Shown here: positions 1 through 64,000 of the stretch, one piece after another
How positions within the stretch are numbered: the first letter of the stretch is position 1
Layout: each line of letters starts with the position of its first letter
Assembly: GCA_963762565.1 (NCBI GenBank)
Contig: CAVXLD010000005.1
Coordinates: 548,338 to 612,337 of the forward strand
Length of the DNA: 64,000 bases
DNA from: an uncultured Verrucomicrobiae bacterium
Lineage (GTDB): Bacteria > Verrucomicrobiota > Verrucomicrobiia > Chthoniobacterales > JAFAMB01
Reading direction: 5' to 3'
Translations under genes and position numbers: made by a program
Notes under the pieces: model-generated
Told to the model about the DNA's origin: nothing
Databases searched by the model: none
Seen by the model: the letters and a program-made list of their open reading frames with translations, nothing else

Positions 1-364
1 CCGCACCAAATTTCCTCAATCAACAGGAGAAAGCATCTTATCCGCTTTAGAAATAGTGGTTAAGACAGCAGACATAACCGAAGAGGACTATGGCGGGGTA
101 TCGTACATAAAAGGAAACATTGGAGCTAAGCACCAAACCAAAGCTTCGCTATTGCAGCGGATCTCTGAGTTAAAAAACCAAGTAAAACGAGAAAGATCGT
201 CTAACGGTAGTCTATGCGAGCTCTGCCTCAGAGGTGTCTCTACCTGCCTTGACCGAGAACAGGTACCCCAAATTGACGTACGAGAATTAGATGACGTTCT
301 TGACGCAATAATCAGGGACATAGTCCACGAGGGAGACCAAACGCTCTTAAACCAGCTGAGCTAA
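1..364 (+). CDS. hypothetical protein, 5'-truncated by window edge; paralog of 14355-14780
   Basis: DNA and protein closely match 14420-14780 (VVKTADITEEDYGGVxYIKGNIGA). Confidence 0.6.
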   Translation, partial: RTKFPQSTGESILSALEIVVKTADITEEDYGGVSYIKGNIGAKHQTKASLLQRISELKNQVKRERSSNGSLCELCLRGVSTCLDREQVPQIDVRELDDVLDAIIRDIVHEGDQTLLNQLS

Positions 365-628
365 AGCAAAACTTATATCGGATCTCTACGAAATCCCACC
401 AGTCGACAGCTAATAACTATCGACTTATACCGGTTTGCCCGATGCTGAACTCTGGAGACTGGTGTCTTCAAATCAAGGTGGTTTGTCTCGGCCTAGCGTT
501 TGCCAGCCTCGGTATTACTTTTATCGGCGAGACGTGACCCTAAGGATTGCTGCCGATCCACAGTTTGATAAGACAGAACGCGAAGCGCCATTCCAGCTCG
601 CTGCCTTGACTGCGAGGCCGATGCGCGT

Positions 629-2330
629 TCAGGCGTAAGTTCTGAGGACCTCGTGCACGCCCTCGACCGCCATGCCGCCTTCGCCCACTGCGGCGGCGCA
701 GCGTTTCACCGAGCCGGAGCGCACGTCGCCCGCGGCAAAGATGCCCGGCCGGCTCGTCTCCAGCGGCCCTGGCGAACGGCTCATCGCCTTTCCACGCGGG
801 CGCGTCGGCGACCGCGTGGCCGGTTTTGATGAAGCCCTTTTCATCGCGCTCGATCTCGGGCGGCAGCCAGGCGGTGCATGGCTTTGCGCCGATCATGGAA
901 AAGACGGCCGGCGTCTGCACGGTGCGCCGTTCGTGCGTCTGCGTGTTTTCCAGCTCGACAGCTTCGAGAACCTTCCCGCCCATCATTTTCCGGATCTCGG
1001 TGTGCGCTAGAATTTCGATGTTCTCCTTCGCCTCGACGCGGCGCGAGAGATAGCTCGACATGCTTTTGGCGAGACCTTCGCCGCGGATCACCAGCAGCAC
1101 TTTCTCCGCGCCTTCGGAAAGAAACATCGCGGCCTGCCCCGCCGAGTTGCCGCCGCCGGCGACGATCACCGTCGAGCCGCGGCAGAGCTTGCCCTTCCCG
1201 CGCCGTGGCAGCGTAGTAAACGCCGGAGCCTTCGAAGTTCTCGCGCCCCTCGGCCTCCAGACGATGGTAATCCGCGCCCGTGGCGATGATGACGCACTTC
1301 GCGCAGCAGGGTGGCGTTGCAGCCCTCGACTTGCAGGCTCGCGCGGTGCTCGCCCTCGGTGAATGCGAGCGAGAGCGCCTGCGCGGGCGTGGAAAACTTC
1401 GCGCCGAAACGATAGGCCTGAAGCTGCGCGCCGTAAGTCAGATCGCCGCCGCTGATGCCGGTGGGAAAGCCGAAAAAATTCTCGATCAGCGAGGAGGATC
1501 CGGCTTGTCCGCCCGGCGCGTAGCTTTCCAGAACCACGGTCTTCAGCCCTTCGGATGCGGCATAAACCGCGGCGGCAAGACCGGCCGGACCCGCGCCGAC
1601 GATGGCGAGGTCGCAGGTGATTTCGCTCTCCTCCTCGCTGCGCCAGCGGCCGGAGCAGCCCGGCGACCCGCGCGACTTCGCGCAGCGACGGGCGCCGCAG
1701 CGGCATGCCATTCGCCGTGATCAGCGCGGGCAAATCGCGACTCGCCAGGTGCAAGCGTTCGCATAAGGCGCGCCCGTCTTCGCTTTGAAAGTCGATCAAT
1801 CGGTGCGGGATGTGATTTTTGTCGAGAAAATCGTCGAGTTGCCGGCCGTCCCGCGAGCCATCCTGCGCGACGATGCGCAGCCCGGCAAACTCGCGGTCGC
1901 GCTTCAGCCGCTGCCGGCGCATGATGAACGCGCGCACGATCGGCTCGCTGACGCCCGGCAGTTCCGCGAGCGCCTGGCGAAGCCTGTCTGCGGGCACTTC
2001 CAGAATTTCGCTCTCATCCGCTTTGCCTCGCGCGCTGGCCAGCGCCGCGGTGCCCATGAGCATCGCCACGTCCCCGATGAAATCGCGCGGGCCTGCAGTC
2101 GCGAGGATTTGCTCTTGCCCGTCGCGCGACTCGAAGACTTCCAGCTCGCCGCGCAGGACCACCGTCAGCCCGAGATCGCGCTGGCCCGCTTTGTAGACCA
2201 GTTCGCCGCGCCGCACGATGCGGCGCGCGCCGAGCGGCTCCAGCATGGCGAGCTGCCGGTCATCGAGCTTCGGAAAGGCGATGCTCTCCGTATCGCGGTA
2301 GAATTGCTCGTCTTCGTCGAGTTCGGTCAT
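629..2330 (-). CDS. cNMP-binding domain / FAD-dependent thioredoxin-reductase-like oxidoreductase (several frameshifts)
   Basis: N-terminal cNMP-like domain; [24 protein letters not shown] and [15 protein letters not shown] motifs are spread over three minus-strand frames. Confidence 0.85.
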
Positions 2331-2545
2331 AAGCGGATTCGTTAGAGGGCAATGCTCAGGCTTCGCCCCGTCCTTTTGAGGCAAAGCATCTTGGCCAGTA
2401 GCGGAGCATAGCGCGTCGGGACGAGCAGCTACAAGGTCGAGTCTTCGTATCCCTTTCTTAAGTTTCTCCCCAGATTGCCGGTAGTAATTGTGACAAGTCG
2501 GCGGTAGGTGACCTCGAGCTCACGATGGAGTTGAACCATGACCCC

Positions 2546-3532
2546 TCAACGTGAAGAACCGACAAAGCCTCGGACCAATGCGGCGATCTCATCTGCAGCC
2601 GTGTCCAATGCGAAATGACCGGCGTCGAGAACGTGAACTTGGGCGTTCGGCACATCGCGGCGATAGGCTTCCGGCTCCGAGAGGTCGAACGAGAGGTCAT
2701 ATTTGCCCCAGATCACCAGCAGGCGCGGCTGCTTCTCGCGCATCCAGGCCTGCCACTTCGGGTAGGCGTCGACGTTCGTGCGGTAGTCGTAGAAGAGGTC
2801 GCTTTGAATGTCGGCCTGGCCGGGCTGGTTGAGAAAGGCAAATTCATCGGTCCAGAGATCCGGGTCATAGCGTTCCACGTTGGGATCGTTCCCGACATGG
2901 CGCGTCCGCGTCGTCGCCAGCGACAGGAGATTTGTGCGAAGCGCGCTTTCGTTGGCAGCGCGATCGGCCCAAAAGGCCCGCCGCGTCTTCCAATTCGCCC
3001 CCAGGCCTTCGTTGTGCGCCACGGCGTCCTGGACGATGAGAGCCTCGATCCGGTCCGGATGGGCCAAGGCCATGCGAAAACCCACGGGGCCGCCGTAATC
3101 CTGCATGTAAAGCGTGTAGCGCGAGAGCCCGAGCGCTTCGGTGAAGTGATTCATGATCTCGGCGTAGTGATCGAACGTATACGCGAATTTTTTCGGGTCC
3201 GGCCAGTCGCTGTGTCCGAAGCCCGGGTAATCGGGCGCGACAAGGTGATAGCGATCGGAAAGCCGAGCGAAGAGAGGCTCGAACATCCGCGATGAAGAGG
3301 GAAGTCCGTGCAGCAGGAGAAGCGTCGGCGCGTCTTTCGGGCCGGCCTCTCTGTAAAAGATGGAGAGCCCATCGATCTGTGTCGTGCGATAAAAAGTCGG
3401 GTGTTCCATGGGACGTTCTTTTCCTTGGGCTTGGGCCAGCAATTGAAATGATGCGAGCATCACTGAAAACAGTGACGCCAGGCGGGATACCTGCATGCCT
3501 CGGATCCAACCGGGCGAGCTGAAAAAGGGCAT
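2546..3532 (-). CDS. alpha/beta fold hydrolase (epoxide hydrolase / dehalogenase-like)
   Basis: LLLHGLPSSS, APDYPGFGHS, QDYGGP nucleophile elbow, C-terminal GHF; start uncertain. Confidence 0.85.
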   Translation of the reverse strand: MPFFSSPGWIRGMQVSRLASLFSVMLASFQLLAQAQGKERPMEHPTFYRTTQIDGLSIFYREAGPKDAPTLLLLHGLPSSSRMFEPLFARLSDRYHLVAPDYPGFGHSDWPDPKKFAYTFDHYAEIMNHFTEALGLSRYTLYMQDYGGPVGFRMALAHPDRIEALIVQDAVAHNEGLGANWKTRRAFWADRAANESALRTNLLSLATTRTRHVGNDPNVERYDPDLWTDEFAFLNQPGQADIQSDLFYDYRTNVDAYPKWQAWMREKQPRLLVIWGKYDLSFDLSEPEAYRRDVPNAQVHVLDAGHFALDTAADEIAALVRGFVGSSR

Positions 3533-3721
3533 TGTTTGACTCCGCTTATGCAGGATTGCGGACCAGCGCTCGGTTGGTCGGTGAAGCGCAGGTTTGTCCT
3601 CGGAACCGCAGGTGTTCCCGAGTCCGACCCCTGCACCCGGCTCTTGCGATGCCTCTGTTGCGTTCATTGATTTGCTATCGTTGTACAGGGGTCGCTCCGA
3701 GTTTCTTGGCGAGAGAAACCG

Positions 3722-4408
3722 CTAAGCGGCCTTCTGCGCGAATAGCTGCAGAAGCGCTTGGGCGGCGGCAGTCGATGATGCGGGATTTTGCCCGGTAATC
3801 GAGACGACCATCGACGACGGCAAAGCTCTGCCAATCTGCTGCTTTTTCGTAGAGGCCGCCCAGTCTCTTCAGCTCATCCTCGACCAGGAACGGCACAACC
3901 TTGGTGAGATTCACTGCTTCCTCTTCACCATTGGTGAAACCCGTCACACGCTTACCCTTCACAATCGGCGCGCCCTGGTAGGTCACCCGATGGAAGCACG
4001 CCGGTGAATGGCAGACGGCAGCGACCGGCTTGCCGGAATTGTAGAAAGACTCGATCAAGGCGATTGAATCGGGATTATCGACAAGGTCCCACATGGGGCC
4101 GTGCCCGCCCACGTAGAATACCGTGTCGAAATCTTCCGCCTTCATATCGGCAAGCTTAACCGTCTGGGAAAGCGCCTTTTGCGCTGCTGGTCCTGCTTGA
4201 ACCGCGACATCGCGGGGGTCTGATTTTCCGGCAGGTCGCTCTTTGGATCGATCGGCGGCTGCCCGCCTTTCGGTGAGGCGAGCGTGAGGTCGACGCCTGC
4301 GTCCCTGAACACAAAGTAAGGGGCGGCGAATTCTTCCAGCCAGAAGCCCGTCTTGCGGCCAGTGTTGCCCAGTTGATCGTGGGATGTCAGTACCATTAGT
4401 ATTCTCAT
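3722..4408 (-). CDS. DJ-1/PfpI family type 1 glutamine amidotransferase-like protein (frameshifted)
   Basis: MRILMVLTSH..TGFWLEE, GGHGPMWDL, AVCH and ITGQNPASS across frames. Confidence 0.85.
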
Positions 4409-4448
4409 GCTTCTCCTTTGCTTTTTTATCGGACGTTCCGGCACCGGC

Positions 4449-4865
4449 TTAGACCAGGTTTATCTCAACGGGGATGTTGCCCTGTGTAGCTTTCGAATAG
4501 GGACAGGTCTGATGCGCTGCGTGCACCAGAGCCTCAGCCACTTCGTGGTCCACGCCGGGGAAGCTGACGTTGAGACGAGCTTGCAGGGAGTAACCGTCGT
4601 CAGACGTACATAGATCGACTTCAGCGTCGATCGCCACGTCGGCGGGCCTCACCTTCATTTTGGCGGCCTCAATTTTGATGGCGCTGAGGAAACATGCCGA
4701 CCAACCCACGGCTAACAGCTGCTCAGGGTTGGTGCCCGTGCCCGGACCACCAGGTAATGATAGCCTAACGTCCAGCCGCCCGTCACTGGTGCGAGAGGCA
4801 CCGCCGTCGCGACCGCCGGTAGTATGGGTTTTGGCTGTGTAGATTACTTTTTTAATTTCAGTCAT
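4449..4865 (-). CDS. ohr: Ohr family organic hydroperoxide resistance protein
   Basis: TGGRDG, GTNPEQL..GWSACF and CPYSKA two-Cys motifs. Confidence 0.9.
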   Translation of the reverse strand: MTEIKKVIYTAKTHTTGGRDGGASRTSDGRLDVRLSLPGGPGTGTNPEQLLAVGWSACFLSAIKIEAAKMKVRPADVAIDAEVDLCTSDDGYSLQARLNVSFPGVDHEVAEALVHAAHQTCPYSKATQGNIPVEINLV

Positions 4866-4912
4866 AATAAGGTTCTTTTTTGATTCGAAACACGATCAAT
4901 CAGACACCTCAG

Positions 4913-5755
4913 CTAGCTAACTGACCCACATGGTATCCGAGGCGATTTTCGACATCCCCCGGCTTGTGGAAGCCGCGCGCCATCAGCGCTTTGATTCCAT
5001 CCTGGGCGGCGGGTCGCCCGAGCGAAGCGATGCACGCATCCCACCCGGCGCCGAGTTCGACGTCCGGCGGCAGGCTGGTGTTGACGAGGCGCTTGGTATT
5101 GGCGATCGCCCATTTGTCGAACGCTGGCGATCCGGGTCGCGAGCGCCTCGACGAACGCGTCCAGCTCGGCGTCCGGCAGGGCGCGATTAACGTAGCCGTA
5201 GGCCTCGGCCTGGTCTCCCCGGATATCTTCCGAGCTCAAGAGCACCTCAAGGGCGCGGTTTCGGCCGATGAGTTGGGGCAGCCGGGCCATGGGGCCGCCG
5301 CCGGCGACCATCCCCACGCCCACCTCCCATTGCGAGATGATGGCCTTTTCGCGGCTGGCGAAACTCATGTCGCAGGCGAGCGTGATCTCACTGCCGTTGC
5401 CCGTCGCCCGGCCGCGGATGAGGGCGATGGAGACAACCGGCAAGCGGGTCAGACGCACGAGAAAGTCCGGCCAGGGCGGCAAGCCTGTCGGACCAGCCGG
5501 CATTGAGGTCAGGTCCTCCAGCTTGGCCAGGAAATCGGAGTGATTCAGGAAGTAGTCGTCGACCGCGCTGTCGAAGACCACGACCCTGACATGCTCGTCG
5601 GCCTCCAGAGCGTTGATGACTTCCTGGAACTGCCGGACCATTTCCGGTCCCATCACGTTGATCGGCGGGTTGTCGATCGTGACACGCCAATAGGCGGGCG
5701 ACCGCCGGGTCAGGCGAAGCTGTGCGGTTTTCGTAGATGCGTTCATTGTTGTCAT
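4913..5755 (-). CDS. enoyl-CoA hydratase/isomerase family protein (C-terminal frameshift)
   Basis: crotonase motifs GRATGNGSE..ACDMSFA, QWEVGVGMVAGGG; paralog of 7931-8779. Confidence 0.85.
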   Translation of the reverse strand: MTTMNASTKTAQLRLTRRSPAYWRVTIDNPPINVMGPEMVRQFQEVINALEADEHVRVVVFDSAVDDYFLNHSDFLAKLEDLTSMPAGPTGLPPWPDFLVRLTRLPVVSIALIRGRATGNGSEITLACDMSFASREKAIISQWEVGVGMVAGGGPMARLPQLIGRNRALEVLLSSEDIRGDQAEAYGYVNRALPDAELDAFVEALATRIASVRQMGDRQYQAPRQHQPAAGRRTRRRVGCVHRFARATRRPGWNQSADGARLPQAGGCRKSPRIPCGSVS

Positions 5756-5826
5756 TGGATTCTCCTTTGTATGTGTGAGTGTTCAGAAACGGGTTGATTG
5801 TCCTTAACGTTTTCTTGAAGTCTGGA

Positions 5827-6342
5827 TTATTTGTTCGTCGCCTGGAGTTGGTTAATTACTGCCGCGCCGGCCTTGCTGACGATCTCGTCCTGGGAATCCG
5901 TGCCTCCCGAACAGCCGATTGCGCCGATAATCGCTCCCTGCTCGATCAGTGGAATGCCACCGCGAGACGCGATAACTCCATCGAACGCGAGCAGATAGTT
6001 GAGATGCATCAGATTGATGCCGTCCTCGAAGATCTTGGTTGGGCGCCGGAAGGTCGCGGCTGCTCGCGCCTTGTGTTCCGCAATCTGAATTGAGGCAAGC
6101 ATCGCGCCATCCATTCGTTGGAAGGCAACCAAGTTGCCCCCGGAATCGGCCACTGCTACGTTCATCTTCCAATTCCGCCGCTTCGCCTCTGCCACGGCGG
6201 CGTGAATAACTGCTTGAGCTCGGGCTAGTGATATCGGGAGCCCATAGGGCACATCGAATGGCATTTCGTCCGGGACGGCATCAAGAGGATTCGACGCCGC
6301 GGGCCTTGATTCATTGGCGAGTTCTGTTTTATCGCTTGGCAT
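5827..6342 (-). CDS. GlcG/HbpS family heme-binding protein
   Basis: VAVADSGGNLVAFQRMDGA, KARAA, GGIPL..GAIGCSGG. Confidence 0.85.
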   Translation of the reverse strand: MPSDKTELANESRPAASNPLDAVPDEMPFDVPYGLPISLARAQAVIHAAVAEAKRRNWKMNVAVADSGGNLVAFQRMDGAMLASIQIAEHKARAAATFRRPTKIFEDGINLMHLNYLLAFDGVIASRGGIPLIEQGAIIGAIGCSGGTDSQDEIVSKAGAAVINQLQATNK

Positions 6343-6523
6343 ATTATTTTCCTTCGAGGGGTCGGGAAGTTGTCTTGAAAATGACGCGCACTGGCGGCAA
6401 TGCCTGGCCCAGCGCGGGATTTGATCGTAATGTTTTCGAATTGAGAATGGGGCCCTGGAACAGTTTTTGCAGCAGTGAGGTTAGTTAGGTGCCGATCTTA
6501 GAGTTGCACTGGCAACGTCATAG

Positions 6524-6670
6524 AACAGGTTGCATGCCAATCCGTAATTGTTGCTACTTTCTTCCTCGGCGAAGCGGGAATTGGGCAGAGAATACGATTA
6601 AGCAAATCTCAGTACGAAGTTTCGGTCAGTTATGCTTTCCGTTTGATAGAGTCCGAAATGCTGAACTAGC
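6524..6670 (-). promoter_or_regulatory. conserved promoter block copy 1 (sigma54-like TTGGCATGCAACCTGT plus upstream CGAA..TCG sites)
   Basis: homologous to 8808-8950; both lie upstream of minus-strand operons. Confidence 0.55.
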
Positions 6671-6804
6671 CGGGGCATGTTGTGAAATGGGTACATGGAG
6701 GCGGAAACGCCGATGGCCGCTTAGTCTAGCGGACAATGAAAAATCGGTGCTGATTTCACACTCTTCGCAAACGGTTTCAGTGACATTTTCCTGCGAGCTT
6801 ACTC

Positions 6805-7827
6805 TCAGTTCTCCATCATAAGAACAGCGCGAAAGCGCACCTTGCCGCTGTTCATGCGTTCGTAAGCGTCGGCCACGCGGCTAAATGGAAATTTCTCGAT
6901 CATGGGATGTACATCGCTCAGTGCACTGAATTCCAATGTGTCCTGAGAGTCCCTGGCGGTGCCGGAATACCAGCCCAAGATTTGCCGGCGGCCCATTATC
7001 AACGGAAACACGCTAACGGTGAGCGGATCGTTGGGCGCGGCCGGAATTAGGAGATTGCCGTTTATACCCAGTCCGCCGACTACGTCAGAGATTGCCTTCG
7101 CGCTTGGCGCCGTTGCCAAAATCACGCGCGCACCGCCAAGCTTCTGCAGTTCACCCACCGTATCGACGGCAGACGAATCGACGTAGTGATGTGCGCCGAG
7201 TTTTTTTGCGAGCGGTTCTATGTCTTTGCCGCGTCCGAGAGCAATGGTTTTAAATCCCATTTTGCGGGCGTACTGCACACCGAGATGCCCGAGACCGCCA
7301 ATTCCCTGCACCGCGACGACGTCACCAGGACGTGCGCCGGAGTTACGAAGGGCGTTGAAGACCGTCACGCCCGCGCACATGAATGGTCCGGCTTCTTCCG
7401 CCGGTAATTGGTCGGGAATCGCTGCGAGTGTTTCCGCGGGTACGACGACGTATTCGGCGTAACCCCCGTCGTAGTCGATACCTGTCACCTTTCGATTAAC
7501 GCACATTGCGAAATCCCCATGTCGACACTCATCGCATACGAAATCATGGCCACCGTGCCAGCCGACGCCCACCCGATCGCCTATTTTCCAGGTCGTGACC
7601 CCCTCTCCCAGAGCGTTAAGATGGCCAGCGATTTCGTGGCCCGGGACGCGTGGATATTGCAGGGCCGGCCACAGGCCTTCTTTTACAAAGATATCGCTAT
7701 GGCAGACTCCACAAGCCTCGACCTTTAGGCGAACCTGGCCCGGGCCCGGTTCGGGAATATCGCGTTCAACCAACTCGAAATTCCCACCCGGCTTGCTAAT
7801 CTGAGCGACTTTCATTTTCGTATTCAT
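6805..7827 (-). CDS. zinc-dependent alcohol dehydrogenase
   Basis: CGVCHSD, GHE, structural Zn Cys cluster, GIGGLG Rossmann motif. Confidence 0.92.
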   Translation of the reverse strand: MNTKMKVAQISKPGGNFELVERDIPEPGPGQVRLKVEACGVCHSDIFVKEGLWPALQYPRVPGHEIAGHLNALGEGVTTWKIGDRVGVGWHGGHDFVCDECRHGDFAMCVNRKVTGIDYDGGYAEYVVVPAETLAAIPDQLPAEEAGPFMCAGVTVFNALRNSGARPGDVVAVQGIGGLGHLGVQYARKMGFKTIALGRGKDIEPLAKKLGAHHYVDSSAVDTVGELQKLGGARVILATAPSAKAISDVVGGLGINGNLLIPAAPNDPLTVSVFPLIMGRRQILGWYSGTARDSQDTLEFSALSDVHPMIEKFPFSRVADAYERMNSGKVRFRAVLMMEN

Positions 7828-7930
7828 GACGAGTTTAGTGACTAACCTTTCTTGTCTAACTTTTGAGAAAAAGAGATCGATCCAATTACTTCATATGTTA
7901 AGTTGACTGCAGCCGTAGGAGCTCTGATTA

Positions 7931-8779
7931 CTAGTCTGATGCCGCACCTATCTGGCCCACATAATATCCCAGGCGAGTTTCGACATCGCCGGGCTGGTGG
8001 AAGCCGCGCTGCATTAATGCCTTGAATCTCGTTTGATGAGCAGGGCGGTTAATCGAAGCCGCAAAAGCGGCCCATTCAGGCACGATCTCGGCGTCGCTTG
8101 GCAGGCTAGCGATATTGACTAGACGCTTTGTTTCCGCGATGGCCCATTTGTCGAAGGAAGCAATCCGGATAGAAAGCGCCTCGACAAAGGAGTCTAGCTC
8201 TGCGTCCGGGAAAGCCCGATTAACATAGCCATAGCGTTCGGCGAGGTCGCCTGAAATATCGTCTGCTCCAAGCAGTACTTCTAACGCACGTCCTCTGCCT
8301 ATGAGCCGGGGTAGTCGTGCCATGGGGCCGCCGCCTGGAACTAAACCGGCACCGACCTCCCATTGTGATAAGATTGCCTTTTCCCGGCTCGCAAACCGCA
8401 TATCGCTAGCGAGCGCGAGCTCGCTTCCGACCCCGGTAGCGCGCCCGCGAATCGAGGCGATGGATACAACCGGAGCGCGGCTCAGCCGTGCCAGCATGTC
8501 GGGAAGCGGCTGCAGACCTGTCTCGCCAGAAGACAAAGATGTCTGGTCTTCCGGCTTTGCCAGGAAATCCCAGTGCGTTAGAAAGAAGCCTTCAACCGCG
8601 CTGTCAAAAACCACAACCTTTACCCGCTCATCAGTTTCGACTTTGGATATAACTTCATTAAGTTGGGAGAGGTTCTTCGGGCCGAAGATGTTTAGAGGCG
8701 GCAGGTTAAAAGTAACTCGCCAATAAGCTGGCGAGCGTTGTTCAAGACGGATCTGCTTGGTAGTAGTTATGTCGCTCAT
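7931..8779 (-). CDS. enoyl-CoA hydratase/isomerase family protein
   Basis: crotonase motifs GRATGVGSELALASDMRFA, QWEVGAGLVPGGG. Confidence 0.88.
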   Translation of the reverse strand: MSDITTTKQIRLEQRSPAYWRVTFNLPPLNIFGPKNLSQLNEVISKVETDERVKVVVFDSAVEGFFLTHWDFLAKPEDQTSLSSGETGLQPLPDMLARLSRAPVVSIASIRGRATGVGSELALASDMRFASREKAILSQWEVGAGLVPGGGPMARLPRLIGRGRALEVLLGADDISGDLAERYGYVNRAFPDAELDSFVEALSIRIASFDKWAIAETKRLVNIASLPSDAEIVPEWAAFAASINRPAHQTRFKALMQRGFHQPGDVETRLGYYVGQIGAASD

Positions 8780-8807
8780 GTTTGTCTCAGTGCTTGGACC
8801 CTCCTTT

Positions 8808-8950
8808 AACAGGTTGCATGCCAACCTCTGCTTGTTGCTACTTCGCCCGGCGATCAGGCAGTTATGCAGAGAATACTCGTTAGCAAATCTTGGTACGAAG
8901 TTTCGGAACCTCGGATTTTAGGTTGACCAAATCCGAAATGTCGAACTAAC
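8808..8950 (-). promoter_or_regulatory. conserved promoter block copy 2
   Basis: shares AACAGGTTGCATGCCAA, TTGTTGCTACTT, GCAGAGAATAC, GTACGAAGTTTCGG and TCCGAAATG with 6524-6670. Confidence 0.55.
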
Positions 8951-9059
8951 CAAGCAGAACCTGTCTGCCATAGTTTAGCCGCGACGAAGGCTGGGTTTCA
9001 AGATAGTCCAACAAACTGTTGAAAAAGGCGTGAGTTTCTGACTGGGTGGGTCAGGCGTA

Positions 9060-10478
9060 TTAGATGAGAGTGAAACAGAATGTAGTTCCCGGGCCATTGT
9101 TGGGCTGAGCGATGAGCTGTCCTCCATGGTTGTTGATGATCGAGCGGCTGATCGAAAGGCCCATACCCATGCCATTGGTTTTCGTCGTGTAAAACGGCTG
9201 AAAGATCGATTCCAGCTTCTCTTGCTCAATGCCAACTCCGTTATCTTTTACTTCTACTCGGAGACCCCCAGATTCGGGACGGGTCAGGATGATTAGCTCT
9301 CTTGGTCGATCGAGGACGTCGGCCAACGCATCGGCTGCGTTTAAGATAAGGTTGAGGAGAACCTGCTGGAGCTGAACAGAATCGCCTTGAACGATGGGAA
9401 GTCGCTCGGATAAGTCCATTGTGAGCAAGACATGATTCCTATCGAGCTCGTGCCGTACTAACGACACAATTCCTTCCACGACTTCATTTATCTTAAGGGA
9501 TGTCTTTTCCCCCCCGCTTGCCTTGAAGAAATTGCGCAGTCGCAAAATCACGTCACGAGCTCGTTGACCGTCCCTGATCATTCGTTCGATGGACTGACGT
9601 ACCTCCTCAAGATTTTGGGAACAAGATTCGCCGCCAGCCAGCCATCGGAGACAGGCATTTCCATTCGTCAAGACGCCGGAAAGCGGTTGGTTTACCTCGT
9701 GCGCGATCGTCGCCGCCAGCCCACCCATAGTTGTGATTCTGCTAATTCGCGCGAGGTCGTGCTGGGCTTTCCGAAGAGATTCTTCAGTCTGTTTCCGCTG
9801 GCTCATCTCCGAAAGAACGCGATTGTTGGCTTCGATTTGTTGCGCCACTGCCACCTGGAGTGAGGCCGTTCGCTCGTCAACCAAGCGTTCTAGCTCCTCT
9901 CGGCGTTTCGCTTCCGTATAGATAATCTCCAGATGCAATTCGACGATGTCCCGGAACTGGGTGATTAAGCGTTTGTACTTCTCAGAATATGAATTCGTTT
10001 TGCAATCGAAAACGCACATAGTCCCGAAAGGCCTCCCGTCAGGCCAACGAATGAGATATCCCAGATAGGATATCAGATTCAGGCTGACCTGCGGATTGTT
10101 TCTCCACGCCTCATCAAAGAGCGCGTTGGGAACCAACAGCTCGTGATTCTTGGTAACAACCGTTTCGCAATAGAGGCCAGAGTTCCAAAATTGCTGGCAG
10201 TCTCCACGATGGTAAGGATTTCCCTCCGTGCCGCTCGAGACAAAAACGTGTATCTCCTCACCCACGATCCGCGTGATCAGAGCTGCGGGCACATCGAGCA
10301 TCTCCGCCATCAGATTCACAATATTTTGCCACTTTTCCAAAATTGTGTCTGGAATCGGTGGTTCCGGATGATGGCCTTGCGAAAGCAAAACGTCGTTCCG
10401 GCTTTCCTGACTTGACAATTCGTCGCCAATTACAAAGACGAGAGGATTTTTCTCATTCGGTAGATTGCTGGCATTCAC
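9060..10478 (-). CDS. GAF-domain sensor histidine kinase
   Basis: GAF region, H-box IAHEVNQPL, N-box QQVLLNLILNA, G-boxes DNGVG / GMGMGL. Confidence 0.9.
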   Translation of the reverse strand: MNASNLPNEKNPLVFVIGDELSSQESRNDVLLSQGHHPEPPIPDTILEKWQNIVNLMAEMLDVPAALITRIVGEEIHVFVSSGTEGNPYHRGDCQQFWNSGLYCETVVTKNHELLVPNALFDEAWRNNPQVSLNLISYLGYLIRWPDGRPFGTMCVFDCKTNSYSEKYKRLITQFRDIVELHLEIIYTEAKRREELERLVDERTASLQVAVAQQIEANNRVLSEMSQRKQTEESLRKAQHDLARISRITTMGGLAATIAHEVNQPLSGVLTNGNACLRWLAGGESCSQNLEEVRQSIERMIRDGQRARDVILRLRNFFKASGGEKTSLKINEVVEGIVSLVRHELDRNHVLLTMDLSERLPIVQGDSVQLQQVLLNLILNAADALADVLDRPRELIILTRPESGGLRVEVKDNGVGIEQEKLESIFQPFYTTKTNGMGMGLSISRSIINNHGGQLIAQPNNGPGTTFCFTLI

Positions 10479-10530
10479 GGTTACTCCTTTGCCTTACAAA
10501 TCAGACGCCAGGAGTGATCGGAGTTCTATT

Positions 10531-10542
10531 GGACCTTGGTCC
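10531..10542. promoter_or_regulatory. palindromic operator GGAC-N4-GTCC
   Basis: GGACCTTGGTCC upstream of the GAF kinase; same palindrome as the 12352-12391 repeat. Confidence 0.45.
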
Positions 10543-10580
10543 AAGAACGCTACGACGTAGGGCTCAACATCGCCTAGCTC

Positions 10581-12254
10581 TCAGCCGCCTGTCCTTTGGG
10601 TGTGCGCCGGCAACACGAACTGGAAGGTTGCGCCAAGACCCGCATTCGGCGTTGCCCATAGTCGTCCACCATGCGCTTCCACGATAGAACGACTGATGGC
10701 CAAACCCATACCCATGCCTTCCGCTTTTGTTGTGTAAAAGGCTTCGAAAAGCTTCGGCTGGTCCTGCGCCGACAGGCCGACACCTGAGTCCGTCACGGCG
10801 ATCTGAACGAACGCCTTGCCCTCCGAGAGATGCGACTGTGCCTCGATAGCGAGATGCCGGCAGTCTTCTGGAACTTGGTGCATCGCCTCCATGGCGTTTA
10901 TCACCAGGTTCAATAATACCTGCTGTAGCTGGATCCTGTCCCCCCTGACCGGGGGCAGATTGTCGGATAAAACGGCTTTAAGTACGATGCGGCGTCCATT
11001 TAACTCACGTCGAATTAACGGCAAGATGTCAGCGACCAGGTCCTTGACCTCCAAAACCACCGTCTCAGGAACGGCCTTCTTCGAAAGCGCCCGAATCTGC
11101 GTAATGATAGCGCTCGCTCGATTGGCATCATCTACAATCTCCGACAAGGCGGTGGCGATGTCGGTTACGTCAGCGGACCCGGTTGTGATAAGTCTTAGGC
11201 ACGCATTTCCATAATTAACGATTGCTCCAAGTGGCTGATTAATCTCATGGGCGATCGAGGCGGTTATCTCGCCCATCGTCATAATTCGCGTTATATGGGC
11301 CAGTTCAGCCTCTCTCGAGCGCAGCTCTTCTTGCGCTTGCTTTAGCTCCGTGATGTCCGTGGCGATACCACAAATCGCGTACGGCTCGTTGACTTGATCG
11401 CGCAGCAGAAATTTAACGACGACATAGTAACGGGCGCCTAGCCTCGATGGCACAACTTCTTCAAACTGCAAAGGCCCACCGGTTTCCATGACTTGCCGAT
11501 CGTTAGCTCTCAGCGTTTCGGCCACATCATGCGGGTGAATGCTGAAATCGGTTTTACCTCGGATTTGATCGCGTCCAATGTCAAAAAGGCGTTCATATTC
11601 GCGGTTGACTAGAACGTACCTGAGCTCCAGATCCTTGATGAAAACGAGTGCGGTTGTGTTGTCGACGATTGCTTGCAAACGCTGCTCGCTCACTCGAAGG
11701 GCCTCCTCCGATCGCTTGCGGTCCGTAACATCGCGTACGATGCCAGTGAAGAAATGCTTGTCTTTGCGCACGTCCTCGCCAAACGAGATCTCGATTGGGA
11801 ATTCTCGACCGCTCTTGTGTAAGCCGACCAGTTCAACGGCTCTCCAGCGGATGTGCTTTTGACCCGTGGTCAAATACCTCCTAAAAGAGGTCAGATGACT
11901 CTGTCGGAAACGCTCGGGCATGAGAACGGTAAGGTTTTTGTCCAGCATCTCGGCTGGCTCGTAGCCAAACATTTGCCCAGCGGCGGGATTTACGTACCGA
12001 ATGGTGCTTTGGTCATCGATAGAAATGATCCCGTCTGAGGCCGCCTCCGCTAGAGTGTTGAACCGGCTTTCGTTATCGGTCTCTTGCTCGAACTCGCCGC
12101 CGTGAGCAACCGTCTCTAGCTCATCGAGAACACTGGACAGGAGGTCGACAGCCTGCCGTACCCGGCTCTCGCTGCCGGGCGGGCCGAGCCCCGCCAGCTC
12201 CGACAGGCGCTGCCGGGCCGCCGCGATGCGCTCAATGGAGACTCTCCCCTTCAT
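10581..12254 (-). CDS. PAS-PAS sensor histidine kinase (FixL-like)
   Basis: two PAS domains, IAHEINQPL, QQVLLNLVINA, DSGVG, GMGMGL. Confidence 0.9.
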   Translation of the reverse strand: MKGRVSIERIAAARQRLSELAGLGPPGSESRVRQAVDLLSSVLDELETVAHGGEFEQETDNESRFNTLAEAASDGIISIDDQSTIRYVNPAAGQMFGYEPAEMLDKNLTVLMPERFRQSHLTSFRRYLTTGQKHIRWRAVELVGLHKSGREFPIEISFGEDVRKDKHFFTGIVRDVTDRKRSEEALRVSEQRLQAIVDNTTALVFIKDLELRYVLVNREYERLFDIGRDQIRGKTDFSIHPHDVAETLRANDRQVMETGGPLQFEEVVPSRLGARYYVVVKFLLRDQVNEPYAICGIATDITELKQAQEELRSREAELAHITRIMTMGEITASIAHEINQPLGAIVNYGNACLRLITTGSADVTDIATALSEIVDDANRASAIITQIRALSKKAVPETVVLEVKDLVADILPLIRRELNGRRIVLKAVLSDNLPPVRGDRIQLQQVLLNLVINAMEAMHQVPEDCRHLAIEAQSHLSEGKAFVQIAVTDSGVGLSAQDQPKLFEAFYTTKAEGMGMGLAISRSIVEAHGGRLWATPNAGLGATFQFVLPAHTQRTGG

Positions 12255-12351
12255 TCAAACCTTGTCTGGCCCAAGAAAATACGCCAGGCGGTTTCTGCAA
12301 GCCAAATCATTTCTCCCATCAGCAGCTGCCGGTCGCATGTAGGAGCGATCC

Positions 12352-12391
12352 AGCCTAGGACCAAAGTCCAATAGCCTAGGACCAAAGTCCA
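12352..12391. promoter_or_regulatory. tandem operator: AGCCTAGGACCAAAGTCCA x2 (21-bp period)
   Basis: exact 19-bp direct repeat with internal GGAC-N4-GTCC palindrome in the divergent kinase/regulator intergenic region. Confidence 0.6.
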
Positions 12392-12458
12392 TCCGGTAAC
12401 AGGCTATCGCGTGCGCTATTGTGCAACCCTGAAGAAGTCTATAAATCGAACAATCAAA

Positions 12459-12863
12459 GTGCCGAATAATAGCGCCAACCCAACCGCCCCGTTGGTTTGC
12501 ATAGTGGACGACGACTCCTCGATGGCAGACTCGACCCGATTCCTTGTCCGCTCTTTTGGCTTCAGGGCAGAAGCCTTTCTGTCTGCTCAGCAGTTTCTGG
12601 ATTCAGGCCTGGTCGAAGAGACGAAGTGCTTGATTCTAATCCTCGACCTGCGGATGCCCGGAATTGACGGCTTGGAATTGCAACGAAATCTGGCAAGCGC
12701 TAACAAACGCATTCCGATCATTTTTATCTCTGCCCGTGCGACCGACCAGGAGCGGACAGAAGCCATCGCCGGAGGTGCCGTGGATTTCCTGTGCAAGCCG
12801 TTCAGAGAAGATGCATTGTTCAACGCACTCCAAGTAGCGTTGACTCAACGGAATTCAGGATAG
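12459..12863 (+). CDS. single-domain response regulator receiver
   Basis: IVDDD, LDLRMPGIDG, FLCKP. Confidence 0.88.
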   Translation: MPNNSANPTAPLVCIVDDDSSMADSTRFLVRSFGFRAEAFLSAQQFLDSGLVEETKCLILILDLRMPGIDGLELQRNLASANKRIPIIFISARATDQERTEAIAGGAVDFLCKPFREDALFNALQVALTQRNSG

Positions 12864-12942
12864 CTAAGAGCACAATTTTTTGGTAAGTGGCAGAGAGAAG
12901 ATTTCTATTTGCTTCTGCAATTTGCTATCCTCAGCGCTAAAC

Positions 12943-13560
12943 GTGAAAGAGCCGGGAGATCCATCGCTGGTGTTTGTCGTTGACGACGACAGCTCTTTTC
13001 GCAGATCCACTGAGTTTTTGATTCGGTCGGCTGGTTTAGACGCCCAAGGCTTCGGGTCGGCGGAGGAATTCTTGCGGAGTCATCGACCGGACGTGCCTTC
13101 GTGTCTAATACTCGATGTTCGGTTGCCGCATCTAAGTGGCCTAGACCTACAGCGGCAATTGTTCAAAATCGACGAACAAATCCCGATCATTTTCATTACC
13201 GGTCACGGTGACATCCCGATGACGGTCCAAGCCATGAAGTCCGGCGCGGCTGAATTTCTGACTAAGCCGTTCCGGGAACAGGAACTTTTAGACGCCGTCC
13301 GTCGAGCCATCGATTCTGACCGAGCTGCACGTTTGCGGCGGGCAAAGCTGGCGGATTTGCGCGGACGATATGAATCGCTCACGCCGCGCGAGCGTGAAGT
13401 AATGGGGCGGGTTGTACGGGGGATGCTCAACAAGCAGATCGCCGGCGAAATCGGTACCGCGGAAAAAACCGTGAAGGTGCATCGAGGCCACATCATGCAG
13501 AAAATGCAGGCAAAGTCTTTGGCCGAACTCGTGCAGATGAGTCAAAGGCTGCTCGGTTAA
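12943..13560 (+). CDS. FixJ/TodT-type response regulator (receiver + LuxR HTH)
   Basis: [45 protein letters not shown]. Confidence 0.92.
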
Positions 13561-13840
13561 CCTTGGGGTACGTATTTCGCTCATCGAAACCAGGCCGACG
13601 TCGCGGAGGTTTTCAACTCGTCGCTTAACTGCTTCTTCGGGAGAAGATGCTTTCTCCCTGTCGAGGCCCAAAGCGGTCTCTCCTTCCGCTCGCATCACCA
13701 ATGACGTCTTAGCCACAGTGAGGGGGTTTTGATGATTACGTCCTACTCCTGCCTCGATTCAAAAAAGTGTCCAAGAAGTGTCCAAGCAAGTTGTATGAGC
13801 GAAGCTGAGCTTAATCGGTAAGTCCTTGACTATGAGGCTT

Positions 13841-13886
13841 GCACCCGGCAGGGCTCGAACCTGCAACCCTATGATCCGAAGTCATA
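13841..13886 (-). mobile_element. att-like site: 3' half of tRNA-Arg(TCG)
   Basis: revcomp TATGACTTCGGATCATAGGGTTGCAGGTTCGAGCCCTGCCGGGTGC has anticodon arm, T-arm and acceptor 3' strand; no D-arm or 5' half upstream. Confidence 0.75.
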
Positions 13887-14354
13887 GACTGTAGAGTCGT
13901 GGCAGCCGTAAAAAAAAAGGCTGGTACTTCGATACTGATCACGCGGCCCGTGACGCGCGGGTCCACAGCACGCCGCGACGGAGGGCACGGCGTTGGGGAA
14001 TGTCCATCGCTCGGCGCCAGGCGCTCCAAGGTCGCGGCCGGCAAAGGAGAAACGCCCGACTAATGCGCCGCCCGGACAACCGATGTGAGAATAGATCGGA
14101 AGCGTCCTGAGTTGGGATGGTTAAGAATTTACGCGGCCAAGGGCCCCAGCGATGATTCAGTCGATGGATGATGCATCGACAGGTAAATACCGATGAGCGC
14201 CTCCGGTCGTGGAAAGGTGAAAGTTGAAAGGAGCTAGGTCGTAGGAGAATCGCAAAAAATCGGAGGATCTTTATCCGGTTTTTTTGTTTTATAATTTGAG
14301 AGAACCTAGAAGTAGAATGACTGAGATGGCACAGCCACCGAGTGTCGAGGTAAC

Positions 14355-14780
14355 ATGAAATCAAAAACGGCAAAAAGAGCAGCCGCTTTGCAACAGTTCT
14401 TTGCCAGAAAAAGCGTCACTCACACCAAATTCTCTCAATCAATGGGAGAAAGCGTCCTATCTGCTTTAGAAATAGTGGTTAAGACAGCGGACATAACCGA
14501 AGAGGACTATGGCGGGGTATGGTACATAAAAGGAAACATTGGAGCAACGCACCAAACCAAAGCTTCGCTATTGGAACGGATCTCTGGGTTAAGAAACCAA
14601 GTAAAACAAGAAAGAGCGGCTGACGCTAGTCTATGCGACTTCTGCCTGCGAGGCGTATCTACCTGCCTTGACCGAGAACAGGTTCCGCAAACTAACATAC
14701 AAGAACTGGAAGACGTGCTTGACGCAATACTTCGGGGTATAGCGCATGAGGCAGACGAAACGCTCTTAAGCCAGCTATAA
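14355..14780 (+). CDS. hypothetical protein (paralog of 1-364)
   Basis: ATG with RBS GAGG; duplicated in window. Confidence 0.6.
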   Translation: MKSKTAKRAAALQQFFARKSVTHTKFSQSMGESVLSALEIVVKTADITEEDYGGVWYIKGNIGATHQTKASLLERISGLRNQVKQERAADASLCDFCLRGVSTCLDREQVPQTNIQELEDVLDAILRGIAHEADETLLSQL

Positions 14781-14833
14781 GTCGAACAAAGGATTCAAAC
14801 TCCCGACTTTCCATCTTCTGCGGCAGTGATTGG

Positions 14834-15896
14834 TCATTTCACGATTTTGAACTGCACCTCGGAACGGAGCTCAATAGCGTTCAGTTCGTCGACAGCGACC
14901 AGCAGATGCTCTGCGAGCTCGGCGTCGGTGAATCCAAGCTCTGATCGATATGTTGAAAGAATTTCTGCCAGCAGAGTCGGCTGCTCTGGTTTTAGTTTAT
15001 CGTCGTAGGGTTCACGCTCTTTCATTCCTTCCCGTGACATCTTTGCCCAGTAGTAACGTGCTGTTGATCTCGTAGATAGCCCCCATGGCCTCTGCGCGCT
15101 TGACAAGCGCCTGCATTGACACTCCCCAGTAAAGCTTCAGGCGGGCAAGGCGGTCCATGGACAAAGGTCTAAAACTTGATTCAATTTCCAAAGCGGGCGT
15201 CAAGAATTCTGCCGCAAACTGGAATGCCTCCCTGTTCTTGTTCGGGATCCGGCAGCGTGTTACGGTGCATGATTAGATGACCAAGCTCGTGGACGATGGT
15301 CGTTCGCTGTCGCACGGCCGAAAGAGAACTATTAACGAAGATGACGGGAGTGCTGCCGACGAACATGCTACAAGCGTCGATTTTCCTTGTTCCAAAATCC
15401 ATAACCCAGACTACGACTCCCGCGTTTTCAACTAATTGGACCACTTTCTTGATGGGGCCCGGAGGAATTTTCCAATATCGGCGGAGCAGCCGCGCGATTT
15501 CAGCCGGTCCACCGGTCATTTCGTGAGGGTCAACAGATGGCAAACCCGGCGTATCGATTTCTGTGCTGGTTAAGACCTGTCTGACTCGGATCGTCGCAAG
15601 AGTTATCAAAGCCCAAAACCTTCTTTGGACCTGCGCAGGGATGCTGACGCGCTTTCTATATTGAACAAACGTTGGCGCTTCGATCGGTCCTTGATAGCGG
15701 AAAAAACTAACGGGCCTATTAAGGGCCTTTCCGAGGTTCTGTTCCAATTCTAGTGTGGGAGCCAATAAACCTGTCTCCAGCTTTGATAAGTTCCTTGGGT
15801 GATGCCCAGCTTTTCGGCCGAAGAACTCTTCTGGGTCTCACCGATTTCCTCGCGCGCTAAGACCAGCATTTCAGGTCTTAGCGGCGCTTTCTCCAT
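14834..15896 (-). CDS. XRE-HTH / ImmA-IrrE (M78) zinc metallopeptidase (frameshifted)
   Basis: N-terminal HTH (LVLAREEIGETQ..KLGITQ), RQRTTIVHELGHLIMH, LKLYWGVSMQALVKRA across frames. Confidence 0.8.
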
Positions 15897-16458
15897 CGGA
15901 GGGAACAATTCCTCCTTTGAGTCGAACTCTGCGAGGCGAGGGGGCAGTTTTGACATCGGTATCTCCAAATAGGTCCGGGGTAAGAAGCACGGATCGTTCT
16001 GTAATGTCGAGAAACCAATTGTTTTCGAGTGGGGTTTTTGGGTTAACGATGAAAAGGGAATACCTTGTGTGGGATTCATTCGGACTATATCCCACGGTGA
16101 AGCGAGGATAATATATCAAACCGGGTAGTTCCTGTTGGCTGTCGAAAGCTATCGAAGTTTCATTTGGACTGTTTATCGCATGCAGTTCCTCGTCCAATTT
16201 CTTGAATTGAATCACGGCCCAGTCCTCTAGGATGAAGAGCCTTCGCGTTCTGTATTCGTGTTCTTTGACCCCAGGCTGGTCGCGAAAAGACTCTCTGCCT
16301 ACAATGACGGCTCGATTCTGTATTGCGGTGGCCCGATATCGCGAATCATCAAGCGGGTGCATGGCATGTCTGAAGTACCATTCCCACGCTTCCCTAAAAC
16401 AATACCTAAACCATTCAACGTAAGGCTCGAACCGCCGATTTGCTTCGATCTCGGTCAT
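15871..16458 (-). CDS. hypothetical protein overlapping XRE-ImmA start (putative toxin)
   Basis: 195-aa ORF whose end overlaps the peptidase gene start. Confidence 0.65.
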   Translation of the reverse strand: MTEIEANRRFEPYVEWFRYCFREAWEWYFRHAMHPLDDSRYRATAIQNRAVIVGRESFRDQPGVKEHEYRTRRLFILEDWAVIQFKKLDEELHAINSPNETSIAFDSQQELPGLIYYPRFTVGYSPNESHTRYSLFIVNPKTPLENNWFLDITERSVLLTPDLFGDTDVKTAPSPRRVRLKGGIVPSDGESAAKT

Positions 16459-16841
16459 GGTCTCGGGTTATACGCTGCTAGCGCGAAGCTGTCAAAACAA
16501 TTGCGAAATATTCCCATAAATATTCCAAACAGGTGATTTGAATGGCCTCCGGACAAAAGACTGGAGGTTAAGCGGGGCCTCGATCCAGCTTATTTTTTTG
16601 TCCTGTGCTCCGGCAATCCGATGCCCTTGAATTTGTCTAAGGCACCCACGAACCTGGCCGTCGCTCAAGTCGTTGATTCAGTTAGTCGCTTGTAACGATA
16701 CCCTTGGAATGAGCTCACGCGCGTTCCACATCGAGCTCATTTCGGCACTCAGAGGCGGTTAGATTAATGCTCGCCAATTTCTTGAAGAAATTCCGGCCTG
16801 ACGATCTTACCCGGCCCCGTTTGGGCGGCTTGCATATGAGC

Positions 16842-16961
16842 TTTTTTCTCGACCGACAGCACGCAGCCGTTTGTGATGATGTGCTGCTCGGCGATCGACT
16901 ACCCGACCGCATGAAGCTTCGGCAGAACGAATTTGCTACAAGTATCGGACTCCCTAATCAC
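16842..16961 (-). pseudogene. relic of type I restriction R subunit N-terminus
   Basis: reads MIRESDTCSKFVLPKLHAVG*SIAEQHIITNG, resembling the ExDTC.K...PKL..aGW..SIaEQ..fTdG start of HsdR proteins. Confidence 0.45.
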
Positions 16962-16979
16962 GATTCCCCGTCCCCTCGG

Positions 16980-18054
16980 CTAAAGTTTGGTGCCGGTTGG
17001 TCCGGAGTTCACCTGCTTCTCGAAGTCTGCAATACGCGCAAGGATTTCGTTTAGGCTTGGAGCCGCGCCGAAGATCATCCCTGACATGGCAGTGTAGTCG
17101 CGGGCCAAGGCAGCGGCCATATCCGGGTTCGGCGTAAGCGTGAATGATCCGGGAACAGCAGTCGCCAGGTTCAGATCCGGCACTGTTGAAGAACATCCGC
17201 GCATGCCGTACGCAATCCTCCGCTAGCTCAAAATCTCTGGCCTGCGTCCCGGCCGAGATTGGAGTCCAACAATCGAAAGACATCATAGTAATGGCGGGAA
17301 ATCCGCTGACCGCCACCCCGCAGAGCGCCGCGTCGTTCGAACCATTGGCGCAAACCATGCAAAATTATGGCCTTGTCCCAGAACGTCAGCGCGGCAACGA
17401 CTGTGGTTATTCGGAAACGCTTAGCTCGATTCCCGCAAGATCGTCGGCGACATATGGGCGGATGACAGATGGCCGATTTGGATCGAGCGCGGATTTCGCG
17501 CCAGACTCGATCTTCACGGCGGGCCGGATGTATCCGTCATCAGCCGCGGTGACCTTCGGGTACCAGACCAGAAGGCTTTGCTGATCCGGGTCGTCCGCGT
17601 CAGCCTCGACCCGGCCGGCACTCGCATTCATTCCCGCTGCCTCGAGGGCTTCTGCGAGACGCTTCGCCACCTGCATGCGCATCGCGCCGTTTACATGGGC
17701 TTGGGCGGCCGCCTTGATCGCATCAAGCCGCTTACGCCGCTGCTTGCCGCTCAGTGCTTCGAGTTCCTCGACATTCGCCGCTTCTCCGAGATCGTCGCGA
17801 AAGATCGTAATGTCGATGTCTTCGGAAAAGCGCGAGATCAACCGGAAGGCCTTCGACAATGACGTTCCGCCTTTGAATAACAAGACGGGGGCCGCCCGAT
17901 CGGCGTCGTTGAATAGCGCGTCCAGCGTCCAAGCGACCCAGAAATCCTTTTCGATGTTCTGCTCCGGCGTGCCGAGTCGTTGGCCTGTGCCAAGAAAAGC
18001 GTCGCGACGATCAGCCGCCGTGGCCGACAGGAAGGCGTTGAAGGCGGGGTTCAC
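16980..18054 (-). CDS. AbiEii-type nucleotidyltransferase toxin (frameshifted)
   Basis: IEKDFWV, FKGGTSLSKAF..ISRFSEDIDI, KIESGA; C-terminus in other frames. Confidence 0.85.
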
Positions 18055-18728
18055 TGCTGTCCCTTCTTCTGAGGTTTCGGCGGCTTGGTCTCCGGTGCGG
18101 CGGGCGCAGGGCATTCCAGCAGAGGCCGAGAAACGTCTGCATCCAGTCCGGCAGCTGGCTGAATCCATCACGTAAATCTGCCGCGATGGCCGCGCCATGA
18201 TCGGGATCCGCGAGGATCGCCGTAAGCCGGCGGGCTGATCCGGTCGTGGTCGCTGTCGATCATGCTGCGCAGCCATTGCAGCGCCTGTACAAGACGCATC
18301 GCCGGGCTGCCTGCCCAATGCAGCCGGCTGGGGGCGGTCAGTTTGAAGGTGATGGTTTGAGCCCCGAGCTTGATCGGGCGTAAGCGCGCGTCGGTGTGAA
18401 CGGAGATCTTGGCGGGCACCGCATCGGTCAGGCCTAGGTCATTTGCAGCGGTTAGACCATCGACCAGCATACGCGCCTGGTCGCGCCGTGCGAGCGCGTC
18501 GATGACCCGATGCGGATCGGGATTGGTGGGCTTGCCCGTCAGTTTATTGGAGCGCGGCAGGTCATAGAGGCCGCGCGTAATCCGGCGAATATTTCCGGCG
18601 GTGGTCATGCGTGAAAGCGCCTGGTCGATTGCGTCACGCGAGGCAAGGTCCAGGAAATCGGTAGGCGTCCAGACGCCGAACGGCGCCTGGGCCGCCATCC
18701 TCTTTTGGAGTTCGGTCTTGAGATCCAT
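18051..18728 (-). CDS. DUF6088 / AbiEi-type antitoxin (frameshifted)
   Basis: DFLDLASRDAIDQALSR..IRRITRGLYD, AANDLGLTDAVPA; overlaps toxin start (GTGA). Confidence 0.8.
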
Positions 18729-18738
18729 GGTCCGCGCT

Positions 18739-18811
18739 GTCAGAAAAACGTATACGCTCTTCTGACGGAAAAGTCCAGCGCCTGTCAGAAAATTGTAGAC
18801 ATGCTTCTGAC
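18739..18811. promoter_or_regulatory. two tandem inverted repeats GTCAGAA-N14-TTCTGAC (TA operator)
   Basis: 18739-18766 and 18784-18811, immediately upstream of the antitoxin start. Confidence 0.7.
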
Positions 18812-19377
18812 GCTATTAGGCGCGAGGCCGGAGCCCTCTCCGTGAGTTTAAAACTCACGGTCGGCGCAGCCATTACTAGCCATCGCCTGCACCTGTGTAG
18901 TCAGTCTACAGTCGGAAAGATTTTGAGAGCGCGCCGCATCCGTGAGCGAGCGAAATCCTAGTGTAACTCGTGCGGTCGAATCGCAATAGCGCGCAAACTG
19001 CTATGCCAAATAATTCGCAAAATGACAGGCACTCCTGATTATAGGCCCTTAAGATAACCGCTGCCTCGGCCCACCGAAACGGGAGCGTGGCGGCATTCTG
19101 GTTTCATGGGCACACTATGGGCTCCCACGAGGATCTTGATATTTTTGAGGAAGCAGTGTGCCAGCAATACAGAAAAATGGACGGCTTTGTAAGAACGAAA
19201 ATCCAATCCTTCGACCCTCCAAGAGAACTTTGGCGAGCATGCCTCGGTGCGTCTAAACCCGTTCGCCCAGTTAATTCTTCGAGCAGGATTAACTGTTCAA
19301 GAATTGCCGAGAAGTGGCCGAGTCAACTCCAGCAGCGAGCTTCCTGGTTGCGGCGTAAATTATTGAGGCTGAGCCGT

Positions 19378-19423
19378 GCACCCGGCAGGGCTCGAACCTG
19401 CACCCTATGATCCGAAAGTCATA
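19378..19423 (-). mobile_element. att-like site: second copy of tRNA-Arg(TCG) 3' half
   Basis: near-identical direct repeat of 13841-13886 with two 1-nt indels; adjacent to integrase 3' end. Confidence 0.7.
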
Positions 19424-19482
19424 TCCTGCTGTGCCTTTGGCTGCCGCTGAGCCTGATCGTTTCATTTCTTTATTCGCCGAAA

Positions 19483-20791
19483 TCACTTGGACGAACGCGG
19501 CAATTTACGTGATTTCTTTGACGCGAATAATCTCCCGAGGCCCGGCGTTACTCGCGCCCTTGAGTCGGTGTAGAAATTGTTGGTAACACTGATATCGGCG
19601 TGCCTCAGAGCCTTGCTGGCGGCATGGATGCCGTGCGCCTTATTGATCAGCGAACCGTATTCCTTCCGTAAGGTATGGAGTGGTTTTTGTGTGTTGACGC
19701 CTTTGCTGCGGAGCCAGGCGTTCAGGCTGTCAAAATGGGATTCGCACCTGTAATAGTCTCCCCTGGTGACGGTCTTGGGGATTCGGTCGGAGGGGATTAC
19801 AAAGGTGCCTTTTGCTTTGTTCTGGTATTCTCTGAAGATCGACATCACTTCGGTATCCACCTGAATTTCACCTATCGAGTCTTGAGACTTTGGATGAAAG
19901 AATTGGGTTGGCTCGACCCGAATTGCGTTCTCCTTGAACCGAAATGCTGACCATTCCAGAAGGTCGATCTCCTTCCTTCTCAGGCCCGCAGCGACGCCGA
20001 GAAGAAAGATCATATAAACCGGCGGATCTGAGGGTCTGAGCTCTTTATTTGCCAGTTTGATCAGGTCGAGAACATTAAAGTTACTGCGGTACTTCATGCT
20101 CTGGCGCGGTTCGAATTCGACGCCATCGAAAGGCAAAGGAGAGGGCAGGCTGAGTGGCAGTTGCCGAAGGACCTTTCGGCGAAAAGAGGCTGCGCGATCG
20201 CCGGAGAAGTGTGTTCACGGAGATCCGCGCTTTGCGAAGAGCTAGCGGGTCATCCCCGGCCGCCGCAAGGAATGATTGTTTCCATTCCTGGATCTTGGCG
20301 GGAGTGATTTCGCTGAGACAGATTCCGTGGATCTTAGCTAACCATTCGTCCCGGCCGCCGGATTGGTAATCGAATTTTGCCGGGTCAGTGGCGAGTCCGA
20401 AGAGGTCGGCGACGACTTTCCGGAACGCAATTGCGTACCCTTCGATTGTGGATCGGCTCGTGCAGACGCTGAATACCGCGTCAAGAAAGGAACCGACCGT
20501 AATTTCGGAAGTATCTGCTGCCGGCGCAGATTGAGACCTCGCCTTATACCTTGCAAGCGTCAGGGGCCAACCGTTGACGGTGAGGAACAGGAATATGTCT
20601 CGCGCCTTTGCTGCCGCGGCCGCTCTGTTTGGGGTACCGAGCTGGAAAAAAGCCCGTTTTCCCTGAAACTGGACCCGTGCGTACCATTCCTTGGTCAATC
20701 GACGTTGGCCATCTACGATGTACGGTTGCCGGAAAACTGCGCTCTGCCAGAACCGGATATCGGTTTTTGGAAAGTGGCTAAGATTTTTCAT
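19483..20791 (-). CDS. tyrosine recombinase / phage-type integrase (one frameshift)
   Basis: GLRRKEI (R), HTLRKEYG (HxxR), LRHADISVTNNFY (H, Y); N-terminal arm-binding-like WYARVQFQGKR. Confidence 0.88.
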
Positions 20792-20845
20792 TTCTTAGCC
20801 ACTTTTTTGGTTCATCCCTGGACCGTTTTGACCTTTCATGAGCCG
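20755..20845. repeat. integrase 5' end/promoter with inverted repeat GTGGCTAAGA..TCTTAGCCAC; repeated at 62079-62169
   Basis: about 90-bp diverged direct repeat seen at both positions. Confidence 0.7.
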
Positions 20846-20943
20846 GTGCCGCAAATGATAGAGTGGCTCTAAAAGCGTGTCCAGGAGCCAATCGACGGCT
20901 CATAGCAGCTCATATCGGATCACAGAAATCGGGGGAGCCATAC

Positions 20944-20986
20944 ACTCTTAATCACTGGGTTGTAGGTTCGATTCCTACACGGTGCA
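20944..20986 (+). mobile_element. att-like site: 3' half of tRNA-Lys(CTT)
   Basis: ACTCTTAATCACTGGGTTGTAGGTTCGATTCCTACACGGTGCA; 5' half absent. Confidence 0.7.
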
Positions 20987-21040
20987 TGCTTCAGTATCAG
21001 GGAGTTAGCGACAAAGTCGTTGAGACCTCTTTGTGCCGTC

Positions 21041-21445
21041 TTAGCCAATTTTGAACGTTGGATGAGAACCGCCCCACGTGCCCCAATCCGATTCTTGCCC
21101 CAACCCGGCGGCTTCAAGACTTTCGTTCCTAAATTGAATCGCCGTACGAATCTGCCTGTAAGCTTGATACTGAGTTGGACCACCTACATAGGCCTGATTG
21201 TTAGTTGCGTCCGGGAAAACGTAGTAGGTCTTCCCGTCTTTCCGGATCAGCGTTACTCGATCAGAGGGAAGTTCTTTAAGTCTTTGTTGCTGCGCGGCCG
21301 TACGGGGGACGATCGCTTTGAAGCCTGCGGCGATTAGAAACCTCTCTTGGTTCCGCGTCTCCCTCTGCGTCATGGTGCAGCTAACTGCCAGTGCTAAAAG
21401 CGCGATGGCGCCGATGAGATTGAATCCGGTGAATATATGTTTCAT
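21041..21445 (-). CDS. hypothetical lipoprotein
   Basis: signal peptide ending LALAVSC; RBS upstream. Confidence 0.65.
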   Translation of the reverse strand: MKHIFTGFNLIGAIALLALAVSCTMTQRETRNQERFLIAAGFKAIVPRTAAQQQRLKELPSDRVTLIRKDGKTYYVFPDATNNQAYVGGPTQYQAYRQIRTAIQFRNESLEAAGLGQESDWGTWGGSHPTFKIG

Positions 21446-21900
21446 GCTTTCCCCTTTTTTATTGGTTAGTTATTTGGTCCGGTTAGTTACCTTTTGATGG
21501 TGTGACTCGCGTTGTCGCTGGGTATTGGGTTTTGCCTATTCCGCGCTAGCTCTAAATCGTTCCCAAAAAGGGCGAGCGACCCTTTCGCAACAATCACGCA
21601 CCGGAACCCATGCGGCGCAGGGCCGCATAAGCGCCGCCACCCGCGTAGTTAGCGCCGGTGCATTTGCGCGAGATCCATCAACCGGCCGAAGGTCCGTAAG
21701 TCGGCGTGATAGAGGAGTCATAGTTTCAATAAAGCCACAAGTTTCCAGTGCGGACAGCCCTTCAGCAACGCTTCAGACTTCGGCGCCTATCAATGTGTAG
21801 CAAGACTATCCCGTTCAATTGCTAACAAAGCCGCAAGGCTGCCCAAAACCGATTGACACCGCGATGTCAAGTCACTATCCGTTGTGGGTGGCGGTGTACG

Positions 21901-22695
21901 ATGCTATCCTCCCCGAATCACTTGCCGCTTCCTGCGGCTGTCCTCGACGCCGGTCTCCGAGACCGCGAACATCTCCGCCACCTGTTACTTGCGCATCCAT
22001 CAGTGGATCTTAAAGCTGAACTCTCGGCGCTTGCGGAGGTTAGAGAGACCATCGAATCAATTTCTTTGCGCCTTTTGTTCTGCGACCTGGGAGACGATCC
22101 AGCGCAGATCTTCGCTTGGCTCGGCAACAGACCGCCGACCCTGGACGTGATTCTCATGACCAAAGAGGAAAAATGGGCTGCTCGCGCGTTCGAGGTGGAC
22201 GCTTTGGATTTTCTCTTAAAGCCGTTGTCGAAGGAGCAACTGAACCGCAGTCTTCGCCGGTTGTTACGGCTGGACTGGTCCAGCAATGTTAGCGCCGCAC
22301 CGGCGGAGCGAGCGTTTGTGCCTTTCGAACGCGGACGGCGTTTGGTGTCGGTTGATGAAATTTGTGCGATTCAAGCGGTCGGAAATTACACGCGGATTCT
22401 TTTTGCGGACGGCACCACCGAGGTTGCGCTGCGCCCGCTGCGGCGATGGGAGGAGACACTCCCCAAGAATAGCTTTTTGCGGATTCATCGATCAACACTC
22501 GCCAATACCAAGCGCGTGCGGCGGATTGAGATGACCGGGAAAGGTGACGAATGCTGGGCTGAGGTTGACGGCATCACGGAAAGACTTGCCGTCAGCAGGA
22601 GATCTTTGGGGGGGGTTCGCGCGGTTTTGAGTATGACCGAGTCAAAAACGGCTCGATTCGCCTTTAGCGGAGGTCAATTAAGCACGCCGCTTTAG
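21901..22695 (+). CDS. LytR/AlgR family response regulator (atypical receiver + LytTR domain)
   Basis: AFEVDALDFLLKP receiver end; LytTR motifs IQAVGNYTRI, FLRIHRSTLAN, LAVSRR. Confidence 0.9.
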   Translation: MLSSPNHLPLPAAVLDAGLRDREHLRHLLLAHPSVDLKAELSALAEVRETIESISLRLLFCDLGDDPAQIFAWLGNRPPTLDVILMTKEEKWAARAFEVDALDFLLKPLSKEQLNRSLRRLLRLDWSSNVSAAPAERAFVPFERGRRLVSVDEICAIQAVGNYTRILFADGTTEVALRPLRRWEETLPKNSFLRIHRSTLANTKRVRRIEMTGKGDECWAEVDGITERLAVSRRSLGGVRAVLSMTESKTARFAFSGGQLSTPL

Positions 22696-22700
22696 ATACC

Positions 22701-23825
22701 GTGAGCCAACCGTCCCCCAGACAGAACCTCTTCCGAGAAGCGGCCCTCGCCAAGATTCGCTCGCCGGAACAGCTCGACGCGTTGCTTCCAATTACTTCGC
22801 CTTTGGGCTGGTTGGCTTTATTGACGTCGGCCATCGCGCTGGGCGTCCTCATATTCTGGGCCTTTTTCGGCATGATCGTTCGCACCGCGACAGGCCAAGG
22901 CATTATTGTCCGTAATAGCGAATCGGGCCTCAGCTCGGTCGTCGGCCAAGGATCGGGGCTAGTCTCCGAAGTCCTCATAAAGCCCGGTGACAGTGTGCAA
23001 GCAGGTCAGGTCATGTTTTACTTGGATCTCACCCCGCTCAAGCAGCAGTTGGCCAGCGCCGAAAGCACGATGGAAAGTCTTCTGGCCCAAGATGCTAACC
23101 AAGCCAAGGACGAATCGGATAGGATCAAGACCTTACAAGAAAAATTGGCAAACCAGCAGAGCCTCTATGACCAAGGTCTCCTGACGAAAAGTCAGATCCT
23201 GGATACGAAGAACGCCATTTACGACGTCCAGGCGCGCCAGTATTCCCGGAACCAACAGATATCCGATCAGAGAGCCAGGATTCGGGATCTTGAACTTCGT
23301 CTGATACAAGAAGGAACGATTCGCTCCGTTCGTGCCGGGCAAGTGATCGAGGTCCAAGTCGGACTTGGTGATTTCATCCAGCCCGGGCGAGTGCTTGCGC
23401 GTATGGAAGGTCTTTCCGGTGACCGGGGAGCTCTGGTTTTTGTGCCAGCGAATGAAGGTAAGAACATCAAGACCGGCATGACGATCCGGATCTCGCCATC
23501 CACCGTAAAACCAGAGGAATACGGTTATATCCAGGGCAAGGTTAAAAGTGTCTCCTCTTACCCGGTGACCAGAGATGAGATGATGTTCTACCTGCAGAAT
23601 GAAGTACTGGTCAATCGCCTGCTTCAAAGCGGCGAGACGATTTCTGTAGCGGCGACCTTGGAATCGGATCCCAGCACCCCGAGCGGGCTACGCTGGTCTT
23701 CCTCCGAGGGTCCCGATCTTCCGGTGGAAGGTGGAACGGTATGCAGCGCCTCGGTTGTACTGGCACGGCAGCGCCCCATCACTTTGCTGGTTCCATTTCT
23801 CAAAAAGCAGCTGGGTCTGTATTAA
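22701..23825 (+). CDS. NHLP/NHLM bacteriocin system secretion protein (HlyD family)
   Basis: LFREAALAKIRSPEQLD..L, one TM helix, SPSTVKPEEYG, RWSSSEGP, C-terminal RPITLLVP. Confidence 0.92.
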   Translation: MSQPSPRQNLFREAALAKIRSPEQLDALLPITSPLGWLALLTSAIALGVLIFWAFFGMIVRTATGQGIIVRNSESGLSSVVGQGSGLVSEVLIKPGDSVQAGQVMFYLDLTPLKQQLASAESTMESLLAQDANQAKDESDRIKTLQEKLANQQSLYDQGLLTKSQILDTKNAIYDVQARQYSRNQQISDQRARIRDLELRLIQEGTIRSVRAGQVIEVQVGLGDFIQPGRVLARMEGLSGDRGALVFVPANEGKNIKTGMTIRISPSTVKPEEYGYIQGKVKSVSSYPVTRDEMMFYLQNEVLVNRLLQSGETISVAATLESDPSTPSGLRWSSSEGPDLPVEGGTVCSASVVLARQRPITLLVPFLKKQLGLY

Positions 23826-25993
23826 TGGCGATTCGTCTACCGAACCGGCGCGTGCGCACCCCGACGGTGATCCAAATGGAAGCTGTCGAATGCGGCGCGG
23901 CGGCACTGGCCATCGTGCTTGGCCACTATGGTCGAATTGTTCCGCTCGAGCAGTTGCGCGAGGAATGCGGCGTGTCACGCGACGGAAGCAGGGCGCTGAA
24001 CGTCATTAAAGCAGCCACGCGTTACGGTCTGGAGTCAAAAGGCTTTAAGTACGATATCGGGAAGCTGGCCAAAGTGCGGTTGCCGGCCATCTTGTTCTGG
24101 AATTTTAATCACTTTGTCGTGCTGGACGGTATCAGCGGGCACGGCAAAGTCTTCCACATTAACGACCCAGCCCGAGGCCGCCGAAAAGTCCACGCCGACG
24201 AGTTCAACGACAGTTATACAGGCATAGTTCTGACTTTTCAGCCGACTCCGGAATTTCGAAAAGGGGGCCGCAGACCCAGCACGCTGAGGTTTCTCGGTGC
24301 ACGGCTGCAAAAGAGCCGCACCGCCTTCGTCTATGCGTTTCTTTGCGCACTGCTGCTGGTAATTCCCGGTCTCATCATCCCGGCGTTTATGCGGGTTTTC
24401 ATCGATGATTATCTGGTTGGCTCAGAAAAGACCTGGATCCGCCCGCTCCTTGCCGGAATGGCCGCTGTTCTGCTTCTGCAGATGCTCCTCACGGCGCTTC
24501 AGCAATATTGCCTGCTGCGTTTTCGAGAGAAGCTCTCACTGGCAGGCTCTGGCCGTTTCCTTAAGCATATTTTGCGGCTACCGATGCGCTACTTTTCCCA
24601 GAGGTTCGCCGGCGAGATCGGTTCCCGGCTTCCTCTTAATGATGAGGTGGCGGGGGTGGTCGGGGGGCAGCTCGCGAAAATCTCGTTGGATCTGGTGCTA
24701 GTGGTTTTCTTTGCCGTCTTGATGTTTTTGTATGACCCGGTCCTCGCCACAATCTGTGTAGGCGTGGCGCTGATCAACGCAGCGATTGTCCAAATCGTAG
24801 GCCGAGCCCGCGCCGACAAGAATCGGATTGCAACTCAGCACTATGGAAAGATGACCGGCACGTCGATCAACGGTCTTCAGATGATCGAGACGTTAAAGGC
24901 GAGCGGAGGAGAAGATGAATTCTTTGGACGTTGGGCGGGGTATCAAGCCCAGTATCTAGCTGAAAAACAAGCACTGCTTACCTTTTCGCAATATATTATG
25001 ACGGTCCCGACGGTGCTCAACGCCATGAGCACGACGATCGTCCTGGCGGTGGGCGCTTTCCGGATCATGGACGGCAGCATTACCTTGGGAACCTTTGTGG
25101 CGTTTCAGGCGTTAGCCGGCCAATTCGCGGGTCCATTGAATAGCTTGATCCAATTTGCCAATAACCTTCAGATGTTAGCTGCGAACATCACCCGCATCAA
25201 TGACGTATTCCAGGCGCCGGAGGATCCCATCTACGCGGCGCAACCGGATACGGCTAAGTTTGCATCCGTTTCCAGTCTCAGCGGGCGACTAGAGCTTATC
25301 GATGTCACGTTCGGCTATTCTCCCCTTGAGAGACCGCTGATCGAAAATTTTAGCCTGAGCCTTTCACCCGGTTCTCGAGTGGCGCTGGTTGGCGGCAGCG
25401 GCAGCGGTAAATCCACCATCGCTAAGCTCGCCTCGGGGCTCTATCGGCCTTGGAGGGGCGAAGTCCGATTCGACGGCTATACGATCGATGAAATTCCGAG
25501 GGACCTCTTTGCGATTTCCGTGGCCATGGTAGACCAGGATGTCATCTTAATTTCGGGTTCAGTAAAAGACAATCTCACCCTGTGGAACGCCTCAGTGCCC
25601 GAACAGGCGATCCACCGGGCGTGCGACTATGCCGGAATCGCTCACGTCATCGCCTCGCGCAGCGGCGGCTATCAGAGCGAGCTTGGTGAAGGCGGGGGCA
25701 ATCTTAGCGGCGGGGAACGCCAACGTTTGGAGATCGCTCGCGCCCTGGTGCACAGTCCCAGCCTTCTGATTCTTGATGAAGCGACCAGTGCTTTGGATGC
25801 CACCACCGAGATGGTAATCGATCAAAACCTGCGCCGGAGCGGCTGCGCCTGTTTAATCGTGGCACACCGGCTAAGCACGATCCGGGATGCTGACGAAATC
25901 ATCGTGATGGACGCTGGCAAGATCGTCGAGCGGGGAGTGTTCGAGGAATTACACGCCCGAAGAGGCAGCCTATTTCGCTTGATGGAACAATGA
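23825..25993 (+). CDS. NHLM-type C39 peptidase-containing ABC transporter (LanT-like)
   Basis: QMEAVECGAA (catalytic Cys), NHFVV (His), INDPA (Asp), TMD, GGSGSGKST, LSGGERQR; TAATG overlap with hlyD. Confidence 0.95.
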   Translation: MAIRLPNRRVRTPTVIQMEAVECGAAALAIVLGHYGRIVPLEQLREECGVSRDGSRALNVIKAATRYGLESKGFKYDIGKLAKVRLPAILFWNFNHFVVLDGISGHGKVFHINDPARGRRKVHADEFNDSYTGIVLTFQPTPEFRKGGRRPSTLRFLGARLQKSRTAFVYAFLCALLLVIPGLIIPAFMRVFIDDYLVGSEKTWIRPLLAGMAAVLLLQMLLTALQQYCLLRFREKLSLAGSGRFLKHILRLPMRYFSQRFAGEIGSRLPLNDEVAGVVGGQLAKISLDLVLVVFFAVLMFLYDPVLATICVGVALINAAIVQIVGRARADKNRIATQHYGKMTGTSINGLQMIETLKASGGEDEFFGRWAGYQAQYLAEKQALLTFSQYIMTVPTVLNAMSTTIVLAVGAFRIMDGSITLGTFVAFQALAGQFAGPLNSLIQFANNLQMLAANITRINDVFQAPEDPIYAAQPDTAKFASVSSLSGRLELIDVTFGYSPLERPLIENFSLSLSPGSRVALVGGSGSGKSTIAKLASGLYRPWRGEVRFDGYTIDEIPRDLFAISVAMVDQDVILISGSVKDNLTLWNASVPEQAIHRACDYAGIAHVIASRSGGYQSELGEGGGNLSGGERQRLEIARALVHSPSLLILDEATSALDATTEMVIDQNLRRSGCACLIVAHRLSTIRDADEIIVMDAGKIVERGVFEELHARRGSLFRLMEQ

Positions 25994-28878
25994 GCGCCGA
26001 AGCCCACGCATCGACCGGTATCGCTTTGTCTGGAAGCCATATCTTGAGTCTGGGCGAGACGACGAGCCGCATTTTACAGGTCTCGAAAGGCGCTCTGGAG
26101 TTGTTCCTGGTTTTGGGAGAGCCAGGGGTAGACGCCAGGCGTCAACACCTGGCCACGGTCTCAGAAGGAAAGTCGTGCTTCGATGTTGGATTTAACTTAT
26201 CAGACGCTGGTTTTACTATCTTAGTCACTGGCCAGCCTGGAACCGTCGTTCAGCTGGTAGAAATGGACCAGCTCGACCGTCAGGAGCTCTCAGTACGATT
26301 AGGCGAGTGGCTAACCACCTTCGTTCACGGAATCTCCAAGCTGGTCAACGATGAGAGGGAGCTGCACCGTTCCGCGAAGCCGGGTCCTCTTGGGCCGATG
26401 GCAGCCGGGGAAATTTTAGGCATACCACAGGGTGTTTGCTGGTGGAGCGCCGATGGTGCGGAGGCGACGTATTTAGGCCTGGAAACTCTGCGACTCCGGT
26501 ATGTCCCTTTGGTCTCGCGTGGTTGGGTCATCATCTCCAGACCGATCCCCTCTTCCCAGATCCTGGACAGTGACGAGTTTTTGGAATTAGCCGACTGGCA
26601 ATCGGAGGTTGCTGCCGCGCACGATTTCCTTAGTAAAGTCATTCGCAGCGCATTGGCTAAACAGGAAGCAAAAGCGCGAGAAACGGCGGCTGAGCGATCG
26701 CAACTTCGCCAGGCAGCCGAGGATGGCGGATGGCAAGACATCGCCACCGTTCTTTCCGGCTCTCGGGAGGGGCGGTCTGCGCTGCGGTCTGCGCCCGGTG
26801 GATCTTCGGTGGGAGTCGCCTTTCAGCGCGTAGCCACCCTTCTGGGCGCGGAATTGCGATCGATGCCAACGCTGGTCAAAGGCGGTAGCGCTTCCGCTAT
26901 GGTCGGACTGTTAGCGCGAGAGGCCCAACTGCGCTGGAGAGATGTGCTGTTGACCGGGCGCTGGTTCACTCGTGACCACGGCCCAATGATTGGCTTTCTG
27001 TCGGCCTCGGATGAAGCAGTTGCCCTTTTGCCGAAGGGATCGGCCCGCTATCAAATGGTACGAGCAGACGGCACCAGAGTCCGGGTGAACGCTGCCACGG
27101 TTGGGCAGTTGCGGCCCTCAGCCATTTCGCTTTACCGCACCTTGCCATCCCGAAGCCTGGGAATGAAGGATGTCATTCGATTCACAGCCAGGGGAAGCGC
27201 TCGCGACCTGGTGATGATCGTCACGATGATTGTCATCACCGGGCTGCTAGGCATGCTCACACCGATGGTAACCGCCAGAATCTACGATGTCATCATCCCC
27301 CAGTCAGAGCGTACCCAGATGACGCAGATCGCGCTCATTCTGATCAGCGCAGCAATTATCAAATGTCTCTACGAGCTCGTTCGGGCCGTCTCTTTGCTAC
27401 GAGTCGAAAACCGGGCACATGCCCACTTGGAAGCTGCGATCTGGGACCGGTTGCTTCGACTTCCGACGGGTTTCTTTCGAAAATTCACGGCCGGCGATCT
27501 TGCCAACCGCGCGCAGGGCATCACCACCGCTCATCAACTGCTTTCTTCAACGGGGACCACGATTCTGTTTATCCTGCCCGCCGCCCTGTTCAACCTCATC
27601 GTAATGTTCTTTTACAGTGCGCCTTTGGCTCTCTGGGGGCTGGGAATTGCGCTGATAGGAACTCTGATCTCGGTCGGTTTCAGCGTCGCGGAGGTCTTGA
27701 TCCTGCGAAAACAATACGAGATTCGGGGCCTGCTTTCCGGTCTCGTTTTCCAATTGATCAACGGCGTCGCGAAGTTTCGCCTCGCCAATGCAGAGCAATT
27801 CGCTTTTGCTGAGTGGGCGCGACCGTATGCTTCGCAGGAGAGGCTGTCCGTCCAAGCCGGAAAGTGGAGAGTTGCTTCGGGTACGTTTTTCTCCGGGTTC
27901 TCACTGCTCACCACGGGGATCATTTTCTGGTTGGTATCCCAGGAAATGGAGAAGGCGGTCAGCGCACCAGCGTTTACTACCGGCGCCTTCCTCGCTTTCA
28001 ATAGCGCGTTTGGGGCGCTGATCGGAGCGATGATTCAGGTAGGTCAGAATTCGCTGGGTTTACTGCAGCTTTTTCCGCTGCTCGAACGCACTAAGCCCAT
28101 CTTTGAAGCAGAACCCGAGATCGCCCTAAACCGGCTCTCTCCAGGCGAACTGCGCGGCGAGATTGAAATTGCGAATATTCGTTTCACTTATGGCGCAGAC
28201 TCACCGCCCATCCTATCCGGATTTTCGCTAAAGTTGCGGGCCACGGAAATGGTGGCTCTAGTTGGGCCGTCGGGCTCTGGCAAATCCACTGTGCTCCGGC
28301 TTCTTCTCGGTTTCGAAACACCCAATGCCGGTTCGATCTTCTATGACGGCAAAGATCTGCAGACCCTGGATTTGAGAGACGTGCGCCGGCAGATCGGCGT
28401 TGTGTTGCAGACCACCCGGCTCGTGACCGGTGACATTTTCCGGAACATCGTCGGCGAGTCGAACTTGACCCTGGACGACGCATGGGAAGCAGCGGAAATG
28501 GCGGGACTCGCCAATGACATTCGCGCGATGCCCATGCAGATGCACACGCTGATAAGCGAAGGCGGCGGCGGTTTTTCCGGTGGGCAGCGGCAACGATTGG
28601 CCATCGCGAGGGCATTCGCTCACAAGCCTCGGATGCTTTTCTTCGATGAGGCGACCAGCGCACTGGACAATCGAACCCAGGCGATTGTGACGGAGTCGCT
28701 GCAGCGGATGCAAGTTACCAGGGTCATCATTGCTCACCGGCTTAGCACGATCGTGAAAGCGGATCGCATCGTCGCGCTCCGCGAGGGAAGAGTCTTTGAG
28801 GAAGGTACTTACGCGGAGCTCATGGAAAAAAAAGGATTCTTTTATGAGCTCGCTCGCCGCCAGCTTGCCTCAAGATGA
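25990..28878 (+). CDS. NHLM-type second ABC transporter (no peptidase domain)
   Basis: long N-terminal extension, TMD, GPSGSGKST, FSGGQRQR, FFDEATSALD. Confidence 0.92.
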   Translation: MSAEAHASTGIALSGSHILSLGETTSRILQVSKGALELFLVLGEPGVDARRQHLATVSEGKSCFDVGFNLSDAGFTILVTGQPGTVVQLVEMDQLDRQELSVRLGEWLTTFVHGISKLVNDERELHRSAKPGPLGPMAAGEILGIPQGVCWWSADGAEATYLGLETLRLRYVPLVSRGWVIISRPIPSSQILDSDEFLELADWQSEVAAAHDFLSKVIRSALAKQEAKARETAAERSQLRQAAEDGGWQDIATVLSGSREGRSALRSAPGGSSVGVAFQRVATLLGAELRSMPTLVKGGSASAMVGLLAREAQLRWRDVLLTGRWFTRDHGPMIGFLSASDEAVALLPKGSARYQMVRADGTRVRVNAATVGQLRPSAISLYRTLPSRSLGMKDVIRFTARGSARDLVMIVTMIVITGLLGMLTPMVTARIYDVIIPQSERTQMTQIALILISAAIIKCLYELVRAVSLLRVENRAHAHLEAAIWDRLLRLPTGFFRKFTAGDLANRAQGITTAHQLLSSTGTTILFILPAALFNLIVMFFYSAPLALWGLGIALIGTLISVGFSVAEVLILRKQYEIRGLLSGLVFQLINGVAKFRLANAEQFAFAEWARPYASQERLSVQAGKWRVASGTFFSGFSLLTTGIIFWLVSQEMEKAVSAPAFTTGAFLAFNSAFGALIGAMIQVGQNSLGLLQLFPLLERTKPIFEAEPEIALNRLSPGELRGEIEIANIRFTYGADSPPILSGFSLKLRATEMVALVGPSGSGKSTVLRLLLGFETPNAGSIFYDGKDLQTLDLRDVRRQIGVVLQTTRLVTGDIFRNIVGESNLTLDDAWEAAEMAGLANDIRAMPMQMHTLISEGGGGFSGGQRQRLAIARAFAHKPRMLFFDEATSALDNRTQAIVTESLQRMQVTRVIIAHRLSTIVKADRIVALREGRVFEEGTYAELMEKKGFFYELARRQLASR

Positions 28879-30662
28879 TCCCCCGGAAACCAACACTGCT
28901 CTTTACGCCCATCCTGACGGGCTTGGTCGCAATCTGCTTCTCTCTGGACTCGATGCAGGGTCAAACCGGTGAAAAGCCGAGTCCCACTCCGCAGTTATCC
29001 CCGAGCCCGTCTTTGCCGTTGATTCCGGGGGAAAAGGAATCCGATCCCTTAACGGGGCCGGCGGTCCCGTGGGTTAGTCCGCTCCCGGTTCCTACTAAGC
29101 GGGATCTCCAAATAATCCGCGAGGCATTCGAAAAAAAAGCTTACGACCCCTTTTCTCGCGTCGACCTTGGGTTTGCCATTCCCAGGATTTCGGCGCTGAA
29201 GGCCGTCCGGGTCACCCTGGACTTAAGTCCTCAAATCCTTTTTCAGAAAGCAGCGGTCCAGGGGAGTGCTGGAACGGTCCAGGTAACCCAGGGAGCCTTT
29301 GACACCACGATCACCGGCTCGATCGCTCCCAATGCCTCACGCAACGAGCGCTACATCCAGAGCAAGCCTGCGCCCGGTGCAAACCCGGTAGCCTTCCCGA
29401 ATCCGCTGGCGGCGCGGAGCGGCGTCATCAACTATGAACTCGGCCTGCAAAAAACCCTGGAGAACGGCATCGTCATTAACCCAAACGTCAGTTTCAGCCA
29501 AAGCACCAACACCGATTTCGACCATCAATACAATGATACTAACCAGGGAACAGTCAATTTCACGGTTACGATTCCCTTGGCCAAAGGCGGCGGCACACTG
29601 GCGAACAAGGCGCCGGAGATCGCCGCTCGTTACGATCTCCTGGCCAGCGTCCTGCAACTCCGGTTCATCAGCGCGCAAAGTTTGCTCAACACGATCCAAG
29701 CTTATTGGGCCTGCAAAGCGGCGGAGGAGACCTATCAACTTCAGGTGGAAGCGGTCGAAAGTGCGGATAGGCTGGTCACAATCAGCGCCGCGTTGATTCA
29801 AGCGGATGAGCGCGCCCCGGACCAGTTGCCACAGATTCTGGCCGAACGGGGCAATTCGATTGCGAACCGGACACAGGCGGAGAGCTCTCTGATAATCGCA
29901 CGCCAGAACCTGGCGGTAGAAATGGGGTTTAGCGCTGCCTCGCTCCCGGTCGCTCCGCTGGTCGCGGACGAGTTTCCTCAACCGCCGGAAACTGAGCACT
30001 ACCCGGCAGCCGACAAGCTGATCGCCTCTGCGCTTCTTTTACGGGACGATCTCAGAGGCGTGCGAGAAACCGTAAAATCCCAGAAAGTCCTGATGGACGC
30101 GGCCTACTTGAACCTGCGTCCCACGGTGAATCTGCAGTTGGCGGCCAGCTATGTTCCGCTGCAAAGCCGAACAAATCTGACGAACACCCATGGGAATACT
30201 TGGGAGGTAGGCGCACTACTCAGTCTCAACTGGCCCGTGGAAAACAACACGGCGATTGGCTTGTATATTCAAAGCCAGAGCTCGTTTCAGAACAGCCAGA
30301 TCACCGTCGAAAGCACTGAAATGGCTGTTGAATCGAGCGTGATCACGGCTTTAGCCCAGTTAAAAGCGGCGGCAGTTAACGTTAAAGTTTATCGGGATTC
30401 GGTGCGCTGGTACCAGCAGGCATTGGCAGCTCAGGAAAAACTTTTCCAGTTAGGGCAAGCCACATTGGTAGACACGATCACCATCCGGCAAAACTTGATT
30501 AATGCGGAACTCTCTTACATCACGGCCCAGCAAAGCTACGCTGTCTCTCTTACTCAACTTCGCTTTGCCACCGGCACTCTGATCTTTTCCGACGAGAAAG
30601 GAAGCTGGATCGATAGCGAGGTCTGGAAGACCGTTCCATTTATGTTTTTGAAAAAGCCATGA
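28875..30662 (+). CDS. TolC family outer membrane efflux protein
   Basis: signal peptide, two helical OEP-like repeats, ends LRFATG; ATGA-coupled to the ABC gene. Confidence 0.85.
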   Translation: MIPRKPTLLFTPILTGLVAICFSLDSMQGQTGEKPSPTPQLSPSPSLPLIPGEKESDPLTGPAVPWVSPLPVPTKRDLQIIREAFEKKAYDPFSRVDLGFAIPRISALKAVRVTLDLSPQILFQKAAVQGSAGTVQVTQGAFDTTITGSIAPNASRNERYIQSKPAPGANPVAFPNPLAARSGVINYELGLQKTLENGIVINPNVSFSQSTNTDFDHQYNDTNQGTVNFTVTIPLAKGGGTLANKAPEIAARYDLLASVLQLRFISAQSLLNTIQAYWACKAAEETYQLQVEAVESADRLVTISAALIQADERAPDQLPQILAERGNSIANRTQAESSLIIARQNLAVEMGFSAASLPVAPLVADEFPQPPETEHYPAADKLIASALLLRDDLRGVRETVKSQKVLMDAAYLNLRPTVNLQLAASYVPLQSRTNLTNTHGNTWEVGALLSLNWPVENNTAIGLYIQSQSSFQNSQITVESTEMAVESSVITALAQLKAAAVNVKVYRDSVRWYQQALAAQEKLFQLGQATLVDTITIRQNLINAELSYITAQQSYAVSLTQLRFATGTLIFSDEKGSWIDSEVWKTVPFMFLKKP

Positions 30663-30790
30663 GCGCGTCATCTTCGTACTCGGCTCCGGGGACGCGGAGT
30701 GTTGGAGTGATTGAGTACTGGAGTATTGGCGGCCACGTCGGACAAGCCGCTCGTTCCCCGACTTCACCATTCGCTGGGGGAAAGGCGGAA

Positions 30791-31216
30791 ATGGGCGGCA
30801 GGCTACGCTGGACAAGCCGCTCGTTACTTCCGCTGCTGGTCGCCCTAATGCTTTCCGGCTGCCAATGGCCGCAGAGCATGCTCGAGTCCAAAGCGGATGT
30901 GGAAATCGATGTTCCCTCTTCTGATATAACCAGGATTCTTTCCGTCACGAACTACCTTATGCAGCAGAATGGCTATCAAGCCGTTACTGACGCGGCGAAT
31001 CAGGAAGTTCCTTTTGTCGCTGCCCATCTCGCCAGCCGAACTAACCGGGTGCTTTGTTTTTCCAATGGCGGCCGGGATCGAATCTGGATTATCGCTCAAC
31101 CCTCTGGGCATGCTTGGACTTTGTATTGTTTGCCTGAACCCGAACGTGACGACACAAGTTTCGCGCGGCACAGGTTCCGGCAGATCTTACAATCCGTTCG
31201 CGCGGAATGCAGCTAA
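30791..31216 (+). CDS. hypothetical lipoprotein (candidate immunity/accessory protein)
   Basis: lipobox LLVALMLSGC; lies between export operon and precursor array. Confidence 0.6.
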   Translation: MGGRLRWTSRSLLPLLVALMLSGCQWPQSMLESKADVEIDVPSSDITRILSVTNYLMQQNGYQAVTDAANQEVPFVAAHLASRTNRVLCFSNGGRDRIWIIAQPSGHAWTLYCLPEPERDDTSFARHRFRQILQSVRAECS

Positions 31217-31428
31217 CCCCGGGATATAGCAAATAACAAAGCGCAGGTAGCAGGTAGGTGGCCTTTTCCAACAAGAAGAGAGGGCCGTCGCCGCTGGTCA
31301 GGGTTTGAACCGCCGTTCGTCCCAATCAGCTTGTCGGGCGGTTTTCGTCATGGCAATCTGAGTCGAAGCTTCGCCCCCCCCTTCAACTTGGCGCAGTGAG
31401 CAGCAATCAATAGCCGAGAGACACGATC

Positions 31429-31794
31429 ATGACCAAAGAAACCCTTAAGGCATTTGCCGACGCAGTGAGTAAGAGCCAGGAATTACAAAAGCAACTAGCT
31501 TTGATTCATCAGGAGACAGCGCGCTCAACTGCCGAAAAGCTGGCTAAGTTGTCTGAGAGTGCCGGGACGCCTTTTACCGCTGAGGAGTACTTGAACTCGG
31601 TGGCAGAGTCATCAGGGGAGATGTCCACCGAACAATTGCGTAGCGTGGCCGGTGGAGCTAATGAGTTTTGGTGGACATATTTTGAGTCGATTATTCCTGG
31701 TCCTAATATTGGGGTCGACTGCGCTGTCCAGAAAGTCTCGGCCATGTTTGATAGGAGTCTCTCGTTGGGTCCATGTCCCTTAAAAAAATCCTGA
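31429..31794 (+). CDS. Nif11-leader lanthipeptide precursor 1
   Basis: leader ending VAGG; core ANEFWWTYFESIIPGPNIGVDCAVQKVSAMFDRSLSLGPCPLKKS. Confidence 0.9.
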   Translation: MTKETLKAFADAVSKSQELQKQLALIHQETARSTAEKLAKLSESAGTPFTAEEYLNSVAESSGEMSTEQLRSVAGGANEFWWTYFESIIPGPNIGVDCAVQKVSAMFDRSLSLGPCPLKKS

Positions 31795-31951
31795 TTCGAC
31801 CCGCTGCGAAATTGAAGATTACTTAAACGAGAGAAATCAGTTCCGAGCCTCTAACTTTAGCCAACGCTGTCGCCGAACATTGCCGCTCAAGTTGTTGATG
31901 TGAACGACAATCAATTGACTAACAACAATCACTAACACCCGAAGCAAGATC

Positions 31952-32322
31952 ATGAGCCAAGAAAAACTACAGGCCTTCACGGAAGCCGTTAGCAAGAGCG
32001 AACAGCTGCAAACGCGATCCGCTTCGATTCAGATGGAAGGCGTCAAATCAACCGCCGAAAAGGTCGCCAAGTTGTCAGAGAGCGCCGGTACGCCTTTTAC
32101 CGCTGAGGAGTGCTTGAAGTGGGTTGCAGAGTCATCGGAGGAGATGTCCACGGAACAATTGCAGAGTGTGGCCGGTGGTGGAATCTCTTTCTCTGCCGAA
32201 GAGGTCTCAAGTTTATGAACTCGATTATAGGCAGTTTCGGTGGTACCGAATGCGCAGTCACACTGGCTCGTTCGCTCGCAGAAAAGGGTAACCCTTTAGA
32301 GTGTATACAAGTCAGAAAGTAA
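31952..32322 (+). CDS. Nif11-leader precursor 2 (1-nt deletion in core)
   Basis: restoring one G near 32203 gives core GISFSAEEGLKFMNSIIGSFGGTECAVTLARSLAEKGNPLECIQVRK, paralog of 43854. Confidence 0.85.
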
Positions 32323-32496
32323 CCTGATTTCCGACAAATGAACCGCCGCTTGTCAAGGTTTGAACCGCCGCTCGTCCCAATCACGTTGCAGAGAGCTGTT
32401 CGCCACGATAGCTGTCGCCGAACATTGCCGCTCAAGTTGTTGATGTGAGCGACGATCGATTAATTAACAACCATCAATGAGACCCGAAGCAAGATC

Positions 32497-32862
32497 ATGA
32501 GCCAAGAAAAACTACAGGCCTTCGCGGAAGCCGTTAGCAAGAGCGAAGAGCTGCAAAAGCGAGTCGCTTTGATTCAGGCGGAAGCCGCCAAATCGACCGC
32601 CGAAAAGCTCGCCAAGTTGTCTGAGAGTGCCGGTACGCCTTTTACCGCTGAGGAGTACTTGAAGTCAGTGGCGGAGGCATCCGACGAGATGTCTGCGCAA
32701 CAATTGGAGCGAGTGTCCGGTGGAGCTTGGGAGCCGAATAGCAGAAACATTCTTATGTCTATTTTTACTTTGGGCAGCGCCTGTGCCATCTCTGCGCTGG
32801 AATCGGCGATAGGGGGAGATGTCGATAAGTGTCAGATAAAGCCTCTTGGTCGAGGGAGATAA
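32497..32862 (+). CDS. Nif11-leader precursor 3
   Basis: core AWEPNSRNILMSIFTLGSACAISALESAIGGDVDKCQIKPLGRGR. Confidence 0.92.
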   Translation: MSQEKLQAFAEAVSKSEELQKRVALIQAEAAKSTAEKLAKLSESAGTPFTAEEYLKSVAEASDEMSAQQLERVSGGAWEPNSRNILMSIFTLGSACAISALESAIGGDVDKCQIKPLGRGR

Positions 32863-33334
32863 CTGACCGTGCCAGGCGCCCAGGCTGAAGAGTATTTCGA
32901 GAGCGAGGGTCGCGGTTTCCTGCCCTCGGACCACTACCAGCGGCATGCCGGGTGCTCTGGAGTCGATGAACATACCCGGACCGGCTAGTCCGATGGCTTC
33001 CCTCAGAGAGGACTGGCTACCTCGTTCATTGCTCATTCCCTATATGAGGCGGCATAGCAAATAGCAAATTGAGGTTGGCTTCCTCGAACTATTTTCTAAA
33101 CATTTGCCATCGACTTTGCTGTCCTGGATATCTCGCGCACGCTGCAGAAGGACAAGAATCTGCAAGCGTTTTTCCGAAACGGCACGAGATATTCAGGCTA
33201 CATCTGAATCGCCGTTCGTCAGGGTTTGAACCGCCGCTCGTCCCACTCCGGTTGCTGGGCGTTTCTCGCCGCAATAATCTAGCCGCACATCGACACGCAA
33301 TATTGATCATGTGAGCAACAACCATTTAATAAAG

Positions 33335-33422
33335 AACGACCGCCGAAAAGCTCGCCAAGTTGTCCGAGAGTGCCGGTACGCATTTTACCGCCGAGGAGTA
33401 CTTGAAAACGGTGGCAGAGTCC
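33335..33422 (+). pseudogene. internal Nif11 leader fragment
   Basis: TTAEKLAKLSESAGTHFTAEEYLKTVAES without start or core. Confidence 0.75.
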
Positions 33423-33449
33423 ACAATCGATAAAACGAGAAGCAAGATC

Positions 33450-33812
33450 ATGAGCCAAGAAAAACTAAAGGCCTTCGCGGAGGCCGTTACCAAGAGCGAA
33501 GAGCTGCAAAAGCGAGTCGCTTTGATTCAGATGGAAGCGGTCAAATCGACCGCTGAAAAGCTGGCAAAGTTGTCCGAGAGTGCCGGTACGCCTTTTACCG
33601 CTGAAGAGTACCTACGGTCAGTTGCGGAGTCGTCAGAGCAGCTTTCCACGGAACAATTGCGTAGTGTGGCCGGTGGTGGAGACAACCTTATTGACGACAC
33701 ATTTGGCGAAATTCTGCTTTCGGCTTTAAAAGGTTTTAGTAACAACTGCGTAATTGACGCGGCTCGTTCGATCGTAGATCCTAAGCCCGGCTTCGGGTGT
33801 TTATTCCCTTAA
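33450..33812 (+). CDS. Nif11-leader precursor 4
   Basis: core GDNLIDDTFGEILLSALKGFSNNCVIDAARSIVDPKPGFGCLFP. Confidence 0.92.
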   Translation: MSQEKLKAFAEAVTKSEELQKRVALIQMEAVKSTAEKLAKLSESAGTPFTAEEYLRSVAESSEQLSTEQLRSVAGGGDNLIDDTFGEILLSALKGFSNNCVIDAARSIVDPKPGFGCLFP

Positions 33813-33869
33813 TGACTGTTGGCTAACGACACCAACATGGGGGCGCGAGGTTCGGCTCAGGTTGCCATC

Positions 33870-34079
33870 GTGATTTGCTGCCTCGAGAAGCAGCTCGATT
33901 CGGCCGCATCGGCCACAGCACAGATGGCTTGCCGGGAAATTTGGTCCCGCCGTGGCGTCGCCCACTGCAGCCTGTATTTCCTCTCGAACCTCAGGCGTCC
34001 CACCGCCGAACTGGGCCAGTCTGCCAAGACCGATACCTGCCGGACCTGCACACCACCCGTACATGAACGCTTTCTGGCC
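33870..34079 (-). pseudogene. inverted fragment of a lanM paralog (cyclase WCxG..CCG region)
   Basis: 70 codons, 59 identical to LanM residues encoded at 48563-48772. Confidence 0.88.
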
Positions 34080-34375
34080 TTGCTCGCCGATAAGTGTCAA
34101 TAGGGACATGAAATTAGCCTGCAGACTCATGTCCCCTGTCGGTATGGCCAGTGCGATCACGCGGTGAGTCAGACAGATGCCAGTTTTGCGCTGGCAGAAC
34201 GCCTCAATGCCCACATCTGAGCCGCCGCTTGTCAGGGTTTGGACCGCCGCTCGTCCCAATCAGGTTGCTGGGAGCAGTTCGTCACGGTAGATATGACCGA
34301 ACATTGCCGCCCAAGTTGTTGATGTGAGCGATAATCAATTTATTAACAACCATCAATAAGACCCGAAGCAAGATC

Positions 34376-34729
34376 ATGAGCCAAGAAAAACTCCAGGCCT
34401 TCGCGGAGGCCGTTAGCAAGAGCGAAGAGCTGCAAAAGCGATTCAATTCGATTCAGGTGGAAGCCGCCAGAACGACCGCTGAAAAGCTGGCCAAGTTGTC
34501 TGAGAGCGCCGGCACGCCTTTTACCGCTGAGGAGTACTTGAATTCAGTGGCAGAGTCATCAGAGGAGATGTCCGCGCAACAATTGCATAGCGTGGCCGGT
34601 GGAGTTTGGGAGCCTTCGTTCGGCAACATTTTTACCTCTATCATGAGTGTAGGGTTAGGGTGCGCAATCGCGGCGGCCGGTTCGGCCATAGAGCGGGGAG
34701 GCGTTGATAACTGCCAAATTAAGTTTTAA
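34376..34729 (+). CDS. Nif11-leader precursor 5
   Basis: core VWEPSFGNIFTSIMSVGLGCAIAAAGSAIERGGVDNCQIKF. Confidence 0.92.
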   Translation: MSQEKLQAFAEAVSKSEELQKRFNSIQVEAARTTAEKLAKLSESAGTPFTAEEYLNSVAESSEEMSAQQLHSVAGGVWEPSFGNIFTSIMSVGLGCAIAAAGSAIERGGVDNCQIKF

Positions 34730-34942
34730 AGGACAGCAGGCAGATGCCAGTTTTGCGTTGGCAGGACGCCTCAATGGCTACATCTGAGCTGCCGCTTGTC
34801 AGGGTTTGGACCGCCGCTCGTCCCAATGAGGTTGCCGGGAGCAGTTCGTCACGGTAGATGTGGCCGAACATTGCCGCCCAAGTTGTTGATGTGAGCGATA
34901 GTCAATTTATTAACGACCATCAATAAGACCCGAAGCAAGATC

Positions 34943-35284
34943 ATGAGCCAAGAAAAACTCCAGGCCTTCGCGGAGGCCGTTAGCAAGAGCGAAGAGCTGC
35001 AAAAGCGAGTCGCTTTGATTCAGATGGAAGCGGTCAAATCGACCGCTGAAAAGGTCGCCAAGTTGTCAGAGAGTGCCGGCACGCCTTTTACCGCTGAGGA
35101 GTACTTGAAATCGGTGGCAGAGTCATCAGAGGAGATGTCCACGGGACAATTGCGTAGCGTGGCCGGTGGAGCCTACGAATTTGCGGACTTTGTCAAGACG
35201 CTTGCTATGGAGGGCGGGTGCGTGTTGCAAGCGATTTCGGCCATAGCACGGATTTCCAAAGAAGGCCCCAAACTCCCCTGTTGA
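34943..35284 (+). CDS. Nif11-leader precursor 6
   Basis: core AYEFADFVKTLAMEGGCVLQAISAIARISKEGPKLPC. Confidence 0.92.
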   Translation: MSQEKLQAFAEAVSKSEELQKRVALIQMEAVKSTAEKVAKLSESAGTPFTAEEYLKSVAESSEEMSTGQLRSVAGGAYEFADFVKTLAMEGGCVLQAISAIARISKEGPKLPC

Positions 35285-35360
35285 TACGGCCAGTGCGATC
35301 ACGCGGTGAGTCAGACAGATGCCGGTTTTGCGCTGGCCGAACGCCTCAATGGCCACATCT

Positions 35361-35434
35361 GAACCGCCGCTTGTCAGGGTTTGAACCGCCGCTCGTCCTA
35401 ATCAGGTTGCCTGCGCAGCTAGCCACGGTAATCT
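35361..35434 (+). promoter_or_regulatory. representative LytTR-type promoter: GAACCGCCGCTTGTC-N7-GAACCGCCGCTCGTC, then TTGCCT-16-TAATCT
   Basis: 22-bp period direct repeat (35361, 35383) directly upstream of sigma70-like -35/-10 hexamers. Confidence 0.7.
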
Positions 35435-35496
35435 AGCCCGATTTGGTCGCCCCAAGTGGGCGATGCGAGCAGAGTTAATAGACGAAAGACACCATC

Positions 35497-35856
35497 ATGA
35501 GCAGACAAACCCTTACGGCATTTGCCGAGGCAGTGAGTAAGAGCCAGGAATTACAAAAGCAATTGGCTTCGATTCATCAGGAAATAGCTCAGTCAAGAGC
35601 AGAGAAGCTGGCCGAGCTATCCGAGAGTGCCGGTACCCCGTTTACTGCTGAAGAGTACCTACGGTCAGTTGCGGAGTCGTCAGAGCAGCTTTCCGCGGAA
35701 CAATTGCACACAGTAGCCGGCGGAGTGTGGGAACCGTCGTTTGAGAATGTTTTCACGTCTTTAATCATGCTTGGCGTAGGTTGTGCCGGGGCTGCGATAG
35801 CCTCGGCAGCACAAGGGAACGTGGACAAATGCCAACCTGAAAAATGGCCGACTTAA
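35497..35856 (+). CDS. Nif11-leader precursor 7
   Basis: core VWEPSFENVFTSLIMLGVGCAGAAIASAAQGNVDKCQPEKWPT. Confidence 0.92.
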   Translation: MSRQTLTAFAEAVSKSQELQKQLASIHQEIAQSRAEKLAELSESAGTPFTAEEYLRSVAESSEQLSAEQLHTVAGGVWEPSFENVFTSLIMLGVGCAGAAIASAAQGNVDKCQPEKWPT

Positions 35857-35901
35857 ACAAACTATCAATTAACAACAATTAATAAGACGAGAGACAAGAT
35901 C

Positions 35902-36258
35902 GTGAGCCAAGAAAAACTCCAGGCCTTCGCGGAGGCTGTTAGCAGGAGCGAAGAGCTACAAAAGCGATTCGCTTCGATTCACGCGGAAGCCGCCAAGTCA
36001 ACCGCTGAAAAGCTCGCCAAGTTGTCTGAGAGTGCCGGTACCCCCTTTACTGCTGAAGAGTACCTACGGTCAGTTGCGGAGTCGTCAGAGCAGCTTTCCG
36101 CGGAACAATTGCATACAGTAGCCGGCGGAGTGTGGGAACCGACGGCGGACAATATTGTGCTCTCTACGTTAACCTTTGGCATAGCTTGTTGGGGAGCAGC
36201 GGTGCTCTCGGCACTATCGAAAGGGGACCCTGACAAATGCCAAATTGCGAAGCGCTAG
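35902..36258 (+). CDS. Nif11-leader precursor 8
   Basis: core VWEPTADNIVLSTLTFGIACWGAAVLSALSKGDPDKCQIAKR. Confidence 0.92.
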   Translation: MSQEKLQAFAEAVSRSEELQKRFASIHAEAAKSTAEKLAKLSESAGTPFTAEEYLRSVAESSEQLSAEQLHTVAGGVWEPTADNIVLSTLTFGIACWGAAVLSALSKGDPDKCQIAKR

Positions 36259-36308
36259 ACTTGAACAAACTATCGGTTAAAAACAATTAATAGACGAAAG
36301 ACACCATC

Positions 36309-36683
36309 ATGAGCAAACAGACCTTTACGGCATTTGCCGAGGCAGTGAGTAAGAGCCAGGAATTACAAAAACAATTGGCTTTGATTCAGCAGGAAATAGC
36401 TCAGTCAAGAGCAGAGAAGCTGGCCGAGTTATCCGAGAGTGCCGGTACCCCCTTTACGGCTGAAGAGTACCTACGGTCAGTTGCAGAGTCGTCAGAGCAG
36501 CTTTCCGCGGAACAATTGCATACAGTAGCTGGCGGAGTGTGGGAACCGTCGCCTAAGAATATTGTCGGCTCTATATTCATGCTTGGCATAGGTTGTGGCA
36601 TAGCTGCGGCGATCTCGGCAGGAAAAGGGGACGTCGACCAATGCCAACTTGGATCAGGTCCGATGGGTGGCGCCCCTACTTGA
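36309..36683 (+). CDS. Nif11-leader precursor 9
   Basis: core VWEPSPKNIVGSIFMLGIGCGIAAAISAGKGDVDQCQLGSGPMGGAPT. Confidence 0.92.
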   Translation: MSKQTFTAFAEAVSKSQELQKQLALIQQEIAQSRAEKLAELSESAGTPFTAEEYLRSVAESSEQLSAEQLHTVAGGVWEPSPKNIVGSIFMLGIGCGIAAAISAGKGDVDQCQLGSGPMGGAPT

Positions 36684-36761
36684 TTACAGGGCCGAAGTAA
36701 ATAGCCCCAGACGTGAACAAACTATCAATTAACAACAATTAATAAGACGACAGGCAAGAAC

Positions 36762-36800
36762 ATGAGCCAAGAGAAACTCCAGGCCCTCGCGGAGGCTGCC
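36762..36800 (+). pseudogene. truncated precursor start
   Basis: MSQEKLQALAEAA interrupted by an inverted cassette. Confidence 0.75.
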
Positions 36801-36959
36801 ATTGCGAGAAACGCCCGGCAACCGGATTGGGACGAGCGCCAGCCCAAACCCTGACAAGCAGCGATTTGAAGCTAGCCCTTGAAGAGGTCCGCCAGGGGAG
36901 AGTTGCCACCGCCTTAAATACCGCCCATGCTTCCGCCTGGGCGTTACAGGGTGTCAGCG

Positions 36960-37307
36960 CTAACTAGTTGGGTCACATGAGGGGTCGTTTCCTCCCAGCA
37001 CGGCCGAACCTATCGCAACGGCAAAACAGCCAACAGCGAAAGAGGCAAATGAAATGGCTATCGCCACCCCAATGTTAACGCCACCGGACACATTCCGCAA
37101 TTGGTCCGCTGACAACTCCGGTGAAGACTCTGCCACTGACTGCAAGTACTCCTCGGCAGTAAAGGGTGTACCTGCACGCTCGGACAACTTCGCTATCTGC
37201 TCGGCTGTCGATCTCGCAACTTCCACTTGAACCGAAACCAATCGTTTTTGTAGCTCTTCGCTCTTGCTAACCGCTTCGGCAAAGGCTTGTAGCTTTTCTT
37301 CGTTCAT
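36960..37307 (-). CDS. Nif11-leader precursor 10 (inverted, divergent)
   Basis: core VNIGVAIAISFASFAVGCFAVAIGSAVLGGNDPSCDPTS. Confidence 0.92.
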   Translation of the reverse strand: MNEEKLQAFAEAVSKSEELQKRLVSVQVEVARSTAEQIAKLSERAGTPFTAEEYLQSVAESSPELSADQLRNVSGGVNIGVAIAISFASFAVGCFAVAIGSAVLGGNDPSCDPTS

Positions 37308-37504
37308 AATCGGGTTGTTTATCGTTTGTTCTGATTGTTGCTCACATTACCAACTTTTGGCGGCGATGTGAGGCGAGATTACGATGACGAAAAACGCCTG
37401 GCAATCTGATTGGGACGAGCGGCGGTTGAAACCCTGACAAACGGCGACGCAGATGTAGCCCTTAAAGAGGTCTGCCAGCGGAAAGCTAATATCGCCCAAT
37501 GCTG

Positions 37505-37576
37505 GTTGCGGAGTCGTCAGAGCAGCTTTCCGCGGAACAATTGCATACAGTTGCCGGCGGAGAAGGGAAACCGACG
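37505..37576 (+). pseudogene. leader 3' fragment
   Basis: VAESSEQLSAEQLHTVAGGEGKPT fused to the next cassette. Confidence 0.75.
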
Positions 37577-37754
37577 TACCAGTTTTGCGCTGGCAGAACG
37601 CCTCAATGGCTACATCTAGGCCGCCGCTCGTCAGGGTTTGAACCGCCGCTCGTCCCAATCAGGTTGCCTGCGCAGTTAGCTAGAGTAATCTAGGCCGATT
37701 CTGGTCGCCCCGAGTGGGCGATGCGAGCAGAGTTAATAGGCGAAAGGCACCATC

Positions 37755-38117
37755 ATGAGCAAAAAAACCCTTACGGCATTTGCCGAGGCAGTGAGTAAGA
37801 GCCAGGAATTACAAAAACAATTGGCTTTGATTCAGCCGGAAATAGCTCAGTCAAGAGCAGAGAAGCTGGCCGAGCTATCCGAGAGTGCCGGTACCCCCTT
37901 TACTGCTGAAGAGTACCTACGGTCAGTTGCGGAGTCGTCAGAGCAGCTTTCCGCGGAACAATTGCATACAGTAGCCGGCGGAGTGTGGGAACCGACGGCG
38001 GAGAATATTCTGGCCTCTATATTCTTCATTGGGCTAGGTTGTGCCATGGCTGCGGGACTCTCGGCAGGAAACAAAGGGGACGTGGACAAATGCCAATTTA
38101 CTGGTCGGATGTGGTAA
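37755..38117 (+). CDS. Nif11-leader precursor 11
   Basis: core VWEPTAENILASIFFIGLGCAMAAGLSAGNKGDVDKCQFTGRMW. Confidence 0.92.
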   Translation: MSKKTLTAFAEAVSKSQELQKQLALIQPEIAQSRAEKLAELSESAGTPFTAEEYLRSVAESSEQLSAEQLHTVAGGVWEPTAENILASIFFIGLGCAMAAGLSAGNKGDVDKCQFTGRMW

Positions 38118-38211
38118 CCGCCCTTCGGCTTGATTACAGGGCCGAAGTAAATGGCCCCAGACTTAAACAAACTATCAATTAACAACAATTAATAAGACGA
38201 GAGACAAGATC

Positions 38212-38586
38212 ATGAGCCAAGAAAAATTCCAGGCCTTCGCGGAGGCTGTTAGCAAGAGCGAAGAGCTGCAAAAGCGATTCGCTTCGATTCAGGTGGAAGC
38301 CGCCAAGTCGACCGCCGAAAAGCTCGCCAAGTTGTCCAAGAGCGCCGGTACACCCTTTACGGCTGAGGAGTATCTACGGTCAGTTGCAGAGTCGTCAGAG
38401 CAGCTTTCGGCGGAACAATTGCATACAGTAGCCGGCGGAGTGTGGGAACCGACGGCTGGGAATATTTTGGGCTCTATATTCACCATTGGCATAGGTTGTG
38501 CCGCGGCGGTGGCAGTCTCGGCGGCATTCGAAGGGGACGTGGACAAATGCCAACTTGGAAAAGGGCCCGTGACTACGGGCGGCTAA
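38212..38586 (+). CDS. Nif11-leader precursor 12
   Basis: core VWEPTAGNILGSIFTIGIGCAAAVAVSAAFEGDVDKCQLGKGPVTTGG. Confidence 0.92.
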   Translation: MSQEKFQAFAEAVSKSEELQKRFASIQVEAAKSTAEKLAKLSKSAGTPFTAEEYLRSVAESSEQLSAEQLHTVAGGVWEPTAGNILGSIFTIGIGCAAAVAVSAAFEGDVDKCQLGKGPVTTGG

Positions 38587-38813
38587 TGCAATTCTCGGAT
38601 GTAAGCCTTAGATGTAACCAGTTTTGCGTTGGCAGAACGCCTCAATGGCCACATTAGAGCCGCCGCTTGTCAGGGTTTGGACCGCCGCTCGTCCCAATCA
38701 GGTTGCCGAGAGCTGTTCGCCACGATAGATGTCGCCGAACATCGCCGCCCAAGTTGTTGATGTGAGCGACAATCAATTAACTAACCACCAGCAATAAGAG
38801 TCGAAGCAAGATC

Positions 38814-39170
38814 ATGAGCCAAGAAAAACTACAGGCCTTCGCGGAAGCCGTTAGCAAAAGCGGAGAGTTGCAAAAGCGATTTAATTCGATTCAGATGGAA
38901 GCCGCCAGATCGACCGCCGAAAAGCTAGCCAAGTTGTCCGAGAGTGCCGGGACGCCTTTTACCGCTGAGGAGTACTTGAAATCGGTTGCAGAGTCAGCAG
39001 AGGAGATGTCCACAGAACAATTGCATAGTGTGGCCGGTGGAGTTTGGGAGGCGAATTTTAAAAACATTTTTGACTCAATTATTAGTGCTGGCATCGCGTG
39101 CATAATCCACGCGGCTGTCTCGGCAGGACATCTGGGCGACGTGGATAAGTGTCAACCTTCAAGATCTTGA
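38814..39170 (+). CDS. Nif11-leader precursor 13
   Basis: core VWEANFKNIFDSIISAGIACIIHAAVSAGHLGDVDKCQPSRS. Confidence 0.92.
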   Translation: MSQEKLQAFAEAVSKSGELQKRFNSIQMEAARSTAEKLAKLSESAGTPFTAEEYLKSVAESAEEMSTEQLHSVAGGVWEANFKNIFDSIISAGIACIIHAAVSAGHLGDVDKCQPSRS

Positions 39171-39264
39171 TTCGACTCAGCGCGAAATCGAGATTTTTCG
39201 AACGAGAGAAACCTGTTCCGAGTCTCCAACGTTAACCAACGATTGATAAACGAGGGAGCAACCC

Positions 39265-39482
39265 TCGAGCACAGAAAAACTTCAGGCCTTCGCGGAGGCT
39301 GTTAGCAAGGGCGAAGAGCTACAAAACAATATATTTCGATTCAAGTCGAAATAGCCAGATCGACCGTCGAAAAGCTCGCCGAGTTGTCAGAGAGTTCCGG
39401 TACGCCCTTTTACCGCTCAGGAGTACTTGAATTCAGTGGCAAAGTCATCAGAGGAGGTGTCCACAGAACAATTGCGTAGTGC
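39265..39482 (+). pseudogene. decayed Nif11 leader (no start, indels, core deleted)
   Basis: STEKLQAFAEAVSKGEELQ...STEQLRS joined directly to next cassette. Confidence 0.8.
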
Positions 39483-39664
39483 GACACGGGCACTTTTGCG
39501 CTGGCCGAACGCCTCAATGGCCACATCTGAACCGCCGCTTGTCAGGGTTTGGACCGCCGCTCGTCCCAATCACGTTGCCTGCGCGGTTAGCCACGGTAAT
39601 CTAGCCGTATTTCGTCGCCCCAAGTGGGCGATGCGACAGCAATTAATAGATGAGAGACAAGAAC

Positions 39665-39982
39665 ATGAGCCAAGAAAAACTAAAGGCCTTCGCGGAGGCT
39701 GTTAGCAAGAGCGAAGGGCTGCAAAAGCGATTCGCTTCGATTCAGGTGGAAGCGGCCAAATCGATCGCTGAAAAGCTGGCCAAGTTGTCCGAGAGTGCCG
39801 GTACGCCTTTTACCGCTGACGAGTACTTGCACTCGGTGGCAGAGTCATCAGAGGAAATGTCCGCGCAACAGTTGCAGAGCGTGGCGGGTGGAGTTTTTTT
39901 GGAGCAGTCGCCGGTCGAAAACATCCTGACCTCTACCTTTGAGCAGGTCGCTGGTGATTACCAATTCAAGAGTTGCGGATAG
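39665..39982 (+). CDS. Nif11-leader precursor 14 (short, single-Cys core)
   Basis: core VFLEQSPVENILTSTFEQVAGDYQFKSCG. Confidence 0.85.
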   Translation: MSQEKLKAFAEAVSKSEGLQKRFASIQVEAAKSIAEKLAKLSESAGTPFTADEYLHSVAESSEEMSAQQLQSVAGGVFLEQSPVENILTSTFEQVAGDYQFKSCG

Positions 39983-40133
39983 AATAATCCCTTAACGATG
40001 AGCGAGCCGCAGCAGCCGCACGATGATTTCAACTAGGGTCACGTCTTAACGGGCTGTTGCCGAAATGGATCATTACCCGGCAAGATCACAAAGTTCACAA
40101 AGACGGACTTTTTGAACAGAAGTTCTGTCGACC

Positions 40134-40637
40134 TTACTTTTGTTCCAGAAGCGGCAGTATCTCGGACTCGAAAACCCCCTGGCTCACGGCGCCTAGATGA
40201 GACGTGACGATGTTACCTTTGCGATCGAGGACAAAGGTTACCGGGACGGCGGTGACACCTCCATAATCGGCTGCGGTTTTTTCGTGGCCAAGTACGACCG
40301 GATAATTAATTCCGACCTGCATCACAAATGGCTTCACATCAGACGCTTCAGTCTCCACAGAAATACCTATCACGGTCAATCCTTGGGCAGCATACTTTTT
40401 CTGCAGTGCAATAAATCCTGGGATCTCCACTCGGCACGGCGGGCACCAGAACGCCCAAAAATCTAAAATCACAACTCTCCCTTTAAAGTCGGAAAGCTTC
40501 ACAGTTTTGCCGTCGAGATCATTTAGTTGCCACTCTGGAGCTTGGGTTGTGGCTGCGTTTGCCCGGTATAGCGGGCCCTCGAACAAAAGGATTCCGGCGA
40601 CCGCAACGCCAATAGAGAGATAAAAATTCCTGCTCAT
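40134..40637 (-). CDS. TlpA/ResA family thiol-disulfide redoxin
   Basis: signal peptide, LSDFKGRVVILDFWAFWCPPC, VPVTFVLDRKG. Confidence 0.9.
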   Translation of the reverse strand: MSRNFYLSIGVAVAGILLFEGPLYRANAATTQAPEWQLNDLDGKTVKLSDFKGRVVILDFWAFWCPPCRVEIPGFIALQKKYAAQGLTVIGISVETEASDVKPFVMQVGINYPVVLGHEKTAADYGGVTAVPVTFVLDRKGNIVTSHLGAVSQGVFESEILPLLEQK

Positions 40638-40904
40638 AAACGGATAGCAGTTTTATAGCCTATAGAACCATGCTGCGCACCAATTATTCCCACGACACCC
40701 ACTCTAAAAACCTCGAACAATGAAGGGTCCGTTGATCATTTGTTGTGGAACCCTAGTTTCTTCGCCTTCTTTAAATCACAGGAAGCCGCTTTACCGTCGC
40801 CAAGCACATGATAGGCATAGCCTCGACTGTGGTAAGCTCGGTCCAGGTCCGATTTGAGTCGAACGGCTTCGGTGTAATATCGGCAATGGCCCTTTCGTAC
40901 TGTC

Positions 40905-41774
40905 TCAGAATGAATCGCTCTTGACGGCGAGTCCGATGGGTCCGGGCAGCCCTTTGATGAAGCTGGGGCTAATCGCGGCTCCGGTGGTGGCGTCGTATTT
41001 GCCAACCGTGCCGACGAATTCGTTCGCCACGAAGAGGATGTTGCCCGACACCGCGAATCCTTCGGGTCCGGGCAGCCCTGTGATGAAGTTGGGGCTAATC
41101 GCGGCTCCGGTGGTGGCGTCGTATTCGCCAACCGTGTTGTCTGCGTTCGCCACGAAGAGGATGTTGCCCGACACCGCGAGTCCGACGGGTCCGGGCAGCC
41201 CTTTGATGAAGCTGGGGCTAATCGCGGCTCCGGTGGTGGCGTCGTATTTGCCAACCTTTTTGCCTGCGTTCGCCACGAAGAGGATGTTGCCCGACACCGC
41301 GAGTCCTTCGGGTATGCTCAGCCCTGTGATGAAGTTGGCGTTAATCGCGGCTCCGGTGGTAGCCTCGTATTTGCCAACCGTGTTGCCTGCGTTCGCCACG
41401 AAGAGGATGTTGTCCAACACCGCGAGTCCGATGGGTCCGGGCAGCCCTGTGATGAAGCTGGGGCTAATCGCGGCCCCGGTGGTGGCGTCGTATTTGCCAA
41501 CCTTGTTGCCTGCGTTCGCCACGAAGAGGGTGTTGCCCGACACCACGAGTCCTTGGGGTATGCTCAGCCCGGTGATGAAGCTGGCGTTAATCGCGGCTCC
41601 CGTTTTGGCGTCATATTTGCCCACGACCCCAATGAGTGGGCTTCCAGCAAACCCGGTGACATACAGCTGTGCGCAGGCGTTTCTTGGCATGGCCCAAAGC
41701 GCGGCAGCGGCGATAAGAAATGCGTATAAAGCGCGCAAAAGGGGCCCCCAATTTGAGGTGAGGGTTGTCTTCAT
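40905..41774 (-). CDS. secreted tandem-repeat (beta-propeller-like) protein
   Basis: signal peptide then six 41-aa repeats GKYDATTGAAISPSFITGLPGPxGLAVSGNILFVANAGNTV. Confidence 0.8.
   Translation of the reverse strand: MKTTLTSNWGPLLRALYAFLIAAAALWAMPRNACAQLYVTGFAGSPLIGVVGKYDAKTGAAINASFITGLSIPQGLVVSGNTLFVANAGNKVGKYDATTGAAISPSFITGLPGPIGLAVLDNILFVANAGNTVGKYEATTGAAINANFITGLSIPEGLAVSGNILFVANAGKKVGKYDATTGAAISPSFIKGLPGPVGLAVSGNILFVANADNTVGEYDATTGAAISPNFITGLPGPEGFAVSGNILFVANEFVGTVGKYDATTGAAISPSFIKGLPGPIGLAVKSDSF
40921..41620. repeat. 123-bp coding tandem repeat, six units
   Basis: unit anchors at 40981, 41107, 41230, 41353, 41476, 41599. Confidence 0.9.
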
Positions 41775-42189
41775 GGCTTTGTTCTGTCTTGGTTCAGCGT
41801 GAAAGTGAAAAGTCGGTGCTTGGCCGCCCGGCTGAGCAGATCAATTGTCGAATCGCGTACACATTCAACCAGCGGAGTATTGCCGATGAGCGAGAGAATC
41901 GCCTGGTTTTTTAGGGGAGTTGCTTGGAGGGCGCCGGAACCCATGTAATGAGTTTCCAGCCGGGACACAAGCTGTGTCAAGCAAGATAGTTCAAGGTTCA
42001 AAGTTCGACGTTCCAAGTTCCAGGCTACATTTGAGTCGCCGCTTGTCAGGGTTTGGACCGCCGCTCGTCCCAATCAGGTTGCCGAGAGCTGTTCGCCACG
42101 GTAGATGTCGCCGAACATCGCCGCCCAAGTTGTTGATGTGAGCGACAATCAATTAACTAACCACCATCAGTAAGACTCGAAGCAAGATC

Positions 42190-42549
42190 ATGAGCCAAGA
42201 AAAACTACAGGCCTTCGCGAAAGCCGTTAGCAAGAGCGAAGAGTTGCAAAAGCAATATCTTTCGATTCAAGTCGAAATAGCCAAATCGAGCGCCGAAAAG
42301 CTCGCCAAGTTGTCAGAGAGCGCCGGGACGCCTTTTACCGCTGAGGAGTACTTGAACTCGGTGGCAGAGTCATCAGAGGAGATGTCCACAGAGCAATTGC
42401 ATCGTGTGGCCGGAGGACTTTCCGCAGCGGAAGAAATTTATATTGCGTCGTCTATATTGACTGCGGGCATGACTTGTTGGGTTAAGGCGATCGTGTCGGC
42501 CTCAACTCAGGGTGGCGCCGAAAAATGTGTTGAATTACCCGGACTTTAG
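42190..42549 (+). CDS. Nif11-leader precursor 15
   Basis: core LSAAEEIYIASSILTAGMTCWVKAIVSASTQGGAEKCVELPGL. Confidence 0.92.
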   Translation: MSQEKLQAFAKAVSKSEELQKQYLSIQVEIAKSSAEKLAKLSESAGTPFTAEEYLNSVAESSEEMSTEQLHRVAGGLSAAEEIYIASSILTAGMTCWVKAIVSASTQGGAEKCVELPGL

Positions 42550-42775
42550 CAACTTCAACCCGCTACTCAGGTGTAGTTTTCGAGCAAGTAACAAATGGCA
42601 CTATTCCGGTACTCCAATAATCCGTCACCCTGTTTTTGCGTGATGAGATGGAGGGCGAAACGCCTCATGAAATGGAGGGATTGCCTGCGTGTCTAGGACC
42701 CCAGCTGACTGCCGAAATCCGACGTTGCCCCCTCTCCCCCTTTAGCTATGTCGGACAAGTTTGGAGGACAACCCC

Positions 42776-42871
42776 ATGAGGCGACCTAACTTCCAACAAC
42801 AGAAGACCCATCGCGAGGTTTGCGGCGATGCCAGTTTTGCGTTGGCAAAACGCCTCGATGGCGACATCTGA
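42776..42871 (+). pseudogene. internally deleted mini-NHLP ORF (31 aa)
   Basis: GGAGG RBS; MRRPNFQQQKTHREVCGDASFALAKRLDGDI joins the NHLP N-terminus to its C-terminus. Confidence 0.7.
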
Positions 42872-43023
42872 GTCGCCGCTTGTCAGGGTTTGGACCGCCG
42901 CTCGTCCCAATCAGGTTGCCGGGAGTTTTTCGCGACGGTAATTTCGCTGAACATTGCCGCCCAAGTTGTCGAGATGAACGACAATCAATTAATTAACAAC
43001 AATCAAAGACGAGAAACAAGATC

Positions 43024-43380
43024 ATGAGCACAGAAAAACTCCAAGCCTTCGCGGAAGCTGTTGGCAAGAGCGAAGAGCTGCAAAAGCGCGTGGCTTCGAT
43101 TCAGGCGGAATCCGCCAGAACGACCGCCGAAAAGCTCGCCAAGTTGTCCGAGAGTGCCGGTACGCCTTTTACCGCTGAGGAGTACTTGCACTCGGTGTTA
43201 GAGTCATCGGAGGGGATGTCCGCGCAACAATTGCATAGCGTGGCCGGTGGAGTTTGGGACCCGTCGGCCACGAACATTGTCACCTCTATCTTTTCTGCAG
43301 GCATAGTGTGCGGACTCTTTGCGACCGCTTCAGCCATTGGGAAGGGAGACGCTGATCAGTGCCAAGTTAAGATGGGATAA
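43024..43380 (+). CDS. Nif11-leader precursor 16
   Basis: core VWDPSATNIVTSIFSAGIVCGLFATASAIGKGDADQCQVKMG. Confidence 0.92.
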   Translation: MSTEKLQAFAEAVGKSEELQKRVASIQAESARTTAEKLAKLSESAGTPFTAEEYLHSVLESSEGMSAQQLHSVAGGVWDPSATNIVTSIFSAGIVCGLFATASAIGKGDADQCQVKMG

Positions 43381-43603
43381 GTGCCAAGTTAAGATTTAAG
43401 TAAAGACAGCACTACCCGCGCAGTTAGCAACTTCAACCCGCTACTCGGATGCAATTCGAGCAAGTAACAAATGGCAGTACTCCGGTACTCCAAGAATCCC
43501 TTACTCTGCTTTTGTATGATGAGACGGCGACGAAGCACCTGATGAACTGGAGGGATTGCGTCTCCAGGACCCCAGTTGACTGTCGAAATTGGAGGACAAC
43601 CCC

Positions 43604-43698
43604 ATGAGGCGACCTAACTTCCAACAACAGAAGACCCATCGCGAGGTTTGCGGCGATGCCAGTTTTGCGTTGGCAAACGCCTCGATGGCTACATCTGA
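43604..43698 (+). pseudogene. second mini-NHLP copy (1-nt deletion)
   Basis: near-identical to 42776-42871, one A shorter near 43675. Confidence 0.65.
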
Positions 43699-43853
43699 GT
43701 CGCCGCTTGTCAGGGTTTGGACCGCCGCTCGTCCCAATCAGGTTGCTGAGAGCTGTTTGCCAGGATAGCCGTCGCCGAACATTGCCGCCCAAGTTGTTGA
43801 TGTGAGCGACAATCAATTAACTAACAACCATCAATAAGACCAGAAGCAAGATC

Positions 43854-44225
43854 ATGAGCCAAGAAAAACTGCAGGCCTTCGTAGAAGTCGTTAGCAAGAG
43901 CGAAGAGTTGCAAAAGCGATTCAATTTGATTCAGATGGAAGCGGTCAAATCGACCGCTGAAAAGCTGGCCAAGTTGTCCGAGAGTGCCGGTACGCCTTTT
44001 ACCGCTGAGGAGTACTTGAAGTCGGTGGCAGAGTCATTAGAGGAGATGTCCACGGAACAATTGCGTAGTGTGGCCGGTGGTGAATTCTCTCTCTCTGCTG
44101 ATGAGGGTCTCAAGTTTATGAACTCGATTATAGGTAGTTTCGGTGGTAGCCAATGCGTAGTCACGCTGATTCATTCGCTCGCAGAAAAGGGCAACCCTTT
44201 AGAGTGTATACCAGTTAGAAAGTAA
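43854..44225 (+). CDS. Nif11-leader precursor 17
   Basis: core EFSLSADEGLKFMNSIIGSFGGSQCVVTLIHSLAEKGNPLECIPVRK. Confidence 0.92.
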   Translation: MSQEKLQAFVEVVSKSEELQKRFNLIQMEAVKSTAEKLAKLSESAGTPFTAEEYLKSVAESLEEMSTEQLRSVAGGEFSLSADEGLKFMNSIIGSFGGSQCVVTLIHSLAEKGNPLECIPVRK

Positions 44226-44253
44226 CCTGATAAATAAGACCCGAAGAAGGATC

Positions 44254-44360
44254 ATGAGCCAAGAAAAACTCCAGGCCTTTGCGGAAGCTGTTCGCAAGAG
44301 CGAAGCGTTGCGAAAACGATTCGCTTCGATTCAGTAGGAGGCCGCCGAAAAGCTCGCCAC
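44254..44360 (+). pseudogene. truncated precursor with in-frame stop
   Basis: MSQEKLQAFAEAVRKSEALRKRFASIQ* fused to next cassette. Confidence 0.8.
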
Positions 44361-44527
44361 GGCCACATCTGAACCGCCGCTTGTCAAGGTTTGGACCGCC
44401 GCTCGTCCCAATCAGGTTGCCGAGAGCTGTTCGCCACGATAGATGTCGCCGAACATTGCCCCTCAAGTTGTTGGTGTGAGCGACGATTAATTAAGTAACA
44501 ATCATCAATAAGACCGGAAGCAAGATC

Positions 44528-44884
44528 ATGAGCCAAGAAAAACTACAGGCCTTCGCGGAAGCTGTTAGCAAGAGCGAAGAGCTGCAAAAGCGATTCAATT
44601 CGATTCAGGTGGAAGCGGCCCGAACAACCGCTGAAAAGCTGGCCAAGTTGTCTGAGAGCGCCGGTACGCCTTTTACCGCTGAGGAGTACTTGAATTCGGT
44701 GGCAGAGTCATCAGAGGAGATGTCCGCGCAACAGTTGCATGGCGTGGCCGGTGGAGTTTGGGACCCGTCGTCCCATAACATCTTAGTCTCTATCGGTACT
44801 TTAGGCTTAGGGTGTGCACTCAAGGCGATCATTTCAGCCGCGGAGGGAGACGTTGATAAGTGCCAAATGAAGCGGCCAACTTAA
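44528..44884 (+). CDS. Nif11-leader precursor 18
   Basis: core VWDPSSHNILVSIGTLGLGCALKAIISAAEGDVDKCQMKRPT. Confidence 0.92.
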   Translation: MSQEKLQAFAEAVSKSEELQKRFNSIQVEAARTTAEKLAKLSESAGTPFTAEEYLNSVAESSEEMSAQQLHGVAGGVWDPSSHNILVSIGTLGLGCALKAIISAAEGDVDKCQMKRPT

Positions 44885-44979
44885 GTAAAGGCAGCATTAG
44901 CCGCGTAGCGGACTGCCGAAATCCGACGTCGCCCCATCTCCCCCTTTAGCTATGTCGGACAAGTTTGGAGGACTACCCC

Positions 44980-45285
44980 ATGAGGCAACCTAACTTCCAA
45001 CAAATGACCCGTCGCGAGATCGAAGATTACATGATCGAAAGAAGCTTAGTAGATCCAGAGTTTCGTGCTCGTCTGATCGAAAATCCACGTGAGACGGTAT
45101 CTGGGCTCGGGTTGCCGGTGGGCGCAGACGTCAAGATTCAAGTATTGGTAGAAGAACCCGACTCGTTCTGCATCGTACTGCCGCGAGTCCTGCGGGAGTC
45201 GCATGAACTCCCTGCGGAAGCTTTGAGCGATATAGCCGGTGGCGGCAGCTTTCCTCTGGCAGATCTTTTCAAGGGTTACATCTAA
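44980..45285 (+). CDS. NHLP (nitrile hydratase-like leader) precursor peptide
   Basis: TRREIE..IERSLVDPEFRARLIENPR..IQVLVEE..IVLP..EL..EALSDIAGG; 13-aa core GSFPLADLFKGYI. Confidence 0.9.
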   Translation: MRQPNFQQMTRREIEDYMIERSLVDPEFRARLIENPRETVSGLGLPVGADVKIQVLVEEPDSFCIVLPRVLRESHELPAEALSDIAGGGSFPLADLFKGYI

Positions 45286-45339
45286 GTCTTAGATCCGAAA
45301 ATTAGATCTGCAGTTCCGAAATGCACGAGAAGTAAGATC

Positions 45340-45681
45340 ATGAGCAAAGAAAAACTCCAGGCCTTCGCCGAGGCGGTTAGTAGAAGCGAAGAGCTACAAA
45401 AACGATTGGCTGAAATTCAGGTGGAAACCGCTAGGTTGACAGCCGAGAAGATGGCCAAGTTGTCTGAGAGCGCTGGTATCCCCTTCACCGCAGAGGAGTA
45501 TTTGAAGTTGGTGGCAGAGTCATCAGTGGAGATGTCAGCAGAACAATTGCAGAGCGTGGCCGGTGGAAAAGCTGGGGAATCAGCTGTCAGAGAGACTACT
45601 TACCCTTGGGAACCAGGGTGTAACAATACGCGCGTTACGGTTTTGCAGGGAGTTGAGTGTTTGCCGAAACCGGCGCTGTAA
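45340..45681 (+). CDS. Nif11-leader precursor 19
   Basis: core KAGESAVRETTYPWEPGCNNTRVTVLQGVECLPKPAL. Confidence 0.9.
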   Translation: MSKEKLQAFAEAVSRSEELQKRLAEIQVETARLTAEKMAKLSESAGIPFTAEEYLKLVAESSVEMSAEQLQSVAGGKAGESAVRETTYPWEPGCNNTRVTVLQGVECLPKPAL

Positions 45682-45765
45682 ATTGCCGACAAGTCCGACC
45701 TCGTTAGCAGCGATTCTGCCTAAACCGAACTTCGTCGCCCAAATGGGCGCTGTGAGCAGCAATCA

Positions 45766-48700
45766 ATGGCAATCGACCTGATGGATGTCTGGACGGAGGC
45801 GTTGTCGCCGGAGCGGGATACTCGTCGCTTGGAGCAACGGCTTCGCTTTCTTGGATGGAGCCACGATGAGGCGCGAAACCGCTTGTCCGACGATTTTTTA
45901 TTCGATGCGCGAAAGGAACCTGCCGCGCTCTCTTTGCTGGAAGGCGGTCTTGCGCGTTTTGAGCGCTCAGGCCCCGCCAAACGGAGGGATAGCGGGCGCG
46001 GGAGACAGAGTTCCGATAAAGTCCTTCCTTTCGAAGAAGTACTCTCCCCGTTCGCGTTCGCTGCCGCCTCAGACCTGATACGAAAAGAGAGACGACGCTG
46101 GCTGAAACTGATGTCGAGACCCGCCCGGCGCGCTTTAGTCAGGAGTTTACTTGAGCGGTTGTGCGAAACCGCCGCTCCGGCACTATCGGCGGCTCTGAGG
46201 CGGCGCCCTCAAGCGCTCTACCTGATGTTACCGGGGGTGCGTCTCCCCCAAAAAAGAACCTTACCTGCGTTTCGTAGACGGATTGCGACAGGGAGGTCTG
46301 CGCACCATGCTTGCTGATTTAACCGTGCTCGGGCGCCTAATTTGCGCACGGATGGAACAATGGCAGGCTGCTACCGCCGAGTTTCTTCTGCGTCTACAGA
46401 ATGACGCTCCGGTGTTGCAAGCGAGTTTTGGTCTCGAGAAAATCTGGAGCGCTCATCTCCAATGTGACCTTGGTGATTCCCATCAGGAGGGAAGGAACGT
46501 GATGGCAATCACCTTTCTTGATGGCAAGCGGCTCGTATATAAACCGCGTTGCGTGCGTATGGGCGAGGCCTGGTTCGAATTGTTGGAATGGCTGAAACGG
46601 GAAGACGCCAGCTTTTCGTTGTCAGCACCGCGAGTGCTGAGTCGCCAGAACTATGGTTGGGTGGAATGGGTTGACCCGGCGACGAATCCAGATGAACGCG
46701 GAGCGGAGCTCTACTACCAACGCGCTGGAGAACTGCTGGCTTTAGCCTGGCTCTTCTCCGCCACGGACCTGCACCAAGAAAATGTTATTGCTACCCAGGA
46801 CGGGCCTGTGATTATCGATCTCGAGACTTTATTTACTCCGGTCGTACGACCGTTTTTTACCAGCCGGCAAGAACTGGAGCTGACCGCGGGAACAAATGAC
46901 GTCGGCGTTGGCATCCTGATGACTTCGCTCTTACCGGTATGGCAGGTGAACGAAGACGGTCGCGCCCGGGACCTCAGCGGGTTCGCCGGCCGGATGCGAG
47001 AGGAAGCATCTTATGCTGAACCAATTTGGGTCGAGCTCGGCACAGACCAGATTCGACTCGAACCAAGGCTCGTGCGAGGTTCGCAACCTCATAATATTCC
47101 GAGAGACGGCGAGGGGCGTCTTGTCCTGCCTTACGATTATAGCGAAGCCATTGTGGAAGGGTTTATTCGCACGACGCGTTTTATGCTTGGGCGCCGGACG
47201 CAGCTCCTGGATCCGAATGGGATCCTGGCTCCGTTTCGGGAAGGGCAAATACGCTACTTGATTCGTGACAGCCAAATCTATGGGGTGATGCTGCACCGGC
47301 TCCTAAAACCAGAATTTCTCGGCAGTTTCGCGGTTCGGGATATCGAGATCGAGAAGTTAGCCCAAGCCTATTTCCCTATAACGGTTGAGGAGCCCCGGCC
47401 CGACGCCTGGAACTGTTATGACGGTGAGCGACACGCACTCACTAAGGGCGATGTTCCGCTCTTTCACGCAAAGACCGACGAGTTCACGTTGCATGGTGAC
47501 GGGGGTATCCAGGTCCACGATTATTTTTGGAGAACGGGCTGGAACGTCGTGCAAACTAGATTGTCCAATCTCGATGAAGCCGCTATCGCCGAGCAAGCCG
47601 GGTTGATCAGAGCGAGCCTTGAGTCGAGCTCAATCCGTCCAGGTATTGCGCGCGATGAAACTTCCGTTGGGCTGATCACCGAGCAGAACCACGACCGAGA
47701 AGGAAGCATCCTCAATCCGCCTCCGGATTCGACCTCAAACCATCTAGTCGAACACGCAACAAACGCCTCCCGTTTGTTCAATGCCGCCGAGCGGATTGCA
47801 GCCGACATCGAGCGCCGCACCGTTCCGCTCCGGCGAGGCGGTGTCACCTGGCTCAGTGTCTCTTTTGACCCACTCTATAAAAGACAAGTCTCAGCGGTGC
47901 TCGGATTGGACCTCTATGGCGGCAACCTCGGAGTCGCTATTTTCTTGGCTGCTCTTGCCTATACCACCGGGGAGCGCCGTTGGGCGGCTCTAGCCGAACA
48001 ATGCACGCGCAAACAACTAGACCAGTTACAAGCGCCCGAGATGCGGGCGGTCATCCAACGCATGCCACTCGGGATCGGAACTGGCGTTGGCTCCCTGATT
48101 GAAGGATGTCGAGTACTTGGGGGACTCCTGGGTGACGAGCGGTATCTACTCAGTGGCGGGTACTTTTCCGACTTCGTTTCTGTCGCTGCCGAAGCGAAAC
48201 AGATGGAATCGGATGTACTTGGCGGCATGGCCGGAGGCATCCTGGCACTCTTAAACCTCCACCGCGCAATATCTGCACCCGAGCTACTGGAAAGAGCGAC
48301 CAATCTTGGCTTGGCGCTTTTGGAAAACCGGGTGCAAGCTTCGACCGGACATGCCGTCTGGTTGAGCAGCTTCGCCGAGCGACCTCTGACTGGATTCGGA
48401 CACGGAGCTGCAGGGATTGCTCTGGCTCTGCATCGGCTCGGACAGGCGACAGGGGAGACCATCTTTTCCGCGGCCGCGGAGGAAGCGATCGGTTATGAGC
48501 GGGCGGTATTTGATCCGAAGGCAGTTAATTGGCCGGATTTTCGTCGCGGTGCATTCAAGCCCGGCCAGAAGTCGTTCATGTATGGGTGGTGTACGGGGCC
48601 GGCGGGTATCGGTCTTGCCAGACTGGCCCAATTTGGTGGAGCGACCCCTGAGGTCAGTGAGGAAATACAGGCTGCCATCGCCGACGCTACGTCGGGACCA

Positions 48701-48979
48701 ATTTTCCCGGCAGGTCATCTGTGTTGTGGCCGATGCGGACGGATAGAACTGCTTCTCGAGGCGGCCAATCGTCTCACCGACAATACACTGCGAGATGCAG
48801 CGGTCTCCCAGGCGATACTGCTCGAATCGCAGGCTCAGGAATCAGGATTTTATGCGCTAAACGGAGCCGATCGCGGCCGGCTGTTTGCGCCTTCTTTTTT
48901 TCAGGGCACTTCCGGCATAGGCTATACATTTCTCCGGATACTGAACCCTCAATTACCTTCCGTTCTATCGTTAGGCTAG
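45766..48979 (+). CDS. lanM: class II lanthipeptide synthetase LanM, CCG (ProcM-like) type; one frameshift near 46250
   Basis: dehydratase GDSH, LVYKPR, TDLHQENVIA, IDLETLF; cyclase DLYGG, GFGHGAAG, WCTG, LCCG, FFQGTSGIGY; about 1070 codons when joined. Confidence 0.95.
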
Positions 48980-49184
48980 AAGACCGCGGCTACCTCGCTA
49001 GAGATATAACATACTTGATTTATCTTTGTAGTTAGAGCTTTGACTTGATATGCTCCGAACGCAGCAAAGTTATTCAGCTCGGAGCCTGTCACAAGTCACA
49101 CTAGTTAAGCTAGGAGGAACGAGCCTGCATTTCTGCGATGACCGTGATAATCGGCTTCCAGTGTGCTTTTTGAGCCTGTTTTCA

Positions 49185-49391
49185 CATCCAGCCGACACTA
49201 TACCAATTGTTCCGCGGACGTCTCCTCTGATGACTCTGCCACCGACTTCAAATACTCCTCTGCAGTGAAGAGGGTACCAGCGCTCTCGGACAATTTGGCC
49301 ATCTTCTCGGCTGTCGATTGAGAAATTTCCACATGCAGGGATGCGGGTCGTTTTTGTAGCCCCTCGCTCTTGCTAACGGCCTCGGCGAAGC
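49185..49391 (-). pseudogene. decayed Nif11 precursor downstream of lanM
   Basis: revcomp reads FAEAVSKSEGLQKR..TAEKMAKLSESAGTLFTAEEYLKSVAESSEETSAEQL, no start, degenerate GG site. Confidence 0.8.
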
Positions 49392-49699
49392 AGGACAGCT
49401 TGGCTTCTGCGAAATACAGAACTGTTTGATTGATGGCAATGGCGCCCCATCAGGGGGTGCTGGCGTCTCCTCAATAAATGGCCGAAACTTGGTACAACAT
49501 TGTCAGATCCTGGACTATGATACCGGCGCTGATTCTGATAATGGCAAAACCATTTTCATCGCCAACTCTATTTTCAATTGCACGATCGGACTCAGCATGC
49601 TGAAGAGTGATAAATACCAAGGGAATGTGACCAACGGATGCACGACTCCTTTCTCCGGTGGAACTGCAGTAGGAGACGAAAATAACTAGCTAAAGTTGT

Positions 49700-50557
49700 T
49701 TACTCTGTACGGTTCTGCATTTCCGCGATGGCCTTGACAATGGGTCGCGGTGAAACGGATGTCTGGCCTTTGAACGGCTCGTCGAAGATGAAAACAAGGG
49801 CCACGAGCAATGCAAGCCCGAACCCCTGGCCGCCGAACGCCAACGCGCCACCAAACGTGGCTTCAGAGAATGCTGCCAGTAGGAGCAGTATTGACAGTAA
49901 GGCAATGATTGTCTCCCAGAAGATCCACGGTAACTCGAGTTCAGTGGCCGCAACCAAGCGCGTCTTACGGTCTGCTGCAATTTCATCAGCTTTTTTGAGC
50001 ATCTCCGCATAGATCAGGCTCTGGCGTCCAGGCGTCGGCTCGATTTTAAGTATCGCGCGCGAAATTGGGGTGAACAGCGCGGCGGTCCGCTCGCTCGGTC
50101 TGCCTTTACGTAGTTCCGGCCACTCATCCATTACGATCGAGTTTGCATAGTCGCGCAGGGATACCCTGATCGCACCGTTGCCAGGGTCACCATACCGGAC
50201 GAGCAAACGATCCATCTGCGCGAGGTTGTGGGCCTCCGTGCCGATCTGCGTTTCGAGGTTCCGGAGATTGTTATGCGCCTGAACGAGTGAGAACGCTAGA
50301 ACCAGCCCCGTAAATCCGATCACTACGCCCAAAGCATTGCGTGCAGCCTCAGAGTGATCGCTTGGCACCTGGATACGCAGCAGTTTTTCTCGCAAAAACG
50401 GCGCTCCAGCAAGCAGGCCGGCCCCAACCGTGCCGAACAGCAGCGCGATGCCGACGTCAGAAAGGCCGTACAACCAGTTAAAAATGGTTTCTACTCCTAC
50501 CAGCGGGAAGAGGAATAGTGGGGATTGCGTGAGGGGCGTCTTAGGAGCTGCGATCAC
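49700..50557 (-). CDS. DUF4239-like membrane protein
   Basis: four TM helices, LVLAFSLV, Y..S.V.DEWP, DEPFKG..SVS..P pattern. Confidence 0.7.
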   Translation of the reverse strand: MIAAPKTPLTQSPLFLFPLVGVETIFNWLYGLSDVGIALLFGTVGAGLLAGAPFLREKLLRIQVPSDHSEAARNALGVVIGFTGLVLAFSLVQAHNNLRNLETQIGTEAHNLAQMDRLLVRYGDPGNGAIRVSLRDYANSIVMDEWPELRKGRPSERTAALFTPISRAILKIEPTPGRQSLIYAEMLKKADEIAADRKTRLVAATELELPWIFWETIIALLSILLLLAAFSEATFGGALAFGGQGFGLALLVALVFIFDEPFKGQTSVSPRPIVKAIAEMQNRTE

Positions 50558-50635
50558 TGCGCGGAGCCTCCTCCATAAGTAGACACAGTTAGATGATGGA
50601 AGCTTCGCGCGGAATCAGCAATCACAAACTACGAG

Positions 50636-51253
50636 GTGATCTCGCTCAGTAAAGTCTGGGAGTCTATTCATGAGCTCGAAGAACCAGGGACTGTGCTCCC
50701 ATACGACCAAGCCGGGGCGGAACGAGGCAACGCGGACAAAATCAACAAAGAACTCTCCAGCTACGATGACGACGCCAAGGCCGCGGTAGGATATCTAAAA
50801 TCGCTTCCTAAATGTACCGGCAAGATCGGCTGTATGGGTTTCTGTATCGGTGGACACCTTGCCTTCAGATCTGCGACTAACCCCGAAGTGCTGGCGGCGA
50901 CCTGTTGTTATCCGACCGACATCCACACGAGGACTCTGGGCAAAGGCTTAAGCGACGATACGCTGGATCGAATCCCTGAGATCAAGGGCGAACTCCTGGT
51001 CGTGTTTGGCCGGCAAGACCCACACGTTCCCTGCGAAGGCCGGTCAACGATTTACGATGCGCTGACCGACGCAGAAACAAACTTCACCTGGCACGAATTC
51101 AACGCCGCCCATGCCTTTATGCGGGACGAAGGGGCTCGCTACGACGCGGCTGCCGCGCGGATGGTCTATGCAATGGCGCTGGACCTTTTCTACCGCAAGC
51201 TTAGCAGGGGCGACCTTTCGCAAATTCAAGGCTCCGCCGAGACGCGTCGTTAG
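50636..51253 (+). CDS. dienelactone hydrolase family protein (probably N-terminally truncated)
   Basis: IGCMGFCIGG, QDPHVP, HAFMRDEG. Confidence 0.8.
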   Translation: MISLSKVWESIHELEEPGTVLPYDQAGAERGNADKINKELSSYDDDAKAAVGYLKSLPKCTGKIGCMGFCIGGHLAFRSATNPEVLAATCCYPTDIHTRTLGKGLSDDTLDRIPEIKGELLVVFGRQDPHVPCEGRSTIYDALTDAETNFTWHEFNAAHAFMRDEGARYDAAAARMVYAMALDLFYRKLSRGDLSQIQGSAETRR

Positions 51254-51361
51254 ACGCGCACCGCGTGTGGCACCCCTGTCCAAGATAAGGGTGAGGCGCC
51301 GGATTCTAAAAGTTAGAGGGGCCGCCCCATAGGGGTCGCGTCTACAGAAGGACCCCTTGGC

Positions 51362-51553
51362 TCAAACCGTTCCCAAGAAATCCAACACCTTCTTGGCATC
51401 CTTTTGCGAGAGATCCCACCAAGAACCAGCCTTTATCCTGTGCTGAAGTTTTGACACCGTAATTTCCAAAATTTTAGCGATCTCATCGAGATGCTTTTCT
51501 ATCTGCAAGTGCTGGCGTATTAGGTCGCCTTTTTGTTTCGATGTGGCTGGCAT
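51362..51553 (-). CDS. small hypothetical protein
   Basis: 63-aa helical ORF divergent from 51659. Confidence 0.4.
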   Translation of the reverse strand: MPATSKQKGDLIRQHLQIEKHLDEIAKILEITVSKLQHRIKAGSWWDLSQKDAKKVLDFLGTV

Positions 51554-51658
51554 TTTAAGTCTTTTTTGGCATACTCTCGCCCAGGTTATCGGGAAATCAG
51601 GGACATTGCGAGCCGGTTGCTGCCGCCGCCAGTTCACTCACAAAGGAGGAAATCAGTT

Positions 51659-51853
51659 ATGGAAGACAAAGTTTACGCTTACCTGCAACAGCACCAGGGT
51701 ATGCAGCCAATTGATTCGGTTGCTTGTGCCTTAGAGTGCAGCGTACCTGCGGTTCTAAACGCATCGATAAGCCTTAAAAACAACGGCCTGATCAAAATGC
51801 GGTACTACCCAAACGGCAAGTACTTAGAGATATCTGATTTTAAAGAAAGCTGA
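51659..51853 (+). CDS. small winged-helix-like protein
   Basis: strong RBS AAGGAGG; VYAYL..VACALECSVPAV..L.NNGLI pattern. Confidence 0.55.
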   Translation: MEDKVYAYLQQHQGMQPIDSVACALECSVPAVLNASISLKNNGLIKMRYYPNGKYLEISDFKES

Positions 51854-52303
51854 CCGACGATAAACGGCACCGCGCTGACGAAGCCGGCGCTGCGGATCGT
51901 CATGGGCCGCTGCATTTCCAGATAACTCGGCAGCCAGGCGCTCATGATGGAAACAGCCACGGCTGAATCATCGAGAAGATGATAATCGGGATCTCCGGGA
52001 AAGGCGTTTCGTCCCAGAGGGACAAGAATGAAGGTAGCCAGCCCCAAAAGCTTTCGGGCCTGGCTACTATCATTAGATCCCTACGGGACGGGATCGTTTC
52101 TCCTAACATTGACTAACCATATGGCGTAGCCGACCGTTGGCCGTTCGGGCTGAACTGAACCCCTCATCCAGACCAGACGGTATGCCCGGGACACAGCTAC
52201 CCTTAACGCTCAAAGAGGTTATTCGCCAAACACTAGGCCCTTCAGGATTCGTCCCGGCTTGGCGGTAAACAACCTTCCGTTAATCCCAACCACCCTTCAC
52301 CCA

Positions 52304-53710
52304 ATGAACTCCACACGCATCGAAAAAGATAGCCTCGGAGAAGTCCAAGTCCCGGCTGACAAACTTTGGGGCGCGCAAACTCAGCGTTCTCTCGAACATT
52401 TCAGCATCGGTCACGATCTGATGCCGAGGGAAATGATCAGCGCCTATGCGATTCTAAAAAAGGCCGCCGCGCACGCCAATCACGCCGGCGGCCGTCTCCA
52501 AGAAGAGCCCTATAAGCTAATTATTCAAGTCTGCGACGAGATACTCAACGGACAACACCAGGAAATGTTTCCGTTGCATGTTTGGATGACCGGTAGCGGC
52601 ACGCAGTTCAACATGAATGTGAACGAGGTCATTTCGAACCGGTGTTGCCAGATTGCCGGCACGCCCCTAGGGAGCAAGAAGCCCGTCCACCCTAATGATC
52701 ACGTGAACATGGCGCAGTCATCCAACGATTCGTTTCCTTCCGCCATGTACATTGCGGCGGCGGTCAACATCAAGAGCCGCTTGGTTCCGGCCGTTGCGGC
52801 GTTGCATGACGCCATCGCAGCAAAGGCTGCGGGGTGGAACGACATCGTCAAGATCGGGCGCACGCATATGCAGGACGCCACGCCATTAACCCTTGGACAG
52901 GAATGGTCCGGCTATGTCGGAATGCTGGCCGACGATCTAGAACGGATCGAAGACGCGTTGAAAGGGGTTTACCATCTTGCTCTTGGGGGTACTGCGGTCG
53001 GTACCGGCATCAATTCGGCGCCAGGGTTTGACCAGGCCGCTGCTGCGGAGATCGCGAGACTCACTGGACTTCCCTTTGTTACCGCGCCAAACAAATTTAC
53101 CGTGCAAGGTTCTCACGACGCTTTAGTTCAGCTCTCCGGTTCTTTGCGCACGTTGGCCACTTCCCTCTACAAGATCGCCAATGACATCCGGCTGATGTCT
53201 TGCGGTCCGCGAGCCGGGTTCGCTGAGCTGATGATTCCGGAAAACGAGCCGGGTTCATCCATTATGCCGGGCAAGGTAAACCCTACCCAGGCGGAGGCTT
53301 TAACCATGATCGCCGTTCAAGTGATGGCCAACGACGTCGCCGTGGGCTTCGGTGGGGCAGGTGGTTACCTGGAGATGAACGTCTACAAGCCACTTATCAT
53401 CTTCAACGTCACCCACTCCATCACCATTCTGACGGACGGTTGCACCAATTTTCGCAAGTTCCTGATTGAAGGGACGAAACCCAATCTGAACAAGATCAAG
53501 GAATACGTGGATCGTTCGTTGATGCTTGTCACTGCGCTCGCTCCGGTTATCGGTTATGACCAGGCGTCAAAGATCGCTCACTACGCGATGGACCATGACC
53601 TCACTCTGAAGGCTGCAGCGCTACAATTAGGATTCGTGACCGAGGCGGACTTCGACCGCATCGTCGATCCGGCGAAAATGGTCAAACCTTACGTTGCAAC
53701 GAACGCCTAG
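52304..53710 (+). CDS. fumC: class II fumarate hydratase
   Basis: [41 protein letters not shown] signature. Confidence 0.97.
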
Positions 53711-53802
53711 CGTGCGCGAAACGATGCCAGGACTGGAACTCAACTCCGCCGGACTATCTGATTAAGGAACCCCCACCGCTACCGGTCGCGCTCGATCTCG
53801 CC

Positions 53803-55047
53803 GTGTTGAGCGCGAAGCTGTTGTTTGCCAATGGACAGACGACACAGAAGATGGTGCTGGCGTTGGGGCAGATGGCAGGCACGCTGGGTTTTAAGCTGAC
53901 GATCTATCCGAACTGGGGTGAATTGATCGTACGACTTGAAGATAATACGAGTTCGCGTTCGGAATCGATCGCGATAGAACCCGCCGGCGTCGATCAGAGC
54001 AAAGTGTCGGCCACCATGTGGGTGATCTTTCAAATCTGCGAGGGCCGCATAGACACAGCAGCAGCTCGGATGGCATTGGCAGAGATCTCCCGGGCGGCAC
54101 CCGTTTCGTTGGTACGTTTTGCCTTGCTCGCGGCAGCCGGAGCCGCAGCGCTCGGTGTCATCTTTGGCGCGAGTCACCCGGTCACCTTAGCGCTGATCGC
54201 GCTGGTCGGCGGTGTGGGCGCTTGCTTACGCCGGTGGTTAGCCGGGCTAAGCCATAATCTATTCGTTCAGCCATTCGGCGCCTCTCTCCTCGCTGGCATA
54301 GCGGGCGCGATCGCGGTCCATTTACAGCTCAGTTCCCCGCTTATGTTGGTCGCCCTTTGTCCCTGTATGATCTTAGTCCCCGGTCCCCATATTCTCACCG
54401 GCGCCATGGACCTTGCTCGAGCGCGCATCCCACTCGGCATCGCTCGCCTTGCCTATGCGAGCCTTATCATCCTTACCATCTGCACCGGGCTTATCCTAGG
54501 GCTGAAGGTTGGCGGTGTGAGCCTCCCTGCCTCCGGCCTCTCCTCCCCGGTGCCGCTTGGGTATGATGTCCTCGCCGCCGGCGTGGCAGTCGCTGCCTAT
54601 GGCACCTTCTTCAACATGTCCTGGCGAACGCTATTTATCCCTATCGCGATCGGCATGTTCGCGCACGCTTGCCGTTGGGCCGCGATTACCCTGGCCGGTG
54701 CGGACCCGGCCAGCGCGGCTCTTATTGCCTGTCTCCTCGTCGGATTTATCATGACACCGATCGCCGACCGACTCCGGCTCCCGTTTGCCGGACTCGCCTT
54801 CTCTGCCGTCGTCTCTTTGCTCCCCGGGGCTTATCTTTTTCGAATGGCCGGAGGAATGACCAGCCTCGTCACATCGGCCCCGGGCGCCGGTCCGGAGCTT
54901 TTCTTCCAAGTCGGCGCCGATGCGGCTGTGGCGATGCTAATCGTCGTGGCCATGACCTTCGGGCTGATCGTCCCGAGGATCTGGCTTGAAGATTTCATCC
55001 ACTTCTGGCCGGCCCTGGGAGGCATACCGAAGGATCGGAAAATCTGA
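53803..55047 (+). CDS. ThrE family threonine/serine exporter
   Basis: N-terminal soluble part, about 10 TM helices, two LVPG / LLPG motifs. Confidence 0.8.
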   Translation: MLSAKLLFANGQTTQKMVLALGQMAGTLGFKLTIYPNWGELIVRLEDNTSSRSESIAIEPAGVDQSKVSATMWVIFQICEGRIDTAAARMALAEISRAAPVSLVRFALLAAAGAAALGVIFGASHPVTLALIALVGGVGACLRRWLAGLSHNLFVQPFGASLLAGIAGAIAVHLQLSSPLMLVALCPCMILVPGPHILTGAMDLARARIPLGIARLAYASLIILTICTGLILGLKVGGVSLPASGLSSPVPLGYDVLAAGVAVAAYGTFFNMSWRTLFIPIAIGMFAHACRWAAITLAGADPASAALIACLLVGFIMTPIADRLRLPFAGLAFSAVVSLLPGAYLFRMAGGMTSLVTSAPGAGPELFFQVGADAAVAMLIVVAMTFGLIVPRIWLEDFIHFWPALGGIPKDRKI

Positions 55048-55322
55048 GAACCGCAAGGGCGACATCTTCGAGGAACTCGAGGATGTTGGATAGGGGATAG
55101 GTCAACTGTTTTGAGGCCGGTGTGCAAAACGACGTCGTCGAATGCATAAAGCGAGCTGGCCGCACAAACGAACCGGAGTGGTTGCCAGCGCTATCGGAGA
55201 CAAATGACCTGTCCCTTTCTAATTCATCACCATCGGTGGCGGCTGAAGCCTTGGACTATGATGGGTCACCGCTTCGCGCAGGGAATACACCCGAGCCACC
55301 GGACGAGGACGAGCACGATGTT

Positions 55323-56165
55323 CTAATACCGGACGATATGATCCAACTGGATCCTGACGAGGCTGGCCCATTCTTTCGCTGGTTCGTCGGCGTAATGGAC
55401 TCCGTCGCCGCCCGATTTGCCCGGGATGTAATGGGTGATCGCGCTGGAGTTGATGGTCTCGAACCCGTACTTGGCGGCGGCCGCTTTGATCAGAGCCAGC
55501 ACGGCTTGTTGCACCCGAGGCGGATAATGAGAAGAATCAGGTGGCGTTATCCAGATAATCTTTTTGACCGTGCTCGGCGAGGCCCGGATTACGGTAACGA
55601 AGCCATCCAGCGTCCGAGCATCTGCCTCTTCATCCCGCGCATCGGCGACTAATCCGTCCATCCAATTGGTTCCAAGCTGAACAATTAAGATGGTGGGCCG
55701 GTATTTCGGCAGCAGGTCGTCCAGCTTCGGGGTCGGCATAGGAGGCGGCGGTCCCCCATGCTGAAAATCATACAAAATCGTTGTTGAAGGCGTCTGCTCT
55801 CGATACCCGCATTTGGTCGTGTAATCGAAACCAGACCGTAACCAATGTTGCGGGGAAGAACCGCAAGCAGCGAAAATTGCGACGTTGTTCTGACCGAATC
55901 GATTCACCAGGTATTCCAGCATCGACTGCCCGAACTCGCCGACGGATAGAGAATCGCCAATCATCAATACGCGATCTCCGCCGCGTGAAAAATAGGGTTC
56001 ACTTGGTTGAGTAGAAGTCGGGGACGTCAGCTCACGCTGCATGCTCAGTCCGTTTCGTATTTCGGCGTCTGGCGGAACGCTGGTAGTGCTGCCGATGTAC
56101 CGCTCATCCGAGCAGGCTTGCAGTAAAAGCCCCGACAGCGTGATAACAAAAAGCGGATGCCGCAT
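55323..56165 (-). CDS. SGNH/GDSL hydrolase lipoprotein
   Basis: lipobox LLQAC, IGDSL, QLGTN, DGVH. Confidence 0.8.
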   Translation of the reverse strand: MRHPLFVITLSGLLLQACSDERYIGSTTSVPPDAEIRNGLSMQRELTSPTSTQPSEPYFSRGGDRVLMIGDSLSVGEFGQSMLEYLVNRFGQNNVAIFAACGSSPQHWLRSGFDYTTKCGYREQTPSTTILYDFQHGGPPPPMPTPKLDDLLPKYRPTILIVQLGTNWMDGLVADARDEEADARTLDGFVTVIRASPSTVKKIIWITPPDSSHYPPRVQQAVLALIKAAAAKYGFETINSSAITHYIPGKSGGDGVHYADEPAKEWASLVRIQLDHIVRY

Positions 56166-56258
56166 GCAGTTTACGCCAGCTTCCCTTAACTCGGCCCTGC
56201 AAGCAAGGCTGGGTCTTGCGTGAAAGACCGCTCCACTTTCCCTATCAAGCGCGATCTG

Positions 56259-57581
56259 TCAACTCCGTGGTGACGGCAAGCGGTCTTCGTCCTCCTTGCG
56301 GATGTAAGGCACTAAATCGATGCGCCCGGTCTCATCACTGGTCTTGATGGTGGCCCACGCTGTCGAATCTACCTCGTCCAGGTGCAAGAGAAAAGTGTCG
56401 CCGATCGCAAATTGGTCCAACGGCTGAGGTTTTAACTGAATGTGGGCAGGATGCAGGACGAGAATCTCTTTGTCATTATATGATCCGCCCAGCACTTGCT
56501 GGACTTCATAAATAAATGCCACCAAAGATTCCTGATAAGGCAACAGTTGCGCAACTGCTAATGGCTTCGACTTAAAAATTAGCTTGGCCTTAACCGTGAC
56601 CTCCCCAGGCAGCGTCTGCTCAGTGCTCGGGGTCTGCTCGGTGACTGAACTCGCCGAATTCTCAGACAGCCTCGGTAACAGCGCCACCGGATGCGAGTTA
56701 ATGTCATCCTTAATGATGGTAAAGACCCGGTCAGCCCACGCATCCATTTGGGCGCCGAAAAAATGCTCCCGATCCCGAGCCATAACCCGATAAGGATACG
56801 AAACCAGGTCGCGGCTGTCGATCAACGTAGCCTTATCCCTGGTAGACGACTGCAGTTGCTCAAAAACGAATTGCTGAACTTCCTTCGTAACCCGCCCTGA
56901 GATCGGCGAGCCGATCCAGTAGATCTTTTTCAACGAGGAGGGCGGCTTAACTGCGACCGTCAGGAAGGGCTCTACCAGGTTTCGCAATATCGGCCCTTGC
57001 ACTTTGGAATGTATCGTCTTGCCGTCCCTGAACAGGCTCAAAAGATTGGTGCCCGTTTGCATCACGAGAATATCGGGCTGAATCGCTGACAGGAGGGTTT
57101 CAAGCTTAGGGACAGGATGCGGCTTTGGGACATAGCCTCTTTTCATGCCGTACTCATCCTGAAATTCGCTGGGCGTATCTTTCCCGGGTACCGACTCGAT
57201 GGCCCAATAGCCGCAATAGGTCTTGGCATTGGCATAGGGGCTTTTTTGTAGCCAGCTGACGGGGACGGTTCCGCAAGCCATGTAGGTGAAGACCGCGCCG
57301 ACGCCATTGTCTTTCCGGAAAAGAGTGTCGAGACGCTTGCCGAAACCGCACTGACTCATCGAGTCGCCCAAGATCAATACCTTCAACTGTGCGGTTGAGG
57401 CGGTCGCGGCCACAGCAGAAGGCGAGGGATCGACCTCAGCATAAAGGGTGGGACTAACCCCGGAGAACAAAAGCAGCGATGAAAGAGCCGGGGCAACTAA
57501 GGGCGCAGTGTGGAAAAACTGGTTCCAAATCAACCTAAATGTCATCTGGTGAGGAGATACTCGGATGCCCATATAAAACAC
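56259..57581 (-). CDS. SGNH hydrolase with C-terminal beta domain
   Basis: LGDSM, QTGTN, DREH. Confidence 0.75.
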   Translation of the reverse strand: MFYMGIRVSPHQMTFRLIWNQFFHTAPLVAPALSSLLLFSGVSPTLYAEVDPSPSAVAATASTAQLKVLILGDSMSQCGFGKRLDTLFRKDNGVGAVFTYMACGTVPVSWLQKSPYANAKTYCGYWAIESVPGKDTPSEFQDEYGMKRGYVPKPHPVPKLETLLSAIQPDILVMQTGTNLLSLFRDGKTIHSKVQGPILRNLVEPFLTVAVKPPSSLKKIYWIGSPISGRVTKEVQQFVFEQLQSSTRDKATLIDSRDLVSYPYRVMARDREHFFGAQMDAWADRVFTIIKDDINSHPVALLPRLSENSASSVTEQTPSTEQTLPGEVTVKAKLIFKSKPLAVAQLLPYQESLVAFIYEVQQVLGGSYNDKEILVLHPAHIQLKPQPLDQFAIGDTFLLHLDEVDSTAWATIKTSDETGRIDLVPYIRKEDEDRLPSPRS

Positions 57582-57757
57582 AACGGCGGATCTTATTACG
57601 TTCTCAGGAATTGCCCAGAGATTACACTAAGGTCGCATATCGCTTATCTAGACGCTCGCTTAGGATACTTCGGGAGTGTTGGCAGTAACTCGAGCCAGCA
57701 AAAGCGTTATATACCTTTAGCCAGAGCGAATGATGTGAAAAAGAGAGTCAGAGCGAC

Positions 57758-58896
57758 CTATTTAGTTACAGGCAAAACCTGCCACCCCTGGGTCGCTTCG
57801 GTAAACTCGCGGGCGCTGAAGCACCAGACGACAACTTTTTTTCGGGATAGATATCCCGGATCCTTGATACTGCGGCGATATAAGCTCACCCGGACCGGTG
57901 TCGCCCCGGAACCACGCGTACCGATCAGATCTGGCCGCACACCCAGTTCTAACGTTAGCTGGTCTAGCAAGCCAGCGTCGGACGCCAGAAAATCGTGGAA
58001 CACGAGGGTATCTGACTATCGCCGATTACCAACAAAGGACTGTTGCTGTCAGGTTCGATAACGGAGCCGCCAGCGGCAGTTTTGACTTGCCTGATACTAA
58101 TTTTTTCCGGCGCCGGTTTTGGCGAACTCTCCGGCAGTAGACTCACTAAATCGCCTGCAATCGTTATTTCATTCCATGACACGAGGTAATCATCAGGTGA
58201 ACTCTTGGCCGGTAGCTGCGATCGGGCGCGATCGGCGATGGCTTTGGCTGCCAGGACACAACCAAGGCCAGACCAATGAGAGTCCGTTCGACAATAGAGC
58301 GGCCCACGCTCATCCATCCGCTCCGAATAGAACAGAGGTAAAAGGTCAACTACCTCGACTCCGGCCTTCTCCAGCCGTCGATAAAACGTTTGTAAGTCAG
58401 CGCCCAGGTCCTCGGGCTTGCTGCCAAAAGATGAAAATAATCTTTCCGGGTAAATGGCGATTTTCGGCGGTACCGGAACAAGTAGGAGCCGTACTCCTAG
58501 CGCCTGCAGCTGTTTGTTAAAGTCGACTATGGCCACCAAAGGATCCATCGCTGCCGGGTTGGTTGATCGGCTTACGTTCGCCGCGGCATCACCCCAGAAT
58601 TGTCCAACTGAAAGGAACCGGAGGTCATCTGTCAGAAAAAGCCATCCTCCGACGCCCGCGACGGCTACGACCTTCTGGCCGATCAGCGTCTTTACTTGGT
58701 CGGCTAACTCTCTTTTGAATGCATCATCCGCGGCGGGCGCGGACAGCGCCGTTGCCCAAACTTCGGCCAAGGTAGCGCACAAGATGAATGCCCCTAGAAG
58801 CCTGTTCGGCCGACGACCGCGCTTATGAGAACTCGGTGAGAACTCCTTTCTTCTATGGATCCGTTTAGTTGATGACCTATGGTCTTTAGTTCGCAC
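57758..58896 (-). CDS. AlgJ/AlgX family O-acetyltransferase (frameshifted; start uncertain)
   Basis: GWLFL, LLVPVPPK, TDSHW, IGDS, KVVVWCFSARE. Confidence 0.8.
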
Positions 58897-60351
58897 GTTT
58901 TTATTTACTATTTTCTTCCCGCTGCCCTTCTAGGATACTACACGCTCAGTCGGGCGCCGCAGCGTTGGCGCAACCTTTGGTTGGTACTGACTGGCTATCT
59001 ATTTTACGGATGGGCTGGGCCGGGTTTCACGATTTTGATGCTCGCAACGACTTCGTTTGACTGGCTCATGAGCCTGGTCATCGCGCACAACGACTGGCGT
59101 CCATTGCGTCTTTGCCAGGGTGACGTCTCCTTGCTTCCTCCCGGAGCGAGAACACGGACACAAACGGTGGCCTTGGTGCTATCGATTTCGTCGAACCTGA
59201 TCGTGCTCGGTTTCTTCAAATATTTCAACTTCGCAATTGGTAGCTACAACGGGGTTATCGAGCTTATTGGGGTGAGCCCGGCGCAATGGCACACAACCCT
59301 GCGGGTCGTCTTGCCTCTTGGGATCAGCTTTTACACTTTCCAAGCCCTCAGTTATATCATCGATGTCTACCGGGGCGATGCCATCGCGATGGTTAACTTC
59401 ATCGATTTTTCCTGTTTCGTATCGATGTTTCCTCACCTGGTGGCAGGGCCTATTTTGAAATTCTCCTTTCTGGCGAAGCAACTGACCGCGAGGACGTTGA
59501 CAGCTGAGAAATTTGCCCGTGGAGTGGCTTTCTTTTGTTTGGGCTTAGCAAAAAAGATTTTGTTGGCGAATCCATGCGGCACGATCGCAGATGCCACTTT
59601 CAACGCGCATTCGGTTGCTAGCTTGGACGCCTGGTTTGGCGCGGTGGCCTACGCTTTTCAGATCTATTTCGATTTTAGCGGCTATTCCGACATGGCCATT
59701 GGGCTGGGGCTGATGCTTGGTTTCGTTTTCGCTAAGAATTTCGATTCGCCCTATCAATCAGCATCCATCACCGAGTTCTGGCGGCGTTGGCACATCTCGC
59801 TTTCGACCTGGCTCCGTGAATATGTCTACATCCCGCTGGGTGGAAACCGTCAAGGAAACATCCGCACCTATGTTAATCTGATGTTGACGATGCTGCTGGG
59901 CGGGCTTTGGCACGGCGCTTCCTGGAATTTTGTGATCTGGGGAGGAATCCATGGCGGAATGCTGGCTCTGGAACGGCCCCGGCAACGTCAGAGCCTCCAC
60001 GCACATTTACCGAAGCCGGTTCGAATCGCGGCCACTTTTCTGGTCGTGACGGTTAGCTGGGTTTTCTTCCGGGCTTCCGATTTACCCGGAGCAATGGCTT
60101 ACCTTGGCAGTATGTTCGGTCTAACCCACCCAGCGCCGGCGGCTTCGTTGATCAGTGGGATAATATATGACCGTTACTTGTTATTCTCCTGGGCGCTGGC
60201 CGCTATCGTCGTTTGGGCAGCGCCGCAGACCTGGAATTGGACGCAGGTGCTGACATTGCCAAAATCAGCCGTTTGTGTTGGGTTAGCGGCTTTGGCGTTG
60301 GGTGTGCTCGCAGCGCAGGAAAGTAATCCGTTTATTTATTTCATCTTCTAG
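58879..60351 (+). CDS. algI: MBOAT O-acyltransferase, AlgI/PatA family
   Basis: MVFSS, LPLGISFYTFQ, QIYFDFSGYSDMAIG, FWRRWHISLS.W, GLWHGA, FIYF.F. Confidence 0.9.
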   Translation: MVFSSHVFIYYFLPAALLGYYTLSRAPQRWRNLWLVLTGYLFYGWAGPGFTILMLATTSFDWLMSLVIAHNDWRPLRLCQGDVSLLPPGARTRTQTVALVLSISSNLIVLGFFKYFNFAIGSYNGVIELIGVSPAQWHTTLRVVLPLGISFYTFQALSYIIDVYRGDAIAMVNFIDFSCFVSMFPHLVAGPILKFSFLAKQLTARTLTAEKFARGVAFFCLGLAKKILLANPCGTIADATFNAHSVASLDAWFGAVAYAFQIYFDFSGYSDMAIGLGLMLGFVFAKNFDSPYQSASITEFWRRWHISLSTWLREYVYIPLGGNRQGNIRTYVNLMLTMLLGGLWHGASWNFVIWGGIHGGMLALERPRQRQSLHAHLPKPVRIAATFLVVTVSWVFFRASDLPGAMAYLGSMFGLTHPAPAASLISGIIYDRYLLFSWALAAIVVWAAPQTWNWTQVLTLPKSAVCVGLAALALGVLAAQESNPFIYFIF

Positions 60352-60353
60352 TC

Positions 60354-62069
60354 ATGCCGCCCGATCCCGATTCAGCAGTCATCGAGTTAGCTCCAGAGCC
60401 GGTTCTGAGGAACAAACCGCAACGAACTCGGGAAGAAGAAGCTGACTGGGCTTTAAATCATTCGACCTTTTACCGAGGCGCAAGATCGGTCCTGCTTTAC
60501 TTTTTTCTGGCGATTGTATTCGGGGTTCCGTTAGCGCAGTTGACCATCGATTTGGGCGGGAAATCCACAGGTAAAGGATCCGGCATCTTGGAAATGTCTC
60601 GACAACTGTTTCCGTCGAGAGCGGTCCTGGATAAGAGACCGATGAATCTACTGCAGGTTCTCCCGACAGCCCAAACTATCAAGGCGGCAGAAAAGAAGCT
60701 GGAAGATTACTCCGCGCTATCTTGGTTGTGTCTACCTCGGGTACAATGGGTGTTAACTGGATTGTTTGGGACGGGAAACAAAGAAGTGGATGTGGGCCGG
60801 TCCGGCTGGCTGTTTTATCGACCGGATGTTGAATATGTTACCGGTCCGCCGTTCTTAGAGCCCATCCGTCTTCAGCAGCGGCTGCACGAGCCTGGTATTC
60901 AGCCGGATCCGATCCAGGCGATTGTCCAGTTCCGGGATCAACTAGCTCAGCGAAAGATCGATTTACTCGTGCTGCCAATTCCGGTGAAATCCTGCGTGCA
61001 AGGCGATCAGCTTTCCCGGTTCGTTGACCCGACGGTAATCCTGCAGAATCCGTCATTCGCGGAGTTTAAAACGCGGTTACAGGAACGAGGAGTCCATGTC
61101 TTGGACTTGACGCCTGACTTTATGATCGCCAAGACCGGGCAAAACGGCGGGCCCATCTATCTGGAAACAGATACGCATTGGCGGCCTGAGATCATGGATT
61201 TGGCGGCGCATCGGGTGGCGGCGGCTCTCGATGCGTTGCCGGGGACAAACGGGTTGCCCCCGCAAACAGTCGAGAAACCGGTTACCAACTATGGCGACAT
61301 TTTAGCCTTATTAAAGCTCCCGGCGGGCCAAGGCGTTTATCACCCCCAGACCGTCACGATCGGAACAATTTCGCGGGGGCACACTTTGTGGCGTTCAGAT
61401 CAGGCCGCGGACGTTCTGCTGCTTGGCGATAGCTTCTGTAACATTTATTCACTGCAACAATTGGGGTGGGGCGAATCTGCGGGATTCGCCGAACATCTGA
61501 GCCGCGCGCTCGGTGGTCGCCCAATCGATTGTATTCTTCGGAACAGTGACGGCGCGTTTGCCACCCGAGAAATCTTGAGTCACGAACTTCGTCGCGGCAA
61601 CGATCGGTTAAAGGGCAAGCGGGTCGTGATCTGGGAATTCGCAGCCCGCGAGCTCGCTTTGGGCAACTGGAAGCTGATGGATATGGAGCTGGGCACGCCG
61701 GGGCCATCGCGTTTCTTATCGTTGAAACCCAGTGAGGATGTCATCGTTACCGGCGTCGTTCAAGCCATCTCCGAGGTGCCACTGCCGGGTAGTATTCCTT
61801 ACAAGGATCATATCGCCGCCGTGGAGCTAACCGATTTAAGCGGAAGCTCTCAATTGATCGCAGGTTGCACCGAAGCTTTGGCGTATTTTTGGAGTATGCG
61901 GGACAACGTTTGGACCCGCGCCGCCCGGTTACGCTCCGGCGGTCGTGTTAAAATGCATCTATACGCCTGGGCGGATTATGCAGTTCAATACGACAAATTC
62001 AATCGAAGCGAGCTGGAAGACGCCACTTTGCAGCTTCAGGAACCAACCTGGGGTGATTTCGTGGAGTGA
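60354..62069 (+). CDS. AlgJ/AlgX family O-acetyltransferase
   Basis: GRSGWLFY, TDTHW, LGDSF, VVIWEFAARE. Confidence 0.85.
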   Translation: MPPDPDSAVIELAPEPVLRNKPQRTREEEADWALNHSTFYRGARSVLLYFFLAIVFGVPLAQLTIDLGGKSTGKGSGILEMSRQLFPSRAVLDKRPMNLLQVLPTAQTIKAAEKKLEDYSALSWLCLPRVQWVLTGLFGTGNKEVDVGRSGWLFYRPDVEYVTGPPFLEPIRLQQRLHEPGIQPDPIQAIVQFRDQLAQRKIDLLVLPIPVKSCVQGDQLSRFVDPTVILQNPSFAEFKTRLQERGVHVLDLTPDFMIAKTGQNGGPIYLETDTHWRPEIMDLAAHRVAAALDALPGTNGLPPQTVEKPVTNYGDILALLKLPAGQGVYHPQTVTIGTISRGHTLWRSDQAADVLLLGDSFCNIYSLQQLGWGESAGFAEHLSRALGGRPIDCILRNSDGAFATREILSHELRRGNDRLKGKRVVIWEFAARELALGNWKLMDMELGTPGPSRFLSLKPSEDVIVTGVVQAISEVPLPGSIPYKDHIAAVELTDLSGSSQLIAGCTEALAYFWSMRDNVWTRAARLRSGGRVKMHLYAWADYAVQYDKFNRSELEDATLQLQEPTWGDFVE

Positions 62070-62078
62070 GGACGGCTT

Positions 62079-62169
62079 GGATATCTGTTTTCGGGAAATG
62101 GCTAAGATTACCGATCTCTTAGCCACTTTTCAGGTTCATCCCTGGATAGATTTGACCTTTCATGAGCCG
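62079..62169. repeat. second copy of integrase 5' end/promoter segment
   Basis: GGATATC..GGCTAAGAT..TCTTAGCCACTTTT..GGTTCATCCCTGGA..TTTGACCTTTCATGAGCCG matches 20755-20845. Confidence 0.7.
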
Positions 62170-62478
62170 ATAGTTCGCGGGTGGGAATGGAACGTTAGAC
62201 CTTTGTCGTCGTGTTATGCCTATATTTCATAGCGACTATAAAAATACGCTGGGTCACATTGGAGAGTGGTCACTAACGGGGTGGAGGCACTTCTTTGGCT
62301 CCTCGATTGGTACTTTGGTCCAAAAGGAAGATCACCCTGACCTTTCCGACTATGCGGATGGGAGCGGGCTCCCGGATCTTATGATCATTAGCCTGCCGGT
62401 GAACAACCGACACCTTTCTCCCCCACGACCGATGCTCAACGCGCACTCCAGACCCAAGTCATGTAAGAAATGCAGGCT

Positions 62479-63966
62479 TTAATCGTGCACGTCGGGAGTG
62501 GTCGGAGCAGAGATTAACGGTACCGGAGCCATCTTCCCCGCCGAGATCAAGGGAAACTCGATACGGAAGAGAGCGGCCAGCATCGCAATCGAGTTGTCGC
62601 TCCATAGTCCGCCGTGTTCCCAAATTATCTCTTTTGGCACGCGCACGATCCAACAAGGCACCCGAGCATTGCCGGTATAGACAATTCGCCAACGTCGCCA
62701 GAGTTCTGGCCCCGTGGATGCAAGGGCTTGATCCGGATTATACTCACCGTTTTTGCAGAGACGATTTTCGCGACCGTCGTTATGCTCGCTGGTATAAAAA
62801 GAATAGTCTGGATGATTCTGTAAGAGATTGGCCTCGAATGCCCTGTTCTCTGCCGCCTTTAGACCAGGGGGCGGACTGGCTTCTCCAAGCGGAACTACTT
62901 TATAATTGACCAGATAGCGGTTGTTACCCGGTGTGTGGGTATAAAATTCCTGTTCAGACACTTTTTCTCCATGGTGGCCGGGCACCGATACTTTTTGCCA
63001 GTGAAACTGCAGAGCTATCTTATTATAAAATCCGGTGCCGATGGGAAAAAATGTCCCGGTTGCTGAATCGTTTTCGGATTGAAAGAACACCAGAAACGGC
63101 CGGTTTTCAGGCACGGGCGTGGCGTTTCCGGCACCTGGGGTGCGGCTGACGTAAGCATGGCGGGCTGGGTCATACCTGTAAAGGTAGTCTAGTTGTTTCA
63201 TCAACTGTCGCGTACTGATGGAACTGTCGGCCGAATTAAAGGTCACCGCCATGTCCCATGGATTAACAACGCGAGCGCCGGTACCGGTAGCGTCAAGAAT
63301 GGAATGCGTGATCGTATTTCCAAGTATCAACCCACCAAAGGAATGACCGATTAGGATGCAACTATGTACTTTCTTGCTTGGATCCCGAGCTGCCAACGCG
63401 AGCTCGTCGAGCGTTGCCAGGCAGGTGACCTGAGATGCGATCTCTGCAGCCGTGGCCTTGCGGCTATAGAATGTCAGTAAGTTCAGGCCAGGGAATGTGA
63501 GGTCACGGCCGTGCCAAGCCATATAAACACCAATCACATTCACTTTTCCGCCGGTGCCCTGGGGAAACCTTGATATCGTATCGAGGAAGTGCTCGAAGCG
63601 GCAGACGTCACCCGACTCGGCATTATTTTGCCAGCCGTGAATGTAAACGAAAAGCACTGGACGTTCCGCTTGGTGAATCAATTCGAGAGCGGTCTTTATT
63701 TGTGTATTATCTAAAGCTGAGCCTTGATCACCGAATTCAATAAAAGCCAATTTATAGCGTCCGTCCTTCGGTCCTCGGACTGAGTTAAATGGGTTCCCGG
63801 CAGTATCCGCGTGAAATGGGCCGAACGAAGCGCAACTTGCCAGCAGGATCGCGAAGGCGGGTGTAACAAAGAGCAGAAAAAAGGTAATCGACCATCGATC
63901 GGTCCAGCTTACACGGTTTTGCTTCGTCCGTGCGATGTTCCGAACTGTTGGCAAACTTGCTAGCAT
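62479..63966 (-). CDS. alpha/beta hydrolase-like putative lipoprotein
   Basis: LLASC, YIHGWQNNA, GHSFG nucleophile motif. Confidence 0.7.
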   Translation of the reverse strand: MLASLPTVRNIARTKQNRVSWTDRWSITFFLLFVTPAFAILLASCASFGPFHADTAGNPFNSVRGPKDGRYKLAFIEFGDQGSALDNTQIKTALELIHQAERPVLFVYIHGWQNNAESGDVCRFEHFLDTISRFPQGTGGKVNVIGVYMAWHGRDLTFPGLNLLTFYSRKATAAEIASQVTCLATLDELALAARDPSKKVHSCILIGHSFGGLILGNTITHSILDATGTGARVVNPWDMAVTFNSADSSISTRQLMKQLDYLYRYDPARHAYVSRTPGAGNATPVPENRPFLVFFQSENDSATGTFFPIGTGFYNKIALQFHWQKVSVPGHHGEKVSEQEFYTHTPGNNRYLVNYKVVPLGEASPPPGLKAAENRAFEANLLQNHPDYSFYTSEHNDGRENRLCKNGEYNPDQALASTGPELWRRWRIVYTGNARVPCWIVRVPKEIIWEHGGLWSDNSIAMLAALFRIEFPLISAGKMAPVPLISAPTTPDVHD

Positions 63967-64000
63967 GACTTCTCCGGAGAATATCAGTTTCTGTCGCCGA

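Follow-up and report, generated by a model that had tools for sequence, protein, structure and literature searches.

A Verrucomicrobium class II lanthipeptide gene cluster predicted to combine about 19 related precursors with one LanM and a LytTR regulator

Introduction

The DNA analysed here, a stretch of 64,000 nt (the window), carries one gene for a class II lanthipeptide synthetase (LanM) and 19 genes for Nif11-leader precursors, which raises the question of whether the encoded peptides are a combinatorial library or variants on one design. ProcM of Prochlorococcus MIT9313 has 29 substrates and SyncM of Synechococcus MITS9509 has 79 (PMC10027976, PMC8524650; all papers are cited here from extracts of their text), and prochlorosin cores are described as showing no conservation at all (PMC10027976). 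Clusters with multiple Nif11 precursors, a LanM and an NHLM exporter, and LanMs of the CCG type beyond cyanobacteria, are already in print (PMC2887384, PMC8524650). A preliminary description of the window took the locus for a prochlorosin-like library. We put at roughly 0.7 the probability that it is instead a class II lanthipeptide cluster of a Verrucomicrobium in which one LanM serves about 19 precursors that form a LytTR-regulated, paralogous family on one core scaffold.

Results

Host, exporter and regulator

As judged by open reading frames and by Pfam and NCBIfam matches, a 27-kb cluster at window positions 21901-49449 includes a regulator, an exporter, 19 precursors, an NHLP peptide and LanM. 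Every gene named in the preliminary description (19 Nif11 precursors, LanM, C39-ABC, second ABC, HlyD, TolC, LytTR and NHLP, within 27 kb) was recovered in its place. Directly upstream of the cluster are a fragment of an integrase and an AbiE pair.

The host is assigned to Verrucomicrobiota, as a Chthoniobacterales-like and non-cyanobacterial organism, the evidence being the clade to which LanM belongs, one precursor homologue and a flanking fumarase; a non-cyanobacterial host had been proposed and is borne out. The nearest LanM-bearing genomes are four Verrucomicrobiota MAGs (loci L001-L004), and the named homologues in the LanM and precursor searches are Chthoniobacterales. The best named match of the fumarase is from a Verrucomicrobia bacterium (88%), but one named match, at 87%, is labelled Burkholderia and counts against the assignment.

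The exporter and regulator genes are as follows.

21901..22695, + strand: LytTR-type response regulator (PF04397, 50.9 bits); ORF open from a TTG at 21853
22701..23825, + strand: HlyD-type periplasmic adaptor of the NHLM exporter (TIGR03794, 262.7 bits; cut-off 156.2)
23741..25993, + strand: ABC exporter with N-terminal C39 peptidase (TIGR03796, 1016.3 bits; cut-off 853.3)
25990..28878, + strand: second ABC permease/ATPase (TIGR03797, 825.1 bits from residue 275; cut-off 709.4)
28875..30662, + strand: TolC-like outer-membrane channel (PF02321 OEP, 105.4 bits)
30659..31216, + strand: predicted lipoprotein of 185 aa with a lipobox-like LSGC, overlapping the end of the TolC gene by 4 nt

The genes matching TIGR03794, TIGR03796 and TIGR03797 are adjacent on one strand, as in an NHLM export system. 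The C39 domain covers Pfam profile positions 2-132 of 133 (Peptidase_C39, 121.1 bits), and the true start of this protein is likely an internal ATG near 23825. The second ABC protein has ~270 additional N-terminal residues that were assigned to no family. TolC homologues also adjoin the exporter in L001-L004. The lipoprotein gave no Pfam or NCBIfam match, and its Atlas scores were all below 0.9; among the loci, only L003 has a homologue, a weak one (23% identity, E 2e-6) in the same place after TolC. The receiver domain of the LytTR regulator scores below the Pfam cut-off (24.6 against 30.2 bits), and alignment to the receiver of PDB 6m8o shows the Asp, Thr and Lys positions retained. LytTR homologues (44-54% identity) were found in all four of the verrucomicrobial loci L001-L004 and in none of the other 76 loci searched.

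Precursors and leaders

The 19 intact Nif11 precursors, 18 on the plus strand and one on the minus strand, are listed with the character of their cores.

31429..31794, + strand: p31429, divergent core, 2 Cys
31952..32218, + strand: p31952, core cut short by a 1-nt deletion (G run)
32497..32862, + strand: p32497, strict scaffold
33450..33812, + strand: p33450, divergent core, 2 Cys
34376..34729, + strand: p34376, strict scaffold
34943..35284, + strand: p34943, divergent core, 2 Cys
35497..35856, + strand: p35497, strict scaffold
35902..36258, + strand: p35902, strict scaffold; GTG start; without its own repeat pair
36309..36683, + strand: p36309, strict scaffold; without its own repeat pair
36960..37307, - strand: m37307, scaffold-like core, 2 Cys
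37755..38117, + strand: p37755, strict scaffold
38212..38586, + strand: p38212, strict scaffold; without its own repeat pair
38814..39170, + strand: p38814, strict scaffold
39665..39982, + strand: p39665, short 29-aa core, 1 Cys
42190..42549, + strand: p42190, scaffold-like core, 2 Cys
43024..43380, + strand: p43024, strict scaffold
43854..44225, + strand: p43854, divergent core, 2 Cys
44528..44884, + strand: p44528, strict scaffold; heads the string p44528-NHLP-p45340-lanM
45340..45681, + strand: p45340, divergent core, 2 Cys

In p31952, alignment with the full-length paralogue p43854 shows that the remaining core is intact in the next frame to ~32320. The short core type of p39665 also occurs in the metagenomic relatives P0186 and P0188.

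Each of the 19 leaders measures exactly 76 aa and ends in GG, as had been described; however, 'near-identical' overstates their identity, which averages 78% and ranges from 65 to 99% over 171 pairs, with 29 of the 76 columns invariant. Family assignment by HMM, suggested as a check, held for NHLP and LanM (below) and for PF07862 (Nif11), which scores above its cut-off of 23.8 in 18 of the 19 precursors (p36309, 21.9 bits), but not for TIGR03798 (leader_Nif11), which at 20.0-32.0 bits (E 1e-7 to 6e-4) stays under its cut-off of 32.3 in all 19. The precursors represent a divergent branch of the leader_Nif11 family. A profile of 108 family precursors matched PDB 9zn4_A, 'Nif11 domain-containing protein', over positions 1-76 (E 2.2e-6). 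An HMM trained on the leaders of the window genes matched 25 ORFs in the window, 16 in L001-L004 and nothing in the remaining 76 loci that were fetched; this confinement excludes chance as the source of the precursor array.

A conserved core scaffold

The cores had been described as variable Ser/Thr/Cys sequences. They are variable, at a mean identity of 44% among 12 paralogues, but share a conserved scaffold: exactly two Cys are present in 17 of the 19 window cores, and a strict Ser..Cys..Ser..Cys order in 10. Among 126 cores of the family, found with p38212 as the query of the search, the four positions are occupied by Ser (122/125), Cys (121/121), Ser or Thr (115/121) and Cys (122/122), and the number of Cys is exactly two in 117 of the 126 cores. 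L001-L004, whose LanMs are 43-49% identical, and more than 100 metagenomic relatives show this scaffold too. The recurrence of the scaffold in MAG loci and metagenomes, together with the two Cys of 17 window cores and the strict order in 10, points to an expanded paralogous family rather than a random library. In line with the view that the cores resemble no named compound, searches against Pfam, NCBIfam and PDB sequences matched no named family.

A prochlorosin-like combinatorial library, as first proposed, would pair a promiscuous LanM with hypervariable cores of many unrelated topologies, diversity itself being selected. The locus has some features of such a library, in that there are 19 precursors with leaders at 78% and cores at 44% identity, 5 to 7 of the cores depart from the main scaffold, and the LanM is of the CCG type, which has been tied to many-substrate promiscuity (PMC10027976). 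The near-invariance of two Ser and two Cys in the 126 cores nevertheless makes it an unlikely reading, as do the single strict pattern of the 10 window cores, the retention of the scaffold in distant relatives, a core dN/dS of 0.48 (about 0.5) rather than above 1, and the gathering of the precursors in one array, not scattered. We read the cores as the outcome of an old paralogous expansion on a scaffold common to related Verrucomicrobia, predicted to yield hydrophobic lanthipeptides with two rings.

The predicted rings span 9-11 residues, which is inside the range made by CCG LanMs; SyncM makes rings of up to 14 residues (PMC8524650). A disulfide between the two conserved Cys is equally possible. 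An AlphaFold model of one precursor was poor over the core (pLDDT 43-53).

LanM and its frameshift

Three features bear on modification of the cores.

45766..48979, + strand: lanM, CCG-type class II lanthipeptide synthetase, in two frames (45766-46257 and 46241-48976)
46245..46255, + strand: C5A6 homopolymer run, site of the lanM frame shift
33813..34079, - strand: lanM relic, a 69-aa cyclase-domain fragment with WC and CCG motifs (TIGR03897 positions 804-890, E 1.5e-13)

LanM matches TIGR03897 at 654.6 bits (cut-off 304) and has an N-terminal DUF4135 dehydratase (324.9 bits) fused to a C-terminal LanC-like cyclase (LANC_like, 143.2 bits), the class II arrangement. An HLCCG motif lies at residues 812-816 of the 898-aa ORF, and C814, C815 and G816 are invariant: CCG is found in 14 of 14 aligned LanMs and in all 78 fetched loci covering the site, and the outgroups P0049, P0074, P0039 and P0046 carry CHG. 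Cys-Cys-Gly in place of Cys-His-Gly at the third zinc ligand marks the ProcM-like subgroup (PMC10027976, PMC8524650). The earlier assignment as a class II Nif11-LanM cluster with an NHLM exporter and a regulator stands, with a LanM of the ProcM-like CCG type. The cyanobacterial relatives found, a set without ProcM and SyncM themselves, are 31-35% identical to this LanM, which stands in a separate sister clade.

There is a single lanM gene, as had been claimed, but it is split at ~46245-46255, where the frame breaks within the C5A6 run so that the N-terminal 164 residues sit in the other frame, and the window holds the second, 69-aa fragment as well. This relic is identical to the window's own LanM at 59 of 69 residues and gave a tblastn match to residues 934-1024 of P0001, an intact homologue of 1071 aa. 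P0001 maps across both lanM frames, each half being 90-93% identical to it, and neither half contains any other stop. Full-length homologues of 1059-1091 aa occur in metagenomes, and an uninterrupted LanM match stands beside the same precursors in L001-L004. A DJ-1/ThiJ gene at another place in the window is likewise broken, with PDB 1u9c_A residues 4-63 and 87-200 in different frames. Given the homopolymer and the other split genes of the assembly, the lanM frameshift is probably an artefact; on the sequence, it most likely arose by misassembly or by mutation in the very recent past.

As assembled, lanM is frameshifted, and the strain may therefore modify nothing. The peptides would then be unmodified double-glycine bacteriocins, cleaved and exported, with the Cys pair as a disulfide, perhaps aided by the ResA-like protein encoded within the array, and lanM dead. 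Exactly two Cys in 17 of 19 cores and a periplasmic thiol-disulfide oxidoreductase gene among the precursors would suit this, yet the oxidoreductase has no homologue in 80 loci, and the two Ser, each N-terminal to a Cys, are conserved like the two Cys. Since, moreover, LanM is uninterrupted beside the same precursors in L001-L004 and full-length in metagenomic homologues, and the frameshift falls in a homopolymer of an assembly with other split genes, we hold this alternative to be quite improbable, and retain a LanM-modified family as the preferred reading.

Relics and probable passenger genes

The array and its flanks also contain gene remnants and two other genes.

33333..33449, + strand: leader relic, HMM positions 32-62
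37490..37565, + strand: leader relic, HMM positions 57-76
39306..39500, + strand: frameshifted, core-less leader relic
44203..44334, + strand: leader relic, HMM positions 1-27
49201..49449, - strand: leader relic 3' of lanM, HMM positions 3-70, without GG and without a core
37452..37541, - strand: NHLP gene relic (tblastn)
42761-42820 and 43589-43648: further NHLP 5' relics
40134..40637, - strand: ResA/TlpA-like periplasmic thiol-disulfide oxidoreductase (AhpC-TSA, 100 bits)
40905..41774, - strand: secreted NHL/beta-propeller repeat protein (NHL and PQQ_2 matches)

The oxidoreductase has a WCPPC motif and a signal anchor and reaches 103.7 bits with NF002854, under the cut-off; the gene of the propeller protein has 123-nt internal repeats. 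Both are probably passengers in the array, and the propeller protein, too, has no homologue in the 80 loci. The three NHLP relics gave tblastn E values of 2e-5, 8e-4 and 4e-4.

With at least five leader relics in or beside the array, at least three of NHLP and one of lanM, frameshifts in lanM and p31952, and the integrase fragment and AbiE pair directly upstream, the cluster might be seen as decaying, the array a duplication graveyard whose products are no longer made. Such decay is very unlikely: the 19 full-length leaders are under purifying selection (dN/dS 0.13) despite a dS of ~1, the regulator and all four exporter genes remain intact, with scores above curated cut-offs, and the lanM halves lack other stops and remain 90-93% identical to the intact homologue.

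Repeat pairs, the NHLP peptide and proposed regulation

Most precursors in the window are preceded by a repeat element.

31289..44407, both strands: 15 paired 10-12-nt direct repeats with a 22-nt period, candidate LytTR sites
+ strand starts: 31291, 32346, 33212, 34225, 34792, 35367, 37624, 38663, 39535, 42039, 42876, 43703, 44377
minus-strand starts: 36861, 37444
44980..45285, + strand: NHLP-leader peptide (TIGR03793, 56.9 bits; cut-off 50.9) with a 13-aa Cys-free tail after GG

A repeat pair of its own lies upstream of 14 of the 19 precursors, and the window has 15 matches against 0.02 expected. The minus-strand precursor m37307 is preceded on its own strand by the NHLP relic (37452-37541) and a repeat pair (37444; 37414-37446). 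The same architecture is seen in L001-L004, where pairs per half-sites found were 3/6, 3/5, 1/3 and 2/7, respectively, compared with 1/30 in the 76 other loci (1.42 Mb). As paralogous copies, the 15 pairs of the window are not independent, so the functional evidence rests on the few sites in relatives. No repeat pair was found in the window upstream of the LytTR/exporter operon or of lanM itself, and a sigma-70 consensus scan of the array showed no enrichment (5 found, 8.3 expected). In bacteriocin regulons, dimers of LytTR regulators bind to direct repeats (PMC8515946). From sequence, the repeat pair is a plausible candidate for the binding site of the LytTR regulator.

The cluster had been called self-contained and regulated, which is plausible, but it has no linked histidine kinase: none was found in the 21-50 kb part of the window, and the two kinases at 9060-12254 are soluble, of PAS/GAF type, and come with regulators of their own. 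No kinase stands beside the cluster in L001 or L003, and the sole kinase-like ORF in L002 lies ~7 kb past lanM, beside its own receiver gene.

The NHLP peptide has the nitrile-hydratase-alpha-like leader of its family, ending in GG. Its gene is 22 kb from that of the LytTR regulator in the window; in all four relatives, L001-L004, an NHLP homologue (50-64% identity, tail end conserved) directly follows the LytTR gene. The peptide may be an exported signal peptide.

Discussion

The steps of the proposed pathway that follow are ones we infer, as we would any antimicrobial activity. About 19 precursors would be bound by one ProcM-like CCG LanM through the 76-aa Nif11 leader that they share. The enzyme would dehydrate the two conserved Ser and form two thioether rings, one to each conserved Cys; the first Cys is likely paired with the Ser located 8 residues N-terminal to it, and the second with the Ser located ~10 residues N-terminal to it. 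Cleavage after Gly-Gly would fall to the C39 peptidase of ABC1, the first ABC protein, and ABC1/ABC2/HlyD/TolC would export hydrophobic, neutral-to-acidic peptides of 37-48 aa. Most precursor units would have their own promoter region with a repeat pair, probably bound by LytTR, and the short NHLP-leader peptide may serve as the exported signal of the circuit.

Like the ProcM and SyncM systems (PMC10027976, PMC8524650), the cluster combines one CCG LanM with many Nif11-leader GG precursors, and large rings are possible. Unlike the prochlorosins, it belongs to a Verrucomicrobium and not to a marine picocyanobacterium, its precursor genes all lie in a single tandem array, a two-Ser/two-Cys scaffold common to the cores takes the place of hypervariability, and it has a LytTR regulator together with an upstream repeat element. 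The clusters of Nostoc, Cyanothece and others described by Haft et al. 2010 (PMC2887384) have exporters of the same TIGR03794/03796/03797 families, and Nif11 and NHLP precursors together beside LanM with paralogous expansion, Cyanothece PCC 7425 having 18 N11P. The LanM-linked sets named there are mostly cyanobacterial, Verrucomicrobia having no occurrence in the extract; the cluster described here adds TolC, a lipoprotein, a LytTR regulator and an NHLP peptide with a 13-aa Cys-free tail.

The three-component pheromone regulons for class II bacteriocins of Firmicutes (plantaricin, Blp, ubericin K; PMC8515946) share a LytTR response regulator, paired direct repeats ahead of several bacteriocin operons and a C39-ABC exporter, and have a short double-glycine peptide beside the regulator, an arrangement that resembles that of NHLP in L001-L004. 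Here, however, a linked histidine kinase is absent, the host is a Gram-negative bacterium with TolC, the candidate signal has an NHLP leader 90 aa long in place of a short one, and the products are predicted LanM substrates. Roseocin-like families also have several precursors per LanM and a conserved leader and core framework, but with NHLP leaders, CHG LanMs, Actinobacteria as hosts and two peptides acting together (PMC10027976), as against the Nif11 leaders, CCG LanM and 19 paralogues found here.

New from this analysis are the upstream repeat pairs of the individual precursors, the short, conserved and Cys-free tail of NHLP, whose gene adjoins that of LytTR in the four relatives, and the likely artefactual frameshift of lanM. 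From its genes, this soil-type Verrucomicrobium should make and export about 19 related, ring-containing peptides with one enzyme.

Composition of the cluster and its precursors

Every component listed in the preliminary description of the cluster was recovered in the window using ORFs and searches of Pfam and NCBIfam, with all on the + strand unless stated. The profiles for the NHLP peptide and LanM both exceeded their cut-offs, as did Pfam Nif11 in 18 of the 19 precursors, and the TIGR03798 scores of all 19 (20.0-32.0) fell below the cut-off of 32.3.

Features of the cluster, with supporting profile matches
21901-22695, + strand: LytTR response regulator (PF04397, 50.9 bits)
22701-23825, + strand: HlyD adaptor (TIGR03794, 262.7 against a cut-off of 156.2)
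23741-25993, + strand: C39-peptidase ABC exporter (TIGR03796, 1016.3 against 853.3; Peptidase_C39, 121.1 bits)
25990-28878, + strand: second ABC (TIGR03797, 825.1 against 709.4)
28875-30662, + strand: TolC-like channel (PF02321 OEP, 105.4 bits)
30659-31216, + strand: predicted lipoprotein, 185 aa, unclassified (no Pfam or NCBIfam match)
31429-45681, 18 on the + strand and one on the - strand (36960-37307): 19 intact Nif11 precursors
44980-45285, + strand: NHLP peptide (TIGR03793, 56.9 against 50.9)
45766-48979, + strand: LanM (TIGR03897, 654.6 against 304)

In the second ABC, approximately 270 N-terminal residues (25990-26800, +) precede the TIGR03797 match, and no Pfam family was found there. 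Protein Atlas scores for the 185-aa lipoprotein were all below 0.9, and no family was identified.

The leader is exactly 76 aa long and ends in GG in all 19 precursors. Though previously described as near-identical, the leaders are only similar, with a mean pairwise identity of 78% (range 65-99%) and no variation at 29 of the 76 columns. When 108 members of the family were combined into a profile, it matched a 'Nif11 domain-containing protein' of solved structure (9zn4_A) end to end (E 2.2e-6). The AlphaFold2 model of one precursor, p38212, obtained with 108 relatives, had a mean pLDDT of 60.7 (72-78 in the helical leader and 43-53 in the core), values too low to support a structural comparison, and a core alone gave a best E value of 1.4 against PDB sequences.

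The 19 cores are 12-48 aa long and hydrophobic, with a net charge of -3 to +1, and 17 of them contain exactly two Cys. A strict pattern of Asn-Ile/Val, two residues, Ser, 5-9 residues, Cys, 6-9 residues, Ser, 6-12 residues and Cys is present in 10 cores, and a loose Ser/Thr..Cys..Ser/Thr..Cys arrangement in 17, some of which may match so loose a pattern by chance. One base is missing from a G run in the 'short' precursor p31952, a paralogue of p43854, and the rest of its core is intact in the next frame. For 12 scaffold paralogues, dN/dS (Nei-Gojobori) was 0.13 in the leader and 0.48 in the core with dS near 1, though saturation left only 56 and 41 of the 66 pairs usable. These values indicate that the copies are old and maintained, and that selection on the core is overall relaxed and not diversifying.

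A conserved Ser/Cys scaffold

A protein search with p38212 identified 180 matches at E ≤ 1e-3, nearly all of them from environmental metagenomes and one from a named Chthoniobacterales. A recognisable GG junction was present in 117 of the best 120 of these 180 matches, and the 117 were aligned with nine cores from three of four verrucomicrobial MAG loci with related clusters (L001-L003 of L001-L004). The resulting alignment contains 126 cores and takes in proteins of the window itself. Its four scaffold positions are occupied by Ser (122/125), Cys (121/121), Ser or Thr (115/121) and Cys (122/122), and exactly two Cys are found in 117 of the cores. The two scaffold Ser are conserved as strongly as the Cys, and each of them lies N-terminal to a Cys. 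These positions fit two Ser-derived lanthionine rings with predicted spans of about 9 and 11 residues; rings of this size, up to 14 residues, have been described for CCG LanMs (PMC8524650). The scaffold was also found in L001-L004, each with 3-5 precursor-like ORFs (16 in total), beside LanMs that share just 43-49% identity with that of the window.

The cluster had been considered a prochlorosin-like library, and the hypervariable cores that this entails are contradicted by the near-invariant Ser/Cys/Ser/Cys scaffold in the 126 cores. Whereas prochlorosin cores are described as showing 'no conservation at all' (PMC10027976), the family in the window has a conserved scaffold.

LanM and the integrity of its gene

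The cyclase domain of LanM includes HLCCG, whose Cys814, Cys815 and Gly816 are shared by all 14 LanMs that were aligned. CCG was present in every one of the 78 fetched loci in which the site is covered, and CHG in four more distant outgroup LanMs. In a tree of 88 rows, from which the truncated sequences of loci L044 and L052 were omitted, the LanM of the window grouped with the four Verrucomicrobiota loci and with three relatives from metagenomes in one clade (support 100), with 68 CCG LanMs, cyanobacterial and a few others, as its sister. This tree should be taken cautiously, as FastTree is designed for speed and some branches were flagged as long. Metagenomes also contain LanM homologues with 78-93% identity.

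The lanM gene is split, with residues 1-164 of the intact homologue P0001 (1071 aa, 93% identity) matching 45766-46257 and residues 160-1071 matching the next frame at 46241-48976. The break is located in a C5A6 run. The frameshift is likely to have arisen in assembly or by a very recent mutation, given that both halves are otherwise intact, that a DJ-1/ThiJ gene in the window is similarly split and that p31952 carries a homopolymer deletion. The DJ-1/ThiJ/Hsp31-like gene (3675-4459, -) occupies at least two frames, with residues 4-63 of PDB 1u9c_A matching 4142-4459 and residues 87-200 matching 3675-4145, which suggests an indel-prone assembly. Its C-terminal end is apparently in a third frame (3722-3868).

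Judged from the reading frames, an enoyl-CoA hydratase gene (4909-5755, -) and a phage-type integrase gene (19483-20794, -) also look split across overlapping frames. No Pfam match at E 1e-3 was found for the out-of-frame pieces of the DJ-1, enoyl-CoA hydratase and integrase genes. The exporter, LytTR and NHLP genes of the L004 MAG are in many short frame pieces, while the close relative L001 is intact, and the fragmentation of L004 resembles the effect of indels in assembly, as it does in the window.

Array history and neighbouring genes

NHLP relics were found at 37452-37541 (-), 42761-42820 and 43589-43648, and leader relics at 33333-33449, 37490-37565, 39306-39500, 44203-44334 and 49201-49449 (-). 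Stop-proximal remnants ahead of many precursors show that the duplicated unit formerly contained an NHLP gene and a Nif11 gene. A 69-aa fragment of lanM, inverted within the array (33813-34079), includes the CCG motif and agrees with the window's LanM at 59 of 69 residues.

Two minus-strand genes in the array, one for an oxidoreductase of ResA type and one for an NHL-repeat protein, were rejected as members of the cluster, having no homologue in the 80 loci fetched, and are probably passengers. The NHL-repeat protein (40905-41774, -), encoded mid-array beside the oxidoreductase, is secreted and includes at least five tandem 41-aa (123-nt) units with 84-93% DNA identity. The integrase fragment has as neighbours, just upstream of the cluster at 15181-18728 (-), an AbiEi/AbiEii pair (PADLOC, 267.5 and 187.1 bits) and a partial M78 peptidase resembling RmrA, and this region may be what is left of a mobile island. 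The window contains no tRNA gene.

A repeat element and candidate LytTR regulation

Fourteen of the 19 precursors are preceded by a conserved region of ~150 nt that contains a pair of 10-12-nt direct repeats with a period of 22 nt. The pair occurs in 15 copies, against 0.02 expected, all inside 31289-44407. The five precursors that lack it are 46-158 nt behind another array gene, with which they are probably co-transcribed, and the last pair is upstream of the string p44528-NHLP-p45340-lanM. As the copies in the window are paralogous, the real test lies in the relatives, where intergenic DNA is otherwise dissimilar. Proximal half-sites were paired in 3 of 6 cases in L001, 3 of 5 in L002, 1 of 3 in L003 and 2 of 7 in L004, compared with 1 of 30 in the other 76 loci (1.42 Mb).

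LytTR homologues were found in all four verrucomicrobial relatives and in none of the 76 other loci. LytTR regulators of bacteriocin regulons are described as binding paired direct repeats as dimers (PMC8515946), and the receiver domain encoded in the window retains the Asp, Thr and Lys positions of PDB 6m8o. No linked histidine kinase conserved with the cluster was found in the window or in the flanks of L001-L003. LytTR together with Nif11 or NHLP was not found in the literature among the matches listed.

Two soluble PAS/GAF histidine kinases and two response regulators, one LuxR-type, are encoded ~10 kb upstream (9060-13560), with no evident link to the cluster. LuxR/GerE-type regulators are present in L002 (~6150-6873, +) and L003 (8611-9504, -), in the interval from the LytTR gene to the precursors or close to lanM, and none was found in the window's cluster.

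Rfam returned no match on the whole window, hence the upstream element is not a known RNA family. Neither sigma-70 consensus promoters (5, against 8.3 expected) nor terminators (21, against 19.1) were enriched in the array. Repeated 'GFEPPLVP' translations were rejected as a mobile element, being the upstream repeat element read in frame.

The NHLP peptide as a possible signal

The tail of the NHLP peptide after GG comprises 13 aa and is Cys-free. In each of the four relatives the gene directly behind that for LytTR encodes a homologue with 50-64% identity (in L004 it is fragmented). The tails of these homologues have 13-17 aa and a conserved Phe-x-Gly-Tyr-Ile/Val end, and the two genes are separated by a repeat pair in L001 and L002. 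An NHLP profile search of 1.84 billion representatives identified 3864 NHLP-like proteins at E ≤ 1e-3, only four of them at E ≤ 1e-30, and short tails like that of the window's peptide were seen in P0198, P0199, P0201 and P0202.

We hypothesise that the NHLP peptide is a signal. The cluster could then encode a peptide-pheromone circuit made up of an NHLP-derived signal, C39-ABC/TolC export, an unlinked sensor, LytTR and ~14 promoters, a reading that is tentative and to which we assign a probability of about one in five. The NHLP-leader gene would give a linear (or dehydrated) peptide of 12-16 aa with a conserved aromatic C-terminus, and its cleavage and export would rely on the C39-ABC/TolC machine that also serves the lanthipeptides. 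Feedback through the unlinked sensor and LytTR would act on the ~14 promoters that carry the repeat pair of 22-nt period, such that the two-ring lanthipeptide arsenal would be turned on all at once. If true, this would place quorum-sensing logic like that of Blp and plantaricin outside the Firmicutes, in a Gram-negative Verrucomicrobium, and would give an NHLP leader protein a new, non-precursor role.

Relationship to known systems and significance

The window lies on a contig of 612,337 bp. Among named organisms, the closest LanM is that of a Chthoniobacterales bacterium (75%, partial), and the nearest LanM-bearing genomes are Verrucomicrobiae, Chthoniobacterales and Terrimicrobiaceae MAGs. 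The genome of the window was absent from the species representatives that this genome scan returned. Named matches for the flanking fumarase were to a Verrucomicrobia bacterium (88%) and, discordantly, to Burkholderia sp. (87%).

Clusters of Nif11, LanM and NHLM with many paralogues are already known (PMC2887384), as are CCG LanMs outside cyanobacteria (PMC8524650), and the system is therefore a variant of something already described. It differs from known clusters in its phylum, in a peptide family with a conserved scaffold, in a tandem array with per-gene promoters and in a candidate LytTR/NHLP control module. Walker et al. reported their Nif11 class II family from Cyanobacteria (PMC7268733). 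Neither Chthoniobacter lanthipeptides nor Nif11 in Verrucomicrobia was the subject of any paper found in the literature searched, and supplements and metagenome contigs may hold earlier sightings.

Systems in which one LanM is paired with many Nif11 precursors now extend to the Verrucomicrobiota, an abundant and poorly cultured phylum. The cluster also defines a peptide family, unnamed in the libraries searched, which has over 100 members in metagenomes and a conserved scaffold predicted to form two rings. A CCG-type LanM can thus accompany a conserved-scaffold family, which bears on the presumed link between CCG and diversity-oriented evolution. The repeat element, LytTR and the short NHLP peptide provide a concrete, testable regulatory model, and the 19 natural variants of one scaffold represent a ready-made mutational scan for engineering.

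Follow-up and report, generated by a model that had tools for sequence, protein, structure and literature searches.

The region analysed here (64,000 nucleotides, referred to as the window) contains a single lanthipeptide synthetase gene, lanM, and 19 genes for Nif11-type precursors, which raises the question of whether the array is a combinatorial library of the prochlorosin kind, as a preliminary description had proposed, or a family of peptides built on a common frame. A tblastn search of the 6.1-Mb genome identified 19 full leaders of 76 aa that end in GG and five leader remnants, and no precursor leaders were found in the genome outside this locus. As assembled, 18 of the precursor genes are intact and one is frameshifted, and the cluster also contains a CCG-type LanM, a three-gene NHLM exporter, a TolC-like channel, a LytTR regulator, and an NHLP gene. 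The profiles TIGR03794, TIGR03796, TIGR03797, TIGR03897, and TIGR03793 scored above their curated cut-offs on proteins from the cluster, as did the Pfam domains PF04397, PF03412, PF02321, and PF07862, the last in five of five precursors tested. The tested precursors scored 26.6-30.3 with TIGR03798, slightly under its cut-off of 32.3. The preliminary description had listed 19 precursors with leaders of about 76 aa ending in GG, one LanM, a C39-peptidase ABC protein, a second ABC protein, HlyD, TolC, a LytTR regulator, and an NHLP peptide; this inventory agrees with the tblastn and profile results, and the profile searches it had suggested for the Nif11 leader, NHLP, and LanM returned PF07862, TIGR03793, and TIGR03897 above cut-off. 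Its reading of the locus as a self-contained class II lanthipeptide cluster is likewise supported. The leaders it had called near-identical are similar, with a mean identity of 79% (range 66-99%) at the amino acid level.

The RpoB protein of the host is 80-83% identical to those of four verrucomicrobial MAGs, and PsaA/B are absent from the genome, which is 94% complete. By these marker sequences, the host, an uncultured soil bacterium, is verrucomicrobial, in line with the non-cyanobacterial origin suspected earlier. There are no tRNA genes within the window, and integrase-like and toxin-antitoxin-like genes are located upstream of the cluster.

The cluster begins on the plus strand with a LytTR-domain regulator (21901-22695; PF04397, 50.9 bits), whose atypical receiver domain gives a weak REC match and has a degenerate acidic pocket. 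It is followed by the three adjacent genes of the NHLM trio, all above cut-off, which encode an HlyD-type secretion protein (22701-23825; TIGR03794), a C39 peptidase/ABC exporter (23825-25993, with the ATG at 23825; TIGR03796, PF03412), and a second ABC subunit (25990-28878; TIGR03797), and by a TolC-like outer-membrane channel (28875-30662; PF02321). The Cys and His motifs of the C39 domain, which we take to be catalytic, are visible in the exporter sequence. The next gene on this strand (30659-31216, likely starting at ATG 30791) encodes a small lipoprotein-like protein with an LSGC lipobox recognised by eye. It has matches at 95%, 66%, and 22% in the related loci L017, L018, and L022, no Pfam match, and only unnamed lipoprotein clusters as matches in the ESM Atlas; it is a candidate immunity protein or export accessory. 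Two minus-strand genes are located inside the array: a ResA/TlpA-type thiol-disulfide oxidoreductase (40134-40637; PF00578, PF08534), absent from seven related loci (L017, L018, and L020-L024), and an NHL-repeat beta-propeller gene (40905-41774), which has paralogues elsewhere in the genome and is absent from the related loci. Both are probably passengers. The conserved lipoprotein gene, the two passenger genes, and the 15 direct-repeat promoter modules described below had been overlooked in the preliminary description.

The cores of the precursors follow a fixed scaffold, S-x2-(T/S)-x4-C-x6-S-x8-10-C, within a hydrophobic helix. Exactly two cysteines are present in 17 of the 18 intact cores in the window, and 12 of these 17 have the full scaffold. 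Eleven of the latter are encoded on the plus strand: p3 (32497-32862), p5 (34376-34729), p7 (35497-35856), p8 (35902-36258, with a mosaic leader), p9 (36309-36683), p11 (37755-38117), p12 (38212-38586), p13 (38814-39170), p15 (42190-42549), p16 (43024-43380), and p18 (44528-44884). The twelfth, p10 (36960-37307), forms an inverted unit on the minus strand, which corrects the earlier description. The scaffold is departed from in five two-Cys cores and in p14, all on the plus strand: p1 (31429-31794) and p6 (34943-35284) are divergent, p4 (33450-33812) and p17 (43854-44225) have the Ser at C1+7, and p19 (45340-45681) has a distinct hydrophilic core that is also found in L017. The short p14 (39665-39982) has one Cys, and its core has a near-identical counterpart in another assembly, P0182. 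The frameshifted p2 (31952-32322, plus strand), a paralogue of p17, is broken directly after the GG, where its G run is one G shorter than in p17. The remnants on the plus strand are located at 33333-33455, 37505-37561, 39268-39480 (a decayed precursor leader), and 44254-44427 (fused to the next promoter module), as identified with tblastn, and a further decayed leader is located on the minus strand downstream of lanM (49204-49410).

All 18 intact cores in the window contain Cys and Ser/Thr, and their mean identity is 32%. The variability of the cores noted earlier is thus real at the level of overall identity, but the Ser and Cys registers are fixed in most of them. Among the best 120 of the 188 homologous protein clusters, 110 have exactly two Cys. 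The scaffold was counted in 109 distinct two-Cys cores from the matches listed, and among these matches a Ser is present at C1-8 in 83/108, a T/S at C1-5 in 79/108, and an S/T at C1+7 in 102/109, while the Cys-Cys spacing is 16-17 in 84/109. The full two-ring frame was found in 76 of the 109 listed cores, compared with a mean of 1.0 and a maximum of 4 after shuffling, and the spacing S-x2-(S/T)-x4-C, confined to ring A and mostly with Thr, in 74/109. These frequencies are inflated, since the homologues were fetched with the window's own alignment, 15 of the 120 are proteins of the window, and 68 weaker matches were left out. At distant loci fetched through LanM rather than through the cores, Ser at C1-8 and S/T at C1+7 are present in 10 of 10 two-Cys cores, and L020, L021, and L022 each have one precursor with a single Cys. 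In ten paralogues, dN/dS was 0.16 for the leaders and 0.42 for the cores, in which S12, C20, and S27 are invariant. In p9 and p11, Ser/Thr residues ahead of Cys2 occur only at C1-15, C1-8, and C1+7, so that the predicted rings would be S12-C20 and S27-C36/37, and p5 has a Ser at C1-5. The cores are neutral to acidic (net charge +1 to -3) and hydrophobic, whereas typical lantibiotics are cationic. An AlphaFold2 model of p5 (98 rows) consists of a single helix over core residues 6-31 with a pLDDT of about 67, which is insufficient to decide the ring pairing; Foldseek found no PDB match to it, and a search of the ESM Atlas gave nothing above 0.77 for a core. The cores had not been recognised from any named compound, and the searches made here gave no such match either. 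From the shared frame, a single bicyclic topology is predicted, on which the side chains vary widely. In its most likely form, which has an even chance of being correct, one ring links Ser(C1-8) to Cys1 and encloses a dehydro residue at C1-5 in the cores that have one, and the other links Ser(C1+7) to Cys2.

The lanM gene (45766-48979, plus strand) scores 654.6 with TIGR03897 against a cut-off of 304 and encodes the domains PF13575 and PF05147, but it is assembled in two frames (45766-46317 and 46283-48979). Compared with its relatives, it is 2 bp short in a C/A homopolymer near position 46245. In one of four sequencing runs examined (X1), a contig of 229 bp at depth 3 bridges the break in frame and includes the two missing bases, and seven of seven close full-length homologues (78-93% identity, 1059-1091 aa) are unbroken. 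The short-read contig and the seven homologues read through, which makes faulty assembly the most likely cause of the break. The zinc ligands of the WC and CCG motifs (HLCCG at nt 48716) and the histidine of GHG are present. Among the dehydratase residues named for CylM (PMC4550811), D252, H254, K274, D347, H349, N352, D364, and R506 have counterparts, i.e., eight of nine when T512 is included. In CylM, phosphate elimination depends critically on Thr512 (PMC4550811); at this position the window LanM and its seven close homologues have Ser, and three of four distant ones have Thr.

Upstream of the precursor genes there is a direct repeat of the LytTR type (10 bp, a 12-bp spacer, 10 bp), of which 14 genes have a private copy. 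The array contains 15 copies, compared with eight background matches in the rest of the 6.1 Mb, and 13 of the 15 match the consensus with zero mismatches. On the plus strand, the repeats precede p1 (31290-31321), p3 (32345-32376), a leader remnant and p4 (33211-33242), p5 (34224-34255), p6 (34791-34822), p7-p8-p9 (35366-35397), p11-p12 (37623-37654), p13 (38662-38693), p14 (39534-39565), p15 (42038-42069), p16 (42875-42906), p17 (43702-43733), and p18-NHLP-p19-lanM (44376-44407). On the minus strand, one copy precedes p10 (37414-37445), with a recognisable NHLP tail ahead of it, and a decayed copy has no intact gene downstream (36831-36862). The half-sites are kept in three distant verrucomicrobial lineages in which the spacers are unrelated. 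With a degenerate pattern that was tuned after the distant matches had been seen, the three distant loci contain 12 repeats at a spacer of 12, compared with 0-2 for any other spacer length and a mean of 0.17 after shuffling. A half-site derived from the window only gave 10 at spacer 12 and 0-1 at others in the same test, and a weaker contrast of 15 against 1-7 when four mismatches were allowed. No repeat was found in the window upstream of the operon containing the lytTR and exporter genes. A reading of the upstream module as a sigma-54 site or a hairpin was dropped because the module starts, on its 5' side, with the decayed end of an NHLP coding sequence. The regulation of the cluster suggested earlier thus now has, besides the LytTR protein, a conserved operator-like repeat in its favour.

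Three kinase queries retrieved no histidine kinase in six of seven loci and one weak match, 7 kb from lanM, in L021; the kinases in the window are more than 10 kb upstream, each with its own regulators. The receiver acidic pair is intact in two of ten members of the LytTR clade, compared with 17 of 18 other LytTR proteins, and the phospho-Asp and Lys positions are largely retained in the clade. The NHLP-family protein (44980-45285, plus strand; TIGR03793 above cut-off) has a short tail that lacks Cys, ends in (L/F)F-x-G-Y-x, and is conserved in an alignment of 27 rows. Its conservation and position make this tail peptide a candidate inducer signal. A predicted complex of the LytTR protein with the tail scored 0.00, which is evidence neither way.

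The array has changed in copy number and its leaders are mosaics. Between the same flanking genes, the close relatives L018 and L017 have three and six Nif11 genes, respectively, and in L018 an intact NHLP gene continues straight into the promoter module. The repeated unit consists of the NHLP tail, the promoter, and the leader. The leaders are recombinant (PHI test, p < 0.001, a value that rate clustering can inflate), with visible breakpoints. A scrap of the NHLP gene start with upstream DNA (42703-42817, plus strand) is 91% identical to 44907-45018, and its junction is also present in contigs of runs X1, X2, and X4; a second such scrap is located at 43589-43645. A fragment of lanM from a foreign allele, in inverted orientation (33870-34086, minus strand), is 98% identical to the lanM of L019 and 84% to the cluster's own lanM. 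These results point to an undescribed peptide family, encoded by a nineteen-gene array, that grows and reshuffles through gene duplication. In public assemblies, the family comprises 188 protein clusters, and among the matches listed most homologues are on contigs of 0.5-5 kb. Searches of 60 related genomes, of 42 genomes from the host's taxonomic family, and of viral contigs retrieved no precursors, and among 400 genomes of the phylum there was no NHLP of the close type (five had weak generic matches). A metagenome scan for related loci retrieved three loci. The 20 runs listed include no RNA run that contains the locus, which says nothing on expression.

We consider it probable that the locus encodes a class II lanthipeptide system for a family of secreted, hydrophobic peptides that share a single two-ring framework. 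The LytTR protein would bind RCCRYTYRTC-N12-RCCRYTYRTC, located immediately 5' of a TTG -35 element, and switch on each precursor unit, and likewise the unit p18-NHLP-p19-lanM. LanM, going by its family, would read the shared 76-aa Nif11 leader, dehydrate Ser/Thr residues of the core, and close two thioether rings, and the C39/ABC-ABC-HlyD-TolC machine, by the same reasoning, would cut at GG and export the product across both membranes. The library has probably grown by duplication of a unit of about 550 bp (NHLP tail, promoter, leader, and core), and recombination within the promoter and leader sequences common to the units, also between strains, has probably reshuffled it. The most probable role of the products, with slightly less than an even chance, is that of competitive peptides directed at membranes or receptors, in which the constant frame would provide activity and variable side chains would tune the target range or evade immunity. 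In a more ambitious model, which we consider unlikely, the cluster would be a self-inducing regulon of a new layout in a Gram-negative bacterium. In this model, an NHLP-derived Cys-free peptide switches an orphan LytTR protein that acts independently of phosphorylation, and this protein drives an accordion array with one operator per gene, while strains swap cassettes by recombination and the two-ring frame stays fixed. A fixed frame with swapped cassettes resembles the frameworks of conotoxins.

The fixed registers bear directly on the original proposal of a true prochlorosin-type library, in which a promiscuous CCG-type LanM would turn diverse cores into diverse rings and diversity itself would be selected. 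The CCG motif, tied to promiscuity in PMC10783134 and PMC12328550, fits this proposal, as do the Nif11 leader, the mean core identity of 32%, the divergent minority (p1, p6, p14, and p19), and the one-Cys precursors of L020, L021, and L022. However, the Ser and Cys registers are fixed in most cores across four verrucomicrobial lineages, core dN/dS is below 1, and every precursor is in one locus, which makes this proposal decidedly improbable; "prochlorosin-like" holds for the combination of one LanM with many Nif11 precursors but not at the core level. The peptides could also resemble SapB, i.e., be surface-active or morphogenetic molecules or signals rather than weapons, with the array raising dose and variety; this would alter the function and leave the biosynthesis as it is. 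The ring A spacing in 74 of the 109 cores among the matches listed resembles the class III motif Sx2Sx2-5C, which leads either to labionin or to a lanthionine that encloses a dehydro residue (PMC8341899 and PMC7268733). The cores are hydrophobic rather than cationic, and nostolanthin, a product of Nif11/LanM biosynthesis, is described as lacking antimicrobial activity and acting in host contact. We nevertheless find a SapB-like role somewhat unlikely, as the conserved lipoprotein beside the exporter seems to resemble an immunity protein, fast turnover and exchange between strains suit antagonism better, and nostolysamide, another product of the ProcM clade, disrupts membranes. To our knowledge, the labionin-type crosslink has so far been seen in class III only, and that a class II LanM builds one here through the Sx2(S/T)x4C motif is scarcely credible.

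Two further explanations would deprive the LanM or the array of its role. The two Cys per core, the thiol-disulfide oxidoreductase gene inside the array, and the frameshift in lanM as assembled would suit a disulfide made with the ResA/TlpA protein, with LanM dead or serving only the odd precursor adjoining it. Yet the oxidoreductase gene is missing from all seven related loci tested, the Ser positions are conserved as strongly as the Cys, and lanM is unbroken in relatives and spanned in frame by reads here, which leaves this explanation highly improbable. Decay of the cluster, or an array that arises as a selfish by-product of recombination at the repeated module and whose copy number is hardly under selection, would account for the five leader remnants, the broken precursor, the gene scraps, and the passenger genes, and accords with the integrase-like and toxin-antitoxin-like genes upstream and with the search of 42 genomes of the host's family, which did not retrieve it. 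Against this, 18 intact genes are under purifying selection, 13 of 15 repeats are perfect, and 188 protein clusters occur in public assemblies, and we regard decay as very unlikely. The preferred reading of secreted two-ring peptides on one frame has several consequences. For the Verrucomicrobiota, which are abundant in soil and have reported clusters mostly of the terpene, PKS, and NRPS types (PMC8692599), it would provide a first lanthipeptide family that is concrete and expressible. It would represent a different design of RiPP library, with one constant bicyclic frame, more than 100 natural side-chain variants, and visible expansion and shuffling. The array would be a natural structure-activity series that tests whether CCG-type LanMs are selected for promiscuity, and the predicted operator makes regulation directly testable. 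Such arrays may have been overlooked because short-read assemblies break them.

No description of the family was found in a literature search that covered few subscription papers, and the core and leader motifs retrieved unrelated papers only. The novelty claimed for a Nif11/LanM library outside cyanobacteria does not stand, since such clusters are already known from lah; for the scaffold, the host phylum, and the per-gene promoters, no published precedent was found. The lah operon of Lachnospiraceae (PMC6363468) shares a non-cyanobacterial setting, nine Nif11 precursors, and a C39 exporter, but its cores are described as highly divergent and its host is Gram-positive, in contrast to the two-membrane NHLM exporter, 19 genes, and conserved scaffold found here. 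The NHLP/N11P clusters (Haft 2010, PMC2887384) share the exporter trio, adjacent NHLP and N11P genes, and paralogous expansion; the accessible text mentions neither Verrucomicrobia nor LytTR, and its NHLP peptides have a hypervariable Cys/Ser/Thr-rich core, unlike the short conserved Cys-free tail of the NHLP protein in the window.

The streptococcal Blp/Com systems (PMC12943804) share a LytTR regulator, direct repeats of 9-10 bp separated by 12 bp ahead of multiple peptide units, a C39 exporter, and a small GG-leader gene without modification sites, and the geometry of the repeats here equals that of the 9-bp/12-bp BlpR sites. They differ in that the present cluster has no cognate kinase, a degenerate receiver pocket, another repeat sequence, a Gram-negative host, and lanthipeptides that are predicted to be modified. 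The SapB-type class III peptides (PMC8341899) share the ring A spacing S-x2-(S/T)-x4-C, the two rings (predicted here), and the hydrophobicity. However, the LanM in the window is a zinc-dependent class II enzyme (WC, CCG, GHG) with the catalytic His kept, not a LanKC, the motif is present in ring A only, its second Ser is often Thr, and some cores have neither. Nostolanthin (bioRxiv 10.64898/2026.08.14.744816) shares the Nif11 leader, a LanM, three transporters, a conserved core motif, a bicyclic product (predicted here), and a linked regulator, but it is cyanobacterial, with two precursors, three Cys, another motif, and a full two-component system. The prochlorosins, synechococsins, and cyanotins (ProcM and SyncM; PMC10783134, PMC7268733) share the CCG-type LanM, many Nif11 precursors with GG, and tandem arrays, which reach up to 16 precursors in Synechococcus. 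The cores of prochlorosins and cyanotins are non-conserved (PMC7268733, PMC10783134), and the word LytTR is absent from the accessible text of PMC10783134, whereas the present system has a LytTR regulator and combines a host from the Verrucomicrobiota with a fixed Ser/Cys frame, a single locus, and a direct-repeat promoter for each unit.

The cluster is real and probably functional. From 21901 it contains, in this order, lytTR, hlyD, the C39 peptidase ABC gene, a second ABC gene, tolC and a small lipoprotein-like gene. In a family-model search, the three exporter genes exceed the cut-offs of TIGR03794, TIGR03796 and TIGR03797, lanM that of TIGR03897, and the NHLP gene that of TIGR03793. A tblastn search with one leader as query recovered 19 full 76-amino-acid leaders ending in GG and five remnants, every one at this locus. 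The gene content given in the preliminary description (a LanM, 19 Nif11 precursors, exporter, regulator and NHLP) is thus present; p10 is inverted and p2 is frameshifted after the GG. The same description called the leaders near-identical and the cores variable. The latter holds, with cores 32% identical on average, but leader identity ranges from 66 to 99%, with a mean of 79%. The host is verrucomicrobial: its RpoB shares 80-83% identity with MAGs labelled Verrucomicrobiae, Chthoniobacterales and Terrimicrobiaceae, against 40-66%, over separate pieces, with an actinomycete MAG. Photosystem I was looked for in the genome and not found, in agreement with the non-cyanobacterial host proposed earlier.

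The cluster family is patchily distributed: it was not found in the 42 genomes searched from the same bacterial family, yet public assemblies contain numerous fragments of it. Two copies of a 91-bp direct repeat, at 20755-20845 and 62079-62169, are 85% identical and include the beginning of an integrase-like gene; they may delimit an island containing the cluster. Upstream, at 15181-20791, are split or truncated genes of mobile type (IrrE/M78, AbiEii-like with DUF6088, and a phage integrase), the breaks in which may be assembly indels. At 49426-49689 only the 3' part is left of a beta-helix (NosD-like) gene, a whole copy of which is found within the array of L017, the locus of a close relative.

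As assembled, lanM is spread over two frames. Across the coding parts of the 8.7 kb shared with L017, the reading frame is disrupted by a single indel, a shortfall of 2 bp at a C5/A6 run near 46245. The break is bridged by one contig only, at depth 3, from the four runs compared; this contig has two additional C, which bring the gene into frame. All seven close lanM homologues, at 78-93% identity, are whole. Furthermore, a missing T at 45288, evident in two runs, indicates that the assembly loses bases in short runs. The break is therefore very probably an assembly error rather than a genuine lesion. That the array as a whole was misassembled is argued against by junctions with NHLP scraps that recur in contigs of three runs. 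The dehydratase residues named for CylM (PMC4550811) are all found in the LanM, except that Thr512 is replaced by a Ser common to it and seven close homologues. The enzyme also has the CCG zinc motif that is linked to ProcM-like enzymes (PMC10783134, PMC12328550).

The library had been described as prochlorosin-like, which its cores are not: with positions counted from the first cysteine (Cys1), 76 of 109 distinct cores fit the fixed frame S-x7-C-x6-(S/T)-x8-10-C, as compared to a mean of 1.0 after shuffling. In the window, 17 of the 18 intact cores have two cysteines, and 12 of these 17 show the full frame. A precursor profile search matched 188 protein clusters, defined at 90% identity; of the 120 matches listed, 110 have exactly two cysteines and 15 come from the window itself. 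In the cores anchored on Cys1, Ser is found at -8 (83/108), Thr or Ser at -5 (79/108), Ser or Thr at +7 (102/109) and the second cysteine at +16 or +17 (84/109), along with Gly at -3 and Ala at +4. Since this set is biased towards the query, loci retrieved through LanM alone were checked; there were six, five of them verrucomicrobial from four genomes, with LanM identities of 41-54%. In three of these distant loci (L020, L021 and L022), Ser occupies -8 and Ser/Thr occupies +7 in all ten two-cysteine cores, eight of which also show the -5 residue, while the remaining five precursor genes encode one cysteine or none. Among ten window paralogues, dN/dS is higher in the cores (0.42) than in the leaders (0.16), and W2, N8, S12, G17, C20, A24, S27 and A28 are invariant in the core. 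Cores with the scaffold are hydrophobic and range from neutral to acidic; one was modelled as a single helix with modest confidence.

The window and each of these three loci also encode one hydrophilic non-scaffold precursor (45340-45681, L020:4091, L021:9082 and L022:8351), possibly a second component or signal. Further signal-peptide candidates are encoded at L021:14282-14563 and L022:15175-15477 by stand-alone genes of the Nif11 type whose products have a short tail free of Cys; each is downstream of the direct repeat with 10-bp half-sites that recurs in the array (described below). GNAT acetyltransferase genes, which the window lacks, adjoin the distant clusters (L021:13346-14236 and L022:5383-6399), where peptide variants might be acylated.

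The simplest reading of the cores is two predicted rings, Ser(-8)-Cys1 (ring A) and Ser(+7)-Cys2, because the only possible acceptors in p9 and p11 are at -15, -8 and +7. Nested or reversed pairings are possible, as cyclisation in either direction is known for a ProcM-clade enzyme (PMC13060382). Ring A also matches, in 74 of 109 cores, the class III spacing Sx2Sx2-5C, which yields either labionin or a lanthionine that encloses a dehydro residue (PMC8341899). However, the LanM retains the catalytic His whose loss is thought to allow labionin, and a plain ring is therefore expected.

A module of 160-200 bp recurs in the intergenic DNA of the array. Conservation is highest in a direct repeat of two 10-bp half-sites separated by 12 bp; TTG comes after a further 9 bp, and then a weak -10 element. 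There are 15 copies, of which 13 are placed 131-152 bp upstream of an intact precursor, one is 239 bp upstream of p4 and one is orphaned. The five precursor genes without their own copy stand downstream of genes with one, and the last copy is followed by p18, NHLP, p19 and then lanM. Each precursor unit, by its sequence, thus carries its own putative promoter. Outside the array, the pattern has eight matches in 6.1 Mb, not above other spacer lengths. In the distant loci the half-sites are kept and the spacers are unrelated, with 12 sites at spacer 12 against 0-2 at other spacers and a shuffled mean of 0.17; a half-site defined from the window only gave 10 against 0-1. Ten of the 12 sites are 76-128 bp upstream of a precursor or NHLP start. 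The same geometry is reported for BlpR and ComE sites (PMC12943804), and a LytTR gene is found in the window, L020, L021 and L022. We infer that the LytTR protein binds these putative operators.

In the receiver domain of the LytTR protein the phospho-Asp and Lys positions are retained; the acidic pair is lost in eight of ten clade members, gene context being known for four of the ten, versus one of 18 other LytTR proteins. No histidine kinase was found in the cluster. Two histidine-kinase-like and two response-regulator-like genes at 9060-13560, more than 8 kb upstream of lytTR, are apparently unrelated to it. NHLP is directly downstream of lytTR in L020, L021 and L022, preceded by the direct repeat in two of them. 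The protein is conserved over its full length (27-row alignment), and its Cys-free tail ends in (L/F)F-x-G-Y-x after the GG site. NHLP may be an accessory of the exporter, a helper that assists LanM in the manner of a leader, or an inducer peptide, although we consider the last unlikely.

The number of Nif11 genes between tolC and lanM is three in L018 (a close relative's locus, ~80% DNA identity), six in L017 (93-94%) and 19 in the window, and four distant genomes have 5-9 matches each. In L018, an intact NHLP gene leads straight into the module, with a precursor after it. Most modules of the window have at their 5' end a degenerated NHLP tail, which can still be read upstream of p10. Because the NHLP tail precedes the module in both, the copied unit is NHLP tail, operator, leader and core. 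The leaders are mosaic (PHI p < 0.001), with p8 changing from p12-like to p11-like, and leaders 89-92% identical may be followed by unrelated cores. An inverted lanM scrap in the array matches the allele of another strain (L019) at 98% identity, versus 84% for the window's own lanM, which points to an origin in another strain's DNA.

Another LanM and NHLM exporter cluster is located at L001:2658-17107 (G000, contig C9), with a sigma-54 activator, a STAS protein and a Cys-free NHLP. It has five tandem identical short precursors at ~13260-14000, with a 22-aa GG leader and an 18-aa one-Cys core, and in its LanM the histidine of DxH is replaced by Leu. An actinomycete LanM/NHLM cluster (L025) encodes six or more precursors of NHLP type, and the direct repeat of the array was not found in it.

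Neither the scaffold, nor a Nif11/LanM array from Verrucomicrobia, nor LytTR repeats in front of individual genes of such a cluster turned up in the literature searched, and the available text of two soil metagenome papers describes no such cluster (PMC8692599, PMC13642348). The largest RefSeq survey places the Nif11 class II family in cyanobacteria, gives its cores as non-conserved and makes no mention of Verrucomicrobia in its main text (PMC7268733). The combination of one LanM, many Nif11 precursors and an NHLM exporter was described in 2010 (PMC2887384), and lah, with nine precursors, already lies outside cyanobacteria (PMC6363468), which lessens the surprise that the preliminary description attached to the host. 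In its fixed frame, its putative operators and its visible mode of evolution, the cluster is more informative than that description supposed. Given these precedents, we class the system with ProcM, which it resembles in how it operates, while it differs from the prochlorosins in its host and in the variability of its cores.

Follow-up and report, generated by a model that had tools for sequence, protein, structure and literature searches.

Our analysis of a 64,000-nucleotide stretch of DNA from a Verrucomicrobiae soil bacterium (the window) revealed 15 copies of a non-coding cassette, each of which is probably, judging from sequence, a putative LytTR operator joined to a weak sigma-70-type promoter, bound by the LytTR regulator of the same cluster and spread by duplication of a unit. 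The copies share a fixed geometry, are confined to the cluster, are conserved in relatives and are linked to one LytTR subfamily. They are listed below with their hexamers (-35, spacing, -10); the extended box 1 starts at the first coordinate of every plus-strand cassette and at the second (36865 and 37448) of the minus-strand ones, and "relic" denotes an in-frame remnant of the 3' end of an NHLP-leader gene, present ahead of 10 cassettes.

Cassette 1, 31287..31359, plus: box pair, TTGTCG-17-CAATCT; before precursor 31429
Cassette 2, 32342..32414, plus: TTGCAG-17-TAGCTG; before precursor 32497
Cassette 3, 33208..33280, plus: TTGCTG-17-TAATCT; before a leader fragment, then precursor 33450
Cassette 4, 34221..34293, plus: TTGCTG-17-TAGATA; before precursor 34376; relic ahead
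Cassette 5, 34788..34860, plus: TTGCCG-17-TAGATG; before precursor 34943; relic ahead
Cassette 6, 35363..35434, plus: TTGCCT-16-TAATCT; before precursor 35497, then cassette-less 35902 and 36309; relic ahead
Cassette 7, 36793..36865, minus: orphan, both boxes mutated, 3' part replaced, no downstream gene; relic ahead
Cassette 8, 37376..37448, minus: TTGCCA-17-TAATCT; before minus-strand precursor 37307-36960; relic ahead, matching the intact NHLP core
Cassette 9, 37620..37691, plus: TTGCCT-16-TAATCT; before precursor 37755, then cassette-less 38212; relic ahead
Cassette 10, 38659..38731, plus: TTGCCG-17-TAGATG; before precursor 38814; relic ahead
Cassette 11, 39531..39602, plus: TTGCCT-16-TAATCT; before precursor 39665; relic ahead
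Cassette 12, 42035..42107, plus: TTGCCG-17-TAGATG; before precursor 42190
Cassette 13, 42872..42944, plus: TTGCCG-17-TAATTT; before precursor 43024
Cassette 14, 43699..43771, plus: TTGCTG-17-TAGCCG; before precursor 43854; relic ahead
Cassette 15, 44373..44445, plus: TTGCCG-17-TAGATG; before precursor 44528

Most precursors do have a cassette of their own, as the earlier note on this DNA had claimed: 14 of the 15 cassettes lead into Nif11-leader precursors and 14 of the 19 full-leader ORFs are served (33450 is counted although a leader fragment intervenes), leaving 31952 (truncated core), 35902, 36309, 38212 and 45340 without one. The other features of the cluster are as follows.

21901..22695, plus: LytTR response regulator, candidate cassette binder; atypical receiver, no kinase gene beside it
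22701..30662, plus: NHLP/Nif11 peptide exporter (HlyD, C39-peptidase ABC1, ABC2, TolC)
30788..31216, plus: lipoprotein-like ORF of no known family
31429..45681, no single strand: array of 19 Nif11-leader ORFs, leader 76 aa ending GG
33342, 36762, 37505, 39268, 44254 and 49204-49401: Nif11 leader fragments
42776..42871, plus: internally deleted NHLP gene copy of 31 codons, its stop abutting cassette 13
44980..45285, plus: NHLP-leader gene, short Cys-free core after GG (GSFPLADLFKGYI), TIGR03793 over cut-off; candidate signal peptide
45766..48979, plus: LanM, class II lanthipeptide synthetase, TIGR03897 over cut-off; split in two frames

The exporter genes match TIGR03794, TIGR03796 and TIGR03797 over cut-off, and PF02321. 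Exactly two Cys, with 3-8 Ser/Thr, are found in 17 of the Nif11-leader cores, and the array as a whole would be a large library of candidate antimicrobial peptides. The lipoprotein-like ORF, possibly an immunity protein, has CCGCTCGTT as a single box at 30747 and again, 70 bp further on, at 30817. The lanM split, near a C5A6 run at about 46245-46256, is either a real break or an assembly error; both parts share one frame in the relative locus L024. An insert at 40.1-41.8 kb interrupts the array, and 11 kb upstream there is a gene for a tyrosine recombinase, adjoining a tRNA-Lys 3' remnant. Island integrases typically abut such remnants.

Both the number and the place of the cassettes given previously hold, with a period of exactly 22 bp in all 15, and GCCGTTCGTC does occur at 31312 and 33211. 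Each cassette has a 9 + 13 + 9 bp box geometry, in line with LytTR direct repeats (about 9-bp repeats, 10-13 bp apart), and its box pair lies 9 bp upstream of the -35 hexamer, where LytTR operators lie at about 4-11 bp. The available parts of three papers agree with this layout, one giving 9-bp repeats 11-13 bp apart and about 10 bp above -35 (PMC6193735), the others a site geometry that also fits (PMC4064291 and PMC11347149). The seven-base spacer had been written as N7, but it is nearly invariant here (AGGGTTT in 13/15, AAGGTTT in 2/15). Likewise, TTG stands exactly 9 bp past box 2 in every copy, while the proposed TTGCC(G/T) is found in just 9/15; TA follows at 16/17 bp in 13/15, and the proposed TA(G/A)(A/T) in 11/15. 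Counting against a promoter, T is missing at the last -10 position in 7/15, and a sigma-70 scan at a 9-of-12 threshold passed none of the 15.

The window consensus, CCGCT[T/C]GTC, is a variant of the AlgR core CCGTTCGTC of Pseudomonas aeruginosa, from which it differs mostly at position 4; that core and its variants CCGTTTGTC and CCGTTCATC match boxes of relatives (PMC4064291, available part). AlgR sites need not be spaced direct repeats, whereas the boxes here always come as pairs with a 22-bp period; a kinase exists for AlgR, and none lies beside 21901. The likeness is one of sites.

A scan of the whole genome (6,117,778 bases, 15 contigs) found no copy outside the cluster. With a two-box weight matrix built from the 15 cassettes themselves, these score 31.9-46.0 and the next site 14.9; CCGYTYRTC pairs, allowing at most one mismatch, number 14 at period 22, and no other period between 12 and 35 has more than 4. 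All copies lie within 13 kb, and a dispersed MITE/REP was rejected on that count. A structured RNA was rejected likewise, for want of covarying pairs: the block would permit a fold with 12 pairs (-6.08 kcal/mol), but the covariation term is -0.05, one pair of 12 compensates, 122 of 500 shuffles equal that, relatives retain 148 of 300 pair cells, and there is no Rfam match up to E 1. The tyrosine recombinase might suggest an integron-like recombination site, but it abuts its tRNA remnant in the manner of an island integrase. Taken as one alternative, an RNA, a MITE/REP or an integron-like site is largely refuted, and we regard it as extremely improbable.

Box identity among the window copies is 0.92 and 0.97, whereas four-fold sites in the leaders that were duplicated with them reach 0.595, and the operator block is also far more conserved than its flanks, which would reflect selection or homogenisation. 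The spacer, at 0.91, is conserved like the boxes, and binding alone fails to account for this. One might propose that one or few operators are functional, the remaining copies having been carried along by tandem duplication and owing their likeness to recombination, not to selection acting promoter by promoter. The useless NHLP relics duplicated along, a spacer frozen here yet free in relatives, the mosaic identities of the segments, the many fragments and split lanM, and the few terminators between units would all fit. This we consider quite improbable, since the block exceeds both neutral leader sites and flanks, the most degenerate copy (36865, minus strand) is the sole one that leads to no gene, the inverted precursor 37307 and the units past the 40.1-41.8 kb insert require their own promoter, and relatives have pairs with unrelated spacers before individual precursors (L024).

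The reading as LytTR operators, with 21901 as the best candidate binder, gains from comparison with relatives, whose genomes and sites are not independent of each other. Eleven loci from Chthoniobacterales that encode this LytTR subfamily (module loci, 175,346 bases) hold 23 CCGYTYRTC pairs at period 22 and at most 2 at any other period, while 66 other LytTR loci (1,059,325 bases) have none at period 22. Eight module loci outside the motif definition contain 15 pairs at period 22, one at 21 and none at other periods. Across the order, a perfect pair occurs in 16 of 400 genomes (reversed-pattern control, 1 of 401). This LytTR is present at an identity of at least 40% in 7 of 400 genomes, 4 with perfect pairs and 3 with one-mismatch pairs at the cluster. 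Against the linkage stand nine perfect pairs, each single, from genomes in which no module was detected, and L156 has the regulator and no pair on its 8-kb contig. Among 25 relative sites, selected by boxes alone, the positions after box 2 favour T at +10 (24 sites), G at +12 (19 sites), A at +34 (18 sites) and T at +38 (16 sites) over a background of 20-30%, which is a -35/17/-10 pattern. Spacer identity among relatives is 0.35, that is, it varies freely. The pair precedes the regulator gene in L157 and comes after the NHLP stop in L028, as in the window; in this genome, a weak-pair scan found none ahead of the exporter or regulator, nor immediately ahead of the NHLP gene.

The regulator carries a LytTR domain (PF04397, E 1.9e-13) with FLRIHRS, in agreement with the FhRhHRS motif; PF00072 is below cut-off. 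Its model (pLDDT 78) has ComE 4cbv as best fold match, and the AgrA LytTR domain matched too. The receiver keeps D16, D62, T87 and K107 but has lost the second acid (the pair reads L-D-A-G); of 28 aligned relatives, 20 have Asp at position 62, most of these with the acid pair broken, and 8 have Glu there. Because the receiver is incomplete in 21901 and its relatives, phosphorylation-driven activation is unsure. The window cluster has no membrane histidine kinase gene of the cognate Com/Blp kind, and the genome holds four further LytTR genes, each adjoining a LytS-type kinase. The same core lies beside MASE1-kinase/canonical-LytTR loci (period 21 in 4/11, period 22 in 1/11), and a weak pair, with two mismatches at period 21, beside one such locus in this genome; cross-talk or another binder is possible.

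An alternative keeps the boxes as LytTR operators but makes the orphan, atypical 21901 an anti-activator, or only one of two binders, and assigns activation to a canonical LytTR coupled to a kinase, on the model of BlpR and BlpS. We think it unlikely. The degenerate receiver suits it, as does BlpS, a LytTR anti-activator that binds such sites (PMC8545106, available part), but the boxes here do not overlap the -35. A MASE1 kinase and canonical LytTR lie near the module in L156, L160 and L162, the kinase has an orthologue in 4 module genomes, and the tree places the canonical regulators closest (96/89, open fork), with the same core beside them. Against this, the orthologue was not found in G000, G060 and G102, it occurs in 7 genomes without a detected module, and MASE1 sites have period 21 in 4 of the 5 loci with a pair, as against 22 in the module.

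If the cluster regulator is the binder, its dimer would bind two boxes two helical turns apart, bend the DNA and recruit RNA polymerase to a promoter laid out as two 9-bp boxes, 9 bp, -35, 16/17 bp and -10. A dimer at each cassette would thereby switch on 14 precursor units together from separate promoters, while the NHLP gene, lanM and the cassette-less precursors would be read through from an upstream cassette. Transcription of the NHLP gene, precursor 45340 and lanM probably starts at cassette 15 too; no terminator-like site was found on the plus strand of 44373-45766. Of the earlier claim that the LytTR protein activates the precursors, the operator type is supported and activation itself is a proposed role; that drift tunes the peptide ratio is weakly supported, the box 2 core being identical in 13/15 and the variation sitting in box 1 and the -10.

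Two features had escaped the earlier note, the NHLP relic before the boxes and the conserved LytTR-NHLP pairing. As ten cassettes stand behind a relic, they probably arose by duplication of an NHLP-tail/operator/precursor unit. The ancestral order would have been NHLP gene, operator, precursor, a history suggested by the relics, and its repeated duplication left the NHLP 3' end ahead of the boxes. A frameshifted twin of the deleted NHLP copy begins at 43604, and the close-relative contig L060 has an undeleted NHLP gene start (first 48 codons) at the twin's position. Segment identities are mosaic (upstream versus downstream, rho 0.02-0.05; promoter versus leader, 0.52-0.67; core versus rest, about 0). 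The operator block of about 47 bp, which would have stayed homogeneous, looks like a crossover site that may reshuffle promoters, leaders and cores.

Per-gene LytTR promoters are already known from streptococcal blp loci. In the available parts of reports on S. dentisani 7746 (PMC12943804) and S. gallolyticus (PMC8545106), several bacteriocin units each have almost the same promoter, which contains a pair of LytTR direct repeats of 9 bp (six promoters in S. dentisani, conserved over about 120 bp), besides GG-leader peptides, a C39 exporter and a thioredoxin-like gene in the array; the components are the pheromone BlpC, the exporter BlpAB, BlpH/BlpR and BlpS. The present locus differs in its Gram-negative Verrucomicrobiota host, Nif11-leader precursors and LanM, AlgR-like box with 13-bp spacer, TolC-coupled NHLP exporter, atypical receiver without a kinase in the cluster, and candidate signal with an 88-aa NHLP leader. 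The LytTR Regulatory Systems HdrRM and BrsRM share 9-bp repeats and kinase-free control of bacteriocin genes, but pair the regulator with a membrane inhibitor and autoregulate (PMC6193735, in part); 21901 keeps a receiver domain, no inhibitor was identified, the gene after the regulator is HlyD here and NHLP in relatives, and no pair precedes the window regulator. Prochlorosin-type libraries also combine many Nif11-leader precursors of variable core with one LanM and recombination diversity, whereas here each precursor has a defined putative operator and the cores hold a two-Cys pattern. In the available part of the prochlorosin survey (PMC10783134), nearby regulators are named only as possibilities and the word "promoter" is absent.

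The NHLP gene recalls the Com/Blp systems. In relatives, NHLP-leader genes directly behind the LytTR gene have a box pair in front in 8 of 8 cases, and one 19 kb away retains its own, so that a short GG-leader peptide gene lies under the operator in all eight adjacent loci and one distant locus; in the window it does so only through read-through from cassette 44373. In the family alignment these cores are short, nearly Cys-free and end F-x-G-Y, resembling a ComC/BlpC pheromone, and a C39-peptidase exporter is linked. L158, L159 and L161 have exporter, LytTR and NHLP genes and no LanM or Nif11 match in the examined DNA. At somewhat less than an even chance, we estimate, the NHLP gene belongs to the regulon and its GG-cleaved core, exported by the C39 transporter, acts as autoinducer via some sensor. 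More tentatively still, Chthoniobacterales may have a peptide quorum sensing of their own, in which the NHLP/TolC exporter cleaves and releases an NHLP-leader pheromone (strain-variable N-terminus, fixed F-x-G-Y end), an orphan, possibly phosphorylation-independent LytTR reads it, and the 22-bp operator governs lanthipeptide libraries in part of the genomes and, in others, large secreted proteins with type II secretion genes, serving here also as the crossover site for library reshuffling.

The switch-on of many-precursor Nif11/LanM libraries is merely speculated on in the available part of the prochlorosin survey (PMC10783134). This locus offers a defined putative operator, a candidate regulator and a candidate inducer of 12-13 residues, and the box motif also locates the regulon in further Verrucomicrobiota from soil. 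Should the pheromone idea prove wrong, there would still be a well-supported regulon, of a kind already familiar but in a phylum new to it. If it is true, the NHLP transporter family would have a signalling role; and since our literature search for peptide pheromones with LytTR regulators gave streptococcal papers only, a version from a Gram-negative host that does without a kinase would represent a new design of signalling.

The 15 copies of a LytTR-box promoter cassette described in the earlier note are confirmed: they lie where it placed them, 13 on the forward and two on the reverse strand, with the 22-bp period in 15/15, in a cluster laid out as follows.

21901-22695, LytTR regulator gene
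22701-30662, NHLP-type exporter with TolC
31429-45681, precursor array with the window's 19 Nif11-leader ORFs
44980-45285, NHLP-leader ORF
LanM gene, split into two frames

Each cassette consists of a 9-bp box, 13 bp, a second 9-bp box, 9 bp, a TTG-type hexamer, 16 or 17 bp and a weak -10, with TA at the -10 in 13/15. TTG is present in all 15, but the full TTGCC(G/T) first proposed occurs in just nine; the direct repeat likewise stands, but its supposedly free N7 spacer is nearly fixed among the window copies. Most precursors do have a cassette of their own, and 14/15 cassettes lead into a precursor; that at 36865 (named, as all are, by the start of box 1) has no precursor downstream and is the most decayed. 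A generic promoter scan recovered 0/15 of the cassette promoters.

A matrix scan of the whole genome gave just these 15 copies above 14.9, and a MITE or REP element is rejected, as there is no dispersal beyond the cluster. A structured RNA is rejected as well: Rfam gave no match, and the consensus fold is weak, with 1/12 pairs compensating, a figure equalled by 122/500 shuffles; 148/300 of its pair cells are kept in relatives. An integron-like site was also rejected, as the integrase at 19.5-20.8 kb adjoins a tRNA-Lys 3' remnant. The tyrosine recombinase gene beside this tRNA-Lys(CTT) remnant is split (19483-20990), and the same contig has further tRNA-Lys remnants at C5:449524 and C5:480288, which point to islands in tandem at the tRNA at C5:398885. 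At 17407-18728 there is a DUF6088/AbiEii pair.

The named relatives are Chthoniobacterales. Related precursors were found in 6/400 genomes of the order, four of which (G060, G102, G126 and G134) combine LytTR, NHLP gene, precursors and LanM, and in these the window-derived matrix detected period-22 box pairs in front of precursor units and at the NHLP gene, either ahead of it or behind it. The core CCGYTYRTC was set from those pairs and then applied to loci fetched afterwards: eight loci outside the motif definition hold 15 pairs at period 22, one at 21 and, over the rest of the 12-35 range, none. Pairs of this core at period 22 number 23 in 11 module loci (those with the LytTR subfamily of the 21901 regulator) versus 0 in 66 other LytTR loci, a count that leaves out L156 and L163, which have no pair at two or fewer mismatches, and, from both sets, the frameshifted copies L185 and L196. 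A perfect pair occurs in 16/400 genomes and the reversed pattern in one. The LytTR subfamily, at 40% identity at least, is present in seven genomes, four with perfect pairs and three with one-mismatch pairs at the cluster; the remaining 12 perfect-pair genomes comprise one module on short contigs, two cases of tandem repeats and nine single matches. Because kin are not independent, these genome and locus figures are counts, not tests. In a loose pattern scan of metagenomes, Nif11 leaders occur at L060 and L077 among the 120 loci listed, both with the operator block and spacer of the window.

When 25 sites of relatives were picked by their boxes alone (leaving out L161, a near twin of L158), the bases after box 2 were T at +10 (24 sites), G at +12 (19), A at +34 (18) and T at +38 (16), which at sequence level is the pattern of a -35, 17 bp and a -10. 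Identity among the relatives' spacers is 0.35; T is favoured at the centre (14 and 12 of 25), which may reflect DNA bending. Excerpts of published work describe LytTR repeats separated by 11-13 bp that favour a position 10 bp above the -35 (PMC6193735), a canonical 9-bp pair spaced by 10-13 bp (PMC11347149) and the AlgR core CCGTTCGTC (PMC4064291); the cassette geometry agrees with the sites in these excerpts. We consider the cassette very probably an operator-promoter.

The earlier note had the 21901 protein activate most precursors individually. Binding of the cassette by this cluster regulator is predicted with good confidence, and activation through it, somewhat less firmly, as probable. 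The predicted fold resembles ComE and AgrA, and the protein carries the FhRhHRS motif that an excerpt of PMC4227749 gives for LytTR domains. It falls inside a clade of 16/30 tree rows (support 100/99); among the clade's nearest neighbours are canonical regulators with MASE1 kinases beside them. It is the only one of five LytTR genes in the window's genome (G000) without an adjacent kinase. Measured against the canonical receiver residues, its receiver misses the second acid, and Glu replaces the phospho-Asp in 8/28 aligned rows. A PDB sequence search with the single protein reached only a receiver domain. According to an excerpt of PMC8545106, BlpS, a LytTR protein, is able to block from the same site; activation is the likelier mode here because the boxes do not reach the -35. 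Near canonical relatives the same core has period 21 in 4/11 loci and period 22 in 1/11, and, set against period 22 in the module, such spacing may separate two systems. Downstream of canonical kinase-LytTR pairs at L296, L297, L301 and L302, a TTG-type hexamer lies 9 bp beyond a period-21 core, and a weak period-21 core is seen at such a pair in G000 (L018:1961). Just 5' of the LytTR start, the palindrome TTGACA-N6-TGTCAA (21854-21871) provides a perfect -35 that a possible operator for another regulator overlaps. In the group at 50% identity, the final codons of the LytTR gene contain the box pair (L153:10722, L154:10710), which the tails of proteins P0012-P0030 show as A-(V/A)-R-P and R-S-S.

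An in-frame relic of an NHLP core precedes 10 cassettes, its end abutting box 1, and three further cassettes keep just its last codons; the relic before 37620 reads SFALAERLNGYI-stop, compared with SFPLADLFKGYI-stop in the intact NHLP gene. The stretch 42776-42871 is an NHLP gene with an internal deletion and has a twin at 43604, where a close relative has the start of an undeleted NHLP gene. The order LytTR, NHLP, pair, precursors, LanM at L028 is likely that of the ancestor. Identity among window copies is 0.91-0.97 in the operator block versus 0.595 at four-fold sites of the leader. Over 13 units (excluding cassettes 33208 and 36865; pairwise, no p-value), identity upstream versus downstream of the block gave a rho of 0.02-0.05 and promoter versus leader identity 0.52-0.67, while core identity correlated with nothing. 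Our interpretation is selection on the operators combined with crossing-over inside the operator block, which would explain the frozen spacer of the window copies. As for the proposal that drift among copies tunes the peptide ratio, there is spread at the -10 (xAxxxT in seven gene-linked copies, other in seven), but the box 2 core is the same in 13/15 and that of box 1 in 10/15; output could differ between copies, and adaptive tuning by drift seems unlikely.

The lanM leader region (45720-45766) has its last ~40 bases in common with the untranslated stretch of cassette 31287, which hints that the two share an origin. The lanM frame changes near a C5A6 run (46245-46256), through a real break, phase variation or assembly error; in L024 both parts share one frame. 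A decayed precursor leader follows lanM on the minus strand (49204-49401). Exactly two Cys occur in 17/19 precursor cores, mostly flanking a hydrophobic stretch at a spacing of ~15-16 residues, and a gene for a TlpA-like thiol-disulfide oxidoreductase is inserted in the array (40134-40637); the products may be closed by disulfides in addition to lanthionine bridges. Also inserted is a secreted-looking protein with 41-residue (123-bp) repeats (40905-41774), and the start of such a gene adjoins a cassette in L077 too.

The NHLP gene lies directly behind the regulator in 8/11 subfamily loci, with a pair in front in 8/8, and one displaced NHLP gene still has its pair. In the 32 NHLP sequences aligned, G99 and Y100 never vary and F97 hardly does, GG is missing from one, and the cores span 11-16 residues, with Cys in one only, where it is terminal. 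Exporter, regulator and NHLP gene are present at L158, L159 and L161, and LanM and Nif11 had no match in the fetched DNA of these loci. The pairs of L158 and L159 precede a ~1000-aa protein near type II secretion genes. Members of this family with an upstream 22-bp pair (L155:2284-5199, L157:3113-6085, L158:1948-4995, L159:11293-14520, L160:6616-9591) look secreted and are often near such genes; their YDVSN-type motif presumably recalls thaumatin-like glucanases, and Pfam gave no family for the two scanned, in a scan that omits two ORFs of L022 and L028 and ~60/106 neighbour ORFs.

ComC and BlpC are typical pheromones, and the exporter-regulator-NHLP loci have the same layout as the Com/Blp circuits, but lack the kinase. 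By this analogy the NHLP peptide is a candidate pheromone, a reading we hold tentatively, at slightly less than even chances. A MASE1 kinase orthologue occurs in 11/371 genomes, four of them with the module; such a kinase as universal sensor is unsupported, since no orthologue was found in G000, G060 and G102. Complex prediction for the LytTR and NHLP proteins scored 0.21 (mark 0.32) and is counted neither for nor against this reading, a phylum-wide NHLP protein search returned 4/400 weak matches, to the leader alone, and a protein atlas search gave leads below 0.9 only.

In an excerpt of PMC12943804, the bacteriocin units of S. dentisani are each preceded by a nearly identical LytTR promoter, so that the earlier note's headline, a LytTR promoter per unit, is a known design. 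In the open-access literature we found no NHLP joined with LytTR (supplementary promoter tables could bear on this novelty), no three of LytTR, direct repeat, lanthipeptide and Nif11 together, and peptide pheromones with LytTR regulators in streptococci only. If the NHLP peptide is indeed the inducer, the finding would gain weight beyond this known design.

Follow-up and report, generated by a model that had tools for sequence, protein, structure and literature searches.

A tandem array of Nif11-leader precursor genes with one conserved core scaffold in a putative class II lanthipeptide locus of an uncultured Verrucomicrobiae bacterium

Results

Organization of the gene cluster

The window, the whole stretch of 64,000 nucleotides analysed here, contains a gene cluster that lies on the + strand except where stated. 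The first gene (21853-22695) encodes a LytTR-type response regulator (Pfam LytTR, 50.9 bits), the receiver domain of which scored 24.6 bits, under its Pfam cut-off; no sensor kinase adjoining it was identified. It is followed by an HlyD-like adaptor of the NHLP/Nif11 export system (22701-23825; TIGR03794, 262.7 bits, cut-off 156.2), an ABC exporter with a C39 peptidase domain (23741-25993; TIGR03796, 1016 bits, cut-off 853; Pfam Peptidase_C39, ABC_membrane and ABC_tran), a second ABC exporter subunit without the peptidase domain (25990-28878; TIGR03797, 825 bits, cut-off 709) and a TolC-like outer-membrane efflux protein (28875-30662; Pfam OEP, 105 bits). The C39-ABC exporter is presumed to cleave the leader after Gly-Gly. 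The next ORF (30659-31216) is lipoprotein-like and matched nothing in Pfam and NCBIfam profile searches, and it has a counterpart at the equivalent position in two syntenic clusters, L020 (7826-8383) and L024, the L024 copy being 66% identical from the lipobox Cys on.

Nineteen Nif11-leader genes, translated by coordinate, make up the array downstream. Every leader has 76 residues and terminates in V[A/S]GG; against TIGR03798 the leader scored 25.2 bits, under the cut-off of 32.3. Each gene encodes, after its Nif11-type leader with terminal Gly-Gly, a core of about 40 residues. Twelve genes share one core register, described below: 32497-32862, 34376-34729, three in succession over 35497-36683 (35497-35856, 35902-36258, 36309-36683), 36960-37307 on the - strand and without the Trp-Glu-Pro start, two over 37755-38586 (37755-38117, 38212-38586) that are a segmental duplicate of 35497/35902, 38814-39170, 42190-42549 with divergent start and end, 43024-43380 and 44528-44884. 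The translations of 31429-31794, 34943-35284 and 45340-45681 contain two Cys outside the register, and the short precursor at 39665-39982, with one Cys, matches only the N-terminal part of the family; near-identical forms of it were found elsewhere (P0113). The remaining three genes are close to the register. Gene 31952-32322 is frameshifted after the leader, with its core in another frame (ORF 32110-32322), and its region is 91% identical to 44106-44231 (repeat family D10); 33450-33812 has a leader fragment fused upstream at 33333-33421; the third is 43854-44225. Remnants include an inverted LanM C-terminus (33801-34259, - strand; Pfam LANC_like, E 3.8e-4), with a translation near-identical to the cyclase end of LanM, and a leader remnant downstream of lanM (49198-49332, - strand). 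The array, with its 19 genes and at least five remnants, probably expanded via tandem and segmental duplication; the arrays of close relatives contain 4-6 precursor genes.

Two genes identified by profile matches are inserted in the array on the - strand, a ResA/TlpA-like thiol-disulfide oxidoreductase (40134-40637) and an NHL/beta-propeller repeat protein (40905-41774). This insert (40134-41774) was not found in the syntenic L020 and is best regarded as lying outside the conserved cluster. Near the end of the array, an NHLP-leader peptide (44965-45285; TIGR03793, 56.9 bits, cut-off 50.9) carries a 13-residue Cys-free tail after Gly-Gly and is conserved in L020 (13088-13408) and also in L021.

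A direct repeat, CGCCGCTYGTC, occurs in 14 pairs with a spacing of exactly 22 bp over 31289-44407, 13 of them on the + strand and the remaining one on the - strand. All lie 110-218 nt upstream of a precursor start codon, in the orientation of that gene. The repeat (family D9) had 31 matches against 4.7 expected, a number reached in none of 100 shuffles. Most precursor units have their own upstream pair, and in the trio 35497/35902/36309 only the first gene has one. These pairs are candidate LytTR operators, probably bound by the LytTR regulator of the cluster.

The class II lanthipeptide synthetase gene lanM (45766-48979; TIGR03897, 654.6 bits; Pfam DUF4135 and LANC_like) follows the array. 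Its CCG motif occupies the alignment position of CHG in LicM2; CCG denotes the three-Cys zinc site of ProcM-like LanM enzymes (PMC10783134, PMC8524650). In the assembly, lanM is split over two frames at 46244/46245, its two parts sharing 88% and 94% identity with the LanM of L020, which is intact at 1071 residues. The C run at this break is 2 nt shorter in the window, and the 99% identical contig X1 has a CC inserted there that restores the frame, a correction given by a single 229-nt contig of depth 3 that possibly came from the source sample; the ~95% relative X5 likewise has two extra bases restoring the frame. The frameshift is thus probably an artefact of the assembly or strain. All close LanM homologues have 1059-1091 residues, and identity beyond the small clade of this LanM is at most 47%. 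Judged by sequence, the locus has the usual make-up of a Nif11-leader class II lanthipeptide system: a ProcM-like "CCG" LanM, the TIGR03794/03796/03797 export genes, a LytTR regulator and an outer-membrane factor.

Conservation of the core register

The earlier note had assigned the register S-x7-C-x6-S-x8/9-C to twelve cores, and the expression S.{7}C.{6}S.{8,9}C matched exactly those 12 of the 19. As it had also noticed, three cores differ only in the first loop: 33450 (S-x8-C-x6-S-x9-C), 43854 (S-x9-C-x6-S-x9-C) and, in its continuation frame, 31952 (S-x9-C-x6-S-x9-C). Its count of two Cys in 18 of 19 cores was reproduced when 31952 was read through the shift; in the frames as called the number is 17, with 31952 (none) and 39665 (one) as exceptions. 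Two Cys in nearly every core is also compatible with a disulfide. The start and end motifs were recovered as well, W2, P4, N8 and I9 together with G32, D33, D35, K36, C37 and Q38 being present in 10 of the 12 register cores. The statement that the cores vary everything else was not supported, since about 12 more positions are conserved, each in 50-64 of 68 external cores; what varies is one face of the helix plus two short segments. The register is more than a bare spacing rule.

In shuffled cores the register occurred with a mean of 0.005 matches and a maximum of one per round (20,000 rounds) against 12 observed. The excess is trivial, given that homology among these 12 cores extends from end to end. 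Leaders were on average 79% identical pairwise, and cores 48%. Within the window register cores, S12, C20, S27 and C37 showed synonymous codon variation and zero amino-acid change, and synonymous differences between paralogues amounted to 0.47-0.63 per site.

A search for the family outside this genome returned 186 proteins at E<=0.001; relatives came from soil-metagenome contigs, a few of them labelled Chthoniobacterales. Among the best 120, 106 non-window cores could be parsed, with the strict register in 64 and two Cys in 98. In L020 and L024 the LanM is intact (94% and 78% identity) and is accompanied by the lipoprotein ORF and by register members; in each of the three syntenic clusters, LanM comes after the precursors. 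The register was thus kept in L020, L024 and many metagenome proteins, so the loss of the register in homologous clusters, which the earlier note had named as refuting its reading, was not observed. The 12 register cores are almost certainly paralogues of one ~38-residue family that keeps its register from cluster to cluster, and at least three further cores would be looser relatives of the same class II lanthipeptide precursor family.

Helical pattern and estimates of selection on the core

The hydrophobic middle described for these cores was borne out, with Kyte-Doolittle 19-residue maxima of 1.4-2.4. AlphaFold predicted a helix over core positions 6-30 (pLDDT ~80), and the cores matched no family in a Pfam search. 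Over the same positions the periodicity of conservation peaked at 95 degrees, as high in none of 5000 shuffles; without the three ring residues, 7 of 5000 shuffles were as high for the external set and none of 5000 for the window set. This period is alpha-helical, and the variable residues therefore fall on one helix face. The spacing has probably been kept by two causes, shared ancestry and purifying selection on one face of an apolar helix of ~25 residues. The constrained face would comprise I9, S12, I13, G17, C20, A24, S27, A28 and G32, flanked by W2/P4/N8 and D35/C37/Q38, with fast change on the opposite side and in two short segments. Two large rings sit uneasily with this helical pattern. 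A bridge from i to i+8 or i+9/10 is incompatible with a regular helix, which suggests either that the final structure is different or that the helix is relevant only before or during modification.

Selection was estimated with iqtree (GY+F3X4) on 23 genes, the core being split into 19 conserved and 19 variable codons. Omega was 0.27 for the leader, 0.96 for the whole core and 0.29 for the conserved codons; in eight independent closest pairs the leader had 0.24 and the core 0.98 (Fisher p 1.8e-6). The comparison of leader and core that the earlier note had suggested thus showed a constrained leader (~0.25), while the whole core, at about 1, was indistinguishable from omega = 1 (2dlnL 0.14; pairs binomial p 0.6). 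Omega above 1 was found solely in the pre-defined variable half, at ~2.2-2.6 (2dlnL 23 versus omega = 1), where the codons had been picked by high entropy in a related protein set and the codon trees were saturated (length 40-49 substitutions per codon). The precursor genes also bear signs of recombination. Diversifying selection on the variable core face is an evenly balanced proposition, and the target or immunity arms race suggested in the earlier note would be speculation beyond these results.

Discussion

Probable ring formation and alternative explanations

The explanation that we favour as probable is that the array encodes class II lanthipeptide paralogues built on one conserved scaffold, with rings deduced from the register. 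The adjacent ProcM-like LanM, with its three-Cys "CCG" zinc site, would dehydrate the conserved Ser/Thr and join both Cys to the dehydrated residues. Inclusion of both Cys in thioether rings is rather likely. The simplest connectivity would be S12-C20, a 9-residue ring, and S27-C36/37, a 10-11-residue ring; the exact pairing of S12-C20 and S27-C37 is a tentative assignment, somewhat short of an even chance.

The same enzyme could form other rings on the same family. Hydroxyl sites were tallied, with no requirement for Ser, in 90 external cores whose two Cys lie 14-20 positions apart: Ser/Thr was present at Cys1+7 in 88, at Cys1-8 in 74 (Ser in 73 of them) and at Cys1-5 in 71 (45 Thr, 26 Ser), and none of the remaining listed offsets exceeded 15. 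A Ser/Thr five residues upstream of Cys1 is about as conserved as the Ser at Cys1-8 and would give a 6-residue ring of ordinary size, leaving S12 as dehydroalanine; or Cys1 might attack S27 in the C-to-N direction. SyncM cyclizes in both directions, the pattern being set by the substrate sequence (PMC8524650, PMC8163290). Within the window, the Cys1-5 hydroxyl is found in 9 of 12 register cores. Against such rings, the other three have M, M and F, while S12 is present in all 12; the near-exclusive use of Ser at position 12 suits a lanthionine donor as well as dehydroalanine. We consider such rings unlikely, though a serious minority option. The register would then mark conserved residues and not ring partners.

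An improbable alternative is that the register cores are helical membrane-active peptides with free or disulfide-bonded Cys and a packing face of Ser, Gly and Ala, with LanM acting on other cores or dehydrating only. Exactly two Cys in 100 of 108 external cores as well as in 17 of 19 window cores, the helical conservation, a predicted helix of membrane-span length and small residues every 3-4 positions (G17, A21, A24, A28, G32) all agree with it. The ResA/TlpA-like oxidoreductase within the array would also fit, but it is missing from L020. Also against this reading, LanM follows the precursors in every syntenic cluster; position 27, when not Ser, is Thr in 4 of 6 exceptions and not Ala or Gly, and Cys placed 16-17 residues apart on a single helix are out of reach of a disulfide without a hairpin. 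It is very improbable that the array is a decaying relic whose register stems from duplications too young to diverge. The broken lanM, the LanM fragment and the remnants or frameshifted copies (31952, 33333-33421, ~39268-39495, 49198-49332) point that way. Against it, the lanM frame is restored in X1 and X5 and close LanM homologues are all of full length, the paralogues are old by their synonymous differences with the four ring residues unchanged, leader omega is ~0.25, and the scaffold is present in many other samples.

Comparison with known systems

Under the favoured lanthipeptide reading, the locus resembles the prochlorosin and synechococsin systems (ProcM, SyncM; ProcA/SyncA) in combining one CCG LanM with many precursors, long conserved Nif11-type Gly-Gly leaders and a leader far more conserved than the core. 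Enzymes of the ProcM type can close large rings, of 11-14 residues (ProcA3.3, 11; SyncA6, 12-14; PMC8524650). The contrast that the earlier note had drawn with prochlorosins is sound: their cores are described as hypervariable, nearly all unique and unrelated (PMC8163290, PMC10783134), whereas 12-15 of the 19 cores here belong to one homologous family with a fixed scaffold, and the precursor genes are all in one locus. Prochlorosins come from marine picocyanobacteria, while the relatives of this locus are from soil metagenomes, a few with a Chthoniobacterales label. The synthetic bicyclic libraries based on ProcA2.8 (PMC8163290) likewise present side-chain variants on two non-overlapping rings made by one tolerant LanM, as the earlier note proposed here. 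Unlike those artificial libraries, which were built on a short prochlorosin, the present scaffold is natural, much more apolar and ~38 residues long, with rings deduced from sequence.

As in the Nif11/NHLP clusters of Haft, Basu and Mitchell (2010; PMC2887384), TIGR03794, TIGR03796 and TIGR03797 score over their cut-offs and occur with LanM, paralogous precursors and an NHLP-type peptide. That paper covers leaders and genomic grammar, not the core family seen here, and relative to the clusters described there the present one has three extra components: a LytTR regulator together with an operator-like site that recurs ahead of the precursors, a conserved lipoprotein ORF, and an outer-membrane factor. 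The enterococcal cytolysin subunits and lichenicidin beta also belong to the class II lanthipeptides; they are apolar and contain extended helical segments proposed to cross or disrupt membranes (PMC8163290). The present core is similarly predicted to be helical with helical conservation, but their rings are short and helix-compatible, whereas the register would give rings of 9-11 residues. No sequence similarity of the cores to cytolysin subunits or lichenicidin beta was found, and no two-component pairing is evident.

Two further parallels are class II bacteriocin loci under LytTR control, with Gly-Gly-leader pheromones, and the 9-mer direct repeats of AlgR/AgrA type. Similarly, a LytTR regulator heads the present cluster, paired direct repeats about two helical turns apart precede the structural genes and a short Cys-free Gly-Gly-leader peptide is conserved, but no adjoining sensor kinase was identified and the receiver domain is under its cut-off.

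Via the C39-ABC exporter, which would remove the leader after Gly-Gly, and the ABC2, HlyD and outer-membrane partners, the cell may release a set of apolar, slightly acidic membrane-acting peptides. On this reading, about nineteen genes for small secreted ring-peptides stand in tandem in this soil bacterium, and the majority of the peptides are copies of one design.

Register and conserved positions of the cores

The register S-x7-C-x6-S-x8/9-C, formed by Ser12, Cys20, Ser27, and Cys36 or Cys37 in core numbering, was found in the translated genes of exactly the 12 cores listed by the earlier note (32497, 34376, 35497, 35902, 36309, 36960, 37755, 38212, 38814, 42190, 43024, and 44528, named by start coordinate). 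Three more cores differed in the first loop, as had also been noticed: 33450 and 43854 kept C-x6-S-x9-C but had 8 or 9 residues in the first loop, and gene 31952 was frameshifted, its out-of-frame continuation having the pattern of 43854. Exactly two Cys residues were present in 17 of the 19 cores as called, and the 18 of 19 counted earlier was reached when 31952 was read through the shift. Direct reading of the 17 two-Cys cores placed a Ser or Thr before each Cys. The 12 register cores aligned over their whole length of about 38 residues, three further cores shared the second half, and the mean pairwise identity was 48% for the cores versus 79% for the leaders. Shuffled cores gave a mean of 0.005 register matches versus the 12 observed, an excess that only restates the homology of the cores.

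A profile search of 5.8 billion proteins returned 186 relatives. Among the best 120 of these, 106 proteins from outside the window had a parsed core, of which 64 had the strict register and 98 exactly two Cys, in a list where enrichment was built in, the core having been part of the query profile. The view that the cores vary everything apart from the register was wrong, since further positions were conserved in the 68 external register cores: W2 (53 cores), P4 (50), N8 (54), I9 (62), I13 (55), Ser/Thr15 (63), G17 (61), A24 (64), A28 (57), G32 (54), D35 (52), and Q38 (54), that is, 12 positions in 50-64 of the 68. The hydroxyl residues were counted in 90 external cores with two Cys 14-20 residues apart, a set not conditioned on Ser. 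Relative to the first Cys (Cys20), Ser or Thr occurred at -8 in 74, at -5 in 71, and at +7 in 88 of the 90, every other listed offset being occupied in at most 15; the cores thus have three conserved hydroxyl sites but two Cys residues.

Seven cores compared with Pfam gave no match at the cut-off and only noise at E≤10 (PsbX, E 0.1; DUF3918, E 0.27). Among the papers returned by a literature search made by topic, none described this core family, another Nif11-leader lanthipeptide family from Verrucomicrobiota, or a comparable conserved scaffold with two rings.

Helical arrangement of the conserved residues

The conserved residues were arranged with a helical period. Positional entropy over core positions 6-30 showed a sharp period near 3.6 residues with a peak at 95 degrees, which was reached by 0 of 5000 shuffles. 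With S12, C20, and S27 left out, the peak in the external set was reached by 7 of 5000 shuffles for positions 6-30 and 13 of 5000 for positions 8-33; the corresponding numbers for the 12 cores of the window were 0 and 10 of 5000. The conserved face carried the Ser and Cys residues of the register and a stripe of small residues. AlphaFold, with 74 family members as input, predicted one helix over core positions 6-30 (pLDDT about 80), the most confident part of a model that was poor as a whole (mean 66, pTM 0.26). This stretch was as apolar as a membrane span, with Kyte-Doolittle maxima of 1.4-2.4, and the charge of the cores was neutral to slightly acidic.

Evolution of leaders and cores

With 19 genes, the array is much larger than that of the relatives, which have 4-6. 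It contained segmental duplicates, the pair 35497/35902 matching the pair 37755/38212, and mosaic leaders, since in the alignment the leaders of 35902 and 38212 begin as one N-terminal type and continue with the C-terminal half of the other.

The comparison of dN/dS between leader and core that the earlier note had proposed separated the two parts. Pairwise Nei-Gojobori estimates on all paralogues were saturated in the core (pS 0.6) and were replaced by closest pairs and maximum-likelihood codon models of 23 genes of the family, of which 12 were from the window and 11 from other loci. The models gave an omega of 0.27 for the leader and 0.96 for the whole core, the latter no different from 1 (2dlnL 0.14), and eight independent closest pairs gave 0.24 and 0.98 (Fisher p 1.8e-6). 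Within the core, omega was 0.29 for the 19 codons that are conserved among the external proteins and 2.2-2.6 for the 19 variable codons (2dlnL 23 against omega = 1). When one half of the core is strongly constrained, diversifying selection on the remaining half would give a whole-core omega near 1. Given the saturation of the trees (length 40-49), recombination, and the choice of sites, such selection is suggested at most. The synonymous divergence of the closest pairs was twice as high in the core as in the leader, which hints at homogenisation of the leaders.

Gene cluster, enzyme, and exporter

The cores are encoded in a compact plus-strand cluster consisting, in order, of a LytTR-type regulator (21853-22695) at its head, three adjacent export genes, an outer-membrane efflux protein, a lipoprotein-like ORF, 19 small precursor genes, and LanM. 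The export genes matched TIGR03794, TIGR03796 (with the C39 peptidase), and TIGR03797, each above its curated cut-off. The 19 precursor genes lay between 31429 and 45681 and each encoded a 76-residue leader that ended in V[A/S]GG in 19 of 19. The leader scored 24.6 bits against Pfam Nif11 PF07862 (cut-off 23.8) and 25.2 bits over its full length against TIGR03798, below the cut-off of 32.3. LanM (45766-48979), which adjoins the precursors, is a class II lanthipeptide synthetase (TIGR03897, 654.6 bits versus a cut-off of 304) with a DUF4135 dehydratase and a LANC_like cyclase domain in Pfam. Its CCG motif, of the three-Cys zinc site, aligned with CHG of LicM2 (PDB 6st5); the meaning of CCG was taken from PMC10783134 and PMC8524650. 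As judged from its genes, the cluster is of the class II Nif11/LanM/NHLP-exporter kind (PMC2887384), with a ProcM-like enzyme.

All precursor copies of the 6.1-Mb genome were at this one locus, with 19 genes and remnants for one cognate LanM. On another contig, the genome encoded another LanM, unrelated to this one, and a LanC. A class II lanthipeptide locus unrelated to the present cluster was found on its contig 9 (L001, 5386-9107); the LanM of this locus has 1028 residues, and short Gly-Gly-leader precursors and a sigma-54 activator are also present. The lipoprotein-like ORF (30659-31216) belonged to no known family and contained a lipobox followed by a conserved domain of about 120 residues. 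In the window and in two syntenic metagenome contigs (L020, 7826-8383; L024, 1066-1596) alike, it followed the outer-membrane gene and preceded the first precursor, and it is a candidate for an immunity protein or an export accessory. The region just before the cluster (15181-20791) encoded an integrase, an M78 peptidase, and the toxin-antitoxin pair AbiEii/AbiEi, and the GC content was 0.52-0.54 in the array versus 0.59-0.61 at the window start; the cluster may lie on a genomic island.

The lanM gene of this assembly changes frame at 46244/46245, within a C run. A contig of 229 nt and depth 3 from one sequencing run (X1) was identical to the window except for one base, plus two more C at the break; a relative of about 95% identity from another run (X5) also had two more bases there, and the C run of L020 was likewise longer. 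The break is read as an assembly error or a strain variant because the extra bases of X1 and X5 both restore the frame, although X1 may itself be the source sample. Programmed -1 frameshifting at an A-rich run was rejected, since the frames need +1/-2 and the relatives are simply two bases longer. With this shortfall in the C run (46244-46249), other frameshifts of the 15-contig assembly, for example that of gene 31952, may be homopolymer errors. The RNA contigs of run X20 overlapped lanM in two 151-nt pieces only and have no bearing on expression.

Decay elsewhere in the array is real and comprises several leader remnants and a LanM fragment. The fragment, at 33801-34259 on the minus strand inside the precursor array, duplicates the final stretch of about 70 conserved LanM residues in inverted orientation, CCG included, and is a trace of past rearrangement. 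At 40134-41774 the array is also interrupted by two genes on the minus strand. One encodes a periplasmic thiol-disulfide oxidoreductase of ResA/TlpA type, and the other, which has five tandem repeats of 123 nt, an NHL-repeat protein; at this place L020 had a NosD-like beta-helix protein.

Homologous clusters and distribution

The register persisted in homologous clusters, members being present in both L020 and L024. L020 encoded the exporter, the outer-membrane protein, and the same lipoprotein ORF and NHLP-type peptide as the window. Its precursors numbered about six, and its LanM was intact, with 1071 residues and 94% identity to that of the window. In L024, where the lipoprotein ORF (66% identical) again came first, there were three or four precursors and a LanM of 1078 residues (78% identical). 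The CCG motif was kept in the LanM of both.

Close LanM relatives (76-92%) came from metagenome contigs and one MAG labelled Chthoniobacterales only, the next tier being at 42-47%. A few family homologues were labelled Chthoniobacterales, and the runs with near-identical DNA were mostly labelled soil metagenomes. HMM searches found the family in 0 of 40 species-representative genomes of relatives (genus, 5; family, 19; order, 16; many of the close relatives are incomplete) and in 0 of 400 genomes drawn from the phylum, and a pattern scan of species-representative genome contigs found no relative.

Regulatory repeats and the NHLP-type peptide

Between 31289 and 44407, 14 direct-repeat pairs of CGCCGCTYGTC with an exact spacing of 22 bp (for example 42037-42069) were located 110-218 nt upstream of precursor start codons, in gene orientation; the motif had 31 matches versus 4.7 expected. 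Four genes without a pair followed the preceding gene within about 50-100 nt, and the fifth, 31952, lay 158 nt after 31794. No pair preceded the exporter genes or lanM. LytTR regulators use direct repeats as their sites, and the pairs are probably operator sites of the cluster LytTR regulator (21853-22695). Scans for sigma-70 promoters (5 sites versus 8.3 expected) and terminators (21 versus 19.1 expected) were uninformative, and Rfam gave no match on 30500-50000.

A peptide with an NHLP-type leader and a 13-residue, Cys-free tail after Gly-Gly was encoded at 44965-45285, in L020 at 13088-13408, and in a further metagenome contig (L021) from 917. Its tail was nearly unchanged among clusters, unlike the lanthipeptide cores, and fragments of it occurred at 42703-42799 and, upstream of the minus-strand precursor, at about 37440-37480. 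That the tail is a secreted signal for the LytTR regulator is pure speculation.

Discussion

Our analysis showed a gene family with helically arranged conserved residues, next to an enzyme of CCG type and exporters of recognised types. In the proposed mechanism, LanM would dehydrate the conserved Ser/Thr residues and close two thioether rings, and the C39-ABC transporter would cut after Gly-Gly and export the peptides. ProcM-type enzymes make large rings, of 11 residues in ProcA3.3 and 12-14 in SyncA6 (PMC8524650), and the proposed rings of 9 and 10-11 residues would be within their range. Rings of these sizes cannot sit in a regular helix. Owing to this conflict, either the helix serves substrate recognition and ring selection, or the connectivity runs from position 15 to Cys20, or the Cys residues are not in thioethers; in the last case there would be only an ordinary bacteriocin-like gene family beside LanM. 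The thiol-disulfide oxidoreductase of the array was rejected as a dedicated disulfide-forming gene and conserved part of the system, L020 being without it.

Like the ProcM/prochlorosin system, the window cluster combines a CCG LanM, many precursors per synthetase, and the same export system. Unlike the prochlorosins, which have hypervariable, mutually unrelated cores and varied ring patterns, the 12 window cores share one register and align over their whole length. To cytolysin and lichenicidin beta, which are two-component or helical pore-forming peptides, the window cores have a physico-chemical likeness only, with neither sequence relatedness nor alpha/beta pairing, all members being of one type. 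We tentatively propose, as a reading that is rather doubtful in full, a natural scaffold library: lineage-restricted lanthipeptides of membrane-span length in soil Verrucomicrobiota, with one face, carrying two Ser, two Cys, and small residues in a stripe, frozen and the opposite face driven to diversify, so that one genome secretes a dozen stapled-helix variants by a strategy opposite to that of prochlorosins. The secreted variants would perhaps assemble in mixed oligomers or be matched to variable targets.

The point of interest is the pattern of a frozen and a variable face together with the array size. Peptide libraries are built on multi-precursor lanthipeptide systems as templates, and why natural systems have so many precursors is an open question. 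The family could be a comparison case, in which the enzyme type and export system of the prochlorosins are found, yet one scaffold is kept and only one face changed. If both the rings and the helix are true, it would provide a natural, evolution-tested bicyclic or stapled scaffold of about 38 residues, a first handle on the lanthipeptides of soil Verrucomicrobiota, and 12 or more variants for tests of target or immunity specificity.
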